Virus record (IMG/VR): IMGVR_UViG_3300045988_043012 | Location: 1 to 38,273 of that record | Direction: 5' to 3' (one strand) | DNA length: 38,273 nucleotides | Origin: a virus | In this document: piece by piece, positions 1-38,273 of the stretch | Layout: the number at the start of each line of letters is the position of its first letter | Position numbering within the stretch: the first letter of the stretch is position 1 | Translations under genes and position numbers: made by a program | Notes under the pieces: generated by a model | Seen by the model: the letters and a program-made list of their open reading frames with translations, nothing else | Database searches by the model: none | Told to the model about the DNA's origin: nothing

Positions 1-119
1 CACCGGACGGAACTGAATAAGAAGTGCCCCCGTCGCCTCTGCAACAAGCGGCGGGGGCACTTTGCGTTTACGGCAGAGGGGGAGTCTGCCTGTCCGCATG
101 GCTACCGTAACAAAAAAGA
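1..119. repeat. Terminal direct repeat copy 1 (exact duplicate of 38155-38273)
   Basis: Bases 1-119 read identical to 38155-38273. Unit length is 38154 bp. Indicates circular closure or terminal redundancy. Confidence 0.97.
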
Positions 120-197
120 CTATAAACCCGCAAGGCCCACATTGTGACTTTGTGCAGAAACAAACAGAAAAATCTATGTGCTTTTGGGGGCTGAATC

Positions 198-632
198 GTG
201 ACTTTACAAGAAATATGCGCGGAACGGCGGAAAAAGTTGGGCATCACTTATCAACAAATTGCCGACCAGAGTAATCTACCGTTGTCTACCGTAAAAAAAT
301 TTTTTTCAGCAAAATCAAAAACCCCAGCCATCACAACGGCTGGGCCAATCTGCAAGGTGATGGGCGTGTCCATTGACGAGTTTTGTGGGATCACCGACAA
401 ACTCACCATGTCGGAGGAGGTCCTCAGCGCTAAAAATGATACACTCCGCGCCCACAAAAAGGAGCTGGAAAAGCATCTGGTTGATAACAGCAAAACCATG
501 AAGATCATGATGGATGGCGTCCGTACCCGTAACCGGATCATTGCCGCCCTGCTGGTGCTCCTGTGTCTGGTTGCCATGTACGCGCTGTATCTGGACTTCC
601 ATTGCGTCCAGATTGGCTTCTGGCGAGGGTGA
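198..632 (+). CDS. Membrane-anchored XRE-family HTH regulator
   Basis: GTG start after a GGGGG purine run. N-terminal HTH (ITYQQIADQSNLPLSTVKKF), coiled-coil middle, C-terminal hydrophobic helix (IIAALLVLLCLVAMYALYL). Stop lies 3 nt before the integrase ATG. Confidence 0.75.
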   Translation: MTLQEICAERRKKLGITYQQIADQSNLPLSTVKKFFSAKSKTPAITTAGPICKVMGVSIDEFCGITDKLTMSEEVLSAKNDTLRAHKKELEKHLVDNSKTMKIMMDGVRTRNRIIAALLVLLCLVAMYALYLDFHCVQIGFWRG

Positions 633-635
633 CCC

Positions 636-1670
636 ATGGCACGATACCCAAAATACTACGTCCGGCCTGACGGCCTCCATGAGACCATCCTCCGGATCAA
701 CGGAAAGCGTAAGGCCTTCCGTGGAAAAACCGACAAGGAGGTCTGGGAGAAAGTCAAGGCCTTCGACCGGGAGGCGGACCGCATCGAAACGGAAAAAGCC
801 GCCGTATTTGAGAAAATCGCGGACGCATGGTGGTCGGAGATTGAACCAACCTTGGAGCACAATACCCAAAAAAGCTACCGTCCGGCGCTGGCCCGGGCCA
901 AAAAGGAATTTGCTGGAAGGACACCCGACGAGATCACCGCAAAAGAGATCGACCAGTATATCAAGGACTTCTCCGCCACCCGTGCCCGGAAGACCGTGGT
1001 GACCCAGCTCCAAATCATCCGGCAGATCTTCCGCAAGGCCGAAGTGGACGGCGTTATAAGCTACAACCCGGCCAGCGCCGTGAAGCCGCCCCGAAACCTG
1101 ACACAGACCCACCGGGACGCGCCCCCTCCGGAGCAGATTGAACTCATAAAAAAAAGCGCAGGCCTCCCCTTTGGCCTGTTCGCCTACCTCGTTTATTACA
1201 CCGGCTGCCGCCGGGGTGAGGCGCTGGCCCTCACCGGCGCCGACATTGATCGAAAGAAAAATCTTGTACACATCAAAAAATCCGTGTATCATGTAGGCAA
1301 TTCGCCCCACATTAAGCAGCCGAAGTCTGATGCCGGATGCCGGGACGTTCCGTTGCTTCCGGCACTGGCCAAGCTGCTCCCCAAAAAGCTGGGGAAAGGC
1401 TACCTGTTCGCGGAGCCGGACGGAGGCCTTCTGACGAACGATCATTTCACCGCGCTGTATGATGCGTACCGGGACGCCAGCGGCGTCACCGTCACGCCGC
1501 ACCAGATCCGCCACGGCTACGCCACCGCCCTGCTGGAAAGCGGCGTGGATCCCAAAACGGCGCAGGTGCTCCTTGGCCACGCCCAGCTGTCCACCACCAT
1601 GGACATCTACACCCACGTCCGGGACGGCCAGCTGAAGGCCGCTGCGGAAAAGATGGAGGCGGGCTTCTGA
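636..1670 (+). CDS. int: Tyrosine site-specific integrase
   Basis: 344 aa. C-terminal catalytic motifs HQIRHGYAT and LLGHAQLSTTMDIYTHV. Adjacent to a tRNA 3' fragment. Confidence 0.93.
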   Translation: MARYPKYYVRPDGLHETILRINGKRKAFRGKTDKEVWEKVKAFDREADRIETEKAAVFEKIADAWWSEIEPTLEHNTQKSYRPALARAKKEFAGRTPDEITAKEIDQYIKDFSATRARKTVVTQLQIIRQIFRKAEVDGVISYNPASAVKPPRNLTQTHRDAPPPEQIELIKKSAGLPFGLFAYLVYYTGCRRGEALALTGADIDRKKNLVHIKKSVYHVGNSPHIKQPKSDAGCRDVPLLPALAKLLPKKLGKGYLFAEPDGGLLTNDHFTALYDAYRDASGVTVTPHQIRHGYATALLESGVDPKTAQVLLGHAQLSTTMDIYTHVRDGQLKAAAEKMEAGF

Positions 1671-1706
1671 ACACATATTTTCCGGCTGAACACACTTCTG
1701 AACACA
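1668..1706 (+). promoter_or_regulatory. Three direct TGAACACA repeats (candidate integrase arm-type sites, left of core)
   Basis: TGAACACA at 1668-1675, 1687-1694 and 1699-1706, all in the same orientation. Confidence 0.5.
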
Positions 1707-1742
1707 GAAACCCGCAGATCGTTGAAAACAGCCAGAAAGAAT

Positions 1743-1769
1743 AGGGTTCAAATCCCTCCTTCCGCGCCA
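1743..1769 (+). other. tRNA 3'-end fragment, probable attP core
   Basis: GGGTTCAAATCCCTCCTTCCGCGCCA contains a T-loop (TTCAAAT), the T-stem 3' half, a 7-nt acceptor 3' strand, discriminator G and CCA. No matching tRNA 5' half lies upstream, so this is a fragment rather than a gene. Confidence 0.7.
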
Positions 1770-1773
1770 AATG

Positions 1774-1820
1774 AAAAACCGTTGGAATTGCTTGCAATGC
1801 TTGCAATTTCAACGGTTTTT
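1774..1820. terminator. Bidirectional rho-independent terminator
   Basis: Stem AAAAACCGTTG / CAACGGTTTTT encloses a GCTTGCAAT tandem. A-run on the left and T-run on the right. Sits between the int/attP region and the convergent minus-strand operon. Confidence 0.7.
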
Positions 1821-1874
1821 CGCTGTTTTTAACTATCCATTAGAACCGGATAGAAACGGTTATAAGGGGATGCG

Positions 1875-1894
1875 TGAACACAGCTCCGAACACA
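1875..1894 (+). promoter_or_regulatory. Two further (T/C)GAACACA repeats (candidate arm-type sites, right of core)
   Basis: TGAACACA at 1875-1882 and CGAACACA at 1887-1894, same orientation as the left set. Confidence 0.45.
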
Positions 1895-1901
1895 GTCGGC
1901 C

Positions 1902-2393
1902 CTACTCCTTCACCTTGACGATGCCGTGGTAGTAGGCCGCCAACTTTTCCTTGGGGCCGGGGCCGTCCTTGTCAAACAAAAACGCCTGGGCCAGCTCCGC
2001 GAAGAACTCCGCCGTGCTGACACCGTAGTGGAGGGCCACGCTGCCGTAGTCTGAGAACATCATGTTCATGGTGATCCACCAGCACCACGGGGAGATCTTC
2101 TCCCAAGACAGGCCCATGCTCTCCGCCAGGGCAGTAGTCTGCTCCATGGGCCAGTGCGGGCCGGTGGTGCCGTCCTCGTTGACCATGTGAGCCGCCCACG
2201 CCTCCGCGTCGGCCTTGGTCAGCTCCCGTCCCGTGCAGATCGCCCCCTCTGCGCCCTTGAGCATGTTGAGGCATTCCACCATCGCCATGATCCCTTGCGC
2301 CGCGTTAGGGGTGGCAGGGTTCCGCATATACTCCCGGATGCTGTATTCCAGCTTGGGAATATACGTCTTGATTTGCTCATGCAGATTTTCCAT
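1902..2393 (-). CDS. Hypothetical protein (163 aa), last gene of the unknown operon
   Basis: Full-length ORF with ATG start, translationally overlapped by the upstream small ORF. Trp-rich motif WCWWITMNMMFSDYG. No family recognised. Confidence 0.75.
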   Translation of the reverse strand: MENLHEQIKTYIPKLEYSIREYMRNPATPNAAQGIMAMVECLNMLKGAEGAICTGRELTKADAEAWAAHMVNEDGTTGPHWPMEQTTALAESMGLSWEKISPWCWWITMNMMFSDYGSVALHYGVSTAEFFAELAQAFLFDKDGPGPKEKLAAYYHGIVKVKE

Positions 2394-2538
2394 GGTTGTC
2401 CTCCTCTCCGGCCGTCGAGGCCTTCATGGCCTCCTTGACCTTATCAATGGCAGCGTTGCCGATCTGGTTGCCGATGCTGCGGCCGGTGGGGGTGGCAGCC
2501 ATGACGCCCAGCAGCATCCCGATTAACATCTGCACCAT
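2377..2538 (-). CDS. Small membrane protein (53 aa)
   Basis: Not in the ORF track because it is under 60 aa. ATG at 2538 follows GGAGG with 6-nt spacing. Product MVQMLIGMLLGVMAATPTGRSIGNQ... has one hydrophobic helix. It overlaps the next start. Confidence 0.55.
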   Translation of the reverse strand: MVQMLIGMLLGVMAATPTGRSIGNQIGNAAIDKVKEAMKASTAGEEDNHGKSA

Positions 2539-2550
2539 GCCGCGCCTCCG

Positions 2551-2952
2551 TCAGATCCGCTGGACCCGCAGGGCCACGTTGTCAACGGTGGCCTCCACGC
2601 CGGACAGCACCAGAGTCAAAGCCGCACCAGCAGCGCAGCAGGGCTGACGCACCAGCGCCGTGAGATCGAGGTTGACCGTTCCGCTGGCCGCGCCGGTCGC
2701 GGTGGCGGTGGCGCCGGGGACGGCCACGCCGTCCTTGTAGAGGGTTACGGTGACAGCTCCGGCCGCCGTGAGGGTGGCGGTGATGGAGGCGTCCACGTCA
2801 TAGTAGCCGACGCCGGAGAGGTTAACCGCATTGCCGTTGAGGGCAATGTCGCAGCCGTACCGCCGAATCAGGCCGCCCAGAGGGATGACGCCGCCAACAG
2901 CCACCGCCGTGGGAGTCTGCATGGCCGCATACAAAGCAGATTTACAACTCAT
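2551..2952 (-). CDS. Hypothetical protein, possible BclA-C/C1q-TNF-like beta-sandwich
   Basis: 133 aa, rich in A/G/T/V with an alternating strand pattern (GYYDVDASITATLTAAGAVTVTLYKDGVAVPGATATA). The fold assignment is from memory only. Confidence 0.6.
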   Translation of the reverse strand: MSCKSALYAAMQTPTAVAVGGVIPLGGLIRRYGCDIALNGNAVNLSGVGYYDVDASITATLTAAGAVTVTLYKDGVAVPGATATATGAASGTVNLDLTALVRQPCCAAGAALTLVLSGVEATVDNVALRVQRI

Positions 2953-3048
2953 AGATCATTCTCCTTTCAAATTTAAAAGGCGGGGCACCGGCCCCGCCCA
3001 TTACCCGGCCAAAGGGGCCTAAACTGTTTCCGATGTGGAAAAAGTTGC

Positions 3049-3588
3049 TCAGATGTTGCCGCTGCCGTTGCAGCCGCAGGATGCGGGGATGATCTGGCCG
3101 CCGCAGGTGGACGCCACGCCGTACAGATTCGGCTTCGTCAGCATCCGGCCCTCGATGGCATCCAGCCGGCGGTTAAAGCCACAGCAGCAGTCGGAGATCT
3201 TCGCCGCCAGAGCGTCGGTCTGCTCCTTGGTGAAGATGCCGTTCTTGAGGCTCTGGTTCTCCATCTTGAGATCATAGATGGTCTCCTGGAGACGCTGCTC
3301 ATAGATCCGGCTGGCCTGAGAGGTGATGGCATCCGTGCTGGCGTTGATGGCCATACGGGTGGCATTGCTCTGCTGCTCGATAAGGTACTGGGTCCGGGCG
3401 GTGTCGGCGATCTCCTGCCGCTCGACCTCGCAGTTGCTCACCCGGTTGCAGCCCTCCTGCGGGGGATAGGGATTGTTGCCGCGATTCCAGCCCCAGCCGC
3501 CGCCGAAATTCCCGCCGAAAATGGCAAAAATTACGATAATGACAAAGAGGACTGCAATCCAGCTCATACCAGTGCTACGATCTTCCAT
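3049..3588 (-). CDS. Membrane-anchored coiled-coil protein with Cys-rich C-terminus
   Basis: 179 aa. N-terminal TM helix (WIAVLFVIIVIFAIFGG), Gly/Trp-rich stretch, coiled-coil core, and C-terminal CCCG and CGCNGSG motifs. Confidence 0.7.
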   Translation of the reverse strand: MEDRSTGMSWIAVLFVIIVIFAIFGGNFGGGWGWNRGNNPYPPQEGCNRVSNCEVERQEIADTARTQYLIEQQSNATRMAINASTDAITSQASRIYEQRLQETIYDLKMENQSLKNGIFTKEQTDALAAKISDCCCGFNRRLDAIEGRMLTKPNLYGVASTCGGQIIPASCGCNGSGNI

Positions 3589-3624
3589 GTGTTCGTGCTC
3601 CTTTCGTGTTTTTATTCCAACCAG

Positions 3625-3969
3625 CTATTTCAGCCGGGGGAATTTGGTGGAACCGCCCGTTTTCCCCTTCTGAGGGGTCTGGGAGCCGTTCTGTTCGCCG
3701 CCAAGGATCTTGTTGGCATCGGAACGCAAGGCCTCCGGTGTGGTCCCCAGAAGGCCGCACAGGGCCTTTGCCTGCATGGTCTTCCCGTAGCGGGCATACA
3801 GGCTGTTTGCGATATTGGGGTCAATGCCCAGCCGCCTGGCTGTGCTCTGTACACCCTCCAGCGTATCAGCCGTCCCGCTGATCGCCTGCTCCGCCTTCTG
3901 CACCGCGTTTTGCAGGTCGGCGCTGGGGAACATCTTCGACGCGGCCGCTATGATCTGTTTGAGATCCAT
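3625..3969 (-). CDS. Hypothetical protein (114 aa)
   Basis: ATG preceded by AAGGAG..GAAGGAGA. Helical, Lys/Gly-rich tail. Confidence 0.65.
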   Translation of the reverse strand: MDLKQIIAAASKMFPSADLQNAVQKAEQAISGTADTLEGVQSTARRLGIDPNIANSLYARYGKTMQAKALCGLLGTTPEALRSDANKILGGEQNGSQTPQKGKTGGSTKFPRLK

Positions 3970-4273
3970 TCTCCTTCAGCTCCTTTACCTGGGCCGACAG
4001 GCCCTTGATGATCTCGGCCATATCGCTCATGGCCGACTGCATCTCACCCATCAGCTCCTCCTGCGTCTTGGGCGGGGTGATGATGCCTAACTCCACCAGC
4101 TTGTCGTAATACTGCTGGGTGGTGCCCTCCAGCTCCGTGTAGGCCGCCGAGGTCTTGCCGATAAGCTGCTGACGGTTGCCGAAATAGTCCACCTGCCAGA
4201 TGTCCGCGCCGTCGATGGCGCACATCAGACAGCTGGAGCCCGTGTATCCTGCGATTGCAAATTGCTGATCCAT
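3866..4273 (-). CDS. Hypothetical protein (135 aa), first gene of the operon
   Basis: ATG at 4273 after GGAGGTG. The last ~35 codons overlap the next gene and look like out-of-frame GC-rich filler, so the true C-terminus is uncertain. Confidence 0.6.
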   Translation of the reverse strand: MDQQFAIAGYTGSSCLMCAIDGADIWQVDYFGNRQQLIGKTSAAYTELEGTTQQYYDKLVELGIITPPKTQEELMGEMQSAMSDMAEIIKGLSAQVKELKENGSQTDHSGRVEDVPQRRPAKRGAEGGAGDQRDG

Positions 4274-4321
4274 AGCGCACCTCCTTTTCCTATCCCAATG
4301 ATACAAAAAATACGGACAGCC

Positions 4322-4362
4322 AAACTGCCCGGAAACTGCCTGTATTCTGCCCTTAAACTGCC
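4322..4362 (-). promoter_or_regulatory. Four 11-bp-phased WWWCTGCC repeats upstream of the minus-strand operon
   Basis: AAACTGCC at 4322, AAACTGCC at 4333, ATTCTGCC at 4344 and AAACTGCC at 4355, an exact 11-bp period. A minus-strand -10-like TATCAT (4298-4303) lies downstream with no good -35. Confidence 0.6.
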
Positions 4363-4384
4363 CAAAAAATATTTTGAGAAATTC

Positions 4385-4424
4385 GGTTTAACCTATTGAC
4401 AATAGGTTAAACCTATGGTATATT
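4385..4424 (+). promoter_or_regulatory. SigA-type promoter overlapped by a 29-bp perfect palindrome (operator)
   Basis: TTGACA at 4396-4401, 17-nt spacer, TATATT at 4419-4424. The palindrome GGTTTAACCTATTG-A-CAATAGGTTAAACC spans 4385-4413 and is centred on the -35. Confidence 0.75.
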
Positions 4425-4456
4425 ATAGGTACAGTAAAGGAAAGGGGTACGCGAAA

Positions 4457-4687
4457 ATGTGGAAGGAAGGCAGCATCAAGGTCAACGGCGAGAGTTTTCA
4501 CTACTGGATGAAGCAATACGATGAAGGTTCTAAATGGGGAATTAATGGAGGTCGCATTTCCAAACTGATGCTCAAGCGAAACGGCGAAATTGTTTGCAAC
4601 TATGACAGAGGTTGGGACATAGAACCCGCCGACGAAAACACCCGTATTGCCACGGAGCATCTGATCCGCAGCGACAAAGGAGAATAA
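4457..4687 (+). CDS. Hypothetical small protein (76 aa)
   Basis: ATG at 4457 lies downstream of the predicted transcription start. The track start at 4415 lies inside the promoter. Product begins MWKEGSIKVNGESFHYWMKQYDEGSKWGINGGRISKL. Confidence 0.65.
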   Translation: MWKEGSIKVNGESFHYWMKQYDEGSKWGINGGRISKLMLKRNGEIVCNYDRGWDIEPADENTRIATEHLIRSDKGE

Positions 4688-4689
4688 AA

Positions 4690-4935
4690 ATGAAAACGAT
4701 CTATATCAAAGAAATCGGATTCGACGAGTTCTATAAGGTTAGCTATTCCATCCGGAAATCAAACAAGGGCTACCGCATCGCCCACCCGGAGGAAGTCACC
4801 GAAATTTCACGAAGTGACTACTACAAGGCCCCCGCCTCCGCGCGGACGTCTTACCGGTGTTTCCAGCGTGACCGCGATGTTTCTGAAATCGGGACTGCCT
4901 ACTTTCTTGACCTGCTGGAAGCGCAGGAGGGCTAA
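4690..4935 (+). CDS. Hypothetical small protein (81 aa)
   Basis: ATG at 4690 lies 2 nt after the previous stop, with a GGAGA purine run upstream. Product begins MKTIYIKEIGFDEFYK. Confidence 0.6.
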   Translation: MKTIYIKEIGFDEFYKVSYSIRKSNKGYRIAHPEEVTEISRSDYYKAPASARTSYRCFQRDRDVSEIGTAYFLDLLEAQEG

Positions 4936-4938
4936 GCA

Positions 4939-5115
4939 ATGCCGGATAGCGAAGCGAAACGCCAGTGGATGGCACAAAACACCACCTTTATCGGGCTGAA
5001 GCTGAACAACAACACCGATACCGATATCCTCGCCGCGCTGGAAGGCAAAGCCCGCCAGACGGAGATCAAGCGGCTAATACGCTTGGGATTGGAAAAGGAA
5101 GGACGAAGATCATGA
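4939..5115 (+). CDS. Ribbon-helix-helix-like small protein (58 aa)
   Basis: Not in the track. AGGAGGG precedes the ATG at 4939. Product MPDSEAKRQWMAQNTTFIGLKLNNNTDTDILAALEGKARQTEIKRLIRLGL has a strand-helix-helix pattern. ATGA overlap with the next gene. Confidence 0.55.
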   Translation: MPDSEAKRQWMAQNTTFIGLKLNNNTDTDILAALEGKARQTEIKRLIRLGLEKEGRRS

Positions 5116-5423
5116 GCAGAGTGAAAATGGTTTTGAAGTGTGAGCACTGTGGAAAAGAGTTTGAGCACATCCACACTTGCCGCAATTCCACCGAGGCGGG
5201 ATCTTATGAGGTCTGGGCGCGGGAAAACATCACCACCTGCCCGGACTGCTACGCGGCGCAGAAGCGTGCGCACCAGCTGGACGCCGTTTCCGGTTACATT
5301 TCCAACTTCAGCGAACAGCACCCCCTCCCTAAGATCACCGGCGTTTCTGAAAAGCAGATCGCCTACGCTTCCAGCCTGCGGGAAAAATTCATCCGCGACA
5401 ATTTGATGAAGCTGATAGCTTGA
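5112..5423 (+). CDS. Zinc-ribbon protein (103 aa), possibly the 5' part of a frameshifted gene
   Basis: CEHCG...CPDC motifs. ATGA-coupled start. The reading frame appears to continue in the +1 frame after 5423. Confidence 0.6.
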   Translation: MSRVKMVLKCEHCGKEFEHIHTCRNSTEAGSYEVWARENITTCPDCYAAQKRAHQLDAVSGYISNFSEQHPLPKITGVSEKQIAYASSLREKFIRDNLMKLIA

Positions 5424-5493
5424 TGTAAACCGTTTCTTTGAAATTGCGGACAGGATTAAGCCGGAAAACTGCGATGAATCTGGGAGGGAACTC

Positions 5494-5664
5494 ATGCGCA
5501 AGGCCGCAGCCGATGCCGGGAAGCCCTTTGAAATCTGGTTTACGGCTTACCGTGCGGATCGTCTTTGGCGTTATTTCAGCCTGATCTATGCCGCCGACGT
5601 GGCGAAAATCGAAACCATTTTCACGGAATCCAGCGCATCCAAGATTATCGACGCATTGAAATAA
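5494..5664 (+). CDS. Hypothetical 56-aa ORF, possibly the 3' part of a frameshifted gene
   Basis: GGGAGGG precedes the ATG at 5494. The same frame is open from 5431 (LDVNRFFEIADRIKPEN...). Confidence 0.45.
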   Translation: MRKAAADAGKPFEIWFTAYRADRLWRYFSLIYAADVAKIETIFTESSASKIIDALK

Positions 5665-5683
5665 AAAACAGGAGGAAAAGCAC

Positions 5684-5989
5684 ATGATCGCACATCTTTA
5701 CAAGATCCCTTCCACCTTCCGGAATGTTCCCGACGCGGTAAAGATCCGGGAGAAACCGTACGAGAATTTCCCCGGCACATGGCTTCACGCTAACTTACAT
5801 CTGCCTGATGGCCTCCGCGTTGCGGATTCCGAGTATGGCGAGGGCGCTTTCATCACGGAAGCTGGCGAGGTGATCTTTGAGGCGTACGCGGACCCCGAAC
5901 AGATCAGCGGAAACGATCTGCAAGGCCGCGTTACCGTGCGGGACTCCGCCGGGAAATACCTAATTGATACCGTTGTCATCTGGAATTAA
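5684..5989 (+). CDS. Hypothetical protein (101 aa)
   Basis: AGGAGG RBS. ORF ends just before a strong terminator. Confidence 0.7.
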   Translation: MIAHLYKIPSTFRNVPDAVKIREKPYENFPGTWLHANLHLPDGLRVADSEYGEGAFITEAGEVIFEAYADPEQISGNDLQGRVTVRDSAGKYLIDTVVIWN

Positions 5990-6006
5990 GCCTGCAAACC
6001 TAAACG

Positions 6007-6038
6007 AAAAGCCGTGTCCGATTCGGACACGGCTTTTT
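6007..6038 (+). terminator. Rho-independent terminator built on palindrome copy 1
   Basis: AAAAGCCGTGTCCGATTCGGACACGGCTTTTT, a perfect stem followed by a T-run. Confidence 0.85.
6016..6028. repeat. GTCCGAWTCGGAC palindrome copy 1
   Basis: GTGTCCGATTCGGACAC, inside the terminator. Confidence 0.95.
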
Positions 6039-6069
6039 GAAAATATTTTGCTTTTTTTGCTTTTCTCTC

Positions 6070-6098
6070 TTGACACACCACCAAATTGGTGGTATTAT
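6070..6098 (+). promoter_or_regulatory. SigA-type promoter with a 17-bp palindrome in the spacer
   Basis: TTGACA at 6070-6075, 17-nt spacer, TGgTATTAT with -10 at 6093-6098. The spacer contains ACCACCAA-A-TTGGTGGT. Confidence 0.7.
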
Positions 6099-6136
6099 AA
6101 TAACAACAAGAGGGCACAGCCCAGGAGGAAAATAAA

Positions 6137-6409
6137 ATGAAAATTACTGATGGAAAGAAAACCGTAGAGATCAAGATCCAGCGCTGGAATGGTTCCGGAT
6201 ACGATCCGGACTGGAGCCGCGATTATTTTACCGCCGGTTCCCTGCCCTATGATGAGGAAACTGATACTTATACCGTTGAGGATGTTGATTATTGCATCGA
6301 AATGGCCAACAACAGCACCTGCGAAGATGGCGCTTGCATCAAATATAACGAGGACGGAGTCCTTGTCCCTGACGAAGATATGGTCGTCTTTGTTGATGAA
6401 CTGAATTAA
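6137..6409 (+). CDS. Highly acidic small protein (90 aa)
   Basis: AGGAGG RBS. By my count about 22 D/E versus 7 K/R. Contains DEETDTYTVEDVDYCIEM and VPDEDMVVFVDELN. Confidence 0.75.
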   Translation: MKITDGKKTVEIKIQRWNGSGYDPDWSRDYFTAGSLPYDEETDTYTVEDVDYCIEMANNSTCEDGACIKYNEDGVLVPDEDMVVFVDELN

Positions 6410-6422
6410 GGAGGGATATACC

Positions 6423-6761
6423 ATGACGGACAAACAGTTTAGCACCCTTTTGGGTGGCGCACTGGCGGACCAAGATCGGGATATGTACGTATCAGACTGG
6501 GCACTATCTGACATCTGGGGAAATCCGGAAGGCGCTGACATCCCGGATGATCGGATCCAGGCCTTGGGAGCGTTGTGGGATGTGGCTCATATTACGATCC
6601 GCGAGATCAGGGCAGCCACTGGCTTGTCTCAGGTTGCTTTTGCCCAGCGCTTCTGTATCCCGCGCCGAACGGTGGAGAATTGGGAATCCGGGGCAAGCAC
6701 TTGTCCGGACTATCTGCGGATTTTGTTGGCGCAAGCCGTAGGGCTGTATACGCGGAGCTAA
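6423..6761 (+). CDS. HTH (XRE/antitoxin-like) DNA-binding protein
   Basis: AAGGAGGG RBS. C-terminal HTH IREIRAATGLSQVAFAQRFCIPRRTVENWESG. Confidence 0.75.
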   Translation: MTDKQFSTLLGGALADQDRDMYVSDWALSDIWGNPEGADIPDDRIQALGALWDVAHITIREIRAATGLSQVAFAQRFCIPRRTVENWESGASTCPDYLRILLAQAVGLYTRS

Positions 6762-6774
6762 ATATATAAAAAGA

Positions 6775-6802
6775 GCCGTGTCCGAATCGGACACGGCTTT
6801 TT
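6775..6802. terminator. Bidirectional terminator built on palindrome copy 2
   Basis: GCCGTGTCCGAATCGGACACGGC stem, flanked by an A-rich run on the left and TTTTTG on the right. Sits between convergent genes. Confidence 0.85.
6780..6792. repeat. GTCCGAWTCGGAC palindrome copy 2
   Basis: GTGTCCGAATCGGACAC, inside the terminator. Confidence 0.95.
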
Positions 6803-6804
6803 GT

Positions 6805-7041
6805 TTACCCCTGCATATCATCCGCGATCTTGGCGTAGGCACGCCGCCGGATCTTGGCAAGGCCGTCTACGCTGACGTGGAGCAGCGCCGCCGCCTGTAG
6901 GCAGCTCTGGCCGTGGACGTCCACCGCCAGCACCGCCGCCTCCTCGTCAGGCGGCAAGCCTACCAGCCGGACGGCCTGCGCCGCCCGGGCCGGGGCCATC
7001 GATGACAACAGCGCCCGGATCTCTCGGTTTGTTTTTTCCAT
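6805..7041 (-). CDS. Sigma-70 region-4-like small HTH protein
   Basis: 78 aa. LQAAALLHVSVDGLAKIRRRAYAKI resembles a region 4.2 HTH. Weak RBS. A much stronger SD plus ATG at 7093 is out of frame (see findings). Confidence 0.5.
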   Translation of the reverse strand: MEKTNREIRALLSSMAPARAAQAVRLVGLPPDEEAAVLAVDVHGQSCLQAAALLHVSVDGLAKIRRRAYAKIADDMQG

Positions 7042-7114
7042 GGGTTTTCCAGACTTGCAGAGCGCGGATTAACCGCGTGGATGTTGTTGCCATCTTCTGG
7101 CCCTCCTTTCGGTT

Positions 7115-7510
7115 TTATCCTTTCCAGTCAGCCTTGGCCTCTCTCACGTCGATATGACAAAAGCTGTCATAAACCCCCACGCCGCCCCAGTCTGGCATGA
7201 TCGACCGGGCGAAGGCTGCCACCGTTGCCGGTGTCTGACCCTTGATGGAAATATCCGCCGCCATGCCATAGCAATGCTGGCTGTGGGCCGCGCCGTTTAC
7301 CTTCGCGTTGTGCTGCGGCGTCCGGTAGGCGCTGTGGATGACCACCGGAGCGCAAAAATGGGAACGAATGGTTTCCAGCACCATCACCAGCCGGGGAGCC
7401 ACCAAAACAGCGTCACTGCCGTCTCCACACGCAAACTCCCGGACCCGGAAATGGGCGGAGAGCTGCTTGCCCCCGGAGGCGGCTTTGCTGTAAGCGTGGA
7501 TCTCAACCAT
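7115..7510 (-). CDS. Peptidase M15-family (D-Ala-D-Ala carboxypeptidase-like) endolysin
   Basis: 131 aa. Zn-ligand pattern SAYRTPQHN...AAHSQHCYGMAADI...HIDV. Confidence 0.8.
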   Translation of the reverse strand: MVEIHAYSKAASGGKQLSAHFRVREFACGDGSDAVLVAPRLVMVLETIRSHFCAPVVIHSAYRTPQHNAKVNGAAHSQHCYGMAADISIKGQTPATVAAFARSIMPDWGGVGVYDSFCHIDVREAKADWKG

Positions 7511-8186
7511 GGTTATCCTCCCAGATCTGATACAGCGCCCGGACCATGTCGGCGCGGGTCACAGTCTCTCCGGCGTTGGCGTCCGTCAGCAGGCCGTGAG
7601 CCTTGCCCCATACGAGGGCTTGATCTTCCGCCTTGACCGCCGACCGCTCCCAGAACAGCAGCAGCGTGGGCACCTTCCGGGAGCTGGTTACCTTCCCGCC
7701 GGGGAAAATGCCCTGCGTGGAGCCGCCGCCGTCCAGCATGAGTGCGTCCACCACGCCCAGCCCCAGCAGCTTGTTCTGGAGCTGCTCACGGGTCAGGCTG
7801 GTCTTGTCGCACCACAGCACCACCTTGCCGTTGGCCAGCCAGCCCACCGCCGTCCGGGCGGCAGACCGGGCCACGTCCGGCGTCAGCTCTCGGTACAGTT
7901 TGGAGCCGCCCTTGAGGATCGGGACGCCGGAGAGGAAGGATCCTCCCCGGTCCGTCAGCATCTTGGGGACCCCGTCACTGCCGATAGACACGCCCCAGTC
8001 CTGGTATTTGTCCCGGCTGATGATCTTACCGTCGATCACCGTCCAGCCTACCGGCTGAAACTTGCCGTTGAACAGGTAGCCGTTGATGATGTGGGTGCAG
8101 CCGGTCTTGGCCTTGATCTGCGCCGGGGTCAGCTTGCCGGTGTTGTGGTAGATCTGCGCTCTGGCGCAGTCAAACGTATCAACCAT
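7503..8186 (-). CDS. Phosphodiester glycosidase (NAGPA/DUF2233)-family protein, lysis module
   Basis: RTAVGWLANGKVVLW...LGVVDALMLDGGGSTQ motif. ATG at 8186 overlaps the upstream stop. The track N-terminal extension is unlikely. Confidence 0.7.
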   Translation of the reverse strand: MVDTFDCARAQIYHNTGKLTPAQIKAKTGCTHIINGYLFNGKFQPVGWTVIDGKIISRDKYQDWGVSIGSDGVPKMLTDRGGSFLSGVPILKGGSKLYRELTPDVARSAARTAVGWLANGKVVLWCDKTSLTREQLQNKLLGLGVVDALMLDGGGSTQGIFPGGKVTSSRKVPTLLLFWERSAVKAEDQALVWGKAHGLLTDANAGETVTRADMVRALYQIWEDNHG

Positions 8187-8505
8187 GGCGCACACGGGAA
8201 GCCTTGATGAAGTAGCCGTCCTCGTCATAAGTCACCTTATAGGTGGCTCCGACGATCCGCTGGATCTGGACGGTGCCCGCCAGATCCTCCCGGCGACGGG
8301 TATCCAGCGTCTGGGGGAGCGGCTCCGGATCCTTCTCGGCGGGGATGAAGCCTTCCCGCATTTCGTCCTCGGTCCAGTTGGCCACGCCGCCGTCCGGATT
8401 CAGGTGGAAGTTGGCACCCGCCGCCTTCAGTTCGGCGTTGATGGTCTCCACGGCCTTGCCGTTCTTCTTGCCCTCGTTGATGATGTTCTCGTAGATCTTG
8501 TTCAT
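8179..8505 (-). CDS. Hypothetical protein (108 aa)
   Basis: ATG at 8505 after AAAGGGGAC. No family recognised. Confidence 0.6.
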   Translation of the reverse strand: MNKIYENIINEGKKNGKAVETINAELKAAGANFHLNPDGGVANWTEDEMREGFIPAEKDPEPLPQTLDTRRREDLAGTVQIQRIVGATYKVTYDEDGYFIKASRVRHG

Positions 8506-8547
8506 AATATGTCCCCTTTCAAATTTCGGTTGATTATTCAACCGGTT

Positions 8548-8739
8548 TCAACTGTTCTTGTCCTCGTTGACCCGCTGGGTGCCGAAATAGAATGCGATGA
8601 CCGTGGTAAAGATGGTCAAAAATTCCGTCCCGGAAATGTCACCCCGCAGAGCCAGCACCGCGAAGATCACCGTCAGGGTGATGGTCACGAGGCTTTTCAC
8701 CGCAAGCAGATTGCCCAGCCGTTTCTTGATGTTTTCCAT
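8548..8739 (-). CDS. Putative holin
   Basis: 63 aa, two hydrophobic helices, charged C-terminus, located in the lysis cassette. Confidence 0.65.
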   Translation of the reverse strand: MENIKKRLGNLLAVKSLVTITLTVIFAVLALRGDISGTEFLTIFTTVIAFYFGTQRVNEDKNS

Positions 8740-8752
8740 GTTTTTTCTCCTT

Positions 8753-9058
8753 TCACTCTTTCCGGATCGGCAGCTCGCCGACCTCGGACATGATAATTTT
8801 CAGGTGCCCGTTGCCGCCAAGGGATTTGTACGCCTGGTGCATCTCGTCCAGCGTTTCCCTGTCCGACAGGCTGACGCTGCCGTCGGAGATGTACTTCTGG
8901 CCCAGATAGCGCACCCGGTCGAACAGCAGCACCTTCAGCGCGTCCACGATGGCGTCCCGCTTGTCATCCTTGGTCCACTTCCGCTGGAGGAGCGCGAGGA
9001 TGATGGCGGTCACGCCGGAGCCGGTGGCGGCAGTTAATACAATTTGTAGAATTTCCAT
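8753..9058 (-). CDS. Membrane protein of the lysis cassette (101 aa)
   Basis: ATG at 9058 after AAGGGGG. One N-terminal TM helix (LTAATGSGVTAIILALL) and a soluble C-terminal domain. Confidence 0.6.
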   Translation of the reverse strand: MEILQIVLTAATGSGVTAIILALLQRKWTKDDKRDAIVDALKVLLFDRVRYLGQKYISDGSVSLSDRETLDEMHQAYKSLGGNGHLKIIMSEVGELPIRKE

Positions 9059-9096
9059 TCTACACCCCCTTAAAAAGTTGCAGTTTTTAGGGCAGT

Positions 9097-9143
9097 TCCG
9101 ACTTGCTTCCGTGCAAATCAAACGTCCGACTTGGTTTCGTGCA
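9097..9143. repeat. Two 19-bp direct repeats, 28-bp period
   Basis: TCCGACTTGCTTCCGTGCA at 9097-9115 and TCCGACTTGGTTTCGTGCA at 9125-9143, 17/19 identical. Confidence 0.8.
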
Positions 9144-9145
9144 GG

Positions 9146-9250
9146 TTAAAATTCAGGCCATTTTCGCTCACAAATAGGGCAAACCCACCGCCCCTCCGGG
9201 ATAATAGCTCCGCAGCACACGCAAAAGTTCATCGAATCAGCCACTTCCAT
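9146..9250 (-). CDS. Possible zinc-ribbon mini-protein (34 aa)
   Basis: Not in the track. Product MEVADSMNFCVCCGAIIPEGRWVCPICERKWPEF has two CxxC pairs. Weak RBS. Confidence 0.3.
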   Translation of the reverse strand: MEVADSMNFCVCCGAIIPEGRWVCPICERKWPEF

Positions 9251-9292
9251 TTTCCATTCGCCAAAGCTAAACCGTCACCTAAGTTAAGCAGG

Positions 9293-10345
9293 TCAAGAAT
9301 TTCCGAGATAAATTATTGTGATAACTTGCGCGCCCTTCACATGGATTTTACCAGTTTCACAAGTTATCGTAACTGCAGAATTCGCAATCACAGGAATGAC
9401 TACTTGACCATTTGGCAATACCATCCATATACCGAGCTGCTCGTAATAAGTTGAGATAACAAGATATGTCCTCCAAGAGTTTGGTATCTCGAATGTTTTT
9501 TCCACAGTAGTCCCAGTCCCAGTGTAAACATTAAAGTATGGGAACTTATCTGCTGGCGCAGCATAAATATTTTCTCTCGCCTGCTGTTGCTGTGCACTAG
9601 TAAGATTTTGCGGTGTATAAAGCACTGCAGCCCGCACGGTATCCGCTCCGATGTTCTCCCGCGCCTGCGCCTTCTGCTCGTCGGTGAGGCTCTGGGCCGC
9701 GTCGTAGCGGATAAAGTTGCTGGAGCCGCCCACGGGGCCTTCTGGGCCTTGCTTGCCCTCCGGCCCCTGCTTTCCTTCGGGGCCTTGGATGCCCTGCTTG
9801 CCCTGCGGGCCTTGCAGGTTGCCGTTGGCCACCCACTTGCCGTGGACAGAATCCCAGATGTAGATGTTGTACGGAGGCGCGGTGCCCACGCCGTACACGT
9901 CCCCAGCCTTGGGATTAGGAACGGCGGCCTTGAGGGCGTCCAGCGTATCAAAGTAGCCCAGAATTGCGAAGCTGGACCCGGCCTCGCCGGGATCGCCCTG
10001 GTCGCCCTTTTTGCCGGGAGGGCCAATGGGGCCTTTGATGGACGTCAGCGTCGTCAGCTTGAAGGCGTACACCCAGTTGGCCGTGCCCTTGAGGAACACC
10101 TTGCCGTAGTCCGCGGAGGCCGTGATGTCCGGCAAAATCAGGACGAACTGGCCGCGCTGGACGTCCGTACCGGTGAAGTCCTGGTTCATCTCGGTCACGC
10201 TCTTGTACTCCTTGGTGATGCCCACCGGCACACCGGCGGAGGCCAGCCGCGCGTCGATCTCCTCGCCGGAGTAGGCAGATGTGTAGTAATCTTGCAGCTT
10301 GGCGAAAATTTCTTCCAAGACTGCGACTCTCTGTTCAATCGTCAT
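9293..10345 (-). CDS. Collagen-repeat tail fibre / receptor-binding protein
   Basis: 350 aa. G-X-Y runs are encoded at 9977-10033 and 9728-9811. Repeated LT..Q..ARENI motif. The distal ~110 codons are AT-rich. Confidence 0.8.
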   Translation of the reverse strand: MTIEQRVAVLEEIFAKLQDYYTSAYSGEEIDARLASAGVPVGITKEYKSVTEMNQDFTGTDVQRGQFVLILPDITASADYGKVFLKGTANWVYAFKLTTLTSIKGPIGPPGKKGDQGDPGEAGSSFAILGYFDTLDALKAAVPNPKAGDVYGVGTAPPYNIYIWDSVHGKWVANGNLQGPQGKQGIQGPEGKQGPEGKQGPEGPVGGSSNFIRYDAAQSLTDEQKAQARENIGADTVRAAVLYTPQNLTSAQQQQARENIYAAPADKFPYFNVYTGTGTTVEKTFEIPNSWRTYLVISTYYEQLGIWMVLPNGQVVIPVIANSAVTITCETGKIHVKGAQVITIIYLGNS

Positions 10346-10355
10346 GTTTCACACC

Positions 10356-12596
10356 TCACACGATGAAAAGTTTGTTCAAGCGGTCGAAAAACAGTCCGCC
10401 GCCACGCTGGACCAGCGGCCCTGCTTTGGCTTGCCCGAATTTGCGGTAGTACAAAATAACACAGCCGTCCGCGCTTGGGCCGCCCGGTCCGCCTAAACCG
10501 CCGGATCCGGGTGTGCCGGGGGTAATGGTGCCGTTTCCGTTCTTCACAGCAATTCCACCAGAGCCAGCGCCGCCGCCTCCGTAGCCGCCACGTCCGCCCC
10601 TGCCGTACCGCCTCGGCTTGGAGGGGGTGAGCGTGGCCGTCATGCCGTCCGCACCGGGGCCGCCGGTCACATTAACGGTTGTCACGCCCGGCAGGCCGCG
10701 TCCGGAGGATCCGGCTTTGCCGTTGGCTCCCGCCGCCGGGCCGCCGCCCAGACCGGAGCTGTACCAGCCGAAACTGCGCGGGGTGCTTGTTGATGCGATT
10801 CTGGTCATACTGACTTTCCCCTCGCTGCCAGCTACAGGGCCGGGGGTAAAAGCGTTCCCGTCCTCGTCATAAGCAATCGTGCCATTGACGTATTTCTGAA
10901 CGCTATCATCTGTGTACTCACTCACAGACGGATCACGTCCGGCGCCGTCGCCGCCGGGGAGGCCGTCCTCACCGACGCCGCCGAACTGCTCCCCGGTGAT
11001 GGGATCCGTGAAGCCCCAATCGGGAGCAGACGCGCCCGCCGTAGTCATGCCGTGGAACACCGTATCCGTGCCGTCCGTGCCGGGGAGATCGTCCGGGCTG
11101 TATTCGGCGCCCTTGCCGCTTTTTCCGCAATCATAGGCAAGGCTTTTCAACTGGGCCACGTCGAGATCGCCCTCGACGATCCTGCCGCCCATACCGCCCT
11201 TTCCGCCGGGGCCGCCCTTTCCGCCCAGCGCCAACGCGTAGCCGTCTACCCGATCCTCAAAAACCGGGTTCGTCCACGAGAACTTAGGCCCCGATTGGGT
11301 ATCCTCGCCCTTTTCGCCGCAGCGCCCGCCCTGTCCGGCTGAGATCATCACATAGTGGATCGTTGTGGTGCCTTCCGGGATCTGGAACTCGCCGGAGCCG
11401 GTGAGGACTACTCGCTCGTCCAGATACTCCGCCGCCTCCGGCTGCGCGGGCTTGAAGCCCACCAGTGCACTGGTCTGGCTGTTGAGGATGCCGGAGATCA
11501 CCGTCTCCCGGCTCTCCACGCAGGCCTGGACCATCTTCTTGTCCCAGGGGTGGAAGATCTGCACCACTCTGCCCGCTCGCTCCGTGCCGGGCTCCACGTC
11601 CACCCGGATGGTCTCCCGGTGGCGGTAGTAGTCCGCCATGCGCTTGGCCACGTCTACGCTGTTGGTGAGGGACACCAGCGTGGCGTCGCTCACCGTCACC
11701 ACGTTTTCCTCGGCTCCCTCCGTCACCGTCCGGCGGACGATGCGGGTCAGGTGGTTGTAGCTCTTGCCGGTGAGGGTGCCGGTCCCGGCGGACAGGATGG
11801 CGTAGTTGTCCCCTTGCTCGGTGATGGTGAAGCCCTCCGCCGTCAGACTGTGGGCGGGTTCCTCAAACGTCACCAGAGCGCCGTCCTCTGCCGTGCCCTC
11901 AAAGAGGGTGACGGTATCCTGGCTTTTTACCCACTGGTGCTCCGTGATCTCCACGGCGCTCACCGGGGTCTCGTACACGGTGGAGCAGGAGTTCTCGTTG
12001 ATCTGGTCCGCCGTGATCGTGGCAGAGACGCCGTCCCACAGCTTCTCCACCCGCATGACGCCGTTCTCGTCAACTCCCAGAGACGCCCCGATGGCAAACA
12101 GGACTTGGGAGAGGTTATCCCGGGCGCTGCGGCCGTTGCCTTTTTCTTTGTCCGGGTTGCTGTACGGCAGGTAGCCGTACAGCTGGCGGCTGGCGTATAC
12201 GCTTTCGATCATCACCGCCACCGGGGCGCAGATCTGGGGGACTACCTCCGCCACCGTCTGGCCGGTGTAGATGCCGCCCACGTGGCGCATGGTGATGAGC
12301 CGTCCCAGTGCGGAGAGAGCGGAGAGCGTATAGGCGTCGCTGCCGACCCGCTCCACCGTCTGGAGATAGTACACGCCCACCCGGCGGCCATCCCGGAAAT
12401 ACTCCACCTTGTCATTTTTCGCGAAGCCCATGATGGCCTTGTTGTTGGAAAACACCGTGACGGTGAGGCTGTTGGCCTCCAGACTGTCGGAGCGGAGGGC
12501 CTTGACCTCGTACAAGATCCCGGAGGGGACCTTGATATCATCGTCCGTGGCGTAGCTGACGCCCTTGTAGCGGATCTCGTTGACTGCCATCGTCAC
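10356..12596 (-). CDS. Tail-associated (Tal / prophage tail endopeptidase-type) protein with Gly-rich C-terminus
   Basis: 746 aa, downstream of the TMP and distal tail genes. The C-terminal third has GGKGGPGGKGGMGG and GRGGRGGYGGGGAGSGG. Confidence 0.7.
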   Translation of the reverse strand: MTMAVNEIRYKGVSYATDDDIKVPSGILYEVKALRSDSLEANSLTVTVFSNNKAIMGFAKNDKVEYFRDGRRVGVYYLQTVERVGSDAYTLSALSALGRLITMRHVGGIYTGQTVAEVVPQICAPVAVMIESVYASRQLYGYLPYSNPDKEKGNGRSARDNLSQVLFAIGASLGVDENGVMRVEKLWDGVSATITADQINENSCSTVYETPVSAVEITEHQWVKSQDTVTLFEGTAEDGALVTFEEPAHSLTAEGFTITEQGDNYAILSAGTGTLTGKSYNHLTRIVRRTVTEGAEENVVTVSDATLVSLTNSVDVAKRMADYYRHRETIRVDVEPGTERAGRVVQIFHPWDKKMVQACVESRETVISGILNSQTSALVGFKPAQPEAAEYLDERVVLTGSGEFQIPEGTTTIHYVMISAGQGGRCGEKGEDTQSGPKFSWTNPVFEDRVDGYALALGGKGGPGGKGGMGGRIVEGDLDVAQLKSLAYDCGKSGKGAEYSPDDLPGTDGTDTVFHGMTTAGASAPDWGFTDPITGEQFGGVGEDGLPGGDGAGRDPSVSEYTDDSVQKYVNGTIAYDEDGNAFTPGPVAGSEGKVSMTRIASTSTPRSFGWYSSGLGGGPAAGANGKAGSSGRGLPGVTTVNVTGGPGADGMTATLTPSKPRRYGRGGRGGYGGGGAGSGGIAVKNGNGTITPGTPGSGGLGGPGGPSADGCVILYYRKFGQAKAGPLVQRGGGLFFDRLNKLFIV

Positions 12597-12964
12597 GCCT
12601 CCTCCATGGTGATCCGGAAGCCCTTACCCCATCGGACGGAGCCGGGCACCGGCGGGATGCTGACCTCCTCCACCGTGGGCATGAAGGTGGCCGTCCGGAC
12701 GGCGTTGTCCTTGGGCTCAAAGTAGGTGAGCTGCACGTAGTTCTTCAGCACCGCCGTCAGCAGCGCCGCCAGCTGCGGCCCCTGCTGGTCATTCACCGTC
12801 ACAGTGACCCGGGTCTTGATGGCCAGCAGGTCTCGGGGCTGTAAGCCGCTGAGCCGCAGGGCCGCGTTGGAGCCCTCCCGGTACACATAACCCACGGAGT
12901 ACTGCCAGCGGTTGACGTAGTCACTGAAATCCACGCCGTCTACGATATAGGGTGGCCGTGTCAT
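12593..12964 (-). CDS. Tail component (distal-tail position)
   Basis: 123 aa, 4-nt overlaps with both neighbours, positioned directly after the tape measure gene. Confidence 0.6.
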   Translation of the reverse strand: MTRPPYIVDGVDFSDYVNRWQYSVGYVYREGSNAALRLSGLQPRDLLAIKTRVTVTVNDQQGPQLAALLTAVLKNYVQLTYFEPKDNAVRTATFMPTVEEVSIPPVPGSVRWGKGFRITMEEA

Positions 12965-14754
12965 CGGCTGCCTCCTCTCCCCGCCAGAGAGACGCCCCGG
13001 CGGTTGTCCTCTGCGATGCGGTACTTGTATTCCTTCCGCGCGAAGGTGGCGCCGTCAATGGTCAGCTCCACCGGGATCGTCAGATCGTAGACCTTGGGCG
13101 TGCCGCCGCTGCCGCCGGTGTCCGAATCGGACAAGCCCCGGCTACTCCGCCGATTGCCGCCCAGCGTCCGCCCCGCCGCCATGGCGCTGCGGAGGAAGCT
13201 GGCCTCGCCGGAGGTCAGCACCGCCTCGCCCTGGTGCAGCTCTGCCACATAGCCGTCAAAGGGGACGTAGTCCAGCCCGTCGGCGTGGGAGCCGTTAATG
13301 GGGCTGAGCTTCCAGCCCCGCTTGAGGGCTTCCTCGCGGGAAATTTTTGATGCCCGAACAAAAGTTCCGGCTTGCTGCATCTGGCGGGCCTTGTCATAGT
13401 CAATTTCATTTCCATTTACCAGTCCGTTCGCCTGATAATCAGCCAAATTGTATTGACTATCAATGTTTTGGAATGCTTCTTGCTGTAGTTGCTCATGAGA
13501 TTTTAGCAAGTCTCCAATTTTTTCAATTACGGAAGAAATAGCGCTGACGGCAGTCGCAGCCCAGTCCACATAAACAGATCCGAACTCAATCAAGAAATTT
13601 GATGCGGGTTGTAATGCTTCGCCAAGCCGGGCAAGCGATTCATTCATCGTCTCTTGAGCGCTATTAGCAGCAATGATGTCCTGGTTATTCTCCACCCACG
13701 CCTGCCCGGTGGCCTGTAGGCCCTGCTCTGATAGCTGCGTCAGCACCAGATTGGCCCGCTCGGTAGTATCGGCGCAGGCCGCCAGACGCTCATTGAACTC
13801 GTCCTCGCTGGTGCCTGCCCAGTTGAGGGCGTCCGCAAAGACGCCGGTGACCTTTCCTACCTGCACCGTCTCATTGATGCTCTCGGATAGACTGTCGATT
13901 GGAATGGAGTCGCCGTAGGTAGCCCATGCGCCGATGGCCTGCTCCATGATGGTCCGCAGGTTTTCCTGGCTCAGCCCCAACGCCTGAAGGTTGGCGGTAG
14001 CCGTGGCGGCCTTCTGCGTGTCGCCCAGTACTGCCTGAAACTTTTTGTAGATCTCCGTGGTCTGCTCCTGGGTGTAACCGGCCTGCTTGCTGGAGACCTC
14101 CAGCGTCCCTAAAATGGTCCGGTACTCCTTCGTGGACTCCGTGATGTTGATGATGCCGTCCGCCAGAGCCTTGGCCCCGGCCACAGCAGCACCGCCCACC
14201 AGCAGCCCCTTCATGGAACCCAGAGCCGCCACAACGCCGTTGATGTCGCCGCCCTTGACCGCCTCGCCCAGCTGGCCAAAGGCCTCTTTGAGCTGGCCCA
14301 TGCCGTCGGAGCCTTCATCTCCGGCGTCCTTGACAGCCTTGCCGAATTCGTCGATGCTGGACGCCGTACCGTTTGCGGATTGGGCGGCCTCATCCAGATA
14401 CTTGTCGGTGTTCTTCAGCTCCCGGTCGAACTTGATTAAATCTATTGTGGCATAGTTCAACTGTTTCTGATATTTCAAAACAATGTCACTGTTTTCGTCA
14501 TATTCCTTTTTTGCGCTTTCCAGCATTTGTGCCAGACTGCGGACCTTTTCTTTCTGCTGGTCATACTGCTGCTGTAAAATGGCCTGCTTGCGCCGCAGCG
14601 CTTCCGCGCTGTTGGCCTGGCCGTCAAACTCGGCGGAGACTTTCGCCATCTCGGACTTCATTGCAGCCAAATTGTTATTGACCGCTTTAATTTGCTTCCG
14701 GAATTCGGCTTCATTTTTAATTGTGAGTTCAAGTCCAATAAACCTAGTTGCCAT
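12961..14754 (-). CDS. Tape measure protein
   Basis: 597 aa. Coiled-coil N-terminus, long helical body, positioned between the chaperone and distal tail genes. Confidence 0.85.
   Translation of the reverse strand: MATRFIGLELTIKNEAEFRKQIKAVNNNLAAMKSEMAKVSAEFDGQANSAEALRRKQAILQQQYDQQKEKVRSLAQMLESAKKEYDENSDIVLKYQKQLNYATIDLIKFDRELKNTDKYLDEAAQSANGTASSIDEFGKAVKDAGDEGSDGMGQLKEAFGQLGEAVKGGDINGVVAALGSMKGLLVGGAAVAGAKALADGIINITESTKEYRTILGTLEVSSKQAGYTQEQTTEIYKKFQAVLGDTQKAATATANLQALGLSQENLRTIMEQAIGAWATYGDSIPIDSLSESINETVQVGKVTGVFADALNWAGTSEDEFNERLAACADTTERANLVLTQLSEQGLQATGQAWVENNQDIIAANSAQETMNESLARLGEALQPASNFLIEFGSVYVDWAATAVSAISSVIEKIGDLLKSHEQLQQEAFQNIDSQYNLADYQANGLVNGNEIDYDKARQMQQAGTFVRASKISREEALKRGWKLSPINGSHADGLDYVPFDGYVAELHQGEAVLTSGEASFLRSAMAAGRTLGGNRRSSRGLSDSDTGGSGGTPKVYDLTIPVELTIDGATFARKEYKYRIAEDNRRGVSLAGRGGSR
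13120..13132. repeat. GTCCGAWTCGGAC palindrome copy 3
   Basis: GTGTCCGAATCGGACAA, inside the TMP gene, encoding SDSD. Confidence 0.95.
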
Positions 14755-15280
14755 AGTCTCCCTCCTCTCCGCCGCTCAGCAGCGTCACCATGTCCAGATA
14801 CTCGCCCGGCGTCAGCAGCAGGGCGTCTGCCGGGGCCAGATGCAGCCGGGCGGCGCATACGGCCAGAAACCCAATCCGCAGCCGCTCAGGATCCTCCGCC
14901 CGCTCATCCTCCCGGGCCGCCAGAACTAAGTTGACCTCCCCGGCGTCCTCTCCGGAGGGCACTGCCCGGTAAAAGCCCCGCGCAATGGCCTGCCGCACGG
15001 CGGTGCGGACCGCTGCCCGGTCCTGAGAGCGCCACGGCCAGCCCGTGGCCCGCTTGCGGTCGGCATAGCCCTGCCGCTTGCGCCACAGCGCCGCCTGCTG
15101 CATCAGCAGCTCCGCCAGCTCACAGCAGGCCATCCAGCCCTGGGGGGTGTCCTCCATGGCCCCGGTGGCCCGCAGGATGCTGTCATGGACGCCGAAGCGG
15201 TCATAAATATCAAAAAGCGCCCCCGCCGTCAGCATGAGCGGCAGAGGGCTGCCGTCGAAATCAAACGTAACGTATCGCAT
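14744..15280 (-). CDS. Tail assembly chaperone
   Basis: 178 aa from the ATG at 15280, positioned between the major tail and TMP genes. I found no gpG/gpGT-type frameshift. Confidence 0.6.
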   Translation of the reverse strand: MRYVTFDFDGSPLPLMLTAGALFDIYDRFGVHDSILRATGAMEDTPQGWMACCELAELLMQQAALWRKRQGYADRKRATGWPWRSQDRAAVRTAVRQAIARGFYRAVPSGEDAGEVNLVLAAREDERAEDPERLRIGFLAVCAARLHLAPADALLLTPGEYLDMVTLLSGGEEGDYGN

Positions 15281-15333
15281 GGCATAAACCTCCTGCAAGG
15301 GCGGCCCATTGCGGGCCGTCCTTGCGGTAAAGA

Positions 15334-16140
15334 TCAGGTGCTCCAGACGGCCACGATCTCGTGAGCCGCCGCGATGGAGCTGACGGTGTACTTGTGCGTG
15401 GCCAATTTGCTGGTCACGTTGACGGCGTTGTCATACAGCGCCGTGGGGTCCTTGGTGCCGAAGTCGATGGCCAGGCTCTGCCCGGCGGTCACATAGGTGG
15501 TGCCCTCGCCGGGATCGCTGGTGCCGGTGCCAATATGGGTGATGGTCACGCCGTAGGCCGCCGTCCCGCCCGCCAGCGAGTCAATAAACGCCTCTGCCTC
15601 GGACTGGGTGGGAAACTCCTGCCGCTCGCGCCATGCGTCCGCGTTGTCCTTCATCATCCGCAGGCTCACCGCGTTCATCTTGGGATTGAAGTCGCTCTTG
15701 CGGGTGTCCGCCTCCTGCTTCTCCGCGCTCAGCATGGCCGTGGTCTTGTAGAAGAACGAGGCCCGGTAGACCAGGGTCTTGTCCTTCTTCAGGATCGGCT
15801 CAATGAAGGCGTAGGCGCCGTTGGGGGCGCTGTCCTCGCCCTTGGCAGTCTCCCGGCCCGCCTTGTAGCTGTGGCCGTAGATCTTGGCGTTGATCTCCAG
15901 ATCGCTCAGCGTGGTCTCCACGTCGATCTGGCCGGAGACGAACTGCTCGAAATACAGCAGCATGGCGTCATCGCCGGTGATGTCGCCGGAGGCCGTGGTC
16001 AGGCTCAGATAGCCCTTGACGGCTGCGCCCATGTCCACCTTCTCGCCGTAGACCGGATGGGTGCCCACCGGCTCGCTGGCAAAGGGGAAGAAGTAACTGG
16101 ACACCATACCAAGAGGTGTTTTAACTGCTTTGTTGCCCAT
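15334..16140 (-). CDS. Major tail protein (phi13-family-like)
   Basis: 268 aa. The N-terminal 2/3 matches the remembered phi13-type pattern (GDDAMLLYFEQFVSGQIDVETTLSDLEINAKIYGH). Extra C-terminal beta domain. Confidence 0.75.
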   Translation of the reverse strand: MGNKAVKTPLGMVSSYFFPFASEPVGTHPVYGEKVDMGAAVKGYLSLTTASGDITGDDAMLLYFEQFVSGQIDVETTLSDLEINAKIYGHSYKAGRETAKGEDSAPNGAYAFIEPILKKDKTLVYRASFFYKTTAMLSAEKQEADTRKSDFNPKMNAVSLRMMKDNADAWRERQEFPTQSEAEAFIDSLAGGTAAYGVTITHIGTGTSDPGEGTTYVTAGQSLAIDFGTKDPTALYDNAVNVTSKLATHKYTVSSIAAAHEIVAVWST

Positions 16141-16150
16141 GGTTTCCTCC

Positions 16151-16594
16151 TTACAGATTTTTTGATTTCAGGTATTCGTCATATACAGCGGCTTCAGCAG
16201 CCGCCACTTGATCTGCGGATTTTTCCGCAGCTGTTTGCATCCACATTTTTGCGGGGATGCCTCGCTTGTTTGAGCCAAACTCGTGAATAAATCCAATTTC
16301 CGCATTTCTGATTTTTTTACCTTTTTTGGTTGTTCGTCCTCTCCTAGTTCCTTGAGGATAAATTAGAAGCGAAGGCTCATAGTCGTTGCGTGCCAGTCTT
16401 TTTTTTGCGGGGGCAATAGATTCTCTTAATTGTCCTGTGTCTACCATGCCTAATGCGTCTATTTGCTGTTTTAATGCTTTAATCGCAACAACGCCCCCGG
16501 CTTCTAGCATGTTTTCTTTGGTGGAATCTGGCATTTCTGCAATCTCGTGTAAAGATAAAGAAAACTCATCTAAGCCATTGACCGTAAAGCCCAT
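16151..16594 (-). CDS. HK97 gp10-family neck / tail-completion protein
   Basis: Start at 16594 (MGFTVNGLDEF). DTGQLRESI and IGFIHEFGSNKRGIPAKMWM motifs. The gene is AT-richer than its neighbours. Confidence 0.7.
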   Translation of the reverse strand: MGFTVNGLDEFSLSLHEIAEMPDSTKENMLEAGGVVAIKALKQQIDALGMVDTGQLRESIAPAKKRLARNDYEPSLLIYPQGTRRGRTTKKGKKIRNAEIGFIHEFGSNKRGIPAKMWMQTAAEKSADQVAAAEAAVYDEYLKSKNL

Positions 16595-16941
16595 CAGCCC
16601 ACCTCCAGATCCAGCGCCCGGCACTCCAGAACGTAGTGCTGGCCCTCCAGATCGCTGGCGTTGGTATAATCCCCAACCGCAAGCCCGGCGTCCAGCATGG
16701 CCCGCCGAAGCTGCCGCTTTAGGCGTAGCGGCGTCTGCCCCAGCGGTAGATACAAATGCAGCTGGATCAGATACCGAATGGCCTGCGGCTCATCGTCACC
16801 GAACACATCCGGAGACTCCGTGTAGTTGAACACGCAGTAGACCTCTGCCGGAGTCTCCCCAGCGTCGGGCCGGTACGCATCCGGAACGCATACCGGCACG
16901 ATGGGCGTCACCGCCTGGATGATGGTCTCGTTGATGCTCAT
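16594..16941 (-). CDS. Head-tail joining protein (family unassigned)
   Basis: 115 aa, in the neck-module position. Its stop shares one base with the next start. Confidence 0.55.
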   Translation of the reverse strand: MSINETIIQAVTPIVPVCVPDAYRPDAGETPAEVYCVFNYTESPDVFGDDEPQAIRYLIQLHLYLPLGQTPLRLKRQLRRAMLDAGLAVGDYTNASDLEGQHYVLECRALDLEVG

Positions 16942-16943
16942 AC

Positions 16944-17279
16944 TCAGCCTCCCGCCGTCAGCAGCTTGGCGATTAGCTCCGTATACTCGCCGCTGTCGCC
17001 GTAGTCATTGACGTACTCGATCTCGTAGTCCGTGCCGTTGTACCGCACCCGGTCCTTCCGGCTGATGGCCGTATGCCCGGAGCGGATCAGGAACCGTACC
17101 TTGACGTCGCTCATGTCCGCGCCTTGCCGCAGTGCCTCGGAGCCGCTGACCCGGGAGAACTGCGCCCATGGGCGCCGGATCACCGTCTCCGTGGGGACTG
17201 CGTAGCCGTCAGCGTCAGGGTAGGTGGAGATCCGCACGATCTCCACCCGCTTATTCAGCTTTCCAGCATTCACGTCCAT
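16944..17279 (-). CDS. Head-tail adaptor (SPP1 gp16-like head closure)
   Basis: 111 aa. The KLNKRVEI...YEI pattern is typical of the family. Confidence 0.7.
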   Translation of the reverse strand: MDVNAGKLNKRVEIVRISTYPDADGYAVPTETVIRRPWAQFSRVSGSEALRQGADMSDVKVRFLIRSGHTAISRKDRVRYNGTDYEIEYVNDYGDSGEYTELIAKLLTAGG

Positions 17280-17282
17280 GGC

Positions 17283-17609
17283 TTAGCCCTCCGTGTCCGA
17301 ATCGGACCGCACCGGCTCCGTCAGCTTCAGCTGGTTGATCCGCCTCCGGAAGGCCGGGTTGTCTGCAAACGCCTTGTCGGCAGTCTGGATGCCCCGGTTG
17401 TCCCAGGCGTCCAGCACCAGCGCCAGAATGCAGGTGTTGTACTGGGGCAGGCGGGCGGAACCGGCCTCCGGCTCCGCCACGCCCGCGTTGCGCATGTAGC
17501 TGACGGCGTCCGCATGGAAACCCTCCAGCAGGCTCAGGTCCTCCGGCGTGGGATCGTCGATTCGGCAGTAGCTCAGGATGCTGGCCTGCCGGTCACTAAA
17601 CGCCGCCAT
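17283..17609 (-). CDS. gp6-like head-tail connector
   Basis: 108 aa, directly downstream of the capsid gene. YCRIDD...DLSLLEGF pattern. Confidence 0.7.
   Translation of the reverse strand: MAAFSDRQASILSYCRIDDPTPEDLSLLEGFHADAVSYMRNAGVAEPEAGSARLPQYNTCILALVLDAWDNRGIQTADKAFADNPAFRRRINQLKLTEPVRSDSDTEG
17295..17307. repeat. GTCCGAWTCGGAC palindrome copy 4
   Basis: GTGTCCGAATCGGACCG, in the last 8 codons of the connector gene (SDSDTEG stop). Confidence 0.95.
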
Positions 17610-17624
17610 CCGTCACCCCTCCGA

Positions 17625-18863
17625 TCAGCCGCCGGACTTGGGCAGGTTCGCGATGACGAAGCCCTTGTCCACGATCAGGTTGCCGCCCACCATGGCGTCG
17701 CCCAGGATGGTGACCATGCGCTCCACAGCCTTGACGCTGTCATCCACCCGCACGGTGTAGTCGCCGAACAGGCCCAGCTCGTAGTTGGCGGGATCGCCGT
17801 ACAGCATGGTCTGGATGGCAGCGCTGCCAGCGGTGGAGGCAGACAGGGAGGTCAGGTCGCTGACGATGGTGTAGGGCACGATGTTGCCGCCGTCCTCGAT
17901 GGTGCCGACGTTGGGGTTGCCCGTGGCGGGGTTGATCTTGAACACCCGCTGCTTGTCGCTGTTGCGCAGCTTGCCGATGGCCTTCAGGTCCGTCTTGTTC
18001 AGCAGCAGCCGGGCGTTCTGGCCGATGGCCTCGTCGCTGCCGTAGGAGAAGAACAGGTCATCCAGCAGGTTCTCATTGATGGCGGAGATGTCCACATTAG
18101 CGGCAATGGCAGCGCCCGCCACGTTCTTGGCGTTCTTGATGCCGAACATATCGGGGGAAGCCTGGCCGTCACCGTTGACGATCAAAGCCGCCAGCTTGCG
18201 CCGCATGGCACGCATCGCCATGTTGTAGATCTTGGTGTAGTAGTCGGCGGGACTCAGGCGGGAGATATTGCGGTCGACAAACTGGGTTACGTTGAGCTCA
18301 TAAGGGCTAATCTTGGCCACGCCGAAGGTGGGGTCGGCGCTGGTGGTGCGGGCCTTGCCGGCGTTGGTGGTCACTTTGCCGCCCTTGGCGTCAATCTCGG
18401 AGATCACATAGGGCTCCAGAAAGCTGCCCATGCCGGTCAGGTTCTGGACGTACACCTGATCCACGATGGAGGAGACCACGTTGCCCAGAGGGTCCCGGAT
18501 GTTGCTGCCGGCGCCGGTGGGCTCCACCAGAGTGCCGGTGGCCAGAGTGATGGAGTTCATCACGGCCCGGCGGGTCTCGTCGGCGGTGAAGGTCACGGCG
18601 TGGCCGGTCATGAGGGCATGGCCGCGCTCCTCGGCCATGTCGCGAGCCTCTGCGCCGGCGGGAGCGGGAGCGGCCATGATCTGGCGGTCCTGCTCGGTGA
18701 TGAGGTCCTGGATGTTCTGGATGCGGCCGTTGAAATCACGGACATCCGCCATGGCGGAATCGTAGTCCGCCTGGTTGCCCGCATCCAGAGCCGCCTGCGC
18801 GGCTTCCAGACGGGCGGTGCGCTGGGTGGTCAGATCCACCAGATCGCGTCTGAGATTGTTCAT
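17625..18863 (-). CDS. Major capsid protein (HK97-type)
   Basis: 412 aa, directly after the ClpP-type protease gene. N-terminal coiled segment. Confidence 0.85.
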   Translation of the reverse strand: MNNLRRDLVDLTTQRTARLEAAQAALDAGNQADYDSAMADVRDFNGRIQNIQDLITEQDRQIMAAPAPAGAEARDMAEERGHALMTGHAVTFTADETRRAVMNSITLATGTLVEPTGAGSNIRDPLGNVVSSIVDQVYVQNLTGMGSFLEPYVISEIDAKGGKVTTNAGKARTTSADPTFGVAKISPYELNVTQFVDRNISRLSPADYYTKIYNMAMRAMRRKLAALIVNGDGQASPDMFGIKNAKNVAGAAIAANVDISAINENLLDDLFFSYGSDEAIGQNARLLLNKTDLKAIGKLRNSDKQRVFKINPATGNPNVGTIEDGGNIVPYTIVSDLTSLSASTAGSAAIQTMLYGDPANYELGLFGDYTVRVDDSVKAVERMVTILGDAMVGGNLIVDKGFVIANLPKSGG

Positions 18864-18879
18864 GTTTTGCTACCTCCGT

Positions 18880-19641
18880 TTAAAATCTGATTTTTTCCAG
18901 ATCCAAGCGGGCCTGCGCCTGCCAGTCTCCGGTATCTGCATCGGGCTCACCGCCCGTTGATGCTGTGGGTGCCGGGTCCGTCTCCGGCGTGGGGTGCTGC
19001 TCCGCCATGTATCTGGCCCGCAGCTCCGTGATGTCCGGCATTCCGGCGCATCCCAGCGCCCGGATGCCGCTGCCGATGGCGTTCATCACGTTCTGCGGGG
19101 CAATACTGGCCGTCTCGCCGATGATGCCGTCCGCCAGACCGCAGTCCACGGCCTCCTGAGCCGTCAGCCACGTCTCGGCGTTCATCATCCGCCGGAACTC
19201 CGCCCGGTCGGCCTTGCCGCCGGCCTTCAGCTCGTAGGCGTTGAGGATGGCTTCCCGGGTACTATCCAGCATCTGCACGCTCCGCAGATGATCTCCACGG
19301 TCTCCGCTGGTGCGGGTGGACGGCAGATGGATCATCATCTGCGCCACCGGGGAGATCTGCACCTCGTCACAGGCAAGGCACATGTAGCTGGCCGCGCTGG
19401 CAGCGAGGCTCTGAACCTCTGCCACCGTGTGGATGCCGGAAGATCTCAAAACGCTGTAGATCTCAGATCCGGCAAACACGCTGCCGCCGCCGCTGTTGAT
19501 CTCCAGCACCAGTTCCTCGCCCTCCGGGGTGGCCGCTACTGCGTCCCGCACCGCCTTGGGTGAGAAAGCCGCGAAGCCGAACCACTGGTAGATTTCCACA
19601 TCGTCATCGGCTGCGACGATGCCGTTAAGTGTTACCCGCAT
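18880..19641 (-). CDS. ClpP/S14-type prohead protease
   Basis: EINSGGGSVFAG and AASAASYM...MMIHLP motifs. Confidence 0.85.
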   Translation of the reverse strand: MRVTLNGIVAADDDVEIYQWFGFAAFSPKAVRDAVAATPEGEELVLEINSGGGSVFAGSEIYSVLRSSGIHTVAEVQSLAASAASYMCLACDEVQISPVAQMMIHLPSTRTSGDRGDHLRSVQMLDSTREAILNAYELKAGGKADRAEFRRMMNAETWLTAQEAVDCGLADGIIGETASIAPQNVMNAIGSGIRALGCAGMPDITELRARYMAEQHPTPETDPAPTASTGGEPDADTGDWQAQARLDLEKIRF

Positions 19642-20917
19642 TTGCGTTCCCTCCGTTTCTCTGTTCGCTGAGCCGTGCCCAGTCCTTCAGGGGGACATAG
19701 TTCAGGCTCTCCCGGCGCTCATCGCCGCCCTCCACATCCGGCAGGTCCTCCAGTGCCCGGATATCGTTGACGGAAAATACGCCGTTGTTCCGCTGGTTGG
19801 TGTACCAGGCGCCACGGCTGGCCGTGTCGCCCTTCAGCTCTGCCATCATGTTGATGCGGATCTCCAAGCCCTGCCGCAGCTCCGTGTTTGTCAGCAGCTT
19901 CCACGTTTGCTCCTCCGCGTACTGGTTGACGATGGGATGGAGGGTGCTCACCACGTACTCGATGGCGTTCTGCTCGTTGCTGCCGTAGGCCTGCTTGCCC
20001 TCTTGCAGCTTGTAGAGGGGCACGCCGAAGTATCTGGCGATATCCCGGATGGAGACCTCTTTGTTTTCCACAAACTGTGCGTCCTTGTTCGTGGCGGCAA
20101 TGGGGGTGTATTTCAGTCCCAGATCCAAGATTGCCAGCCGGTGACTGTTGCTTGGCCCTGCGTGGACCTTCTCCCACTCCTGCCGCAATATGTCCTTGCG
20201 GGTCAGGTAGCTGCCGTCCGCCGCCTGGATGTGCTTGCCGTTAACATCCTCCGCCCAGCCGCCCAGATCGCTGTCGGTCTCCAGCGCACCGCCGGGCTGG
20301 CCGCCATTGGAATAAAACGCCAGATCATACGCCTGCGCCGCCTGTGCCGCTGCCAGCACCTCACTGGCCCGCCGCAAAGGTGAGATGCCCGTCAGGCCAT
20401 CCCGTGTGGTGGCCTTGTAGTGGCAGATGTCCTCGTTGGGCAGCACCATAGGCGTGCCGGTCACCGGATGGGTCACGGTGTACCACACTTGCCCAGCCTC
20501 ATCCCGCCAGGGCTGCACCAGCCACCAGGGCACCGGGATCAGCTCCCGGATGATCCCCGTCCGGGGGTCCCGGATGATCCAGTCATAGCCGTTGCCGCCC
20601 TCGTTCCGGCTGTTCTCCAGCACCTTCCGCCGGATGCTGGGCGTCATAGCCTCATTGGGCCGAACGTTCAGCAGCCGCAGGAGGTAGTGGTCCACGTGCT
20701 CCCGGGTTTTGCCGTCCATCACGAAGTTGGGCAGCTTGCTGATGGAGTTGCTCAGGATTTCCATGCACCCGTCCACTGCGCTCAGCTTCCGGGCGGTGGT
20801 CTCGGTCAGCTCGCCCACGGCCAGCCCGCCGGACGCCGCCAGCGTCTTGACGGTCACGTCATTCCGTACCTGCTGCGGTCGGCTGACGGCCAGCCGCAGC
20901 CTGTTGGTCATGCTCAC
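19625..20917 (-). CDS. Portal protein (HK97-family-like)
   Basis: 430 aa, between the TerL and protease genes. GTG at 20917, or ATG 6 nt downstream. Confidence 0.85.
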   Translation of the reverse strand: MSMTNRLRLAVSRPQQVRNDVTVKTLAASGGLAVGELTETTARKLSAVDGCMEILSNSISKLPNFVMDGKTREHVDHYLLRLLNVRPNEAMTPSIRRKVLENSRNEGGNGYDWIIRDPRTGIIRELIPVPWWLVQPWRDEAGQVWYTVTHPVTGTPMVLPNEDICHYKATTRDGLTGISPLRRASEVLAAAQAAQAYDLAFYSNGGQPGGALETDSDLGGWAEDVNGKHIQAADGSYLTRKDILRQEWEKVHAGPSNSHRLAILDLGLKYTPIAATNKDAQFVENKEVSIRDIARYFGVPLYKLQEGKQAYGSNEQNAIEYVVSTLHPIVNQYAEEQTWKLLTNTELRQGLEIRINMMAELKGDTASRGAWYTNQRNNGVFSVNDIRALEDLPDVEGGDERRESLNYVPLKDWARLSEQRNGGNANAGNT

Positions 20918-21090
20918 TGCTCATCACCTCCCGGACCGCTCAGCAGGGAGAAGGCGATCAGCGCCCCGCCGGCCACGATCACGCCCAGCGGCAGCCAGAT
21001 CATCCCGAAGCCCACGGCCACGGTGCCCACGCCGCAGACCAGCAGCACGTCCGGGCCGAACCGGGCCAGAGCGCTCTTTATTTTTTTCAT
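20914..21090 (-). CDS. Small membrane protein (58 aa)
   Basis: Not in the track. GGAGACCGC precedes the ATG at 21090. Product MKKIKSALARFGPDVLLVCGVGTVAVGFGMIWLPLGVIVAGGALIAFSLL has two TM helices. It overlaps the portal start. Confidence 0.55.
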   Translation of the reverse strand: MKKIKSALARFGPDVLLVCGVGTVAVGFGMIWLPLGVIVAGGALIAFSLLSGPGGDEQ

Positions 21091-21105
21091 GCGGTCTCCT
21101 TTCCG

Positions 21106-21118
21106 GTCCGAATCGGAC
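21106..21118. repeat. GTCCGAWTCGGAC palindrome copy 5
   Basis: CGGTCCGAATCGGACCG, intergenic, 5 nt after the TerL stop and 16 nt before the next ATG. Confidence 0.95.
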
Positions 21119-21122
21119 CGCG

Positions 21123-22856
21123 TTATAAGCTAAAACCGGGGCGGCTCATAGCCGCCGCCAGATCCGGCTTCTGATTTCTTTTAACGATCCACGCTGCCAC
21201 GGCGATGATCCACGCCACCGTAATATCGATGCGCCCGATACTACGGTTTTTCATCGGTTTTTGGTTCTCATTGCCATCCACCGCGCACCGGACGTTGCCG
21301 AAGCACCACCGGGCGCAGGTGTTGTGGACGTGGAGCATCTTGTGTTCCCGGATCAGGCCCTCCAGCTCCTTCATGGCCGGGCTCATGCCTGCCATGGTCT
21401 GAGGGATGGCGATGATCTCCACGCCCTCGTCCTGGAGCAGCGGCGTCATGGTGGCCGTCAGGTACTGGTCAATGCCCAGCGCCCGCAGGTCATAGCGCTC
21501 CTTGGCGTCTAAGATCGCCGCGATCACGTCCCGGTTGTCGATCATGTCGCCCTGGCAAAGGGTGAGGAACCCGGCCCGCTCCCAGTCCCGGTAGGGCACA
21601 TGGTCCCGCTGCTCCGCCTCCGTCACGCCCTCAAGGGGCCGCCATGCCCGGAACAGGGCCACGCCCTGATCCAGTCCCGGCTGGGGCGGGAACACAAGCA
21701 CCAGGGCGCTGAGGTCCGTCCGGAGGGACATATCCAGCCCGCCGTAACAGGTCTTGCCCGTCAGGTGCTCATCCACCCACGCCTCCCGCTCCGCCTTGGC
21801 GGAGGGGCCAATCTGGGTCTTATCGTAGAGGGTCAGGGGCAGCCAGCCCACGTCCTTGGTGCTGATCCACTGGTTCAGCCGCAGCCACCGGAAATTGCGC
21901 TCCGCCGCCTCGCTGGCCTTGGCCGCCCGGGCGTCATCCCGGAACTGTCGGGGCTGGATCGTCACGCCATAGCTGGGGTTACAGGTTTTCCACAGCGCCT
22001 CGTCATAGATGTCCAGCTCCGCGATCCTGTCCGGATCGTCCTGCGTCAGGGTGGAGATGCCATACATGATGGGAAGCCACTGCGGATCGTCCTCATCCAT
22101 GGGACGCTCCGGCTCACCCCGCCGCCATGCCAGCAGCCTGCGGCACTTCTCATGGACCTCCCAGCCGATAGACTTGCGGTCTGGGTCATCGCCCGCCGTG
22201 GTCAGCACAATCACCGCCTGCTGGAGCCGGGCCGCGTTGGAGCCCACCGTCAGAACGTCCCACAGCCGCCGGTTGGGCTGGGCGTGCAGCTCGTCGATGA
22301 TGATGGCCGAAAAGCTGAAACCGTGCTTGGTGTCCGCGTCGCTGCTGTAGACCTTCATTATGCCGCCGAAGCGGGTGCGGATCTCTCGGACGCTGTCCCG
22401 GCACCATGCCAGCGGCCGGTGTGCCGGTTGGCCCAGTGCCGTGTGCTCTACCATGTACTTGGCGCACTGGTAGATGATATCCGCGTTGGTTTTATCGGCC
22501 GCGAAGATGCCCACCTGCGGGCGGCTTTCGCCGTCATTCACCAGCAGATTCAGCCCCAGCCCTGCCGCAAACTCGCTCTTGCCATTTTTCTTGGCGATCT
22601 CGTCATACAGAAACCGGCGGTATCGCACCCACTGGCCGCGATCGTTGCGGATCTGGATGCCGAAGAACTCCCGGATGGCCCGCCGCTCCCACTCCAGAAG
22701 GTGGAAGGGCTGACCGGCCCACTGGTTCTGGCCAAACACCAGCATGGAAAAGAATTTCTCCACACGGTTCACTTCGACCTGGTTGTATCGCAGCTCCGCG
22801 CCGTCATCCGGCGTCGGTACCTCGATGCCGGGGTATAGCGTCAGCATCTCAGGCAT
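21123..22856 (-). CDS. terL: Terminase large subunit
   Basis: 577 aa. Walker B-like IIIDELH and a C-terminal nuclease region. Overlaps the terS stop. Confidence 0.92.
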   Translation of the reverse strand: MPEMLTLYPGIEVPTPDDGAELRYNQVEVNRVEKFFSMLVFGQNQWAGQPFHLLEWERRAIREFFGIQIRNDRGQWVRYRRFLYDEIAKKNGKSEFAAGLGLNLLVNDGESRPQVGIFAADKTNADIIYQCAKYMVEHTALGQPAHRPLAWCRDSVREIRTRFGGIMKVYSSDADTKHGFSFSAIIIDELHAQPNRRLWDVLTVGSNAARLQQAVIVLTTAGDDPDRKSIGWEVHEKCRRLLAWRRGEPERPMDEDDPQWLPIMYGISTLTQDDPDRIAELDIYDEALWKTCNPSYGVTIQPRQFRDDARAAKASEAAERNFRWLRLNQWISTKDVGWLPLTLYDKTQIGPSAKAEREAWVDEHLTGKTCYGGLDMSLRTDLSALVLVFPPQPGLDQGVALFRAWRPLEGVTEAEQRDHVPYRDWERAGFLTLCQGDMIDNRDVIAAILDAKERYDLRALGIDQYLTATMTPLLQDEGVEIIAIPQTMAGMSPAMKELEGLIREHKMLHVHNTCARWCFGNVRCAVDGNENQKPMKNRSIGRIDITVAWIIAVAAWIVKRNQKPDLAAAMSRPGFSL

Positions 22857-23340
22857 ACCGATCCATGCCTCCCCGGATCAGCTCCAGCATGGGGTTGCTG
22901 TCCTCCGTTGCCTGCTTGCCGGTATCCGGCACCACCAGGCGGCAGCGGCTGGTGACGGTCAGGCCCATATCGTTGGCGCAGTTCCGGGCCTGCTTGAAGT
23001 ATCGCTCCTGGATCTTGCCCCAGCCGTCAGCGCCTTCCTGGTCTCGCTGGGCCAGCGCCGTCTCTGCCTCGCCGGTGGCAATGAGCCACTGGTGCTGGGC
23101 CACCAGATAGCGGCCCAGGGTGTCGGCGTCCAGCTCCGTGTAAAGCCCGGAGGCGATCAGCCGCTTGCCGATGGCCCGGAAGTCCTTTTTCAGCGTCTCC
23201 GGCAGCCACTTGGGCGGCTTGGCCGTCTTGGCAGGGGAGACCTTCACCTCACCGGCCCGCCGCTCCGCTTCCTCGGCGCGGCTCAGGTGCTTTCGCCCGT
23301 TGGCGATCACCACATCTGTCGGTTGTCTTTTCCCGGCCAT
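22849..23340 (-). CDS. terS: Terminase small subunit (P27-family-like)
   Basis: 163 aa. GGAGG RBS. Positioned directly upstream of terL. Confidence 0.8.
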   Translation of the reverse strand: MAGKRQPTDVVIANGRKHLSRAEEAERRAGEVKVSPAKTAKPPKWLPETLKKDFRAIGKRLIASGLYTELDADTLGRYLVAQHQWLIATGEAETALAQRDQEGADGWGKIQERYFKQARNCANDMGLTVTSRCRLVVPDTGKQATEDSNPMLELIRGGMDRYA

Positions 23341-23446
23341 TCCGGCCCTCCTTTCTCCGCTGGTTTCTGATAAACCGCTGCATGTCCCGTTTCAGGTACG
23401 GGCTGCTGGTCCGCGCGATGATCCGCTCAGCCTCCTGTACCGTCAT
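23249..23446 (-). CDS. Possible small protein overlapping the terS start
   Basis: ATGA-coupled to the upstream stop. The first ~35 aa look protein-like (MTVQEAERIIARTSSPYLKRDMQRFIRNQRRKEG). The remainder overlaps terS out of frame. Confidence 0.35.
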   Translation of the reverse strand: MTVQEAERIIARTSSPYLKRDMQRFIRNQRRKEGRNGREKTTDRCGDRQRAKAPEPRRGSGAAGR

Positions 23447-24846
23447 ACGGCACCGCCGTGCTTCCCAAGGCTTTTTATAAGCGCCTTTTCGCGGTCAGAT
23501 AATGGCCAAATGATTTTCCCATCCGCTGACATGCGGGAGTTTTGCTGAGATTCAGAAATGGCAGCAAAAGGTGCGCTCATGACTTCCAATGCGGCTTCTT
23601 CTGCTTTGGATTTCTTAGCAGCTGCTGCCTCTGACAACAAAAAGCCGGCGCCAAAAATGGCCTTGCCTTTTTCCTTTTGGGCATCCAGAGCTCGTGTAAA
23701 TTGAAGATCCTCATCGGAAAAACACAATGACTGGCCATGCTTCGCAAGGTCAAAATCCTGAACGCATAAAACGTTGCGCGGATAAATGTACCCAGGGAGT
23801 TCAATGCGGGACTCGCCCCGGTTGCGCTTGTCAGCTTCATCTATCAAAGAAAACAACTCCCCGGAGATCTCCACACGCCACCCCCCCAAATTTGTGACAA
23901 AGGACGTATTGACGCGGGCACCGTTTTCGTACGTAACTGAGGCCGAAACGGGCACGTAGTTTGATTTTCCCGCATTTGTGGAAAACAGCGTCAGCGCTGG
24001 AGCAAACAAGAAGTAGCGGATGCCATGCTCATCAAAGAATCTGCAAATCTGCGAAAGAATAGAAAATGGCGGATTGTCGATCACCACGCAGCCTTCCGGG
24101 TAGTCCTCGTGCTCATAATCACCGCCCGGGTAAAACGGGCGGAGGATCTGAGCGTCACCCAGTTTATAATGCGATATAGCCCAATCCTTGACGGTGTCAT
24201 AAACGATCTCAGGAGTAAAACAATCATCCGTTGTTTTCTTGGCCTTAAACTTATCGGTAAACGCCTCGTATTCATCGGAGCTTTCGCCCTCCTCGTCGCC
24301 CCAGAAGTGCTTACCTTCCGGCTCCGCAGCTTTTCCGGGAGCAGCCCGGGTGTAGGCGTTTGCCTCGATGGCTTTCAGGCTCTCCGCGTCAAAACCGGCG
24401 ATCCCGGTGTCAAAGTTCAAAGCCTCCAGACCCTCCAGCTCGATTTTCAGCAGTTCCGTATCCCATGCTGCCGTCTCGCTCAGCCGGTTGTCTGCCAGAA
24501 TGTACGCCTTGCGCTGGGCCTCCGTCAGGTTGGTCACCAGCACGCAGGGCACCTCGCTCATGCCCTCCGCCCTGGCGGCCTCCACCCGGCCGTGGCCTGC
24601 GATGATGTTGTTGTCAAAATCGATAAGCACCGGCGTCACGAAGCCGAACTCCCGCAGGCTGGCCCGGATCTGGTTGATCTGCTTAACGCCGTGCTTCTTG
24701 GCGTTGTTTGCGTAGGGGATGAGATCGTCAATGGGAACCATGGTGAGCTGCTCCGCTGCGATCCGCACCGTCTGATTGTCTCTCGTCGGCGCCGGATTGA
24801 CGCCGCCCTTTCCGGCAGTCCCGCCGGGTGTCTTTTTCTTTGCCAT
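23443..24846 (-). CDS. ParB-N-domain fused to an N6-adenine DNA methyltransferase-like module
   Basis: ATG at 24846 after AGGAGGA. N-terminal ParB/Srx-like region (IIAGHGRVEAA, LTEAQRKAYILADN). DNPPF motif IV further on. The 3' half is AT-richer. Confidence 0.75.
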   Translation of the reverse strand: MAKKKTPGGTAGKGGVNPAPTRDNQTVRIAAEQLTMVPIDDLIPYANNAKKHGVKQINQIRASLREFGFVTPVLIDFDNNIIAGHGRVEAARAEGMSEVPCVLVTNLTEAQRKAYILADNRLSETAAWDTELLKIELEGLEALNFDTGIAGFDAESLKAIEANAYTRAAPGKAAEPEGKHFWGDEEGESSDEYEAFTDKFKAKKTTDDCFTPEIVYDTVKDWAISHYKLGDAQILRPFYPGGDYEHEDYPEGCVVIDNPPFSILSQICRFFDEHGIRYFLFAPALTLFSTNAGKSNYVPVSASVTYENGARVNTSFVTNLGGWRVEISGELFSLIDEADKRNRGESRIELPGYIYPRNVLCVQDFDLAKHGQSLCFSDEDLQFTRALDAQKEKGKAIFGAGFLLSEAAAAKKSKAEEAALEVMSAPFAAISESQQNSRMSADGKIIWPLSDREKALIKSLGKHGGAV

Positions 24847-24876
24847 GCTGATCCTCCTGTGATACCCGGCGCACAC

Positions 24877-25491
24877 GGCGACCCTCGCATGGCAGCCAGG
24901 GCCGCCGCAGGAGGATCAAACCCGCTGCGGCGCGAACGCCGCCGTGTGCGTCGGGGAAATGTGTCCGATTCGGACCGTGCCGCCCCACCGCGTCTACGTC
25001 AATACCCCGCGCATCCAGCGCAGGCCTTCGGCGCAGGCAGGGCGGCAGCTCCGGCTCATGACCCGGCCTCCGTGGTAGGTCACGGAGACCGGAAGGGAAG
25101 AAAGGATGAATACCGGCACAGGGGCCGGATCACAAGCCGGAGAAAACAAAAAGGCAAGGGCCGACGCGCACCGGTCTCCGGTACGTGCTGACTCTTGCCT
25201 TTCAGGCTTTTGGTCTATGCCATGTGATTCAATTCCCGCTGCGCGCTCGCAGCGTTTTGTGGCTTTTCGCTGCGCTCCCGCAGCGCCCTGGCCTCGTTGG
25301 TTTGCCTTGCCGGACTGCCGCCGAATCTTCGCCGAGATCTCCCGTGGGGAAAAAATCCCGCACGGAGGGGGGCCCGCGGTATTTCCGGCAGCGGTGAAAA
25401 CTTCAACAGGCCGGGGGGGAGGGTGCAAGGAACCCCGCAGGCGCGGGCCTGGGCTTCCGTGCGCCCAAGCGTTCGCCGATTTCCGCCGCAA
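24877..25491. other. 615-bp untranslated hairpin-dense spacer (candidate cos/packaging or RNA element)
   Basis: Only R/P/G-rich junk ORFs. Contains palindrome copy 6, tandem CGCTGCG..CGCAGCG hairpins (25237-25285), inverted repeats CGGAGACCGG/CCGGTCTCCG (25083-25092 and 25171-25180) and AAGGCAAG/CTTGCCTT. Confidence 0.5.
24963..24975. repeat. GTCCGAWTCGGAC palindrome copy 6
   Basis: GTGTCCGATTCGGACCG, intergenic, about 120 nt upstream of the ParB-MTase start. Confidence 0.95.
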
Positions 25492-25860
25492 TCAGCGCCG
25501 CCGAAGTGATCTGTTTTTGCTCATTTCCGCCGCAGTCTTGCGGCTGTGGCAGCGATGACAAAGGCTCTGGAGGTTGCCGGGATCCGTGAACACAGCCCAG
25601 TCGCCCTTGTGGTCCCGGATGTGGTCCACGTCCGTGGCCCTCGTCCGGATGCCATGCTGAGCACACTCACGGCACCACGGCTCCCGAAGGAGCTGCTCAC
25701 TGCGCAGCGTCTTCCAGTCCTGTGTCTGGTACATCCAGCGCCAGGCCTGCGCCTCCTGGCTCCGCTCCTTGGGCTTCGGCTGGTGCTCTGCGCAGTACCC
25801 GCCGGGCACCAGCCGATAGCAGCCCGGGTATAAACACGGTCTCAGCGGCTTCTGTGCCAC
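25492..25860 (-). CDS. HNH endonuclease (packaging-associated type)
   Basis: GTG start after GGAGGTGA. VDHIRDH...NLQSLCHRCHSRKT motifs. Confidence 0.88.
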   Translation of the reverse strand: MAQKPLRPCLYPGCYRLVPGGYCAEHQPKPKERSQEAQAWRWMYQTQDWKTLRSEQLLREPWCRECAQHGIRTRATDVDHIRDHKGDWAVFTDPGNLQSLCHRCHSRKTAAEMSKNRSLRRR

Positions 25861-25920
25861 GGGCTATCACCTCCGGGTAAAAACAAAAGCGCCGGACCCA
25901 ATAACGCCCCCTCCGGGGAG

Positions 25921-26121
25921 TCATTGGCTCTGGCGCTTGACGCTCTGGCCTTCGTCGATATCCAGGATCACCTCGCTGTGGCACGTCCGGCAGTAGACCG
26001 GCAGGCCTCTCGCCCTGGTGGCGTCTGTGATCCTCAGCAGTCGGTGGTTGCGCTTGCAGATCGGGCAAGTCAACCATCCGTCCTTTGTGCTTATTTTATC
26101 ACCGTTTCTGGCTGGAATCAA
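25921..26121 (-). CDS. Cysteine-rich KTR-type zinc-ribbon protein
   Basis: 66 aa. CPICKRN...LPVYCRTCH pattern. TTG start. Confidence 0.65.
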   Translation of the reverse strand: MIPARNGDKISTKDGWLTCPICKRNHRLLRITDATRARGLPVYCRTCHSEVILDIDEGQSVKRQSQ

Positions 26122-26182
26122 GGCTTTTCCCTCACTTTCTTGCGGTTGTCCGTAGATATTCCGTAGGTTTCAAGAGGATACG

Positions 26183-26196
26183 CTATCTATAGATAG
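26183..26196. promoter_or_regulatory. 14-bp perfect palindrome CTATCTATAGATAG in an AT-rich spacer
   Basis: Read directly. Lies in the 107-bp AT-rich gap immediately downstream of the HUH Rep-like gene. Confidence 0.6.
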
Positions 26197-26228
26197 ATAT
26201 ACTAAACTTTGTTATTAAAATAAAAGCG

Positions 26229-26936
26229 CTATTTTTCCGGGAGCAGATACCGGCTATACCCATAGAGCCCCCACCCGCCCAGCTGAGGCCGGTCCCGGCC
26301 CTGCATGGACAGCGGCGTGGCGCCCTTGGGCAGCCGCACCATGCCGCTCTTGCAGGTGGTCACCTCCGGAGGCGGAAGGTACTTACTCAGCGCCCGTGAG
26401 CAGCCCCACGGGTGGCGCCCCACCTCCGGAATCTCCTTGGTAAAATAGATCGCCAGCCCACGGTAGCCGCCCTCTGACAGCACCCGCGTCCGGTCCCAGC
26501 GCACATCGTAGGCATTGCCCCACGTCCGCCAGAGGTACTGTACCACGGCCGGCGGGAAGTCCCGATCCCGGAGAAACACGTGGATGTGGAGCCGGTGGTC
26601 ACCGTGAAGACCCTCCACCCGGTAAACGTAGTAGTCCACCGGTCCGCGCTGCCACCGCCTGAGACGCTTTGCAAATGCGTCCCAGATCCGATCCACCCCG
26701 GCCCGATCCGGCGGGAGGTGGTCATCGTCAAAGGTCAGCGTGTAAAAAATACCGTCATAGCCAAACAGCGCCAGCCGGAGTTCTAGCTTGTCAACGGTGG
26801 TGCGGCTGAGGGCCGGCCCGCACCGGCCCCGCACCGCCCCTGGCCCGTAGCGACGGAGATATCCGTAGTTGTCCGTTACCAGCGCCTTGACCAACGGCCC
26901 CGCCCGCTGCCTGACGCACACAAACGGATCAGTCAT
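26229..26936 (-). CDS. HUH-superfamily Rep-like (rolling-circle initiator-type) protein
   Basis: Motif I FYTLTF, motif II HIHVFL (HUH), motif III YFTKE (YxxK). ATG at 26936 overlaps the upstream stop. Confidence 0.65.
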   Translation of the reverse strand: MTDPFVCVRQRAGPLVKALVTDNYGYLRRYGPGAVRGRCGPALSRTTVDKLELRLALFGYDGIFYTLTFDDDHLPPDRAGVDRIWDAFAKRLRRWQRGPVDYYVYRVEGLHGDHRLHIHVFLRDRDFPPAVVQYLWRTWGNAYDVRWDRTRVLSEGGYRGLAIYFTKEIPEVGRHPWGCSRALSKYLPPPEVTTCKSGMVRLPKGATPLSMQGRDRPQLGGWGLYGYSRYLLPEK

Positions 26937-27219
26937 CGGCAGGAGGCTCCGCACGGCTCAGGCCCAGCGGCTTACTGTCGCCCTCCCCGCAGATGATCCC
27001 ATCCCGAAGGCTTTCCATCAAACGCTGCTTGAGTTTGAGGCAAAGATCCAGTTTTGCGCATTCCACATGCGTATCAACTGCCACACAGCCAGAATTACCA
27101 TACAACCGATGCTCAATGACCGTTGAGCGTTTTTCCGGGCAGTCCTTGCAATCTGCCAAGCCCATATACGGTACGCGGTCAATTTCTATTGGTTCATAAC
27201 TCATTTTTTCAGTTTCCAT
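26929..27219 (-). CDS. Hypothetical Cys-containing protein (96 aa)
   Basis: GGGAGG RBS with 6-nt spacing. No family recognised. Confidence 0.65.
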   Translation of the reverse strand: METEKMSYEPIEIDRVPYMGLADCKDCPEKRSTVIEHRLYGNSGCVAVDTHVECAKLDLCLKLKQRLMESLRDGIICGEGDSKPLGLSRAEPPADD

Positions 27220-27222
27220 GCC

Positions 27223-27561
27223 TTACCTCCCGTATTTGATCTTTTTCAGATCCGGGTATCTGTCCGGGAAACGGATCAGCTCCGCCTTCCCGTTGATAAT
27301 CTCCGCCAGCACCCGATCCATGTGCTCCTGTCGGACGTCCGCCTCCGGGTTTCGGCAGTCCAGCGCCGGTTTGTATTCCCGCTGAACGGCCACCCAGTTA
27401 TGGGTGATCCGCATGATCCGGTCATAGCCCCAGCCCTCCGTCTGGTGGAGGGCCATCTGGAGCGTGTCCATGGCAAACTGCATCGCCATCGCCGCCCCGG
27501 CGTTGAAGGTGGCGTCCAGCTCCGCCTCCCGCCGCTGTAAGTAAGCGGATTGTTTAGCCAT
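27223..27561 (-). CDS. Hypothetical protein (112 aa)
   Basis: The true start is probably the ATG at 27561 (MAKQSAYLQRREAEL). The track extension to 27669 overlaps another reading frame that looks genuine. Confidence 0.65.
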   Translation of the reverse strand: MAKQSAYLQRREAELDATFNAGAAMAMQFAMDTLQMALHQTEGWGYDRIMRITHNWVAVQREYKPALDCRNPEADVRQEHMDRVLAEIINGKAELIRFPDRYPDLKKIKYGR

Positions 27562-27805
27562 CCCCGCCGTCCTTTCTCTTGCCGTAGCTGCAAAAATCGT
27601 CCGGATGTTCACGGTCAAGATGGACTTCACACCATCCCGTTTTCGGTTTGTTGTATGCCCGACAATCATTGCACCGCGTCACGACCACGGCATCCACAGT
27701 AGGGCAAGCGTCAACTACTCAGCTTACTTCATCCAACGGGCAAAGTACAGCAAACTCATTGTCATATAGCATATCAACCAGTTTATCCGCATCAATCATC
27801 CGCAT
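27554..27805 (-). pseudogene. Cys-rich small gene interrupted by an in-frame TGA
   Basis: ATG at 27805 opens MRMIDADKLVDMLYDNEFAVLCPLDEVS. TGA at 27719-27721. The same frame then continues VVDACPTVDAVVVTRCNDCRAYNKPKTGWCEVHLDREHPDDFCSYGKRKDGGDG to the TAA at 27554. Confidence 0.6.
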
Positions 27806-28049
27806 GGTCAGCACCTCCGTCCATCTTGGCCCCGCAGTGGGGGCAGTATTTGTCTGGCAATAATCGAGCAAAAGCATATCCGCATACGCTGCAGGCCTTA
27901 AATCTGTCTGTTACTTGCCACGCTCCATGCACCACCGGGGCCACGTCGGCGGCGGGAATACTGTTGATCTCCTTCGTGCAGATTTCTGGATTTTCGTACC
28001 GACGTGTGATTAGATCAATCACAGTTTTTCGCTTGATGTATTCAGCCAT
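27792..28049 (-). CDS. Zinc-ribbon protein, paralog-like of the interrupted gene
   Basis: AGGAGGG lies 6 nt before the ATG at 28049. IPAADVAPVVHGAW...CSVCG...CPHCG. Confidence 0.7.
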   Translation of the reverse strand: MAEYIKRKTVIDLITRRYENPEICTKEINSIPAADVAPVVHGAWQVTDRFKACSVCGYAFARLLPDKYCPHCGAKMDGGADHADD

Positions 28050-28230
28050 TGTCAACCCTCCTGTTCCATTCTGTTTGCGTCGTTTGCTTGCTCGTGCTGT
28101 ATGTCATATCCTTTGGGCATCTATTGGGACATGCTACACACTCGCATCTATTGAGGCTGCTTGTCGTATTTTCCCGAAACGGGCATAAATGATTAAAGCA
28201 ATCCACTATTTCATCGCCTCCACATAGCAC
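28042..28230 (-). CDS. Possible Cys-rich mini-protein (62 aa)
   Basis: GTG start. CFNHLCPF...CECVACPNRCP. Overlaps both neighbours. Confidence 0.4.
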   Translation of the reverse strand: MLCGGDEIVDCFNHLCPFRENTTSSLNRCECVACPNRCPKDMTYSTSKQTTQTEWNRRVDNG

Positions 28231-28721
28231 CAGCTCTGGGGCGGGCGCTTAATTGTCACCGGCTCCGAGCCAAATTTCGTTTCACGCAGACGAGTAAACT
28301 CGTCCAACCCCTTCGGCTGGTCATAGATCAGCAGGTCGGAGATATGCCAGCCGTAACAACGCCCCTTATCGCCGATATAAGCTATAATTTCTGCCTGAGT
28401 TAAGCACGTCGCGGGGGAAAAGGCGGCATTTGTTGTACTACTTAACTCGCCGCCATCGTATGCAATAAGGGCGATTCTTTCACAGGTAAACTCCCCAATG
28501 ACCTTGCCATTACACCGACCAACGGTATTTGTGCGATAATTGAGCTTGTCCAGTTCCATGCAGGACACAGAAATGTAAGGGTGATCCATAGTGCAATAGA
28601 TATAGCACTTAAACGGCGTTGCGATATTTGGGCGTGTCTTCCGCACCTCAATCGTCTTTTCGCCGTTGACGATCTTCTTACACCACTTGGGGCGGATGCT
28701 CAGCATAACAGCCTTACTCAT
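28206..28721 (-). CDS. ASCH (PUA-like) domain protein
   Basis: The N-terminus LSIRPKWCKKIVNGEKTIEVRKTRP is typical of ASCH. Confidence 0.75.
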   Translation of the reverse strand: MSKAVMLSIRPKWCKKIVNGEKTIEVRKTRPNIATPFKCYIYCTMDHPYISVSCMELDKLNYRTNTVGRCNGKVIGEFTCERIALIAYDGGELSSTTNAAFSPATCLTQAEIIAYIGDKGRCYGWHISDLLIYDQPKGLDEFTRLRETKFGSEPVTIKRPPQSWCYVEAMK

Positions 28722-28749
28722 CCTTCATCGCCTCCATTCTGAGCTTCGC

Positions 28750-29019
28750 TCACGGCTTGCCCTCCCACGGGGTTTCAAGCCATTTTTTAATTTCCTTCCA
28801 AGTTTCGGGCATGGTCGAAATGCCAGCAATGTGTTTCATTTCTGCATCGCTCCGAAATTTGGAAAAGAGGCCGATCAATTCATTGTCCGTCATGCTCCGG
28901 ATCCGATCGGCGATGGTAACGGGCCACGTGCGATACGGGCACTTTTCGATTGCGGCGCATTTTTCAACGTCATAGCCCATCTGCATGGGGCAGTTTTCAC
29001 CAGTGCATTTTTTCATCAC
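28750..29019 (-). CDS. Hypothetical Cys-containing protein (89 aa)
   Basis: Overlaps the upstream stop. No family recognised. Confidence 0.6.
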   Translation of the reverse strand: MMKKCTGENCPMQMGYDVEKCAAIEKCPYRTWPVTIADRIRSMTDNELIGLFSKFRSDAEMKHIAGISTMPETWKEIKKWLETPWEGKP

Positions 29020-29711
29020 TTATCCTCCCTTATATCTCCGCCCCATTGCTCCGCCATGGCTCTGGCGATGCCGGGGAAGGTTTTGCTTCTGGTCCTTGCC
29101 GTGCGCGGGTCATTCCATCTCAGGGCTTTCCCTTTTTTATCTTTCGCATAATTCGCACTCGCACCTACACTGTATCCACCTGGTAAAATTTCTCCTGCGT
29201 CTACAATATTTGTCGGTTTCAAAGTGGGAAGGCTCTTTAACCACAGGCAAGTCTTTTTTCTTGCCTGGTGCCCGAACTCATAGGGCTGGATAATGCAATC
29301 CGGCTTGCGATAGTATGTAGACATATATCCGACCGGATTTTCTACCGCGATTTTACAAACGTTGGCATTTACAAATGCCAGGAAAAACGCCGCAGCTTCT
29401 TCCCGCAACTGCAACCGTCTGACCGCCTTTTCGCCATATCTTTCCGTGTTAAACCAGCGATTTCCCGTAACAGTTAGGTATGTGCACGGCGGGTGCGCGA
29501 TCAGTAGATCCCATTTGCCGACGTCATGCGTCTCCCCGTCTATGGTGGTCACTTGCCCCCCCTCGATGGCCTTGAGCGCATCGCCTAAGATGTGCCACTC
29601 AGGATGCCCGCCGGACGGCTCCTGAATGTCGCAGCTATACGCCTCGTGGCCCAGCGCCCGGAATGCCTTGCAGACTTCCTGCGATTCCTCGCAGGCTACC
29701 AGCACTTTCAT
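29016..29711 (-). CDS. C5-cytosine-methyltransferase-like protein lacking a canonical motif I
   Basis: ATG at 29711 (MKVLVACEESQ). PPC motif (IAHPPCTYL) and ENP/ENV-like motif (IAVENPVG). No FxGxG seen. Confidence 0.6.
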   Translation of the reverse strand: MKVLVACEESQEVCKAFRALGHEAYSCDIQEPSGGHPEWHILGDALKAIEGGQVTTIDGETHDVGKWDLLIAHPPCTYLTVTGNRWFNTERYGEKAVRRLQLREEAAAFFLAFVNANVCKIAVENPVGYMSTYYRKPDCIIQPYEFGHQARKKTCLWLKSLPTLKPTNIVDAGEILPGGYSVGASANYAKDKKGKALRWNDPRTARTRSKTFPGIARAMAEQWGGDIREDK

Positions 29712-30055
29712 TCCTCCACCTCCGCAAGCCAGAATTCCCGGCGGCAAATATCACAACCTCTTCCAGTCGGGCAATGTCCGCGTAACGTTGTATCAACAAG
29801 GCATGGGTCTAAAGCAACGTTATGTGTGTTCGTATATATTGGCGCATTTGGAAACTGTTCCAGAAACACGCTCTGGCGGTTTTTGGCGGGGTGCTCGGCA
29901 GCCCACTGCTCCGCAATGGCAACGGATTCCTCCGGGTGGTCGTATTGCCAGACCGTGCAAGGGTCTAATCCACTTCTTTTTTCATACTCACATTCGCGGC
30001 ACTCACCGTTGCACATTCTGCGCAACGTTTTCAAAAACTTTACAGCATCCATCAT
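29708..30055 (-). CDS. Hypothetical Cys-rich protein (115 aa)
   Basis: ATGA-coupled start at 30055. CNGECRECE and CPTGRGCDIC motifs. Confidence 0.6.
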   Translation of the reverse strand: MMDAVKFLKTLRRMCNGECRECEYEKRSGLDPCTVWQYDHPEESVAIAEQWAAEHPAKNRQSVFLEQFPNAPIYTNTHNVALDPCLVDTTLRGHCPTGRGCDICRREFWLAEVEE

Positions 30056-30567
30056 TTCATCTCCAGCGGTTCCGGTAGCGGCATCCAGTGCGTGACGGCG
30101 ATATCGGATCTGTCCCCAATGCCGATATGGACAGACCATGCCACCCTTTCAGGAGCGCACCAGCCCATATAGACACCCCATCTTTCGTGCCAATACGCGA
30201 CAACAAGGACATCGCTACGATCCTCCGGCAGCCGCTCCGTCACCGGGATCCACCGCCGTTCAAGCAGCTCCGCGCTCTCCTTGGTCACCAGCGCAGCCGC
30301 TTCCCGCAGTTGCTCGTTCTGCCCCCGCAGCTTCTCAATCTCCTGCTGGAGCGCCGCGATGTGGGTGCTCTGGTTGGCGATCCGGTCGGCTGCGGCAAGC
30401 CCCACCGCGTCAACATCGCAGGAGAGCCACTCCGTCAAATTGACTTTTCCCGCCAGATCTTCCGGGACCGGCTCCGTTTTGTAAAACGGACATTTCTTGC
30501 AGTCGCCCATTGGCCCGCCTGCTGTTGAAACGCATCTTAAGGCATTTACGAGTTCTTGATCTCTCAA
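30052..30567 (-). CDS. DUF551-domain protein
   Basis: C-terminal WIPVTERLPE...VTHWMPLPEP pattern. N-terminal Cys motif and coiled coil. Confidence 0.7.
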   Translation of the reverse strand: MRDQELVNALRCVSTAGGPMGDCKKCPFYKTEPVPEDLAGKVNLTEWLSCDVDAVGLAAADRIANQSTHIAALQQEIEKLRGQNEQLREAAALVTKESAELLERRWIPVTERLPEDRSDVLVVAYWHERWGVYMGWCAPERVAWSVHIGIGDRSDIAVTHWMPLPEPLEMK

Positions 30568-30962
30568 AACGGCAGCTCTCCTTCCTCATCTTCCGGGATC
30601 TCCCGGAAGTCCCCTGACGCAGGCGGCGTGTCCGATTCGGACCGCTTGCTGTCTCCGAAATACACATGCTCCGCCACCACTTCGGCGGAGCGCCGGTTGT
30701 TTCCGTCCTTGTCCTTCCAGTCCCGGAGCTGCAAGCGGCCCTCCACCACGGCCATGCGGCCCTTGGTGAAAAACTTGCTCACGAAGTCCGCCGTGGAGCG
30801 CCACGCCACGATGTCCACGAAGTCCGTCTCCTTCTCGCCGGACTGGCCCTTGTAGTCCCGGTCAACCGCCAGAGAGAAGGACGCCACGGCGGTTCCGTTT
30901 CCGGTGTGCCGGAGCTCCGGGTCGCGGGTCAGACGGCCCATCAGTACGATATGATTCAGCAT
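30564..30962 (-). CDS. ssb: Single-stranded DNA-binding protein
   Basis: Start at 30962 (MLNHIVLMGRLTRDPELR). OB-fold pattern and acidic tail EDEEGELPF. Confidence 0.9.
   Translation of the reverse strand: MLNHIVLMGRLTRDPELRHTGNGTAVASFSLAVDRDYKGQSGEKETDFVDIVAWRSTADFVSKFFTKGRMAVVEGRLQLRDWKDKDGNNRRSAEVVAEHVYFGDSKRSESDTPPASGDFREIPEDEEGELPF
30629..30641. repeat. GTCCGAWTCGGAC palindrome copy 7
   Basis: GTGTCCGATTCGGACCG, inside the disordered SSB tail (SESD). Confidence 0.95.
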
Positions 30963-31171
30963 GATTTGTCTCCTTTTTTCCAGCGGCCCGGCATATAGCG
31001 TCGCCGCCTGTCCTTGATATACTCTACCATGTCCTCCCGCTCTCTGTAGGACGGCCTGGCCGCCAGCTCCGCCTTGTGGATATTCTCGTAGTCTGCCCAC
31101 TTGGGGCAGACCGCCGGGTCATGGCACCCGGCCCGGCGATCAGGGCAGTTCAGGCACGGCGGCGCGGTCAT
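30956..31171 (-). CDS. Hypothetical Cys-rich protein (71 aa)
   Basis: ATGA-coupled start at 31171 (MTAPPCLNCPDRRAGCHDPAVCPKW). Confidence 0.55.
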   Translation of the reverse strand: MTAPPCLNCPDRRAGCHDPAVCPKWADYENIHKAELAARPSYREREDMVEYIKDRRRRYMPGRWKKGDKSC

Positions 31172-31284
31172 AAGGCCACGCCCTTTGCCGTCACCGTCAG
31201 CAGGATCACGGCAGCCACGGCGGCTGCCAAAGCCAGCACCGGGAGGACCCGGCTCCGGCGCTTCCCGCGCCCTGTGTATCTCAT
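31168..31284 (-). CDS. Small membrane protein (38 aa)
   Basis: Not in the track. AAGGAG RBS. ATGA overlaps at both ends. Product MRYTGRGKRRSRVLPVLALAAAVAAVILLTVTAKGVAL. Confidence 0.5.
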   Translation of the reverse strand: MRYTGRGKRRSRVLPVLALAAAVAAVILLTVTAKGVAL

Positions 31285-32774
31285 GTCTCCACTCCTTTCC
31301 CTGCCGCTGGTACAGGCGGCAGCCGCATCCACCAGGCCACGGGGGCCTGTGCCTCAATGCCGCCCGGCATCATCCAGTGTTGGCCATCCCAGTCAAAAAA
31401 CCGTTTCAGCAGCGTTCCGTCACCCAGGTCCACATAGGCCGCAAACTCGCCCGGCTCCGCCGGGTTGGTGCTGCCGGGCATCCATCCGGCGATCATCAGC
31501 TGGCCCTCCGGCAGCGTCGGCGGTGTCAACTCATCCGTCAGGCCCACGATGTAGTCGGCGGAACAGTGTAGCGCCCGGGCGGACTTGGCAATGTTACTAA
31601 GGTTATCCGGGGCAAGATCGTTTGTGTAGATACGATATTCATCAAACTCCCCAGCGGCCAGCTCGCGGAGATGGCCCGCAGTATAAGAACCCCCGTATCT
31701 GGTCTGAACAGCGAAGGCATTGTCCGGTATTCCGGCGGCGTCCGCCGCTCTGGCCAATCGGGCGGCGCTGGCCTGAATTTCCTTCTCAAGTTTCCGCATT
31801 TGCTTGTCCTCAGCCGCCTTTTTTGCGACTTTCTTCTCAGCCAATGCCTCCTTGCGCTTGGCCTTTGCTTTGCTGCAAGCCTCATCGCAGGGATAATATG
31901 TTGCTGTTCCCTGAGAGCATTCCAGACAGCAGGTCTGGCCGCCGCAGACATCGCAGCCGCAGCACTCCGCGTCATGCCGAAGGAAAGCGTCTCCCCGCTT
32001 GCACTCCTTGCCGTCCGGGCAGGTCAGGCGCGGCTCCCAGCGGTAGCCCCTGTCCTTGTAAAGCCGCAGCAGCTTCTCCAGCGTGGAGCCCGTGGGCAGC
32101 TGAGGAAATACTCCGGAAATCCGCATCTGCATATCCGCCGGGAACTGGGCCAGCGCATAGGCCGCCTGCTCCGGCATCTTCCCGCCGTCCCACGCGGGGC
32201 GAAGATTAGACAGCAGATGCTCCCGGATCACCTTGATCCGGGCCAGCTTGGAGCCGTGAGTGTTGCAGGCGGCAGCCACCACGTCCCGCATCCGGCCCTC
32301 CGGGAACTCAAAACCGTCCTCCTTCAGCTGATACAGCAGCGCCTCCACACGCTCCGCCTGCTCGCCGATCTCTGCGCTGGTGAGCTTGCGGGTGGAGCTG
32401 TTGGCGAAGATCAACCGAAGCTCCTGAAGCGCCGGGGAGGCGTTGTCCGTATCCCGGATGCAGGGGACCCGGCGGAACTGGTCCAGTCCCTTTTTCACAA
32501 GCTGAGCCAAAGCGGCCCTGCGCCGGTGGCCGCTGACGATGGTGAACCGTCCGCCCTCACCGGCCCGCACCCGGATAGGCTGCTGCAAGCCGCACATCTG
32601 GATGTTGTCCGCCAACTCGTCAATGTCCGTCAGATGGTAAAAATTCCGCTCGTCGCCGTCCAGCAGGCCGATGTCGATGTACTCGATCTGCTCCGGGCCG
32701 GTGGTGTTCAGCTCTGCCACACCGGCCAGCTGCTCACCCAGCACGTCCATCACGTTAAATTTCCGTTTTTCCAT
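31281..32774 (-). CDS. parB: ParB/Spo0J-family protein with a long Cys-rich and DUF551-like C-terminal extension
   Basis: ParB N-domain (IVSGHRRRAALAQL). GGGAGGTG RBS. Start lies 3 nt after the parA stop. Confidence 0.8.
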   Translation of the reverse strand: MEKRKFNVMDVLGEQLAGVAELNTTGPEQIEYIDIGLLDGDERNFYHLTDIDELADNIQMCGLQQPIRVRAGEGGRFTIVSGHRRRAALAQLVKKGLDQFRRVPCIRDTDNASPALQELRLIFANSSTRKLTSAEIGEQAERVEALLYQLKEDGFEFPEGRMRDVVAAACNTHGSKLARIKVIREHLLSNLRPAWDGGKMPEQAAYALAQFPADMQMRISGVFPQLPTGSTLEKLLRLYKDRGYRWEPRLTCPDGKECKRGDAFLRHDAECCGCDVCGGQTCCLECSQGTATYYPCDEACSKAKAKRKEALAEKKVAKKAAEDKQMRKLEKEIQASAARLARAADAAGIPDNAFAVQTRYGGSYTAGHLRELAAGEFDEYRIYTNDLAPDNLSNIAKSARALHCSADYIVGLTDELTPPTLPEGQLMIAGWMPGSTNPAEPGEFAAYVDLGDGTLLKRFFDWDGQHWMMPGGIEAQAPVAWWMRLPPVPAAGKGVET

Positions 32775-32776
32775 CC

Positions 32777-33550
32777 TCAGCACCTCCCGGAGATCTCTTT
32801 CACCAGCGCGGCGTAGTCCTTGCTGGCCGCGCAGTAGGGACGGGCCACCGGCAGCGGCACCTTTTGGAAGGTGGCGCTGGGCACAGCCTTGGAGAACCGG
32901 ATCACCGTCTCAAACACCGGAAGCGCCCCGCCCCGGATGGCCGCGAGGGCCTCCTTCTCGTCGGCCATGTGGGTGAACTGCGTCACCAGCACGCCCAGCA
33001 CCGACAACCGGGGGTTGATGGCCCGCATGTTCTGGAGCTGCTCCGCCAGATTGGCCATGCCGCCGGTGGAGTAGTAGTCCAGCCGGATGGGGATAATCAC
33101 CTCGTCCGCAGCGGCCAGCGCCGCCGTACAGGCCGCCGACAGCGCCGGCGGGCAGTCAATCAGGATGAGATCGTAGGCGTTGTCTTGGTCCGCGTCCTCC
33201 TCGATGGCGTCCCGCAGATCCGCGATGGCCCGCTGCATCCGGCCTACGCCGCTCTGGGCCATGTGCCGGTCAGCCGCCAGCAGGTTAATGTCGGACGGGA
33301 TCAGGTCGATGCCGTCATAGACGGTGGGCGTCACGAACTCCGGATAGTATCCGGCGCCCTCGGTCAGGAGGGCCAGCGTGTCCGCGCCCTCCTCCGCGTC
33401 GATGCCAAAGGACATGCTCAGGTTGCCCTGACTGTCCCCGTCGATCAGCAGGATCCGTTTGCCCTGCTTCGCCAGCAGATACGCCAGCGTGGCGGTTGTG
33501 ACGGTCTTGCCGACGCCGCCCTTGAAATTCAATACCGCAATAGTTTTCAT
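32777..33550 (-). CDS. parA: ParA/Soj-type partition ATPase
   Basis: Deviant Walker A (NFKGGVGKT), IDGDSQGN, IIDCPP. Confidence 0.9.
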   Translation of the reverse strand: MKTIAVLNFKGGVGKTVTTATLAYLLAKQGKRILLIDGDSQGNLSMSFGIDAEEGADTLALLTEGAGYYPEFVTPTVYDGIDLIPSDINLLAADRHMAQSGVGRMQRAIADLRDAIEEDADQDNAYDLILIDCPPALSAACTAALAAADEVIIPIRLDYYSTGGMANLAEQLQNMRAINPRLSVLGVLVTQFTHMADEKEALAAIRGGALPVFETVIRFSKAVPSATFQKVPLPVARPYCAASKDYAALVKEISGRC

Positions 33551-33577
33551 GTTTCACCTTTCCCCCTTGTGTTTGCG

Positions 33578-33820
33578 TCAGACCGCAGTGCTTACGGCCT
33601 TAAAATGCGGCTGGCCCCGCCAGTTCTTCGGCTGCGGTTCCAGTTTCGGCCAGAAGGCCTCCCGCCAGTTGTAGCCGGTGATGGGACTGCGGAACTCCAC
33701 CGTGTAATAGCGCCCCGCCGGGTGGATGTAGATCACCCGCGCCGGGATCGGCCCGATGGTGCCAAGCCCGCTGGTCGCCTCCAGTGTCGGCTCGATGCTC
33801 AAGATATCTCCGATCTTCAT
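33578..33820 (-). CDS. Hypothetical protein (80 aa)
   Basis: ATGA-coupled to the dnaB stop. Confidence 0.6.
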   Translation of the reverse strand: MKIGDILSIEPTLEATSGLGTIGPIPARVIYIHPAGRYYTVEFRSPITGYNWREAFWPKLEPQPKNWRGQPHFKAVSTAV

Positions 33821-35247
33821 GCTTTCTCCCCCTTGTTCTCGTCATCCCACGGCGTCTCGGTGTCCGCCGGGGCCTCGGTCCAGTCGGACCCGTCGCCCCA
33901 GAAGCTCACCTGCCGGGGCCGCTGTCTGGCCGCTTTCCCTACGGCCTGATATTGCCGCATGACGGAGCGGCCGTCCGGGTTGACCAGAAGCGAAAACGTC
34001 TGCTTCGGCCCGTCGAATACCATGTACCACGCCCCACGGGGGCCTTCCTTGTTCTTCGCGATTTTCAGGACCCGGTGCTTGTTCTGGTCCAGCTCCGGGC
34101 CGTCCTTGGCCTTGGGGTCCGGACGGTAGACCATGAAGATCATGTCCGCGTCCTGCTCAAACTGGCCGGACTCCTTCAGGTCGCTCATCACCGGCGCCCG
34201 CCATCCGGCGGCCTTGTCCGGCCGGCTCAGCTGGGCCAGTTCCACCACCAGCGTCCCGGATTTCTGGGCGAAGGTGTGCAGCTGCCGGGACACCGCCGCC
34301 ATCTGCTCACTGCGGGGTGCCCGCTGGTCCATCTCCGGGGTGACCAGCTGGATGTAATCCAGAAAGATCACGTCAAAGCCATACGCCTGGCTGATATTCT
34401 GGATGGTGGTGGCCGTCATGCCGGATGCCTCCACCACCGTCAGGCCCCGGCCCGCCATGTCGGCGGATTTCTCGGCAAACGCCCGCCAGTCATCCTCGGT
34501 CAGGCTGCGGGTCTTGATCCTGTCGAAGTCAATCTGCACCACGGCAGCCATAAGCCGGTCCCGGATCTTGGCCTTGTCCGTCTCGAGACTGAAAAAGCCG
34601 ACCCGGTGATCCTGCGCCATCCGGTAGGCCATCTGCAAGGCCAGCGCCGTCTTGCCGTCGGAGGGGTAGCCGCCGATGATGACCACATCTCCCGGCTTGG
34701 TGTAGGTCCGGCCCTTGAGGAAGTCCAGACCGTAGTCGATGTACACCGGCGCCGGGGCGTCCGGATCCTGCGCTTGGCAGAAGTCCTCGGTCATCTGCGC
34801 CATGGTCCACGCCTCCACGCTGGTGCCCTCGCTCAGCTCCCGGGACAGCTTGGCGCACACCGGCCGGCAGTCCTCCACCGTCTGAGCCGCGCTCAGAGCG
34901 TCGGCAAACTCGTGGATCCGGCGGACGGTGGCCTGCGACCGCATGGCCTCTGCGTAGGCCTCCCAGTTGGCAGCGGTGGGCGTGATCTCCACCAGCTCCG
35001 CCATGTACCGGGAGTAGTCCGGGCCGATCTTGTCCCGGATGGTCACGGCGTCCGGTGTGACGCCCGCCCGGAACAGCGCCCGGGCCGCCTGAAAGATCAG
35101 CCGGTTGGCGGGATTGTAAAAATCAGCGTCCCGCACCCGGGACAGCAGGGGCCGCACCACATCCGGGTCTACCAGCATGGCCCCGATCACCGCCCGCTCC
35201 GCGTCCAGCAGGTGATCCAGCTTTTCGTCCGTTCTCACGTTTCCCAT
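33817..35247 (-). CDS. dnaB: Replicative DNA helicase (DnaB-type)
   Basis: 476 aa. ERAVIGAML N-domain, Walker A GGYPSDGKT, LVVELAQLSR. Confidence 0.92.
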   Translation of the reverse strand: MGNVRTDEKLDHLLDAERAVIGAMLVDPDVVRPLLSRVRDADFYNPANRLIFQAARALFRAGVTPDAVTIRDKIGPDYSRYMAELVEITPTAANWEAYAEAMRSQATVRRIHEFADALSAAQTVEDCRPVCAKLSRELSEGTSVEAWTMAQMTEDFCQAQDPDAPAPVYIDYGLDFLKGRTYTKPGDVVIIGGYPSDGKTALALQMAYRMAQDHRVGFFSLETDKAKIRDRLMAAVVQIDFDRIKTRSLTEDDWRAFAEKSADMAGRGLTVVEASGMTATTIQNISQAYGFDVIFLDYIQLVTPEMDQRAPRSEQMAAVSRQLHTFAQKSGTLVVELAQLSRPDKAAGWRAPVMSDLKESGQFEQDADMIFMVYRPDPKAKDGPELDQNKHRVLKIAKNKEGPRGAWYMVFDGPKQTFSLLVNPDGRSVMRQYQAVGKAARQRPRQVSFWGDGSDWTEAPADTETPWDDENKGEKA

Positions 35248-35951
35248 CCGCAGACCTCCCGGCTCTCACCGCCCCGGTCCGAATCGGACCGCCCCGGCAG
35301 CTCGTCCTCCCACCGGCGGCCGTTGAGCCATGTGGCGGGATAGGGGATGTACGCCCCGCCGTCCCGGGTCCACTGCTCACAGGCTAACTGAGCCTTCAAC
35401 GCCCGGAGGATGGTCTCCACCAGCGCCCCGTCTGGCTTCAGCTTCGCCCACGCCCGGCGGGCCTTCTGTTTATCCACATGCCGTGGGTAAGCAGCCCAGA
35501 AGGTGTCGAACGCCGGGTCCCCTGGGGGGACTATAGGGGGGTTATATTTAATCTTTACTGGGTTATAATCTTTATTGGGTTGTGTCGGGAAAGCCGTCAA
35601 CGGCTTTTCCCGTTGCCGGGTTTCACCGTTGTCGGTGTTTTCCGACAACGGTGGCGCAAAGTCCTGTAAAACGTAGACGTTGCCGCCAAAAGTGCCATTT
35701 TCCTTGTGCCCCTGTTCCCGCAGCAGATATCCCACCTGCTCCAATTGCGCCAAAATGCGACGGATCTTATCTTTGCCCGTCTTGGTGCTGACCGCCAGAC
35801 CGGAAACCGTAAATTTCCAGTCCGGCGGGCGGGACATGATATAGGCAAACAGACCCTTTGCTTCCAGCGGCAGACGGTCATCCTTGACCATTGAGTTATA
35901 CAGGACCGTGAAGCCGTCTCCACGGCCAGACCTGATCTCATGCTCTGCCAT
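35235..35951 (-). CDS. Replisome organizer / replication initiator (wHTH N-domain)
   Basis: 238 aa. N-terminal wHTH-like region (GLFAYIMSRPPDWKFTVSGLA), low-complexity linker, C-terminal Trp-rich domain. Overlaps the dnaB start. Confidence 0.7.
   Translation of the reverse strand: MAEHEIRSGRGDGFTVLYNSMVKDDRLPLEAKGLFAYIMSRPPDWKFTVSGLAVSTKTGKDKIRRILAQLEQVGYLLREQGHKENGTFGGNVYVLQDFAPPLSENTDNGETRQREKPLTAFPTQPNKDYNPVKIKYNPPIVPPGDPAFDTFWAAYPRHVDKQKARRAWAKLKPDGALVETILRALKAQLACEQWTRDGGAYIPYPATWLNGRRWEDELPGRSDSDRGGESREVCGWET
35277..35289. repeat. GTCCGAWTCGGAC palindrome copy 8
   Basis: CGGTCCGAATCGGACCG, in the organizer C-terminal tail (SDSD), 30 nt upstream of the dnaB ATG. Confidence 0.95.
35549..35653. 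promoter_or_regulatory. Candidate origin: tandem 17-bp iterons plus two hairpins inside the organizer ORF
   Basis: TAATCTTTACTGGGTTA at 35549-35565 and TAATCTTTATTGGGTTG at 35566-35582. Hairpin GGGAAAGCCG/CGGCTTTTCCC at 35587-35611. Perfect 12-bp stem CACCGTTGTCGG/CCGACAACGGTG at 35624-35653. Confidence 0.6.
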
Positions 35952-36046
35952 ATTGCCCCCTTATCTTTCCATCCGATCCACGATCCGCAGCGGGATTGCC
36001 GCCACCGTCGCCACGCCGACGATCATGAAAAACATTGCCCAACCGG

Positions 36047-36625
36047 TCACAGGGATGCGCCCCCTTCCCGGCAAAAATTAGGGCTTGCGTGCAGCGTGGA
36101 CCTTGTGCTATAATTGATACATCCAGTGGTTGATCCAATACCACACACTTTTCCCCCTGAACGCTCTGAGGTTGCCGCCTCGGGGCGTTCTTTTTTTGCG
36201 CCTGAGTAGATCACCTGATAGATGGCCGCCATGGTATCCCTCAGCTCCAGAACGATGTCATCAAACTCCGGCCGCTCAGCCTCGTCGATCACGCCGTCCT
36301 CCGCGATCCGGAGCAGGGCGTCCAGCCGGCCCGTCGCGTCTTGCAGACGGTTCCGAAGGGCGATGCTTGCCATGGGCAGCGGCCTTGGCGTCACCTCCGG
36401 CATCACGCCCAGCGTGTCCGTGGCCTGCGCGTGCTCCAATGCCAGCCATGGGCAGCTGTACGCCTCCACCATCTTGGCCACCGTCTCGTCCTTGGGCACC
36501 GTCTTTCCGCCCTCGTACTGTTTCAGGCTTTCCGGTGACAGCCCAAGCAGCTCCGCTGCCCGTTCTTGGCTCATTCCGGTACTCAGCCTTGCCCTTTGGT
36601 ACAGATTAGGGCATCTCTTGTCCAT
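36047..36625 (-). CDS. XRE-family HTH protein (early regulator)
   Basis: Strong GGAAAGGAGGAAAAG RBS. HTH in ARLSTGMSQERAAELLGLSPESLKQYEGG. The C-terminal ~40 aa are of doubtful quality. Confidence 0.7.
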   Translation of the reverse strand: MDKRCPNLYQRARLSTGMSQERAAELLGLSPESLKQYEGGKTVPKDETVAKMVEAYSCPWLALEHAQATDTLGVMPEVTPRPLPMASIALRNRLQDATGRLDALLRIAEDGVIDEAERPEFDDIVLELRDTMAAIYQVIYSGAKKERPEAATSERSGGKVCGIGSTTGCINYSTRSTLHASPNFCREGGASL

Positions 36626-36646
36626 TGTCTTTTCCTCCTTTCCGCG

Positions 36647-36859
36647 CTACCATGTAACCATCCAACGTGCCAATGGTACAATGGGGATGATGTAGCGCTT
36701 CCCCACCTTCTTGGCCGGAAACTCGTCATTGTGGACCAGCGCGTCCCAGTCCAGCCCCAGCAGCTTGCAGGCCTGGTCCTTGCTCAAGACCTCTTGCTCC
36801 GGGAATTTCGCCTGTAAGGATTGCAGCTGATCCCGGAAGCTCTCACGCTCTCGTGCCAT
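36647..36859 (-). CDS. Excisionase/MerR-type HTH small protein
   Basis: ATG at 36859 after GGGAGGAG. LSKDQACKLLGLDWDALVHNDEFPAKKVGKRYIIP resembles Xis-type HTH_17. Confidence 0.6.
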   Translation of the reverse strand: MARERESFRDQLQSLQAKFPEQEVLSKDQACKLLGLDWDALVHNDEFPAKKVGKRYIIPIVPLARWMVTW

Positions 36860-36875
36860 GTCCGCTCCTCCCTTC

Positions 36876-37079
36876 TCACGCGCTCTCCGTCCGCTGGACA
36901 ATCTCCTCAATGGGGACGCCAAAGATCAGCGTCATGCGGAAAACTCTCTCCAGCTCCGGGGTCCGCTGGCCCAGCTCCCACTTGCTCACCGTGGGGACGG
37001 TGACGCCCAGCTGGTCAGCCAGCGCCTTCTGGGTCATACCGGCCGCCGTCCGCAGCTCCTTGACTCTGTTAACGATCAT
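36876..37079 (-). CDS. Cro-like XRE HTH repressor
   Basis: 67 aa. VKELRTAAGMTQKALADQLGVTVPTVSKWELG. Divergent from the cI-like gene. Confidence 0.8.
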   Translation of the reverse strand: MIVNRVKELRTAAGMTQKALADQLGVTVPTVSKWELGQRTPELERVFRMTLIFGVPIEEIVQRTESA

Positions 37080-37097
37080 AATTGCTCCTTTCCCGCC

Positions 37098-37126
37098 TTG
37101 ACGGCGTTGCCCCGGTGTGATATATT
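37098..37126 (+). promoter_or_regulatory. Rightward promoter toward the cI-like gene
   Basis: TTGACG at 37098-37103, 17-nt spacer, TGaTATATT with -10 at 37121-37126. Confidence 0.6.
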
Positions 37127-37155
37127 GTCCTTGGGGCTATGTCCTCTGTGGCTAT

Positions 37156-37184
37156 ATCATAAATCGCATTTTGGCATTTGTCAA
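37156..37184 (-). promoter_or_regulatory. Leftward promoter toward the cro-like gene
   Basis: On the minus strand, TTGACA (37184-37179), 17-nt spacer, TATGAT (37161-37156). Flanked by TTTGGCATTT repeats at 37169-37179 and 37233-37244 and an AATTGCAT tandem at 37183-37200. Confidence 0.65.
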
Positions 37185-37267
37185 TTGCATAAATTGCATT
37201 TTTGCGTTTTCGTATAGTTGCACAATTACCACTTTGGCATTTTGGCTATTATTTGGGGGTGATTCCG

Positions 37268-37594
37268 ATGGACGCCGTAGACCGTCTTTTTGCTTTGGTG
37301 GATGCAAAATACCGGGAGCAGAAGGACTTTGCCGCAGAAATTGGGGTAGATCCCGCACGCGTCAGCGAATGGAGAAATCGGAAGAGATCTTCATACACTC
37401 GGCATTTAACCAAAATAGCGGCAGCGTTGAACACATCTGCGGATTACATCTTGACCGGGAAAGAAGAAAAAAGCCCGGCTCCCGAAGGAGCCGGACTGAC
37501 GCAGGAATTTGCCCGGATTTTTGACCAGCTATCTCCGCAGGCTCAGAATGAGATTATTGCGGAGATGCTAAAGCGGAGACGGCAAGAGCCATGA
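37268..37594 (+). CDS. CI-like XRE HTH repressor
   Basis: ATG at 37268 after GGGGGTGA. HTH in QKDFAAEIGVDPARVSEWRNRK. 108 aa. Confidence 0.75.
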   Translation: MDAVDRLFALVDAKYREQKDFAAEIGVDPARVSEWRNRKRSSYTRHLTKIAAALNTSADYILTGKEEKSPAPEGAGLTQEFARIFDQLSPQAQNEIIAEMLKRRRQEP

Positions 37595-37688
37595 TCTCCG
37601 CTTGATCTGCGGGGGACAGAGATGCAAACAGGTCCAATGCGTATGTAGTGTCCGAATCGGACACGGTGCGGGTGGTCTGGCTGCTCAT
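37554..37688 (-). CDS. Small convergent ORF (44 aa) overlapping the cI-like 3' end
   Basis: GGAGG lies 7 nt before the ATG at 37688. Product MSSQTTRTVSDSDTTYALDLFASLSPADQAEIMALAVSALASPQ contains palindrome copy 9. Confidence 0.45.
   Translation of the reverse strand: MSSQTTRTVSDSDTTYALDLFASLSPADQAEIMALAVSALASPQ
37650..37662. repeat. GTCCGAWTCGGAC palindrome copy 9
   Basis: GTGTCCGAATCGGACAC, about 55 nt downstream of the cI-like stop. Confidence 0.95.
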
Positions 37689-37762
37689 ATGTGTTCCTCC
37701 AATCATATCCCAAAGGCCGATCGCTGCGGCCCAATTTTGCAAGATTTAAGCGGAGGCGTAAT

Positions 37763-38131
37763 ATGATAATTTATATTTCCGGAGGATTTCTTGCCCTCTT
37801 GCTGTGTGGCTTGATTTGCTATGTCATAACGCGGGTCAAAGGGTGGGCATCGTCCGCATGCTGGGCCCATGCCCTTGGTGGTTTTCTTCTCGGCCCATTT
37901 TGGCTGCCTGTATGTATCAGCAAGCCCAGATATACTCCGGGCTGCGAAAAGGTTTGCAGGATGGGCGCGCCCGCCTTTGGCGTATGGTTGGCGATCGGCA
38001 CAGCGTTAAGCGTTATCGGTGACGCTTTGCTTTTGATTTATTCAATCTGCCACTGGCAATATGGGGCACTTGGAATTTTTATCGTACCTATTGGTCTTTG
38101 GGTTTTGCTTATTTTGGATCAACGCTGTTAG
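37763..38131 (+). CDS. Polytopic membrane protein (122 aa), candidate lysogenic-conversion or exclusion factor
   Basis: GGAGG RBS before the ATG at 37763. About 4 hydrophobic helices. AT-richer than the surroundings. Followed by a terminator. Confidence 0.7.
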   Translation: MIIYISGGFLALLLCGLICYVITRVKGWASSACWAHALGGFLLGPFWLPVCISKPRYTPGCEKVCRMGAPAFGVWLAIGTALSVIGDALLLIYSICHWQYGALGIFIVPIGLWVLLILDQRC

Positions 38132-38154
38132 TATAAACAAAAACGTTGTGGAGG

Positions 38155-38273
38155 CACCGGACGGAACTGAATAAGAAGTGCCCCCGTCGCCTCTGCAACA
38201 AGCGGCGGGGGCACTTTGCGTTTACGGCAGAGGGGGAGTCTGCCTGTCCGCATGGCTACCGTAACAAAAAAGA
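38155..38273. repeat. Terminal direct repeat copy 2 (exact duplicate of 1-119)
   Basis: Read directly. Confidence 0.97.
38178..38223 (+). terminator. Rho-independent terminator after the membrane-protein gene (duplicate at 24-69)
   Basis: 13-bp stem GTGCCCCCGTCGC / GCGGCGGGGGCAC with one G-U pair, 11-nt loop, then TTTGCGTTT. Confidence 0.7.

What the first reader, a model, noticed from the sequence alone, without database searches (positions are those of the whole stretch)
1902..4273. Six-gene minus-strand operon of unknown function between attP and the accessory operons
The six ORFs are tightly packed, and several overlap. They encode a 135-aa protein, a 114-aa helical protein and a 179-aa membrane-anchored coiled-coil protein with Gly/Trp-rich and Cys-rich ends. 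They also encode a 133-aa A/G/T/V-rich beta protein reminiscent of BclA-C/C1q-TNF jelly rolls, a 53-aa TM peptide and a 163-aa Trp-rich protein. None resembles a standard phage structural, lysis or replication function. The block has its own regulatory array and is insulated by bidirectional terminators. A membrane anchor, a possible trimeric surface-type fold and Cys-rich tails suggest an envelope or surface-associated complex. This could be lysogenic conversion, exclusion or a defence module, and may be an undescribed system.
Basis: inference. Interest (0 to 1): 0.65.

Follow-up and report, generated by a model that had tools for sequence, protein, structure and literature searches.

The report
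Conserved accessory gene cassette of gut phages
The six genes are real and form one copy of a gene cassette of unknown function that recurs in many gut phages; it encodes a membrane-anchored helical protein and a small protein folded like anthrax spore-surface proteins, and phages can do without it.

Summary
The six minus-strand ORFs exist as described and all evolve under purifying selection (dN/dS 0.01-0.38).

They are not private to this phage. In 86 of 86 related loci with enough flank, the order is small sigma-region-4-like HTH gene, A (or A'), B (or B'), C, D. The tail (E, F) is swappable.

- D is predicted with high confidence (pLDDT 93.7) as a standalone BclA-CTD / BxpB-ExsFA / C1q-TNF jelly roll.
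- C has an N-terminal TM helix, a Gly/aromatic-rich linker, a helix of about 95 residues, and invariant CX5C, CCC and C-terminal CxC motifs.
- C and F (DUF7841) are also linked in a separate cassette of Bacteroides and crAss-like phages (78 of 80 loci).

The cassette has a promoter-like -10 fused to the upstream terminator, and an internal terminator between C and D. A canonical holin-endolysin set lies elsewhere. The homologous core is missing from ΦCP26F and four other plaque-forming C. perfringens phages, close relatives of carriers such as CPD1.

No library or searchable paper assigns a function.

Best reading: an undescribed accessory, membrane-tethered assembly, with a C stalk or anchor and a D trimeric head. 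Its role (exclusion or defence, virion accessory, lysis accessory) is unresolved.

The parts
3866..4273 (-). Gene A, 135 aa. Small N-terminal globular part, a C-terminal helix and a basic disordered tail. First gene of the cassette.
   Evidence: ORF with RBS. dN/dS 0.04-0.28. Always first after the promoter in window-type loci. In other loci it is replaced by A' (phrog_21718), which has no detectable homology to it.
3625..3969 (-). Gene B, 114 aa, helical by eye (no prediction run), with a basic tail. It overlaps A by 104 nt in the +1 frame.
   Evidence: dN/dS 0.08-0.12. It has a positional counterpart B' (73-78 aa, phrog_22984) in variant cassettes. The A/B overlap is in the +1 frame in all five cassette types checked by hand from the coordinates.
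3049..3588 (-). Gene C, 179 aa. Bitopic membrane protein with a TM helix at about 10-24, a Gly/Trp-rich linker, one long helix at about 53-148, and invariant C47/C53 (CX5C), C135/C136 (with C134 nearly invariant, the CCC motif) and a C-terminal CxC. It is the signature gene of the cassette.
   Evidence: Alignment of 41 homologues. AF2 secondary structure, but low confidence (pLDDT 48). phrog_16490. Homologous to the C proteins of C. perfringens, crAss-like and Bacteroides phages (hhalign 99.3%). 127 clusters at 50% identity.
2978..2999 (-). Intrinsic terminator or attenuator hairpin between C and D: GGGCGGGGCCGGTGCCCCGCC followed by a T-run.
   Evidence: The same three-hairpin intergenic layout, with compensatory changes, is kept in L019, L064, L075, L080 and L084. 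A terminator-like hairpin also follows C' in phage CPD1.
2551..2952 (-). Gene D, 133 aa. Standalone C1q/TNF-type jelly roll (like BclA CTD and BxpB/ExsFA), with an invariant N-terminal MSCKSA(L/I)Y and conserved C105(C106).
   Evidence: Pfam BclA_C E=2.4e-5, below cut-off; a homologue reaches 33.9 bits. AF2 pLDDT 93.7. Foldseek matches: BclA CTD E=4e-10 at TM about 0.8, BxpB TMq 0.86, ExsFA, F-BclA. Standalone viral homologues at TM 0.9-0.95. Conservation profile over 188 sequences.
2377..2538 (-). Gene E, 53 aa, with an N-terminal hydrophobic segment and an amphipathic, charged tail. Variable accessory member.
   Evidence: dN/dS 0.10-0.38. Present in window-type and L019-type cassettes, absent from others.
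1902..2393 (-). Gene F, 163 aa, DUF7841. An accessory member here, but linked to C-family genes in Bacteroides-type phages as well.
   Evidence: Pfam DUF7841 3e-19. In 47 related loci it is replaced by a rubrerythrin-like protein of about 100 aa. DUF7841 sits in the same cassette as a C homologue in Bacteroides phage C3_41T2LP (5e-16) and in 78 of 80 IMG/VR loci.
4298..4362 (-). Cassette control region: four GGCAG(T/A)(T/A)T repeats at 11-bp phasing (4325-4362), a hairpin at 4313-4331 with a T-run, and a -10-like TATCAT (4298-4303) 24 nt before the ATG of A.
   Evidence: 0 expected by chance. The hairpin + T-run + GTAynAT element is kept upstream of A/A' in all cassette types compared. The GGCAG repeats occur only in the window type and close relatives. 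Promoter activity is inferred, not shown.
6805..7041 (-). 78-aa sigma-70 region-4-like HTH protein (sig78), the candidate dedicated regulator. It follows the M15 endolysin gene with no terminator between them.
   Evidence: Pfam Sigma70_r4_2 1.2e-4, below cut-off. It lies immediately upstream of A/A' in 85 of 86 loci; the one exception is a truncated contig. Sequence context. A regulatory role is inference from synteny.
6774..6798 (-). Terminator after sig78. It ends the lysis operon and insulates the cassette.
   Evidence: -20.7 kcal/mol, z = -5.7. In relatives without the + strand insertion this hairpin directly abuts the GGCAG array.
1773..1820 (.). Bidirectional terminator between F (-) and the integrase gene (+).
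   Evidence: -24.6 and -30.2 kcal/mol, z = -4.3 and -5.5, with A-run and T-run flanks.

Best explanation
The six genes are one version of a self-contained accessory cassette that circulates among phages of gut anaerobes.

Shown:
- The conserved core is the sigma-region-4-like HTH gene plus A, B, C and D. E and F form an exchangeable tail.
- C is a membrane-anchored protein with a long helix and invariant Cys motifs.
- D is predicted with high confidence to be a standalone BclA-CTD/BxpB-like C1q/TNF jelly roll.
- The phage has a complete holin-endolysin set elsewhere.
- Plaque-forming relatives of cassette-bearing C. perfringens phages lack the core.

Inferred:
- C oligomerises into a helical stalk tethered to the cytoplasmic membrane.
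- D forms a trimer, as all its structural relatives do. It docks on the Cys-bearing end of C through its invariant N-terminal MSCKSA(L/I)Y peptide and its CC loop. This would resemble BxpB, which is fixed by its Cys-bearing N-terminus next to Cys-rich basal-layer proteins, and the BclA head, which sits on a stalk.
- A and B, small helical proteins with basic tails that are translationally coupled, act as adaptors or assembly factors.
- F (DUF7841) is a further partner of C.
- Transcription starts at the cassette's own promoter, fused to the terminator of the lysis operon, probably under control of sig78. The hairpin after C sets the ratio of A-C to D-F.
- Because A, B, D and F appear to have no signal sequences, the assembly most likely forms on the cytoplasmic face of the membrane.
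- Its role is accessory. The most likely role is interference with other phages at the membrane (superinfection exclusion or defence) or another modification of the infected or lysogenic cell's envelope. It is not virion building, lysis or replication.
For: - Real genes: dN/dS 0.01-0.38.
- Unit character: sig-A/A'-B/B'-C-D in 86 of 86 assessable loci from IMG/VR, GTDB genomes and ENA.
- C-family and DUF7841 are again neighbours in Bacteroides-type phages, in 78 of 80 loci.
- D fold: pLDDT 93.7, with top PDB matches BclA CTD, F-BclA, ExsFA and BxpB at TM 0.78-0.86.
- BxpB and ExsF are standalone trimers. They bind partner peptides in inter-subunit clefts and carry their only Cys in the N-terminal tail (PMC10470788; PMC12357932).
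- D's N-terminal eight residues are the least variable part over 188 sequences.
- C anatomy.
- Own control elements.
- Lysis is covered elsewhere: holin 8548-8739 and two endolysins.
- Dispensable: CPD1 and ΦCP26F are collinear at 90-97% identity on both sides of a swapped segment. That segment holds A'B'C'D' in CPD1 only. ΦCP39-O, ΦCP13O, ΦCP34O and ΦCP9O also lack a C homologue.
- No match to known defence, structural or lysis families.
Against: - No interaction among the six proteins was tested, and no complex prediction was possible with these tools.
- The C model is poor (pLDDT 48), and its oligomeric state and coiled-coil character are assumed.
- The orientation of C is undetermined, because flanking charges show no bias.
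- If sig78 is made only from the late lysis transcript and is required for the promoter, the cassette would be expressed very late. That fits a post-lysis or virion-related role better than exclusion in lysogens.
- The gene after C in C. perfringens and Bacteroides phages is not detectably homologous to D. The 'stalk plus C1q-like head' picture may therefore hold only for the Oscillospiraceae/Mogibacterium branch.
- PADLOC finds nothing, and no phenotype data exist.
Confidence: 0.35

Rival explanations
1. Virion accessory. The proteins assemble in the cytoplasm late in infection and decorate the capsid or tail as a dispensable fibre. D would be a C1q/TNF-type lectin or receptor-binding head, C/A a coiled-coil shaft, and disulfides would lock the structure after release.
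For: - C1q/TNF-like heads on stalks are common in phage fibres. BFVD hits include collagen-repeat proteins, a C1q-domain protein of a haloarchaeal tailed virus, and fibritin.
- The pattern of a conserved 'shaft' gene (C) with exchangeable neighbours (D vs unrelated Cys-bearing beta-rich proteins) resembles fibre modules.
- sig78 is co-oriented with, and not insulated from, the late lysis genes.
- Depositors annotated C homologues as 'spike protein' or 'viral fiber', though only from remote similarity.
- Dispensable decoration proteins are known from general knowledge (phi29 head fibre, T4 Hoc).
Against: - C has a 15-17-residue, very hydrophobic segment (mean KD 3.1). That is expected to insert in the membrane rather than sit in a soluble fibre.
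- The cassette lies behind the lysis genes and a strong terminator, away from head and tail genes.
- In C. perfringens phages it sits among early-type genes (antirepressor, Erf, SSB).
Confidence: 0.2
2. Lysis accessory. C acts like an i-spanin or other membrane-active late protein (N-terminal TM, coiled coil, Cys-linked oligomer). It would help the last step of release or set lysis timing, with D, A and B as partners.
For: - C has the i-spanin architecture: an N-terminal TM segment, a long helix and conserved Cys. The comparison with lambda Rz rests on general knowledge.
- In temperate Clostridia phages the cassette directly follows holin and endolysin. In crAss-like cr116_1 it lies about 1 kb after them.
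Against: - The hosts of this phage are monoderm Oscillospiraceae, so there is no outer membrane to fuse.
- No lipoprotein partner is apparent (read by eye; no lipobox scan was run).
- Plaque-forming relatives lack the core.
- Bacteroides phage C3_41T2LP carries it among recombination genes.
Confidence: 0.12
3. Spore-surface conversion. In spore-forming Clostridia the cassette would be expressed in the mother cell and add exosporium-like proteins (a BxpB/BclA-like trimer plus Cys-rich partners) to the spore.
For: - All top PDB matches of D are exosporium proteins.
- The partners are Cys-rich. A' has a Tyr/Gly/Gln/Asn-rich N-terminus like coat proteins.
- The regulator is small and GerE-sized.
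- The alternative tail genes look rubrerythrin/ferritin-like, but only weakly (E 0.009).
Against: - The -10-like element looks sigma-A-like (TAynAT), not sigma-E or sigma-K-like.
- No exosporium leader peptide is found in any phage protein scanned.
- C and DUF7841 also occur in phages of non-sporulating Bacteroides.
- No Pfam or NCBIfam sporulation family is hit.
Confidence: 0.08
4. Not a system. The six are unrelated small morons that happen to be neighbours at the variable end of the prophage.
For: - E and F are swappable.
- A and B can be replaced by non-homologous genes.
- Other cargo has been inserted between sig78 and A in this very window.
Against: - The order sig-A/A'-B/B'-C-D is invariant in 86 of 86 loci, down to 41% identity.
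- C + DUF7841 linkage is seen independently in a distant phage group.
- Reading frames overlap, and the intergenic hairpins are conserved with compensatory changes.
Confidence: 0.05

Closest known systems
BclA C-terminal domain and BxpB/ExsFA of the Bacillus cereus-group exosporium (C1q/TNF superfamily; PDB 1WCK, 8D02, 7R5I, 9H3D)
   Same: D has the same 10-11-strand jelly roll (TM 0.78-0.86). Like BxpB/ExsFA it is a standalone domain of about 130-165 aa with a Cys in the N-terminal tail, and it is encoded next to a Cys-rich partner. These proteins are assembled in the cytoplasm without secretion signals.
   Different: - Only 13-17% identity, and the Pfam BclA_C score is below the curated cut-off.
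- No collagen stalk, and no exosporium leader peptide on any partner.
- Encoded by a phage of uncultured Oscillospiraceae, not by a sporulation locus.
- D has extra conserved Cys (C34, C105/106).
- Trimer formation was not tested.
Morons, i.e. accessory cassettes of temperate phages such as the HK97 gp15 superinfection-exclusion gene (general knowledge, not tested here)
   Same: It has its own promoter-like element and terminators, sits at module boundaries and next to attP, is present or absent among close relatives, and includes a membrane-anchored product.
   Different: - Five to seven genes kept in fixed order rather than one or two.
- Base composition is not atypical.
- Relatives of the cassette are also present in phages with no integrase nearby.
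- No exclusion phenotype is known.
i-spanin Rz of lambda-like phages (general knowledge)
   Same: N-terminal TM anchor, long helical ectodomain-like part, conserved Cys that could link subunits, and a position near the lysis genes.
   Different: The hosts here are monoderm, there is no o-spanin lipoprotein partner and no embedded or overlapping partner gene, and the cassette is dispensable. No sequence similarity was detected.
TNF-family ligands (type II membrane protein: TM anchor, stalk, trimeric jelly-roll head)
   Same: The overall design would match if C (anchor plus stalk) and D (head) associate.
   Different: Here the design would be split over two polypeptides. Association and orientation are untested, and there is no evolutionary link beyond the superfamily fold.
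Endospore appendage subunits (S-ENA DUF3992, F-ENA DUF4183; PMC12357932)
   Same: Small beta-sandwich proteins with a conserved N-terminal peptide (Cys-bearing in S-ENA, a hydrophobic hook in F-ENA) that docks on the next unit; S-ENA fibres are additionally stabilised by disulfides.
   Different: D matches neither family in Pfam. Its fold matches the BclA/ExsF class, not the ENA subunits. There is no evidence of fibre formation.

Membership tests
BclA_C (PF18573) / C1q-TNF superfamily, for D | Pfam profile match at or above the gathering score (38 bits) | tested here: not met
   24.7 bits, E=2.4e-5, covering profile positions 4-126 of 128. A 59%-identical homologue scores 33.9 bits, E=3.3e-8. 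The match is significant but below the curated cut-off.
BclA_C (PF18573) / C1q-TNF superfamily, for D | Ten- to eleven-strand jelly roll superposable on BclA CTD and C1q heads | tested here: met
   AF2 pLDDT 93.7, with 11 strands. Foldseek against 1WCK, 3TYJ and 2Z5W gives E about 1e-9 to 4e-10 and TM 0.78-0.81. C1q and TNF ligands follow in the ranking.
BclA_C (PF18573) / C1q-TNF superfamily, for D | Homotrimer | not testable with these tools
   Only monomer prediction was available.
BclA proper | N-terminal exosporium leader plus a collagen-like GXY stalk preceding the head | tested here: not met
   D is 133 aa and the fold starts at residue 6. There are no GXY repeats.
BxpB/ExsFA | Standalone TNF-like domain | tested here: met
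   TMq 0.86 to 8D02 and 0.78-0.82 to 7R5I/7R1M. D is a single-domain protein.
BxpB/ExsFA | Detectable sequence relationship to ExsFA/BxpB | tested here: not met
   No PDB sequence hit with a single sequence or a profile. Identity in the structural alignments is 14-16%.
BxpB/ExsFA | A partner protein carrying an exosporium leader peptide (TIGR03720) that docks on the trimer | tested here: not met
   NCBIfam scans of the six proteins, the collagen-like fibre and the variant partners gave no such hit.
DUF7841 (PF25223), for F | Pfam profile match above the gathering score | tested here: met
   69.8 bits against a cut-off of 25.2, E=3e-19.
Moron / accessory cassette | Own promoter upstream | tested here: inconclusive
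   A conserved -10-like GTAynAT follows a terminator upstream of A/A' in all cassette types. There is no -35, and the consensus scan reports no minus-strand promoter there. No expression data are available.
Moron / accessory cassette | Terminator downstream | tested here: met
   Bidirectional hairpin at 1773-1820.
Moron / accessory cassette | Present in some phages and absent from close relatives | tested here: met
   CPD1 versus ΦCP26F: the flanks are 90-97% identical and the core is only in CPD1. Within Crassvirales, 18 of the 35 matching records are crAss-type 'uncultured phage cr*' genomes.
Moron / accessory cassette | Base composition different from the rest of the phage | tested here: not met
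   GC is 0.59-0.63 across 2001-4000, within the range of the late region.
Spanin (i-spanin) | Gram-negative host and an o-spanin lipoprotein partner gene | tested here: not met
   The hosts are uncultured Oscillospiraceae/Oscillibacter. None of the neighbouring products shows a lipoprotein signal on reading the sequences.
Holin | The only small membrane protein next to the endolysin, and required for lysis | tested here: not met
   A canonical 63-aa, two-TM holin candidate sits at 8548-8739, upstream of the endolysins. No holin family was hit by C or E.
Known anti-phage defence systems (PADLOC-DB 2.0) | Match of any component to a defence-system model | tested here: not met
   The only hit is a chance-level ZorA coiled-coil hit, E=0.037. 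A second weak hit in NCBIfam (E=0.0045, 15 bits against a cut-off of 190) is similar.
Endospore appendages (DUF3992, DUF4183) | Pfam match to either family | tested here: not met
   No hit for D or for the positional counterparts in CPD1 and crAss-like phages.

The most novel reading that the evidence does not exclude
The cassette is an undescribed multi-protein, membrane-associated phage system. It would be built around a TM-helix-CCC protein (the C family), DUF7841 and a Cys-bearing beta-rich protein (here a BxpB/BclA-like trimer), with its own small sigma-region-4-like regulator. It would be exchanged among phages of Clostridia, Bacteroidota and possibly methanogenic archaea. Its job would be one not yet catalogued for phages, for example a new class of phage-versus-phage exclusion or defence, or a redox- or metal-dependent device specific to strict anaerobes.
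Probability: 0.3. Interest if true: 0.8.

Novelty: new variant of a known kind. Interest (0 to 1): 0.58.

Why it matters
- If the cassette is a working unit, it is a common component of human-gut phages that has never been named. This one variant has hundreds to more than a thousand near-identical copies in public data. Homologous C + DUF7841 cassettes occur in 45-108 kb Bacteroides and crAss-like phages.
- It would extend the BclA/BxpB type of C1q-like protein, so far known from spore surfaces, to phage biology.
- It gives DUF7841 and four 'unknown' PHROG families a genomic context.
- It offers a natural test pair of cultured C. perfringens phages with and without the core.
- If it turns out to be an exclusion or defence device, it would matter for phage competition in the gut and for choosing therapeutic C. 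perfringens phages.

Tried and rejected
- **Sequence searches of PDB.** Searches with D, F, C and a D profile gave only chance hits.
- **NCBIfam and PADLOC.** Nothing usable. The weak ZorA, LcrG, SurA_N and DivIVA hits are coiled-coil or composition noise.
- **F-ENA and S-ENA idea for D.** Rejected. F-ENA is DUF4183, and D's fold matches the BclA/ExsF class instead.
- **A vs A', D vs the gene after C in CPD1 and crAss-like phages, b180 vs D, cc170 vs A/A'.** No profile-profile similarity. These are called positional counterparts only.
- **Structure of C.** The model is too poor (pLDDT 48, pTM 0.16) to search with, so the third fold search was not spent on it.
- **Positive-inside analysis of C.** No charge bias, so topology is left open.
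- **Activator-site repeats as a general feature.** Found only in the window type, L082 and L019 types, not in L080, L084, L085 or L089.
- **Giant proteins hit by the C profile.** P0348, inspected, is a low-complexity coiled-coil repeat protein, i.e. spurious; P0394 and P0464 were not inspected but hit the same repeated helical stretch.
- **Alignment-based scan of IMG/VR with all C variants.** Failed for lack of a conserved stretch. It was replaced by a Bacteroides-type alignment.
- **Programmed frameshift at the A/B overlap.** Considered and dropped. The overlap shrinks to 8 nt in the AT-rich CPD1, so the long overlap looks like GC-driven ORF extension.
- **Literature.** Nothing on DUF7841, the PHROG numbers, or virion proteomics of carrier C. 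perfringens phages.

Full report
**1. What is there**

The window is a temperate siphovirus genome of about 38 kb. It carries:
- an integrase (636-1670, + strand);
- an attP-like tRNA 3' fragment (1741-1770);
- head, tail and lysis genes on the minus strand.

The six ORFs of the finding lie on the minus strand exactly as described:

| Gene | Coordinates | Length |
|---|---|---|
| A | 3866-4273 | 135 aa |
| B | 3625-3969 | 114 aa |
| C | 3049-3588 | 179 aa |
| D | 2551-2952 | 133 aa |
| E | 2377-2538 | 53 aa |
| F | 1902-2393 | 163 aa |

Each has a Shine-Dalgarno sequence. A and B overlap by 104 nt, and E and F by 17 nt.

They are real genes. Against orthologues at 65-99% amino-acid identity, every one shows dN/dS of 0.01-0.38. 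Five of the six exact sequences are already in public data, in 90%-identity clusters of 254-1301 members, mostly on 36-40 kb contigs from human-gut samples.

**2. Not lysis, not structure**

A normal lysis set sits upstream:
- a 63-aa two-TM holin candidate (8548-8739);
- a NAGPA-like glycosidase (7503-8228);
- an M15 peptidase (7115-7510).

Next comes a 78-aa sigma-70 region-4-like HTH protein, sig78 (6805-7041). It is followed by a strong terminator (6774-6798).

None of the six proteins matches a structural, lysis, replication or defence family in Pfam, PHROGs, NCBIfam or PADLOC. The three exceptions are:
- F = DUF7841 (3e-19);
- C = phrog_16490, 'unknown function' (3.9e-9);
- D = BclA_C, below the curated cut-off (24.7 vs 38 bits, E=2.4e-5).

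**3.

I collected 80 IMG/VR loci by searching with D, 5 loci from GTDB genomes, and 3 ENA contigs. Local HMMs built for every component gave these results:
- All 86 loci with enough upstream sequence show (A or A')-(B or B')-C-D.
- 85 of them have the sig78 homologue directly in front. The one exception is a truncated contig.

This includes a prophage in a Mogibacterium MAG, where D is only 41% identical. There the order is holin, amidase, lysin, HTH, A', B', C', D, prophage end.

The tail varies:

| Tail after D | Loci |
|---|---|
| E + a rubrerythrin-like protein of about 100 aa | 47 |
| E + F (the window type) | 18 |
| rubrerythrin/ferritin-like + a 95-130-aa helical protein | about 10 |
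| F alone | a few |
| nothing | a few |

A' carries a Tyr/Gly/Pro/Gln-rich N-terminus, a small beta domain and a helix (phrog_21718). B' is 73-78 aa and Met/Gln-rich (phrog_22984). A' shows no detectable homology to A; B vs B' was not tested. Both occupy the same positions, with the same +1-frame overlap.

In this window, sig78 and A are separated by about 2.4 kb of + strand cargo genes. These were inserted exactly between the sig78 terminator and the promoter region of A. Most relatives lack that insertion. The hosts are uncultured Oscillospiraceae/Oscillibacter.

**4. The cassette reaches much further**

*C. perfringens phages.* tblastn with C variants finds homologues in plaque-isolated phages: CPD1, XP41-N3, CPQ4, vB_CpeS-17DYC, HMD-PC1 and PMQ04. 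In CPD1 the order is:
- 036 (A');
- 037 (B');
- 038 (an inserted HNH endonuclease);
- 039 (C');
- 040 (a 125-aa beta-rich protein starting MTCNRRCNCCN);
- 041;
- 042 and 043 (the helical and ferritin-like tail genes).

The closely related ΦCP26F is 90-97% identical on both sides. It carries a different 1.4-kb segment where CPD1 has KilA + A'B'C'D'. ΦCP39-O, ΦCP13O, ΦCP34O and ΦCP9O also lack a C homologue. The core is therefore dispensable for a plaque-forming phage.

*Bacteroides and crAss-like phages.* C homologues also occur in 18 crAss-like genomes, in Bacteroides phage C3_41T2LP, and in viruses assigned to Methanomassiliicoccales. They share:
- the same TM plus Gly/aromatic linker;
- the CCC motif followed by a similar A-I-D..N-Y-E/N stretch;
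- a C-terminal CxC.

Profile-profile comparison of the Bacteroides-type and Clostridial C families gives 99.3% probability, E=3e-20.

In 78 of 80 Bacteroides-type IMG/VR loci the order is C, a 180-aa beta-rich 'CC' protein, a 170-aa beta-plus-coiled-coil protein, sometimes an acidic 75-aa protein, DUF7841, then a 131-aa protein. The DUF7841 member scores 5e-16 in Pfam.

Two of the window's six genes, C and F, are therefore linked in two very distant phage groups. That is hard to explain unless they work together.

*Family size.* An all-against-library HMM search with the short C family finds 127 clusters at 50% identity. The hits in giant repeat proteins look spurious; the one inspected, P0348, is a coiled-coil repeat protein.

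**5. The proteins**

*D.*
- With a 23-sequence alignment, AlphaFold2 gives pLDDT 93.7, pTM 0.86 and 11 strands.
- The best PDB matches are BclA CTD (E=4e-10, TM about 0.8), the F-BclA head, ExsFA and BxpB (TMq 0.86), and the ExsF-F-Anchor complex. C1q heads and TNF ligands follow.
- In BFVD the best matches are standalone 130-148-aa proteins of gut phage MAGs of all three tail morphotypes, at TM 0.85-0.95 and 20-34% identity.
- Across 188 distinct D sequences, the N-terminal MSCKSA(L/I)Y is the least variable part (the first seven residues invariant). Cys105 is invariant in the 23-sequence alignment.
- BxpB/ExsF are standalone trimers. They carry their only cysteines in the N-terminal tail, lie next to Cys-rich basal-layer proteins, and bind partner peptides in the clefts between subunits (PMC10470788; PMC12357932).
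- No exosporium leader peptide was found in any phage protein scanned.

*C.*
- It has a very hydrophobic segment of 15-17 residues.
- It has invariant C47/C53, the CCC motif (C135/C136 invariant, C134 nearly so) and P168, plus a nearly invariant C-terminal CxC.
- AF2 predicts a TM helix (10-24) and one helix from 53 to 148, but with low confidence (pLDDT 48). That would be expected for an obligate oligomer, but it proves nothing.
- Flanking charges do not tell its orientation.

*F.* It is mostly helical by eye. Its conserved motifs are M..(S/A)DY and L.D.DG, and there is no obvious catalytic set.

**6. Regulation**

Upstream of A or A', in every cassette type, a terminator hairpin and T-run are fused to a -10-like GTAynAT about 25 nt before the start codon. 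In the window this is TATCAT at 4298-4303.

The window type adds four GGCAG(T/A)(T/A)T repeats at 11-bp phasing (4325-4362). They are unique in the window, with 0 expected by chance. Similar short repeats occur in only some other types.

Between C and D lies a canonical intrinsic terminator (2978-2999), within a three-hairpin intergenic region kept with compensatory changes in the Oscillospiraceae phages. A comparable hairpin follows C' in CPD1.

A bidirectional terminator (1773-1820) closes the cassette.

sig78 is not insulated from the endolysin gene. If it activates the cassette promoter, which I infer only from its invariant synteny, expression would be very late.

**7. Interpretation**

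*Firm:*
- It is a conserved, mobile, dispensable cassette.
- D is predicted with high confidence to be a BclA/BxpB-type jelly roll.
- C is a membrane-anchored protein with a long helix and Cys motifs.

*Inferred:*
- C forms a membrane-tethered stalk.
- D docks on C as a trimeric head through the Cys-bearing ends.
- A and B are adaptors.
- F is a partner of C.
- The assembly forms on the cytoplasmic side, because A, B, D and F appear to lack signal sequences.
- The role is accessory and membrane-level, with phage exclusion or defence as the most likely job (confidence about 0.35).

*Rivals:*

| Rival | Confidence |
|---|---|
| Dispensable virion fibre or decoration | 0.2 |
| Lysis accessory of i-spanin-like design | 0.12 |
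| Spore-surface conversion | 0.08 |
| No functional unit at all | 0.05 |

The late position of sig78, and the exchangeable gene after C, keep the virion rival alive. The hydrophobic anchor and the position away from head and tail genes argue against it.

**8. Novelty**

None of the families has a described function. A full-text search finds no paper on DUF7841 or the PHROG numbers, and no proteomics for carrier phages.

I file it as a new variant of a known kind: a phage accessory ('moron-type') cassette that contains a new standalone member of the C1q/TNF-BclA fold class. I give about 0.3 probability that it is a truly new kind of multi-protein phage system.

Noticed in passing
window 1741-1770 (+): The sequence GGGTTCAAATCCCTCCTTCCGCGCCA is the 3' end (T-arm, acceptor stem, CCA) of a tRNA, but ARAGORN finds no whole tRNA. 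It is probably the attP core, so the phage would integrate into a tRNA gene. It lies between the integrase and gene F.
   Followed up: partly
window 4400-6800 (+ strand genes): A block of + strand cargo genes is inserted exactly between the sig78 terminator and the cassette promoter. It holds DUF7678 (4415-4687), a Zn-ribbon-like ORF (4965-5423), an HTH protein (6423-6761) and others. It is absent or shorter in most relatives. The same hairpin, AGCCGTGTCCGA(A/T)TCGGACACGGCT, occurs twice (6005-6039 and 6774-6798), which may mark the recombination joints.
   Followed up: partly
window 4385-4424: A perfect 14-nt palindrome (GGTTTAACCTATTG/CAATAGGTTAAACC) overlaps a near-consensus + strand promoter (TTGACA-17-TATATT with TG). 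It looks like an operator-controlled promoter for the DUF7678 cargo operon, divergent from gene A.
   Followed up: no
window 7041-7110 (-): A strong RBS (GAAAGGAGGG) and an ATG at 7093 open a 48-codon ORF out of frame with sig78. The ATG of sig78 itself (7041) has only a weak RBS. This could be an upstream ORF or translational coupling.
   Followed up: no
window 7115-8739 (-): The lysis cassette contains two different wall hydrolases, a NAGPA-like phosphodiester glycosidase (7503-8228) and an M15 peptidase (7115-7510), overlapping by 8 nt. A 120-aa ORF (8179-8541) and a 63-aa two-TM holin candidate (8548-8739) precede them.
   Followed up: partly
window 9293-10345 (-): A 350-aa tail-fibre-like protein with collagen GXY repeats. 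Its C-terminal part is not D-like and it has no exosporium leader peptide.
   Followed up: partly
L087 (Clostridium phage CPD1) 5182-5805: An HNH homing-endonuclease-like gene (CPD1_038) is inserted between B' and C' of the cassette. It is absent from the other five carrier C. perfringens phages.
   Followed up: partly
L095 (Caudoviricetes sp. vir215, host assigned to Methanomassiliicoccales) 2152-4759: The C-family gene (phrog_16490) lies just downstream of a reverse transcriptase next to a tail gene. This may be a diversity-generating retroelement neighbourhood.
   Followed up: no
L096-L175 (IMG/VR, Bacteroides-type phages of 45-108 kb): A second, distantly related cassette is kept in 78 of 80 loci. 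Its order is C-family, a 180-aa beta-rich 'CC' protein, a 170-aa beta-plus-coiled-coil protein, sometimes an acidic 75-aa protein, DUF7841, then a 131-aa protein.
   Followed up: partly
window 2953-3048 and L019, L064, L075, L080, L084 C-D spacers: The C-D spacer keeps three successive hairpins with compensatory base changes, not just a terminator. The first two, including AGGCCC-N5-GGCC, have no obvious role.
   Followed up: partly

What the first reader, a model, noticed from the sequence alone, without database searches (positions are those of the whole stretch)
6016..37662. Nine dispersed copies of the palindrome GTCCGAWTCGGAC around the whole genome
Exact 13-bp cores lie at 6016, 6780, 13120, 17295, 21106, 24963, 30629, 35277 and 37650. 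Each extends to a 17-bp palindrome built from half-sites GTGTCCGA or CGGTCCGA. There are about 1.7e7 possible 12-mers, so far fewer than one copy is expected in 38 kb. Instead nine occur, spaced 0.8-6.5 kb around the circle. Two form terminator stems, two sit in intergenic spacers just upstream of starts, and five lie inside ORFs. No standard feature class explains this. The genome encodes ParA and two ParB-N-domain proteins. Dispersed 13-bp palindromes bound by a ParB-family protein are established for RK2 KorB (OB sites), and dispersed centromeres are established for phage-plasmid N15. My leading hypothesis is therefore a genome-wide ParB/KorB-like centromere or operator network. Alternatives are RNA hairpins acting in processing, stability or termination, or a methylation/restriction-related site, since the centre is GANTC.
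Basis: partly seen in the sequence, partly recalled or inferred. Interest (0 to 1): 0.85.

Follow-up and report, generated by a model that had tools for sequence, protein, structure and literature searches.

The report
Dispersed ParB binding sites in phage
A gut-bacterial virus carries nine evenly spread copies of a 17-letter palindrome that comparative evidence ties to its own ParB-type DNA-binding protein, revealing an undescribed phage and plasmid counterpart of known "many-site" ParB systems.

Summary
Nine exact GTCCGAWTCGGAC cores are present, no shuffle gave any, and no 1-2-mismatch copies exist. The unit is a 17-mer, GTG[T/C]CCGAWTCGG[A/G]CAC. The window is a circular ~38.15-kb temperate phage of gut Oscillospiraceae.

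The site belongs to the ParA/ParB module at 31281-33550, not to the second ParB-N protein.
- In 79 phage loci chosen only by homology to a distant ParB relative (27-53% GC), 50 carry the motif within 150 bp of the parB start. Most others carry a related palindrome there.
- Motif-selected loci from otherwise unrelated phages share only ParA/ParB with this window.
- The syntenic cultured phage Cormatin has one site, inside parB.
- Plasmid pCP13, with a homologous ParB, has seven dispersed GTGTCCCCSGGGGACAC copies.

The ParB model matches Noc, KorB and Spo0J.

In this phage the sites are spaced more evenly than chance. Coding copies always use one reading frame, in protein tails.

Binding, and partition versus silencing, remain untested. 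I could not show covariation between ParB residues and site variants. Neither motif string occurs in the searched literature. I class it as a new variant of a known kind.

The parts
6014..6030 (.). Site 1, GTGTCCGATTCGGACAC. A perfect 17-mer at the apex of a bidirectional terminator-like stem (6005-6039) after ORF 5684-5989(+).
6778..6794 (.). Site 2, GTGTCCGAATCGGACAC. A perfect 17-mer at the apex of a terminator-like stem (6774-6798), between the convergent genes 6423-6761(+) and 6805-7041(-).
13118..13134 (.). Site 3, GTGTCCGAATCGGACAA. Inside ORF 12961-14754(-), 159 bp from its stop, in reading frame 1.
   Evidence: frame from coordinates
17293..17309 (.). Site 4, GTGTCCGAATCGGACCG. It encodes the C-terminal tail of the head-tail adaptor-like ORF 17283-17609(-). 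The position is conserved in relatives down to 36% protein identity, as the T or the C variant.
21104..21120 (.). Site 5, CGGTCCGAATCGGACCG. Intergenic, between the terminase large subunit stop (21123) and the next gene start (21090). A relative (L624) has the variant GTGTCCAATTTGGACAC at the same place.
24961..24977 (.). Site 6, GTGTCCGATTCGGACCG. About 87-100 bp upstream of the ParB-N/methyltransferase-like gene 23443-24876(-), a position conserved in T-type relatives. It lies 4 nt from an Rfam DUF3800-VIII RNA match.
30628..30644 (.). Site 7, GTGTCCGATTCGGACCG. Inside the acidic C-terminal tail of the SSB gene 30564-31100(-), in frame 1 (R-S-E-S-D-T). The position is conserved in relatives.
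35275..35291 (.). Site 8, CGGTCCGAATCGGACCG. At the 3' end of the DnaD-like replication initiator gene 35235-35951(-), next to the DnaB start, in frame 1. It is conserved about 2.4 kb upstream of parB in relatives.
37648..37664 (.). Site 9, GTGTCCGAATCGGACAC. Intergenic, between the CI-like repressor gene 37202-37594(+) and ORF 37691-38131(+).
31281..32783 (-). ParB1, the proposed binder of the sites. It has a ParB/Srx N-domain with QPIRVR, SGHRRRAA and ANSxxR boxes, then an HTH domain, then a Cys-rich region, a coiled coil and a beta-rich C-terminal extension. The true start is probably at 32774.
32777..33550 (-). ParA, a Walker-type partition ATPase directly upstream of ParB1 and overlapping it.

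Best explanation
The 17-bp palindrome GTG(T/C)CCGAWTCGG(A/G)CAC is the cognate DNA site (parS-like) of the phage's ParB-family protein ParB1 (31281-32783), which is encoded just after a ParA ATPase.

In the wider family, one copy sits in the parA-parB spacer or in the first ~55 nt of parB. In this phage lineage that copy is gone. Nine copies are instead spread about every 4 kb around the 38-kb circle.

The copies sit wherever the sequence can be tolerated: intergenic spacers, terminator stems, and disordered protein tails. Coding copies are always in the frame that reads x-S-(E/D)-S-D-T.

Inferred mechanism, not shown here:
- ParB1 dimers load at each site through the HTH domain.
- Like ParB, Noc and KorB, they then close as nucleotide-dependent clamps and spread over neighbouring DNA.
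- Evenly spaced loading sites would therefore cover the whole genome.
- ParA acts on this complex to position or segregate extrachromosomal phage genomes, either after induction or in a carrier state.
- A KorB-like dampening of transcription is a possible second role.
For: - Shown, non-randomness. Nine exact copies against 0 in shuffles, and no degenerate copies.
- Shown, ParB1 fold. The AlphaFold model (pLDDT 77.7) matches the N-domain plus HTH of Noc 7nfu (TM 0.70), KorB 8qa9, Spo0J and ParB. It carries the GxRRxxA box and sits downstream of ParA.
- Shown, linkage from motif to ParB. Among 119 loci fetched by the motif, ParB1 (31) and ParA (28) are the window proteins found most often. Of the 34 such loci with ParA and/or ParB1, 24 share at most one other protein with the window.
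- Shown, linkage from ParB to motif. 79 loci were fetched only by homology to a distant ParB1 subfamily, in genomes of 27-53% GC. 56 carry the core, and 50 carry it within 150 bp of the parB start. Most of the remainder carry a related 17-mer at that place.
- Shown, embedded copies. There is a copy at +53/+56 of parB1 in relatives with 28-78% identity.
- Shown, cultured relatives. Cormatin has a single site, inside parB1. Saumur has one in the 35-bp parA-parB spacer plus two near copies.
- Shown, plasmid parallel. pCP13, with a homologous ParB, has GTGTCCCCSGGGGACAC seven times, dispersed and intergenic, one of them in the parA-parB spacer.
- Shown, selection at DNA level. The central base is A/T in 203 of 208 contexts, although in coding copies it is a synonymous-type third codon position in GC3-rich genes.
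- Shown, spacing. It is more even than random.
Against: - No binding data exist.
- In this window no site lies at the parA-parB junction. The nearest are 0.65 kb downstream and 2.5 kb upstream.
- The T and C variants, and the CCGA/CCAA/CCCC inner variants, do not track obvious changes in the ParB1 recognition helix.
- C-type ParB1 proteins are polyphyletic.
- Some relatives keep ParA/ParB1 with only one degenerate site in about 19 kb, so dispersal is not required.
- The phage has an integrase, and its cultured relatives are integrated prophages. A partition role is therefore not self-evident.
- ParB1 is just below Pfam's threshold (26.2 versus 26.3 bits) and well below the NCBIfam ParB cut-offs.
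- Host-chromosome density was tested on only about 10 kb.
Confidence: 0.65

Rival explanations
1. The palindromes act as RNA or single-stranded DNA hairpins in termination, mRNA 3'-end protection or processing. On this reading their link to ParB is incidental.
For: - Two copies form the apex of strong terminator-like stems.
- The bare 17-mer folds at -9.2 to -11.3 kcal/mol.
- Sites lie near gene ends.
- Variants keep the palindrome through paired changes.
Against: - A generic hairpin does not need an invariant sequence shared by genomes of 27% to 64% GC.
- Seven of nine copies lack a T-run.
- In context, the local fold is not better than shuffles for four non-terminator copies, z -1.4 to -2.2.
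- Hybrid T/C sites at the parB 5' end would give a C-A mismatch in the mRNA.
- Rfam has no family covering the sites.
- The gene-end bias is explained by tolerance, since coding copies lie in frame 1 in protein tails.
- The strong positional link to parB needs a separate explanation.
Confidence: 0.1
2. The sites are dispersed operators ('stoperators', as in mycobacteriophage L5) for the phage's CI-like or other HTH regulator, and they block transcription through the prophage.
For: The copies are dispersed at gene boundaries in all operons. The phage encodes several HTH proteins: 36047-36625, 37202-37594 and 6423-6761.
Against: - No copy lies between the divergent promoter-like sites at 37098-37184, where an immunity operator is expected.
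- The HTH regulators are found in only 1-7 of the 119 motif-selected loci, against 31 for ParB1.
- The motif occurs in phages that share no regulator with this one, and on plasmid relatives.
- The sites are palindromic, not oriented.
Confidence: 0.07
3. The sites are conserved module-boundary sequences that promote recombination between mosaic phages. They could possibly be cut or nicked by a ParB-like or HNH nuclease.
For: - Copies sit at gene and module boundaries.
- ParA can be 97-99% identical next to a ParB1 of 38% identity.
- Hybrid half-sites occur at the parB 5' copy.
Against: - The one recent exchange that could be mapped is the head module, 94% nucleotide identity between T and C phages. 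Its breakpoints are at 20863 and 17627, which are 243 and 330 bp away from the flanking sites.
- A 17-bp identity is short for homologous exchange.
Confidence: 0.05
4. The motif is a methylation- or restriction-related target centred on GANTC/GAWTC. It could, for example, be read by the ParB-N/methyltransferase-like protein 23443-24876 or by the phrog_757 methyltransferase 29016-29747.
For: - The centre is GAWTC.
- Two methyltransferase-like genes are present.
- GASTC is under-represented in the genome.
Against: - 30 other GAWTC sites lack the flanks, and GAWTC is not depleted: 39 observed on each strand count against 38 expected.
- Phages without the 23443-24876 homologue keep the sites.
- Sister variants at the same locus position have no GANTC.
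- A 17-bp specificity is far beyond known methyltransferase targets (established knowledge).
Confidence: 0.03

Closest known systems
KorB and its OB operators on IncP plasmid RK2
   Same: - A ParB-family protein is encoded next to a ParA-type ATPase.
- An odd-length palindrome with a free central base, OB being TTTAGCSGCTAAA (established knowledge), occurs about a dozen times around a 40-60 kb replicon.
- The ParB1 model aligns to KorB structures 8qa9 and 8qa8.
- The plasmid relative pCP13 has its copies in intergenic regions, like OB sites.
   Different: - There is no sequence-level membership, and the site is different.
- The host range is Firmicutes phages and plasmids.
- In the phage, most copies are inside operons or coding tails rather than at promoters.
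- No KorA-like partner was identified.
- The element is an integrating temperate phage.
Phage-plasmid N15 SopAB with four dispersed sopC centromere sites
   Same: A temperate phage carries a ParA/ParB-type system whose palindromic sites are scattered over the genome rather than clustered (established knowledge).
   Different: - N15 is a linear plasmid prophage without integration. This phage has a tyrosine integrase, and its cultured relatives are integrated prophages.
- There are nine sites rather than four.
- The ParB family and the site are unrelated to N15's.
Noc and its NBS sites in Bacillota
   Same: Noc gives the best structural match to ParB1, 7nfu with TM 0.70, and the best sequence hit in PDB. 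It is a ParB paralogue that binds dispersed palindromes in Firmicutes.
   Different: - Noc has no ParA partner and uses an N-terminal membrane-targeting helix (established knowledge).
- ParB1 is translationally coupled to ParA and has a 270-residue C-terminal extension.
- ParB1 scores 30 bits against a 315-bit cut-off for TIGR04285.
Canonical chromosomal or plasmid ParABS
   Same: - ParA plus a ParB with an N-terminal CTPase-type domain and an HTH.
- A palindromic site within or next to parB in most relatives, as with parS inside spo0J in B. subtilis (established knowledge).
   Different: - In this phage the parB-proximal copy is absent, and nine copies are spread evenly.
- ParB1 is below the curated thresholds of TIGR00180 (29.7 versus 58.45 bits).
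- Coding copies are embedded in a fixed frame.
Stoperators of mycobacteriophage L5 and Cluster A phages
   Same: Many copies of one short site lie at gene boundaries throughout a temperate phage genome.
   Different: L5 sites are asymmetric, oriented with transcription, and identical to the repressor's operator at the early promoter (established knowledge). Here the sites are palindromic, absent from the immunity switch, and linked to ParB rather than to a repressor.

Membership tests
Type I ParABS partition system | Walker-type ParA ATPase encoded with ParB | tested here: met
   The 32777-33550 product hits AAA_31 at 4e-44 and CbiA at 6e-22. Its NCBIfam ParA_partition score is 88 bits, below the 180-bit equivalog cut-off. 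The gene overlaps the parB1 start.
Type I ParABS partition system | ParB with an N-terminal ParB/Srx (CTPase-type) domain including the GxxRxxA arginine box | tested here: met
   SGHRRRAA aligns to GERRWRA of Noc. G82, R84 and R85 are invariant across 24 homologues. The Pfam ParB_N score is 26.2 bits against a 26.3 cut-off, which is borderline. Foldseek matches ParB, Noc and KorB at E 5e-8 to 1e-5.
Type I ParABS partition system | HTH DNA-binding domain following the N-domain | tested here: met
   The model has helices at 133-241. The Foldseek alignment to Noc, KorB and Spo0J spans about 225 columns, covering the N-domain plus the DNA-binding domain. The motif PGRxRDxVAxxxxxSxxxxAR is conserved across the family.
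Type I ParABS partition system | Palindromic parS next to or inside the parAB operon | tested here: inconclusive
   Not met in this window, where the nearest copies are at 30630 and 35277. Met in relatives: 50 of 79 ParB-selected loci, Cormatin, Saumur and pCP13.
Type I ParABS partition system | ParB binds parS specifically, and the system stabilises an extrachromosomal replicon | not testable with these tools
   This needs EMSA or ChIP and plasmid-stability assays.
KorB/OB-type global regulon | Many copies of one ParB-family site dispersed around the replicon | tested here: met
   Nine copies with gaps of 0.8-6.5 kb, more even than random. pCP13 has 7 perfect and 2 near copies.
KorB/OB-type global regulon | Sites positioned at or near promoters that they repress | tested here: not met
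   No site lies adjacent to the best promoter-like matches at 37098-37184, 4396-4424 and 6070-6098. The nearest is site 6016, about 40 bp upstream of the 6070 -35 hexamer. Most copies are inside operons. The promoter scan is consensus-only.
KorB/OB-type global regulon | KorA-like co-repressor partner | not tested
   No search was made for one.
N15-type dispersed centromere of a phage-plasmid | Prophage maintained as a plasmid, with no integration | tested here: not met
   A tyrosine integrase lies at 636-1670. Relatives sit within long bacterial contigs. Cormatin and Saumur were described as induced chromosomal prophages.
Noc/NBS | Orphan ParB paralogue without a ParA partner, reaching the curated Noc score | tested here: not met
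   ParA is adjacent. The TIGR04285 score is 30 bits against a cut-off of 315.
L5-type stoperators | Asymmetric sites identical to the immunity operator at the early promoter | tested here: not met
   The sites are palindromic, and none lies in the divergent promoter region at 37098-37184.

The most novel reading that the evidence does not exclude
ParB1 and its relatives form a Firmicutes-wide family of KorB-like sliding clamps on phages and conjugative plasmids such as pCP13. On this reading they load at evenly spaced GTGTCC..GGACAC palindromes and coat the whole mobile element. They would act as a genome-wide switch for silencing or organisation of an integrated prophage or plasmid, rather than only as a centromere. 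That would also explain why integrating phages keep a ParABS module.
Probability: 0.25. Interest if true: 0.8.

Novelty: new variant of a known kind. Interest (0 to 1): 0.62.

Why it matters
ParB proteins are now understood as CTP-gated DNA clamps, and KorB showed that such clamps can silence genes at long range from scattered loading sites. So far there are few examples, and they come mostly from Proteobacteria plasmids.

This finding adds the following:
- It defines the DNA site for a large, unannotated ParB family in gut Clostridia phages. Hundreds of contigs carry it, and the protein is annotated "hypothetical" in Cormatin. The family also includes the C. perfringens toxin-plasmid family pCP13.
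- Site number ranges from one to nine or more among close relatives, which is a natural experiment on what dispersal does.
- It raises a concrete question: why do integrating prophages keep ParABS?
- It gives direct reagents for testing. These are a 17-mer, two natural allelic variants, and cultured hosts (Flavonifractor plautii YL31 with Cormatin, E. clostridioformis YL32 with Saumur).
- The fixed-frame embedding of a DNA site in protein tails is a clean example of dual coding.

Tried and rejected
1. **Covariation between the T/C variant and ParB1.** Alignment columns that separate the types lie only in the residues encoded by the embedded site itself. Recognition helices are shared between types. 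C-type ParB1s are polyphyletic, though never more than 71% identical to a T-type one. With the CCAA, TTCAA and CCCC variants added, no clean specificity residue emerged. Result: inconclusive.

2. **Restriction avoidance as the driver of T to C.** TCCGA is only about 2-fold low in C-type phages and is not eliminated. Rejected.

3. **A search for a protein never shared between T and C phages.** Only portal, protease, capsid and an ASCH protein are shared at 90% identity or more. Everything else is 82% or less, so the test cannot single out a reader.

4. **Sites as recombination junctions.** The head-module breakpoints are not at sites.

5. **ParB2 as the binder.** It is absent from site-bearing relatives. 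Its AlphaFold model was too poor (pLDDT 53.6) for fold search. Its C-domain gave no PDB or NCBIfam match. The methyltransferase call rests on an invariant DNPPF motif and PHROG neighbours only.

6. **Locus-level 2x2 of ParB1 presence versus motif presence.** It is significant overall (P = 4e-6) but confounded, because many fetched pieces do not reach parB.

7. **Low-GC bacterial loci with the 17-mer.** These were Lachnospiraceae, C. puniceum and Selenomonadaceae. Neighbouring genes gave no clear picture.

9. **Profile of all ParB1 subfamilies.** It was too diverse for the locus finder.

10. **Literature search.** Searches for the motif strings found nothing relevant.

Full report
**Observation**

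The pattern GTCCGAWTCGGAC occurs nine times, at 6016, 6780, 13120, 17295, 21106, 24963, 30630, 35277 and 37650. None of 100 dinucleotide-preserving shuffles contained a single copy. Allowing two mismatches adds nothing, so this is a discrete set, not the top of a degenerate family within this genome.

The window ends in a 119-bp direct repeat of its start, so it is a circular assembly of about 38,154 bp at 59% GC. Flanks extend the core to a 17-mer with GT or CG on the left and AC or CG on the right in eight copies. Five copies are perfect 17-bp palindromes.

**What the genome is**

Domain scans give the following gene map:

| Feature | Coordinates |
|---|---|
| Tyrosine integrase | 636-1670(+) |
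| CI-like HTH | 37202-37594(+) |
| Second HTH regulator | 36047-36625(-) |
| DnaD-like initiator | 35235-35951(-) |
| DnaB helicase | 33817-35247(-) |
| ParA | 32777-33550(-) |
| ParB-N protein "ParB1" | 31281-32783(-) |
| SSB | 30564-31100(-) |
| Methyltransferase-like protein | 29016-29747(-) |
| Rep protein | 26229-26954(-) |
| HNH | 25492-25860(-) |
| Second ParB-N protein "ParB2" | 23443-24876(-) |
| Terminase small and large subunits, then head and tail genes | below 23340(-) |

- Divergent promoter-like sites at 37098-37184 mark the immunity switch.
- Close relatives come from human gut samples.
- Related prophages sit in Oscillibacter, Oscillospiraceae and Clostridium sp. CAG:413 assemblies.
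- The syntenic cultured relative is Flavonifractor phage Cormatin.

**Where the copies sit**

- Two copies crown terminator-like stems that flank a small promoter-plus-HTH-gene cassette.
- Three copies are intergenic and four lie in ORFs.
- All are close to gene ends, with a median of 33 bp against 144 bp for random points, P = 0.005.
- The gaps around the circle are more even than chance, P = 0.004 for the largest gap.
- All four coding copies are in the same frame relative to the palindrome. Orthologous copies in relatives show the same frame.
- The site reads (V/R)-S-(E/D)-S-D-T, or V-P-(E/D)-S-G-T in the C variant. It falls in the SSB acidic tail, the C-terminal tail of a head-tail adaptor-like protein, the N-terminal linker of ParB1 and the C-tail of ParA.

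I read the gene-end bias as tolerance. A fixed 17-mer can be embedded only in spacers or in disordered, acidic tails.

The central base is A or T in 203 of 208 distinct contexts. In coding copies it is the third position of a Glu or Asp codon, in genes whose GC3 is about 80%. That is selection on the nucleic acid, not on the peptide.

**Relatives and variants**

The 17-mer is widespread. At least 119 viral contigs carry the T form and at least 120 carry GTGCCCGAWTCGGGCAC, the C form.

Distinct contexts number as follows:

| Type | Contexts |
|---|---|
| T/T | 220 |
| C/C | 160 |
| T/C hybrids | 22 |
| Other | 9 |

- Genomes are nearly always of one type.
- Orthologous positions, for example the adaptor gene tail, are T in some phages and C in others.
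- T and C phages still exchange DNA. The portal-protease-capsid block is 94% identical between them, with breakpoints at 20863 and 17627, which are not at the sites.

**Which protein goes with the site**

Four lines of evidence point to the ParA/ParB1 module.

(a) Among the motif-selected T loci, ParB1 (31 of 119) and ParA (28) are the window proteins present most often. In 24 of the 34 loci that have either, at most one other window protein has a homologue. Otherwise unrelated phages therefore share just the motif and this module.

(b) In ParB1 homologues of 23-78% identity, a copy lies at +53/+56 of the gene or in the parA-parB spacer.

(c) The reverse test used 79 loci fetched only by homology to a distant ParB1 subfamily, in genomes of 27-53% GC.
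- 56 contain the core, and 50 have it within 150 bp of the parB start, typically 31-66 bp upstream.
- Most of the rest have a related 17-mer at that place: GTGTCCAAnTTGGACAC, GTGTTCAAnTTGAACAC or one-mismatch forms.
- In this set position 4 of the half-site is A or T, and often differs between the two halves. That position is therefore weakly constrained.

(d) Complete cultured genomes agree.
- Cormatin, which has no ParB2, has exactly one site, 50 nt into its parB1 homologue.
- Clostridium phage Saumur, an unrelated myovirus, has one in the 35-bp parA-parB spacer plus two near copies 6 and 12 kb away.
- A high-GC terminase relative, L624, carries the CCAA variant both near parB and directly after the terminase gene, the same place as window site 21106.

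The plasmid pCP13 of C. perfringens encodes a ParB 36% identical to the distant subfamily.
- It has GGTGTCCCCGGGGGACACC in its parA-parB spacer.
- It has seven perfect plus two near copies of GTGTCCCCSGGGGACAC spread around its 54 kb, in intergenic regions.
- This is not the 117-bp "putative parS" proposed for these plasmids (PMC4459074).

**ParB1 itself**

The AlphaFold model has pLDDT 77.7.
- It has an N-domain and a helical DNA-binding domain that Foldseek aligns to Noc (7nfu, TM 0.70), KorB (8qa9), Spo0J and ParB over about 225 columns.
- These are followed by a Cys-rich segment, a long helix and a beta-rich C-terminal domain.
- The boxes QPIRVR, SGHRRRAA and ANSxxR are conserved. From established ParB biochemistry they suggest nucleotide binding. 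The Glu of the usual ENxxR box is Ala here, so turnover may differ; this is inference.
- ParB1 scores below the curated ParB family thresholds.

**ParB2**

ParB2 is not needed for the sites.
- It is missing from Cormatin, from the L452 and L331 phages and from Saumur, all of which carry sites.
- Its C-terminal half has an invariant VVIDNPPFS motif. I infer a DNA methyltransferase fusion. The model was too poor to test this.

**What I could not show**

- No ParB1 residue tracks the T/C or inner-base variants.
- Some relatives keep ParA/ParB1 with only a decayed copy.
- The window itself lacks the parB-proximal copy.
- The phage integrates, and Cormatin and Saumur are induced chromosomal prophages (PMC10197239). 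The benefit of a partition module is therefore unclear.
- Host-chromosome density could be checked on only about 10 kb of flank, which held no sites. In 120 bacterial loci hit by a 15-mer scan, full palindromes were mostly in prophage-like Clostridia contexts.

**Rivals**

- **Hairpin function.** It explains the two terminator copies but not the sequence invariance across hosts or the link to parB. Local folds of four other copies are not better than shuffles, and Rfam has no family covering the sites.
- **Repressor "stoperator" network.** No copy lies at the immunity switch, and the regulators co-occur with the motif only weakly.
- **Methylation target.** Sister variants lack GANTC, and GAWTC frequency is normal.
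- **Recombination-boundary role.** The one mapped exchange does not support it.

**Comparison and novelty**

The system works like KorB/OB of RK2 and resembles the dispersed sopC sites of N15 and Noc/NBS. It is a member of none of these by sequence, site or lifestyle. Neither the motif strings nor the pCP13 palindrome occur in the searched literature. A 2025 survey of ParB-fold proteins notes many phage orphans but no such sites (PMC12704722).

I class it as a new variant of a known kind. It is a ParB-parS family of Firmicutes phages and plasmids in which the site has been multiplied and spread, here to nine evenly spaced copies, some written into protein tails.

**Verdict**

| Item | Assessment |
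|---|---|
| Observation | confirmed |
| Confidence that the 17-mer is the ParB1 site | about 0.65 |
| Function (partition versus genome-wide regulation) | open |
| Interest | 0.62 |

Noticed in passing
window 24979-25046 (- strand): There is an Rfam match to DUF3800-VIII RNA (RF03075), 54.7 bits against a gathering score of 40.2, E 1e-7. It ends 4 nt before site 24963. The overlapping ORF 24994-25491 has flat codon-position GC (0.65/0.63/0.65) and no family hit, so this stretch may be non-coding RNA rather than a gene.
   Followed up: no
window 23443-24876 (- strand): The second ParB-N protein has a C-terminal half with an invariant VVIDNPPFS motif (methyltransferase motif IV-like). It sits just upstream of the small terminase gene. 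It is probably a ParB-N/DNA methyltransferase fusion. Its AlphaFold model was poor (pLDDT 53.6), and the C-domain has no PDB, Pfam or NCBIfam match.
   Followed up: partly
L580/L581 = plasmid pCP13 NC_003042.1 (record positions 1701, 3516, 18492, 37854, 45174, 45228, 49934): There are seven perfect copies, plus two with 2 mismatches, of GTGTCCCCSGGGGACAC. They are dispersed in intergenic regions of this low-GC C. perfringens conjugative plasmid, and one lies in the parA-parB spacer. They are distinct from the 117-bp 'putative parS' in the literature.
   Followed up: partly
window 17627-20863: The portal-protease-capsid block is about 94% identical in nucleotides to phages that otherwise differ by 25-60% in protein sequence and carry the C variant of the motif (L385, L297, L290). 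This is a recent head-module exchange with sharp breakpoints at the capsid stop and about 50 bp inside the portal gene.
   Followed up: partly
window 6005-6798: This is a moron-like cassette. A strong promoter-like site (6070-6098, TTGACA-17-TATTAT with TG) and an HTH_3 gene (6423-6761) are bracketed by the two motif-bearing bidirectional terminators.
   Followed up: no
whole window: GASTC (GAGTC/GACTC) is under-represented. There are 17 sites against about 35 expected by a Markov model, or about 81 from base composition. GAWTC is at expectation. This may reflect avoidance of a host restriction enzyme.
   Followed up: no
window 1-119 and 38155-38273: There is a 119-bp terminal direct repeat, the signature of a circularly assembled complete genome of about 38,154 bp.
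   Followed up: yes
L477-L480, L465, L473, L484 (relatives): These phages have parA-parB1 but only a decayed embedded copy (GTACCCGAATCGGACAC or GTACCCGAATCGGATAC) and no other site in 13-20 kb. Close relatives carry T/C hybrid copies at the same position. The site network is therefore gained and lost quickly.
   Followed up: partly
L049, L047, L052, L042 (motif-selected viral loci): Pairs of perfect 17-mers lie 38-57 bp apart, either just upstream of a ribosome-binding site or as two in-frame VSDSDT repeats in a protein C-tail.
   Followed up: no
L578 = Flavonifractor phage Cormatin ON453905.1: The deposited annotation lists no integrase, and its ParB1 homologue (27019-28569) is labelled a hypothetical protein. 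Yet the phage was reported as an induced chromosomal prophage of F. plautii YL31.
   Followed up: no

Follow-up and report, generated by a model that had tools for sequence, protein, structure and literature searches.

A probable Aca-like regulator family with candidate anti-defense cargo in phages of human-gut Clostridia

Our analysis points to a probable new Aca-like regulator family, accompanied by candidate anti-defense cargo, in phages of human-gut Clostridia. The window, by which we mean the whole stretch of 38,273 nucleotides that was analyzed, is phage DNA that encodes TerL, capsid, and lysis proteins, and positions 6005-6803 hold a two-gene operon that is bounded on both sides by terminators (Table 1). 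The unit is slightly larger than the one delimited in an earlier note on this DNA, given that both terminators are counted here. We propose that it is an accessory cassette (moron), complete in itself, that is carried by a temperate phage or phage-plasmid of gut Clostridia, that its organization is acr-aca-like, and that its acidic first product acts as a defense inhibitor, a composite reading that we regard as evenly balanced. In the mechanism that we envisage, the near-consensus sigma-A promoter would give a burst of transcription once the DNA enters a regulator-free cell. The acidic protein, made first, would bind and block a host nucleic-acid-handling protein, most likely a defense nuclease or effector (CRISPR-Cas, restriction, or similar). 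The HTH protein, made second, would dimerize and bind ACCAC-N7-GTGGT across the spacer and the extended -10, where it would occlude RNA polymerase and turn the operon down. The hairpin that abuts the ribosome-binding site may add RNA-level control or stabilize the mRNA.

Table 1. Predicted features of the cassette, in window coordinates
Feature	Coordinates	Strand	Remarks
Bidirectional hairpin terminator (left)	6005-6039	.	Stem GCCGTGTCCG / CGGACACGGC, A and T runs on flanks; end of the preceding operon and left boundary of the cassette
A/T-rich stretch (GAAAATATTTTGCTTTTTTTGC...) 5' of the -35, possibly UP-element-like	6040-6069	+
Near-consensus sigma-A/sigma-70 promoter	6070-6098	+	-35 TTGACA, 6070-6075; spacer, 17 nt; extended -10 TG, 6090-6091; -10 TATTAT, 6093-6098; the form TTGACA-N-[17-nt palindrome]-TANNNT recurs in 44 distinct promoter sequences
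Operator, predicted site for a dimer of the downstream HTH protein	6077-6093	.	Overlaps the spacer, the TG, and the first base of the -10
Small 5'UTR hairpin GGGC-ACA-GCCC	6112-6122	+	Directly 5' of the Shine-Dalgarno AGGAGG (6123-6128)
Cargo gene, family F2, 90-aa cytoplasmic protein	6137-6409	+	Predicted alpha/beta fold, no solved relative
Regulator gene, 112-aa protein, predicted autorepressor	6423-6761	+
Bidirectional hairpin terminator (right)	6770-6803	.	Stem 6775-6784 / 6788-6797, then TTTTTG; right boundary of the cassette, convergent minus-strand genes beyond

The promoter matches the consensus at 11 of 12 positions in addition to its extended -10 TG, and just two promoter-like sites of such quality were found in the region 3500-9500, both at the head of plus-strand operons. 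Its spacer is filled by the palindrome ACCACCAA-A-TTGGTGGT (8+1+8), the right arm of which provides the extended -10 TG and the first T of the -10. The first open reading frame is preceded by a GGAGG Shine-Dalgarno, and the second starts 13 nt past the stop of the first with a GGAGG of its own. These findings bore out the earlier note on several points. The strong promoter that it described, with a palindrome in the spacer, has all of its features where they had been placed. The 90-aa protein, said to hold about 22 D/E versus 7 K/R, was counted at exactly 22 and 7 (24% D/E, net charge -15), and the HTH protein that was claimed as the second gene is an open reading frame with an HTH_3 match over residues 59-98 (29 bits; cutoff, 23). 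The terminator had been said to be built on a dispersed palindrome, and the right terminator, GCCGTGTCCG-AAT-CGGACACGGC-TTTTTG (6775-6803), does have a hairpin (6775-6797) identical to that at 6011-6033, with a third, degenerate copy at 37645-37667 that is without a T tract. Upstream of the promoter, similar AAAATATTTT tracts are present 5' of the promoters in loci L005, L009, and L036, and from its sequence the A/T-rich stretch possibly functions as an UP element.

The palindrome occurs as a single copy in the window, where about 0.1 matches would be expected by chance with up to 3 mismatches allowed. We considered reading it as an RNA structure, and this was rejected because the palindrome lies upstream of the predicted transcription start. 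Comparison with related loci ties it to the regulator. The CCAC...GTGG palindrome was in the spacer at all 46 loci in which the acidic gene is followed by this HTH gene, and across 128 HTH loci (64 unique cassettes) TTGACA-N-ACCAC-N7-GTGGT-TANNNT was always present, 155 to 1,778 nt upstream of the HTH gene; at L009 the HTH gene comes third, and the palindrome was likewise present. It could be argued that the palindrome is no protein operator at all and arose by chance or as a structural element of the promoter, with the HTH protein regulating something else. The extended -10 TG falls in the right arm GTGGT, so that part of the conservation of this arm could reflect promoter function alone, and the single copy in the window would be in keeping with such a role. 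However, the left arm mirrors the right in the 44 distinct promoters, with 96.6% of arm positions complementary compared to 86.1% in shuffles and 20 to 45% when the arms were slid. Changes on both sides were found in 25 cells versus 7.8 +/- 2.1 in shuffles, a value that was reached by 0 of 500 shuffles, and the compensatory changes lie at three inner positions. The palindrome was also present in every examined locus with this HTH, and one of its bases follows the protein: operator position 6 changes in step with the recognition-helix motif E[D/N]W in 66/66 unique cassettes, with G beside D in 38/38 and C or T beside N in 28/28. L009 also fits this rule (G with D), and L176, which belongs to a D-type lineage, shows a joint switch to N and C. 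We consider a palindrome without an operator role highly improbable. Autorepression by the HTH protein is, on these sequence comparisons, well supported and very probable. The co-variation of D/G versus N/C also represents a ready specificity code for a compact repressor-operator pair, which could serve synthetic circuits in Firmicutes.

The regulator has a conserved helical N-terminal domain (approximately residues 1-55) followed by a C-terminal Xre-type HTH (approximately residues 57-105) with the motif IPxRTxExWExGxxxP. In a Foldseek comparison with the PDB, the HTH was closest to HigA2 (probability 1.0 but E 0.4, over 53 columns), and the best fold matches were 8a0x, 5jaa, and 5j9i, with an rmsd of approximately 1.8 to 2.8 A over 53 to 55 columns. 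The match to TIGR03830 reached 22.7 bits, below its cutoff of 61.8. No Aca chain was found among the PDB sequence matches of the regulator (E <= 1) or its top 50 fold matches, a comparison that covers solved Acas only. C.AhdI and C.Esp1396I were among the weaker fold matches. Restriction-modification controller (C) proteins are likewise small Xre-type HTH dimers that act on palindromic boxes in their own promoter and time expression after entry into a new cell, whereas the cassette contains no methyltransferase or endonuclease and its cargo consists of small acidic proteins.

The resemblance to HigA2 raises the alternative of a higBA-type toxin-antitoxin module, in which the small upstream gene would encode the toxin and the HTH protein would act as antitoxin and autorepressor. 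By both sequence and fold, the closest relatives of the HTH domain are the antitoxins HigA2, MqsA, and HipB. Like HigA2 and MqsA, the regulator carries an N-terminal extension before a C-terminal Xre HTH, is encoded by the second of two genes in the small-gene-first order of higBA, and is accompanied by a palindromic operator of the kind also seen in toxin-antitoxin promoters. The cassette differs from these systems in having no cognate toxin. The HTH protein, N-terminal domain included, keeps 55 to 70% identity across approximately ten unrelated upstream families, with one to four upstream genes, while those genes are variable and often acidic. F2 itself, at a net charge of -15, bears no likeness to any toxin family or fold, and it is found partnerless or with unrelated RHH or HTH regulators, with no strict co-inheritance. 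This variability of the cargo, together with F2 genes that stand alone or under other regulators, argues against a toxin-antitoxin pair, and we rejected that reading as very improbable. The earlier note had named homologs in toxin-antitoxin pairs as the outcome that would speak against it, and the homologs did not turn out to be such pairs, though the HTH domain is closest to an antitoxin.

The F2 protein was modeled as a mixed beta/alpha fold with a pLDDT of 95, which indicates a real folded protein. When this model was compared to PDB folds with Foldseek, nothing was found at E < 1, and the best match had an E value of 2.9. The sequence had no match in Pfam, PADLOC, or INPHARED phage records, only insignificant matches (E 0.013 to 0.09) in PHROGs, NCBIfam, and PDB sequences, and only uncharacterized gut-phage proteins as matches in BFVD. 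The earlier note had likened the protein to Ocr and ArdA. It does share with these acidic DNA mimics a small, soluble, strongly acidic character and a promoter-proximal position on a mobile element, and so the likeness in charge stood. The likeness in fold did not, because a confident model matches no solved structure, whether Ocr, ArdA, UGI, AcrIIA4, or others at E < 1.

The F2 family comprises 365 clusters at 50% identity (E <= 0.001), and all of the contexts examined were phage, prophage, or metagenome contigs. F2 stands alone behind a strong promoter in L055-L063, is paired with a 62-aa Xre HTH gene in L087/88, and in L001 lies inside another operon close to an ArdC-N-like gene. F2 is also found divergent from an RHH gene, and these RHH variants each have their own palindrome, as do the short-HTH regulators that accompany F2. 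In two proteins the N-terminal domain of F2 is fused to DUF3849, for which a literature search found no papers. An apparent F2-HTH fusion (P0391) was seen on a single 2-kb contig with no recognizable promoter, and we note it as a lead only.

The same regulator and promoter precede approximately ten cargo families in 64 unique cassettes, at least five of which are unrelated and strongly acidic: F2 (net charge -14 to -17), F3 (-9 to -25), F7 (-17), F11 (-11), and F12 (-15). Other cargo is not acidic, with F1 neutral and F5 a basic multi-zinc-ribbon protein. A crude background of net charge in small open reading frames included the cargo families themselves and suffered from naive ORF calling, and it was set aside as a statistic. 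Searches of F0, F1, F3, F4, F5, F7, F8, F11, and F12 against Pfam and PHROGs returned nothing informative except a Kelch-blade-like motif in F3 and the zinc ribbons of F5, and F0, F3, F4, and F7 had no informative match among PDB sequences. No likeness of the cargo families to known Acr or anti-defense proteins was found in Pfam, PHROGs, PADLOC, NCBIfam, PDB sequences, or PDB folds. AcrIIA22 is a clostridial gut-prophage Acr from hypervariable islands (PMC8545432); a homolog was sought in the neighboring operon of the window, and three of its small open reading frames gave no such PDB match.

One repressor standing over several unrelated, strongly acidic small proteins is a pattern that speaks for our reading of the cargo. 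We consider it likely that the acidic 90-aa protein is an inhibitor of some kind; that its target is a defense system we believe with slightly less than even confidence. Hardly any anti-defense genes are known from the dominant human-gut phages, since these phages infect hosts that are difficult to culture and since Acr proteins have no common sequence signature. Most Acr discoveries began from a conserved regulator that flagged variable cargo. The combination of TTGACA-N-ACCAC-N7-GTGGT-TANNNT with a 112-aa HTH protein provides an easily searched handle of this type. Given that the regulator-operator pair flags approximately ten uncharacterized cargo families, five of them strongly acidic, it yields a concrete, testable list of candidate inhibitors, for which Cas9, type I CRISPR, restriction-modification, and other systems of Clostridia are candidate targets and which may include tool proteins. 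If the HTH protein does represent a new Aca-type family, it would point to a large and so far untapped store of anti-defense genes in the phages of human-gut Clostridia.

The genomic setting bears on two further alternatives. The phage is probably temperate, as it encodes ParA, ParB-like proteins, and a CI-like HTH. The cassette lies between late-gene blocks on the strand opposite to the flanking late and lysis genes, and sister phages differ at this site by whole modules, with presence/absence polymorphism and with AAAATATTTTG, a sequence within the A/T-rich stretch at 6040-6069, doubling as the junction repeat for module exchange. Its own promoter and terminators and this insertion polymorphism among relatives are what defines a moron, and as in the morons of lambdoid phages and HK97 the unit is autonomous. 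In contrast to those morons, the cassette has a dedicated (predicted) autorepressor with its operator, and its frame of regulator and promoter is found again with other, exchangeable cargo. This classic layout could also suit a lysogenic-conversion or superinfection-exclusion gene, expressed from a resident prophage or phage-plasmid at a level set by the HTH protein, whose product protects the lysogen or benefits the host. Basal expression of Aca-controlled operons in lysogens (PMC6765145) and the probable temperate lifestyle are consistent with such a function. However, most known exclusion proteins are enzymes or lie in the membrane, unlike this soluble 90-aa acidic protein, there was no PADLOC match, and the pairing of one repressor with several unrelated acidic proteins is better accounted for by inhibitor cargo. 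We therefore regard exclusion or conversion as improbable.

Somewhat more probable, yet still unlikely in our view, is that the regulation is the same and the acidic protein inhibits a host-takeover or housekeeping target rather than a defense system, for example RNA polymerase, a nucleoid protein, uracil-DNA glycosylase, or RecBCD/AddAB. T7 Gp2, SPO1 Gp44, phi29 p56/UGI, and T7 gp5.9 are inhibitors of such targets, and a small, very acidic, promoter-proximal protein behind a strong promoter and without homology to known anti-defense proteins could be one more. Among the neighboring genes in related phages are those for dUTPase/DCD, SSB, DNA methylases, and Mom-like proteins, so that DNA metabolism and modification are nearby themes. 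On the other hand, the F2 model had no PDB fold match to UGI, p56, Gp2, or the like, and the cassette is dispensable and modular, with cargo that is swapped among similar phages and differs in close relatives. This pattern suits arms-race genes better than core takeover functions.

We return, then, to the acr-aca reading. The architecture that the earlier note had proposed, a strong promoter with an operator followed by small cargo and an HTH gene, was strongly supported by the co-occurrence of these elements, by the co-variation of the arms and of helix and base, and by unrelated, mostly acidic cargo. Toxin-antitoxin modules, restriction-modification controller proteins, and many phage accessory genes typically have a strong autorepressed promoter as well. 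Established acr-aca operons are recognized by a strong consensus promoter whose core contains an inverted repeat, by an Aca repressor of the HTH or RHH type, and by RNA motifs in the 5'UTR (PMC6765145, PMC9410906, PMC13551039). With the systems of Aca1 and Aca2 (HTH) and Aca14 (RHH), the cassette shares a near-consensus promoter with the inverted repeat in its core, a dimeric DNA-binding regulator (the dimer being predicted here) encoded behind one or more small cargo genes in one operon on a mobile element, one regulator family behind unrelated cargo, a structured 5'UTR element, and a location in variable regions of phages. It differs in that the regulator, with a separate N-terminal domain and a HTH like that of HigA2, is unlike any solved Aca, that no cargo is a known Acr, and that the function of the cargo is predicted from sequence. 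There is also a single inverted repeat, whereas acr-aca promoters often have IR1 and IR2, and the 5'UTR hairpin is unlike an operator half-site. In its fullest form, our proposal would be that the HigA2-like HTH, the operator, and the Shine-Dalgarno-adjacent hairpin make up an undescribed Aca-type family, that the 90-aa protein is the founder of the F2 family of 365 clusters with a new fold, that F2 and at least four other unrelated acidic families are new inhibitors, possibly DNA mimics, of CRISPR-Cas, restriction, or other defense systems, and that the hairpin serves as an RNA operator in the manner of Aca2 and Aca1. We hold this fuller version only tentatively.

An Rfam scan of 4200-7200 found no family. 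The 5'UTR hairpin of the window is weak when taken alone, folding at -6.1 kcal/mol. A hairpin was nevertheless found at the same place in 51/77 unique UTRs of related cassettes compared to 2.0 +/- 1.5 in shuffles, and it could serve as an mRNA stabilizer or an RNA operator. Its stem varies among the cassettes as GGGC/GCCC, GCCC/GGGC, GCCGC/GCGGC, CGCC/GGCG, and GCCGG/CCGGC.

We found that the cassette agrees with the architecture of an acr-aca-type operon, as the earlier note had proposed, in each of the three architectural features that we tested, and its sequence makes it a putative member of that functional class. The elements on which that proposal was built (promoter, spacer palindrome, acidic 90-aa ORF, HTH ORF and terminator) are all present in the window. 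The promoter context reads CTC TTGACA C ACCACCAAATTGGTGG TATTAT AATAAC, which matches the consensus at 11 of 12 positions and carries an extended -10 TG in addition. The palindrome in its spacer occurs as a single copy in the window, with a chance expectation of ~0.1 matches, even allowing 3 mismatches. Residues 59-98 of the 112-aa protein match HTH_3 at 29 bits (cutoff 23). The same hairpin stands on both sides of the cassette, so that one bidirectional terminator, present twice, bounds it at either end. The terminator palindrome recurs a third time as the degenerate GTAGTGTCCGAATCGGACACGGT, which has no T tract and for that reason is probably no terminator.

Positions of features in the window
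Feature	Position	Strand	Details
Three tandem-like copies of AAACTGCC(C/T)	4322-4365
Repeats flanking inserted module	~4366-4377 and 6041-6052		AAAATATTTTG
Inserted module	4377-6037
Perfect 12-bp inverted repeat	4385-4396 / 4402-4413		GGTTTAACCTAT / ATAGGTTAAACC
Second near-consensus promoter	-35 4396-4401; -10 4419-4424		TTGACA; 17-nt spacer; TG; TATATT
Island	4396-6803	+
Zinc-ribbon ORF	5112-5423
Hairpin	6011-6033 and 6775-6797		GCCGTGTCCG-AWT-CGGACACGGC; A and T runs on flanks
Cassette promoter	-35 6070-6075; TG 6090-6091; -10 6093-6098	+	TTGACA; 17-nt spacer; TATTAT
Palindrome	6077-6093		ACCACCAA-A-TTGGTGGT; occupies whole promoter spacer
5'UTR hairpin	6112-6122		GGGC-ACA-GCCC; adjoins Shine-Dalgarno
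Shine-Dalgarno of acidic gene	6123-6128	+	AGGAGG
Acidic-protein ORF	6137-6409	+	90 aa; 22 D/E, 7 K/R
HTH ORF	6423-6761	+	112 aa; own GGAGG ahead
78-aa ORF	6805-7041	-
ParA, two ParB-N proteins, CI-like HTH (listed jointly)	32777-33550, 31281-32783, 23443-24876, 36047-36625
Third terminator-palindrome copy	37645-37667

Three comparative lines, namely co-occurrence, symmetry and protein-DNA co-variation, all identify the palindrome as the putative operator of the HTH protein encoded downstream. Among 92 loci retrieved with F2, the family of the acidic protein, a CCAC...GTGG palindrome lies in the spacer of all 46 that have the regulator HTH gene immediately downstream; the related locus L009 has the palindrome followed by an unrelated gene, with the HTH domain in the third gene of the operon. 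The HTH-retrieved set (128 loci, 64 unique cassettes) has the pattern TTGACA-N-ACCAC-N7-GTGGT-TANNNT at a distance of 155-1778 nt ahead of the HTH gene. Across 44 distinct promoters the arms were complementary at 96.6% of positions, compared to 86.1 ± 1.1% when shuffled and 20-45% with one arm slid. The three inner positions co-vary across the arms (CAA/TTG, GCA/TGC, CGA/TCG, CCA/TGG, GGA/TCC), and the 25 double-change cells observed (7.8 ± 2.1 in shuffles) were reached by 0 of 500 shuffles. The site precedes the transcription start, so the symmetry speaks for a DNA-binding protein that acts as a dimer and against an RNA structure. The recognition helix of the regulator has the motif IP.R..E[D/N]W, in which D is accompanied by G at position 6 of the half-site (38 of 38 unique cassettes, L009 fitting too) and N by C or T there (28 of 28). 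One cassette, L176, falls within the D-type lineage by sequence yet has acquired N and ACCACC together, a joint switch which suggests that the residue-base association is not explained by shared ancestry only. Against these three lines, the alternative that the palindrome is not an operator is barely credible. Both the extended -10 TG and the initial T of the -10 come from the right arm of the putative operator; a bound dimer would therefore have to compete with sigma, and the HTH protein very probably represses the operon. In several multi-gene cassettes (L136-L139, L151, L157, L161, L163, L187), a second promoter-like site inside the cassette, TTGACATTTCC(C/T)GCGCAGCGTGGTA..., has the right half-site GCGTGGT only; it precedes the HTH gene closely, by ~165-188 nt, and may give basal regulator expression.

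The regulator family comprises 253 clusters. Its model (pLDDT 89) consists of a helical N-terminal domain (~residues 1-55), for which a fold search returned no structural match, and a C-terminal Xre HTH whose best match was HigA2 (8a0x, 5jaa, 5j9i; probability ~1.0, E 0.4, rmsd ~1.8-2.8 Å), followed by other antitoxin, C-protein and phage-repressor HTHs. Sequence searches agreed, finding MqsA, HigA2 and Atu1735, all below family thresholds. We considered membership of a known Aca family, and no Aca protein was among the sequence and fold matches. The acr-aca-type layout itself is established biology; what we describe is probably an Aca-like family of regulators that is new, as are the candidate anti-defence proteins that it accompanies. 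Its regulator-operator pair carries an unusually clear protein-DNA specificity signal and offers a clean handle on abundant, wholly uncharacterised gut-phage proteins.

Depending on the cassette, between one and four genes occupy the interval between promoter and HTH gene; they belong to some ten unrelated families, none with an informative match in Pfam, PHROG or PDB. Several are strongly acidic by net charge: F2 (-14 to -17), F3 (70-157 aa, -9 to -25), F7 (111-116 aa, -17), F11 (71 aa, -11) and F12 (97 aa, -15). F0 is mildly acidic, F1 neutral and F5 basic with multiple zinc ribbons; F4 (178-185 aa), F8 and F14 are further families, and one locus (L105) combines F3 and F7 with the HTH gene. 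F5 (110-206 aa, several CxxC zinc ribbons) is often carried by these cassettes, on either side of the HTH gene (L019, 4628-5248; also L141, L147, L156, L159) and is lacking from the window cassette, and the zinc-ribbon ORF of the neighbouring operon matches the same PHROG (phrog_1271). F2 also occurs without this regulator: on its own downstream of other strong promoters (L055-L063), with a 62-aa Xre HTH gene after it (L087/88), or divergent from a HicB/TacA1-type RHH gene (L064-L083, ~3610-4000). The last arrangement, which parallels RHH-type Aca14 (PMC13551039), has three RHH variants, each with its own intergenic palindrome; CATGCTAGCATG and ACCGTTAACGGT are present in two copies each, and for ACCGTATACGGT only a degenerate relative stands in the upstream position. 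In L001, F2 lies inside a moron cluster, two genes away from an ArdC-N-like gene. That the window cassette serves as a lysogenic-conversion or exclusion moron seems quite improbable to us. Anti-CRISPR discovery via Aca exploits regulators that stay conserved as their small cargo varies, and cargo that moves between regulators (PMC9410906, PMC13551039), and the constant regulator, changing small cargo and sharing of F2 among different regulators seen here resemble that pattern. The same observations agree poorly with a toxin-antitoxin pair, the reading that the earlier note had named as fatal to its proposal, and we consider such a module very improbable.

F2 is represented by 219 clusters at 90% identity in a word-indexed search, none informatively named, and by 365 clusters at 50% identity in an exhaustive profile search (E ≤ 0.001); one member is present on at least 1000 contigs. 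Its conserved core, approximately the N-terminal 62 residues, invariably stands at the N terminus; the proteins are 65-280 aa long and vary in their tails, which were very acidic in the 13 core-containing sequences read (150-280 aa). The AlphaFold2 model of the acidic protein (21-sequence alignment) was confident (pLDDT 95, pTM 0.81), and its fold is mixed beta/alpha. Foldseek gave no match in the PDB (best E 2.9) and only uncharacterised gut-phage proteins in BFVD. The protein as modeled is thus real, folded and widespread, of unknown fold class and unrelated to Ocr, ArdA, UGI or any solved Acr; the structure prediction suggested earlier yielded a confident fold, and the proposed likeness to Ocr/ArdA extends no further than charge. 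We think it probable that the acidic protein is an inhibitor, and propose tentatively, at a little under even chances, that its target is a defence system; an inhibitor acting in host takeover is unlikely. The combined candidate, an autonomous, autorepressed accessory unit working like an acr-aca operon, has the strongest support of the readings considered, and we regard it as an evenly balanced proposition. Among P0354, P0407 and P0391, the F2 N-terminal domain (~62 aa) is fused to DUF3849 in two proteins and to a MqsA/HigA2-like HTH in one, the latter on a single 2-kb contig and possibly an assembly artefact.

The 5'UTR hairpin is weak by itself in the window (-6.1 kcal/mol, z -1.5). A GC-rich 4-6 bp stem ending a few bases from the Shine-Dalgarno was found in 51 of 77 unique related-cassette UTRs, compared to 2.0 ± 1.5 in shuffles, in the versions GGGC/GCCC, flipped GCCC/GGGC, GCCGC/GCGGC, CGCC/GGCG and GCCGG/CCGGC. 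Aca2 and Aca1 bind structured 5'UTR motifs (PMC13551039). The window hairpin is unlike the operator half-site, so that a role as mRNA stabiliser is equally possible. No Rfam family matches it.

The window is a complete phage-sized contig with TerL, a capsid protein, an M15 endolysin, a NAGPA-like protein and holin-like ORFs on the - strand, and it additionally encodes DnaB, SSB, ParA, two long ParB-N-domain proteins and a CI-like HTH. The ORFs scanned included no integrase, and the element may for this reason be a phage-plasmid. Relatives were found in human-gut viromes and in MAGs of Clostridiales, Oscillospiraceae, Ruminococcus and Christensenellales. The + strand island sits between the lysis genes and a further - strand block. 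The 78-aa ORF convergent with the cassette, placed at the lysis-block end and kept in sister phages, has a weak sigma-70 region 4 match (22 bits, below cutoff). In four sister phages (L016, L019, L033, L095) window sequence 4298-4376 is joined straight to 6038 onwards, which identifies the intervening stretch as an extra inserted module, made up of another strong promoter, six small ORFs and one copy of the terminator. That both of its junctions carry the short repeat suggests that modules are exchanged through recombination there. Behind the HTH gene, the sister type found most often has an F5 zinc-ribbon gene that is missing from the window. The inverted repeat straddles the -35 of the second promoter, whose operon encodes DUF7678, an 81-aa ORF, a 58-aa ORF, the zinc-ribbon protein, a 56-aa ORF and a 101-aa ORF. 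The tandem-like copies just upstream of the accessory island are kept in sister phages, where they lie directly upstream of the acidic cassette.
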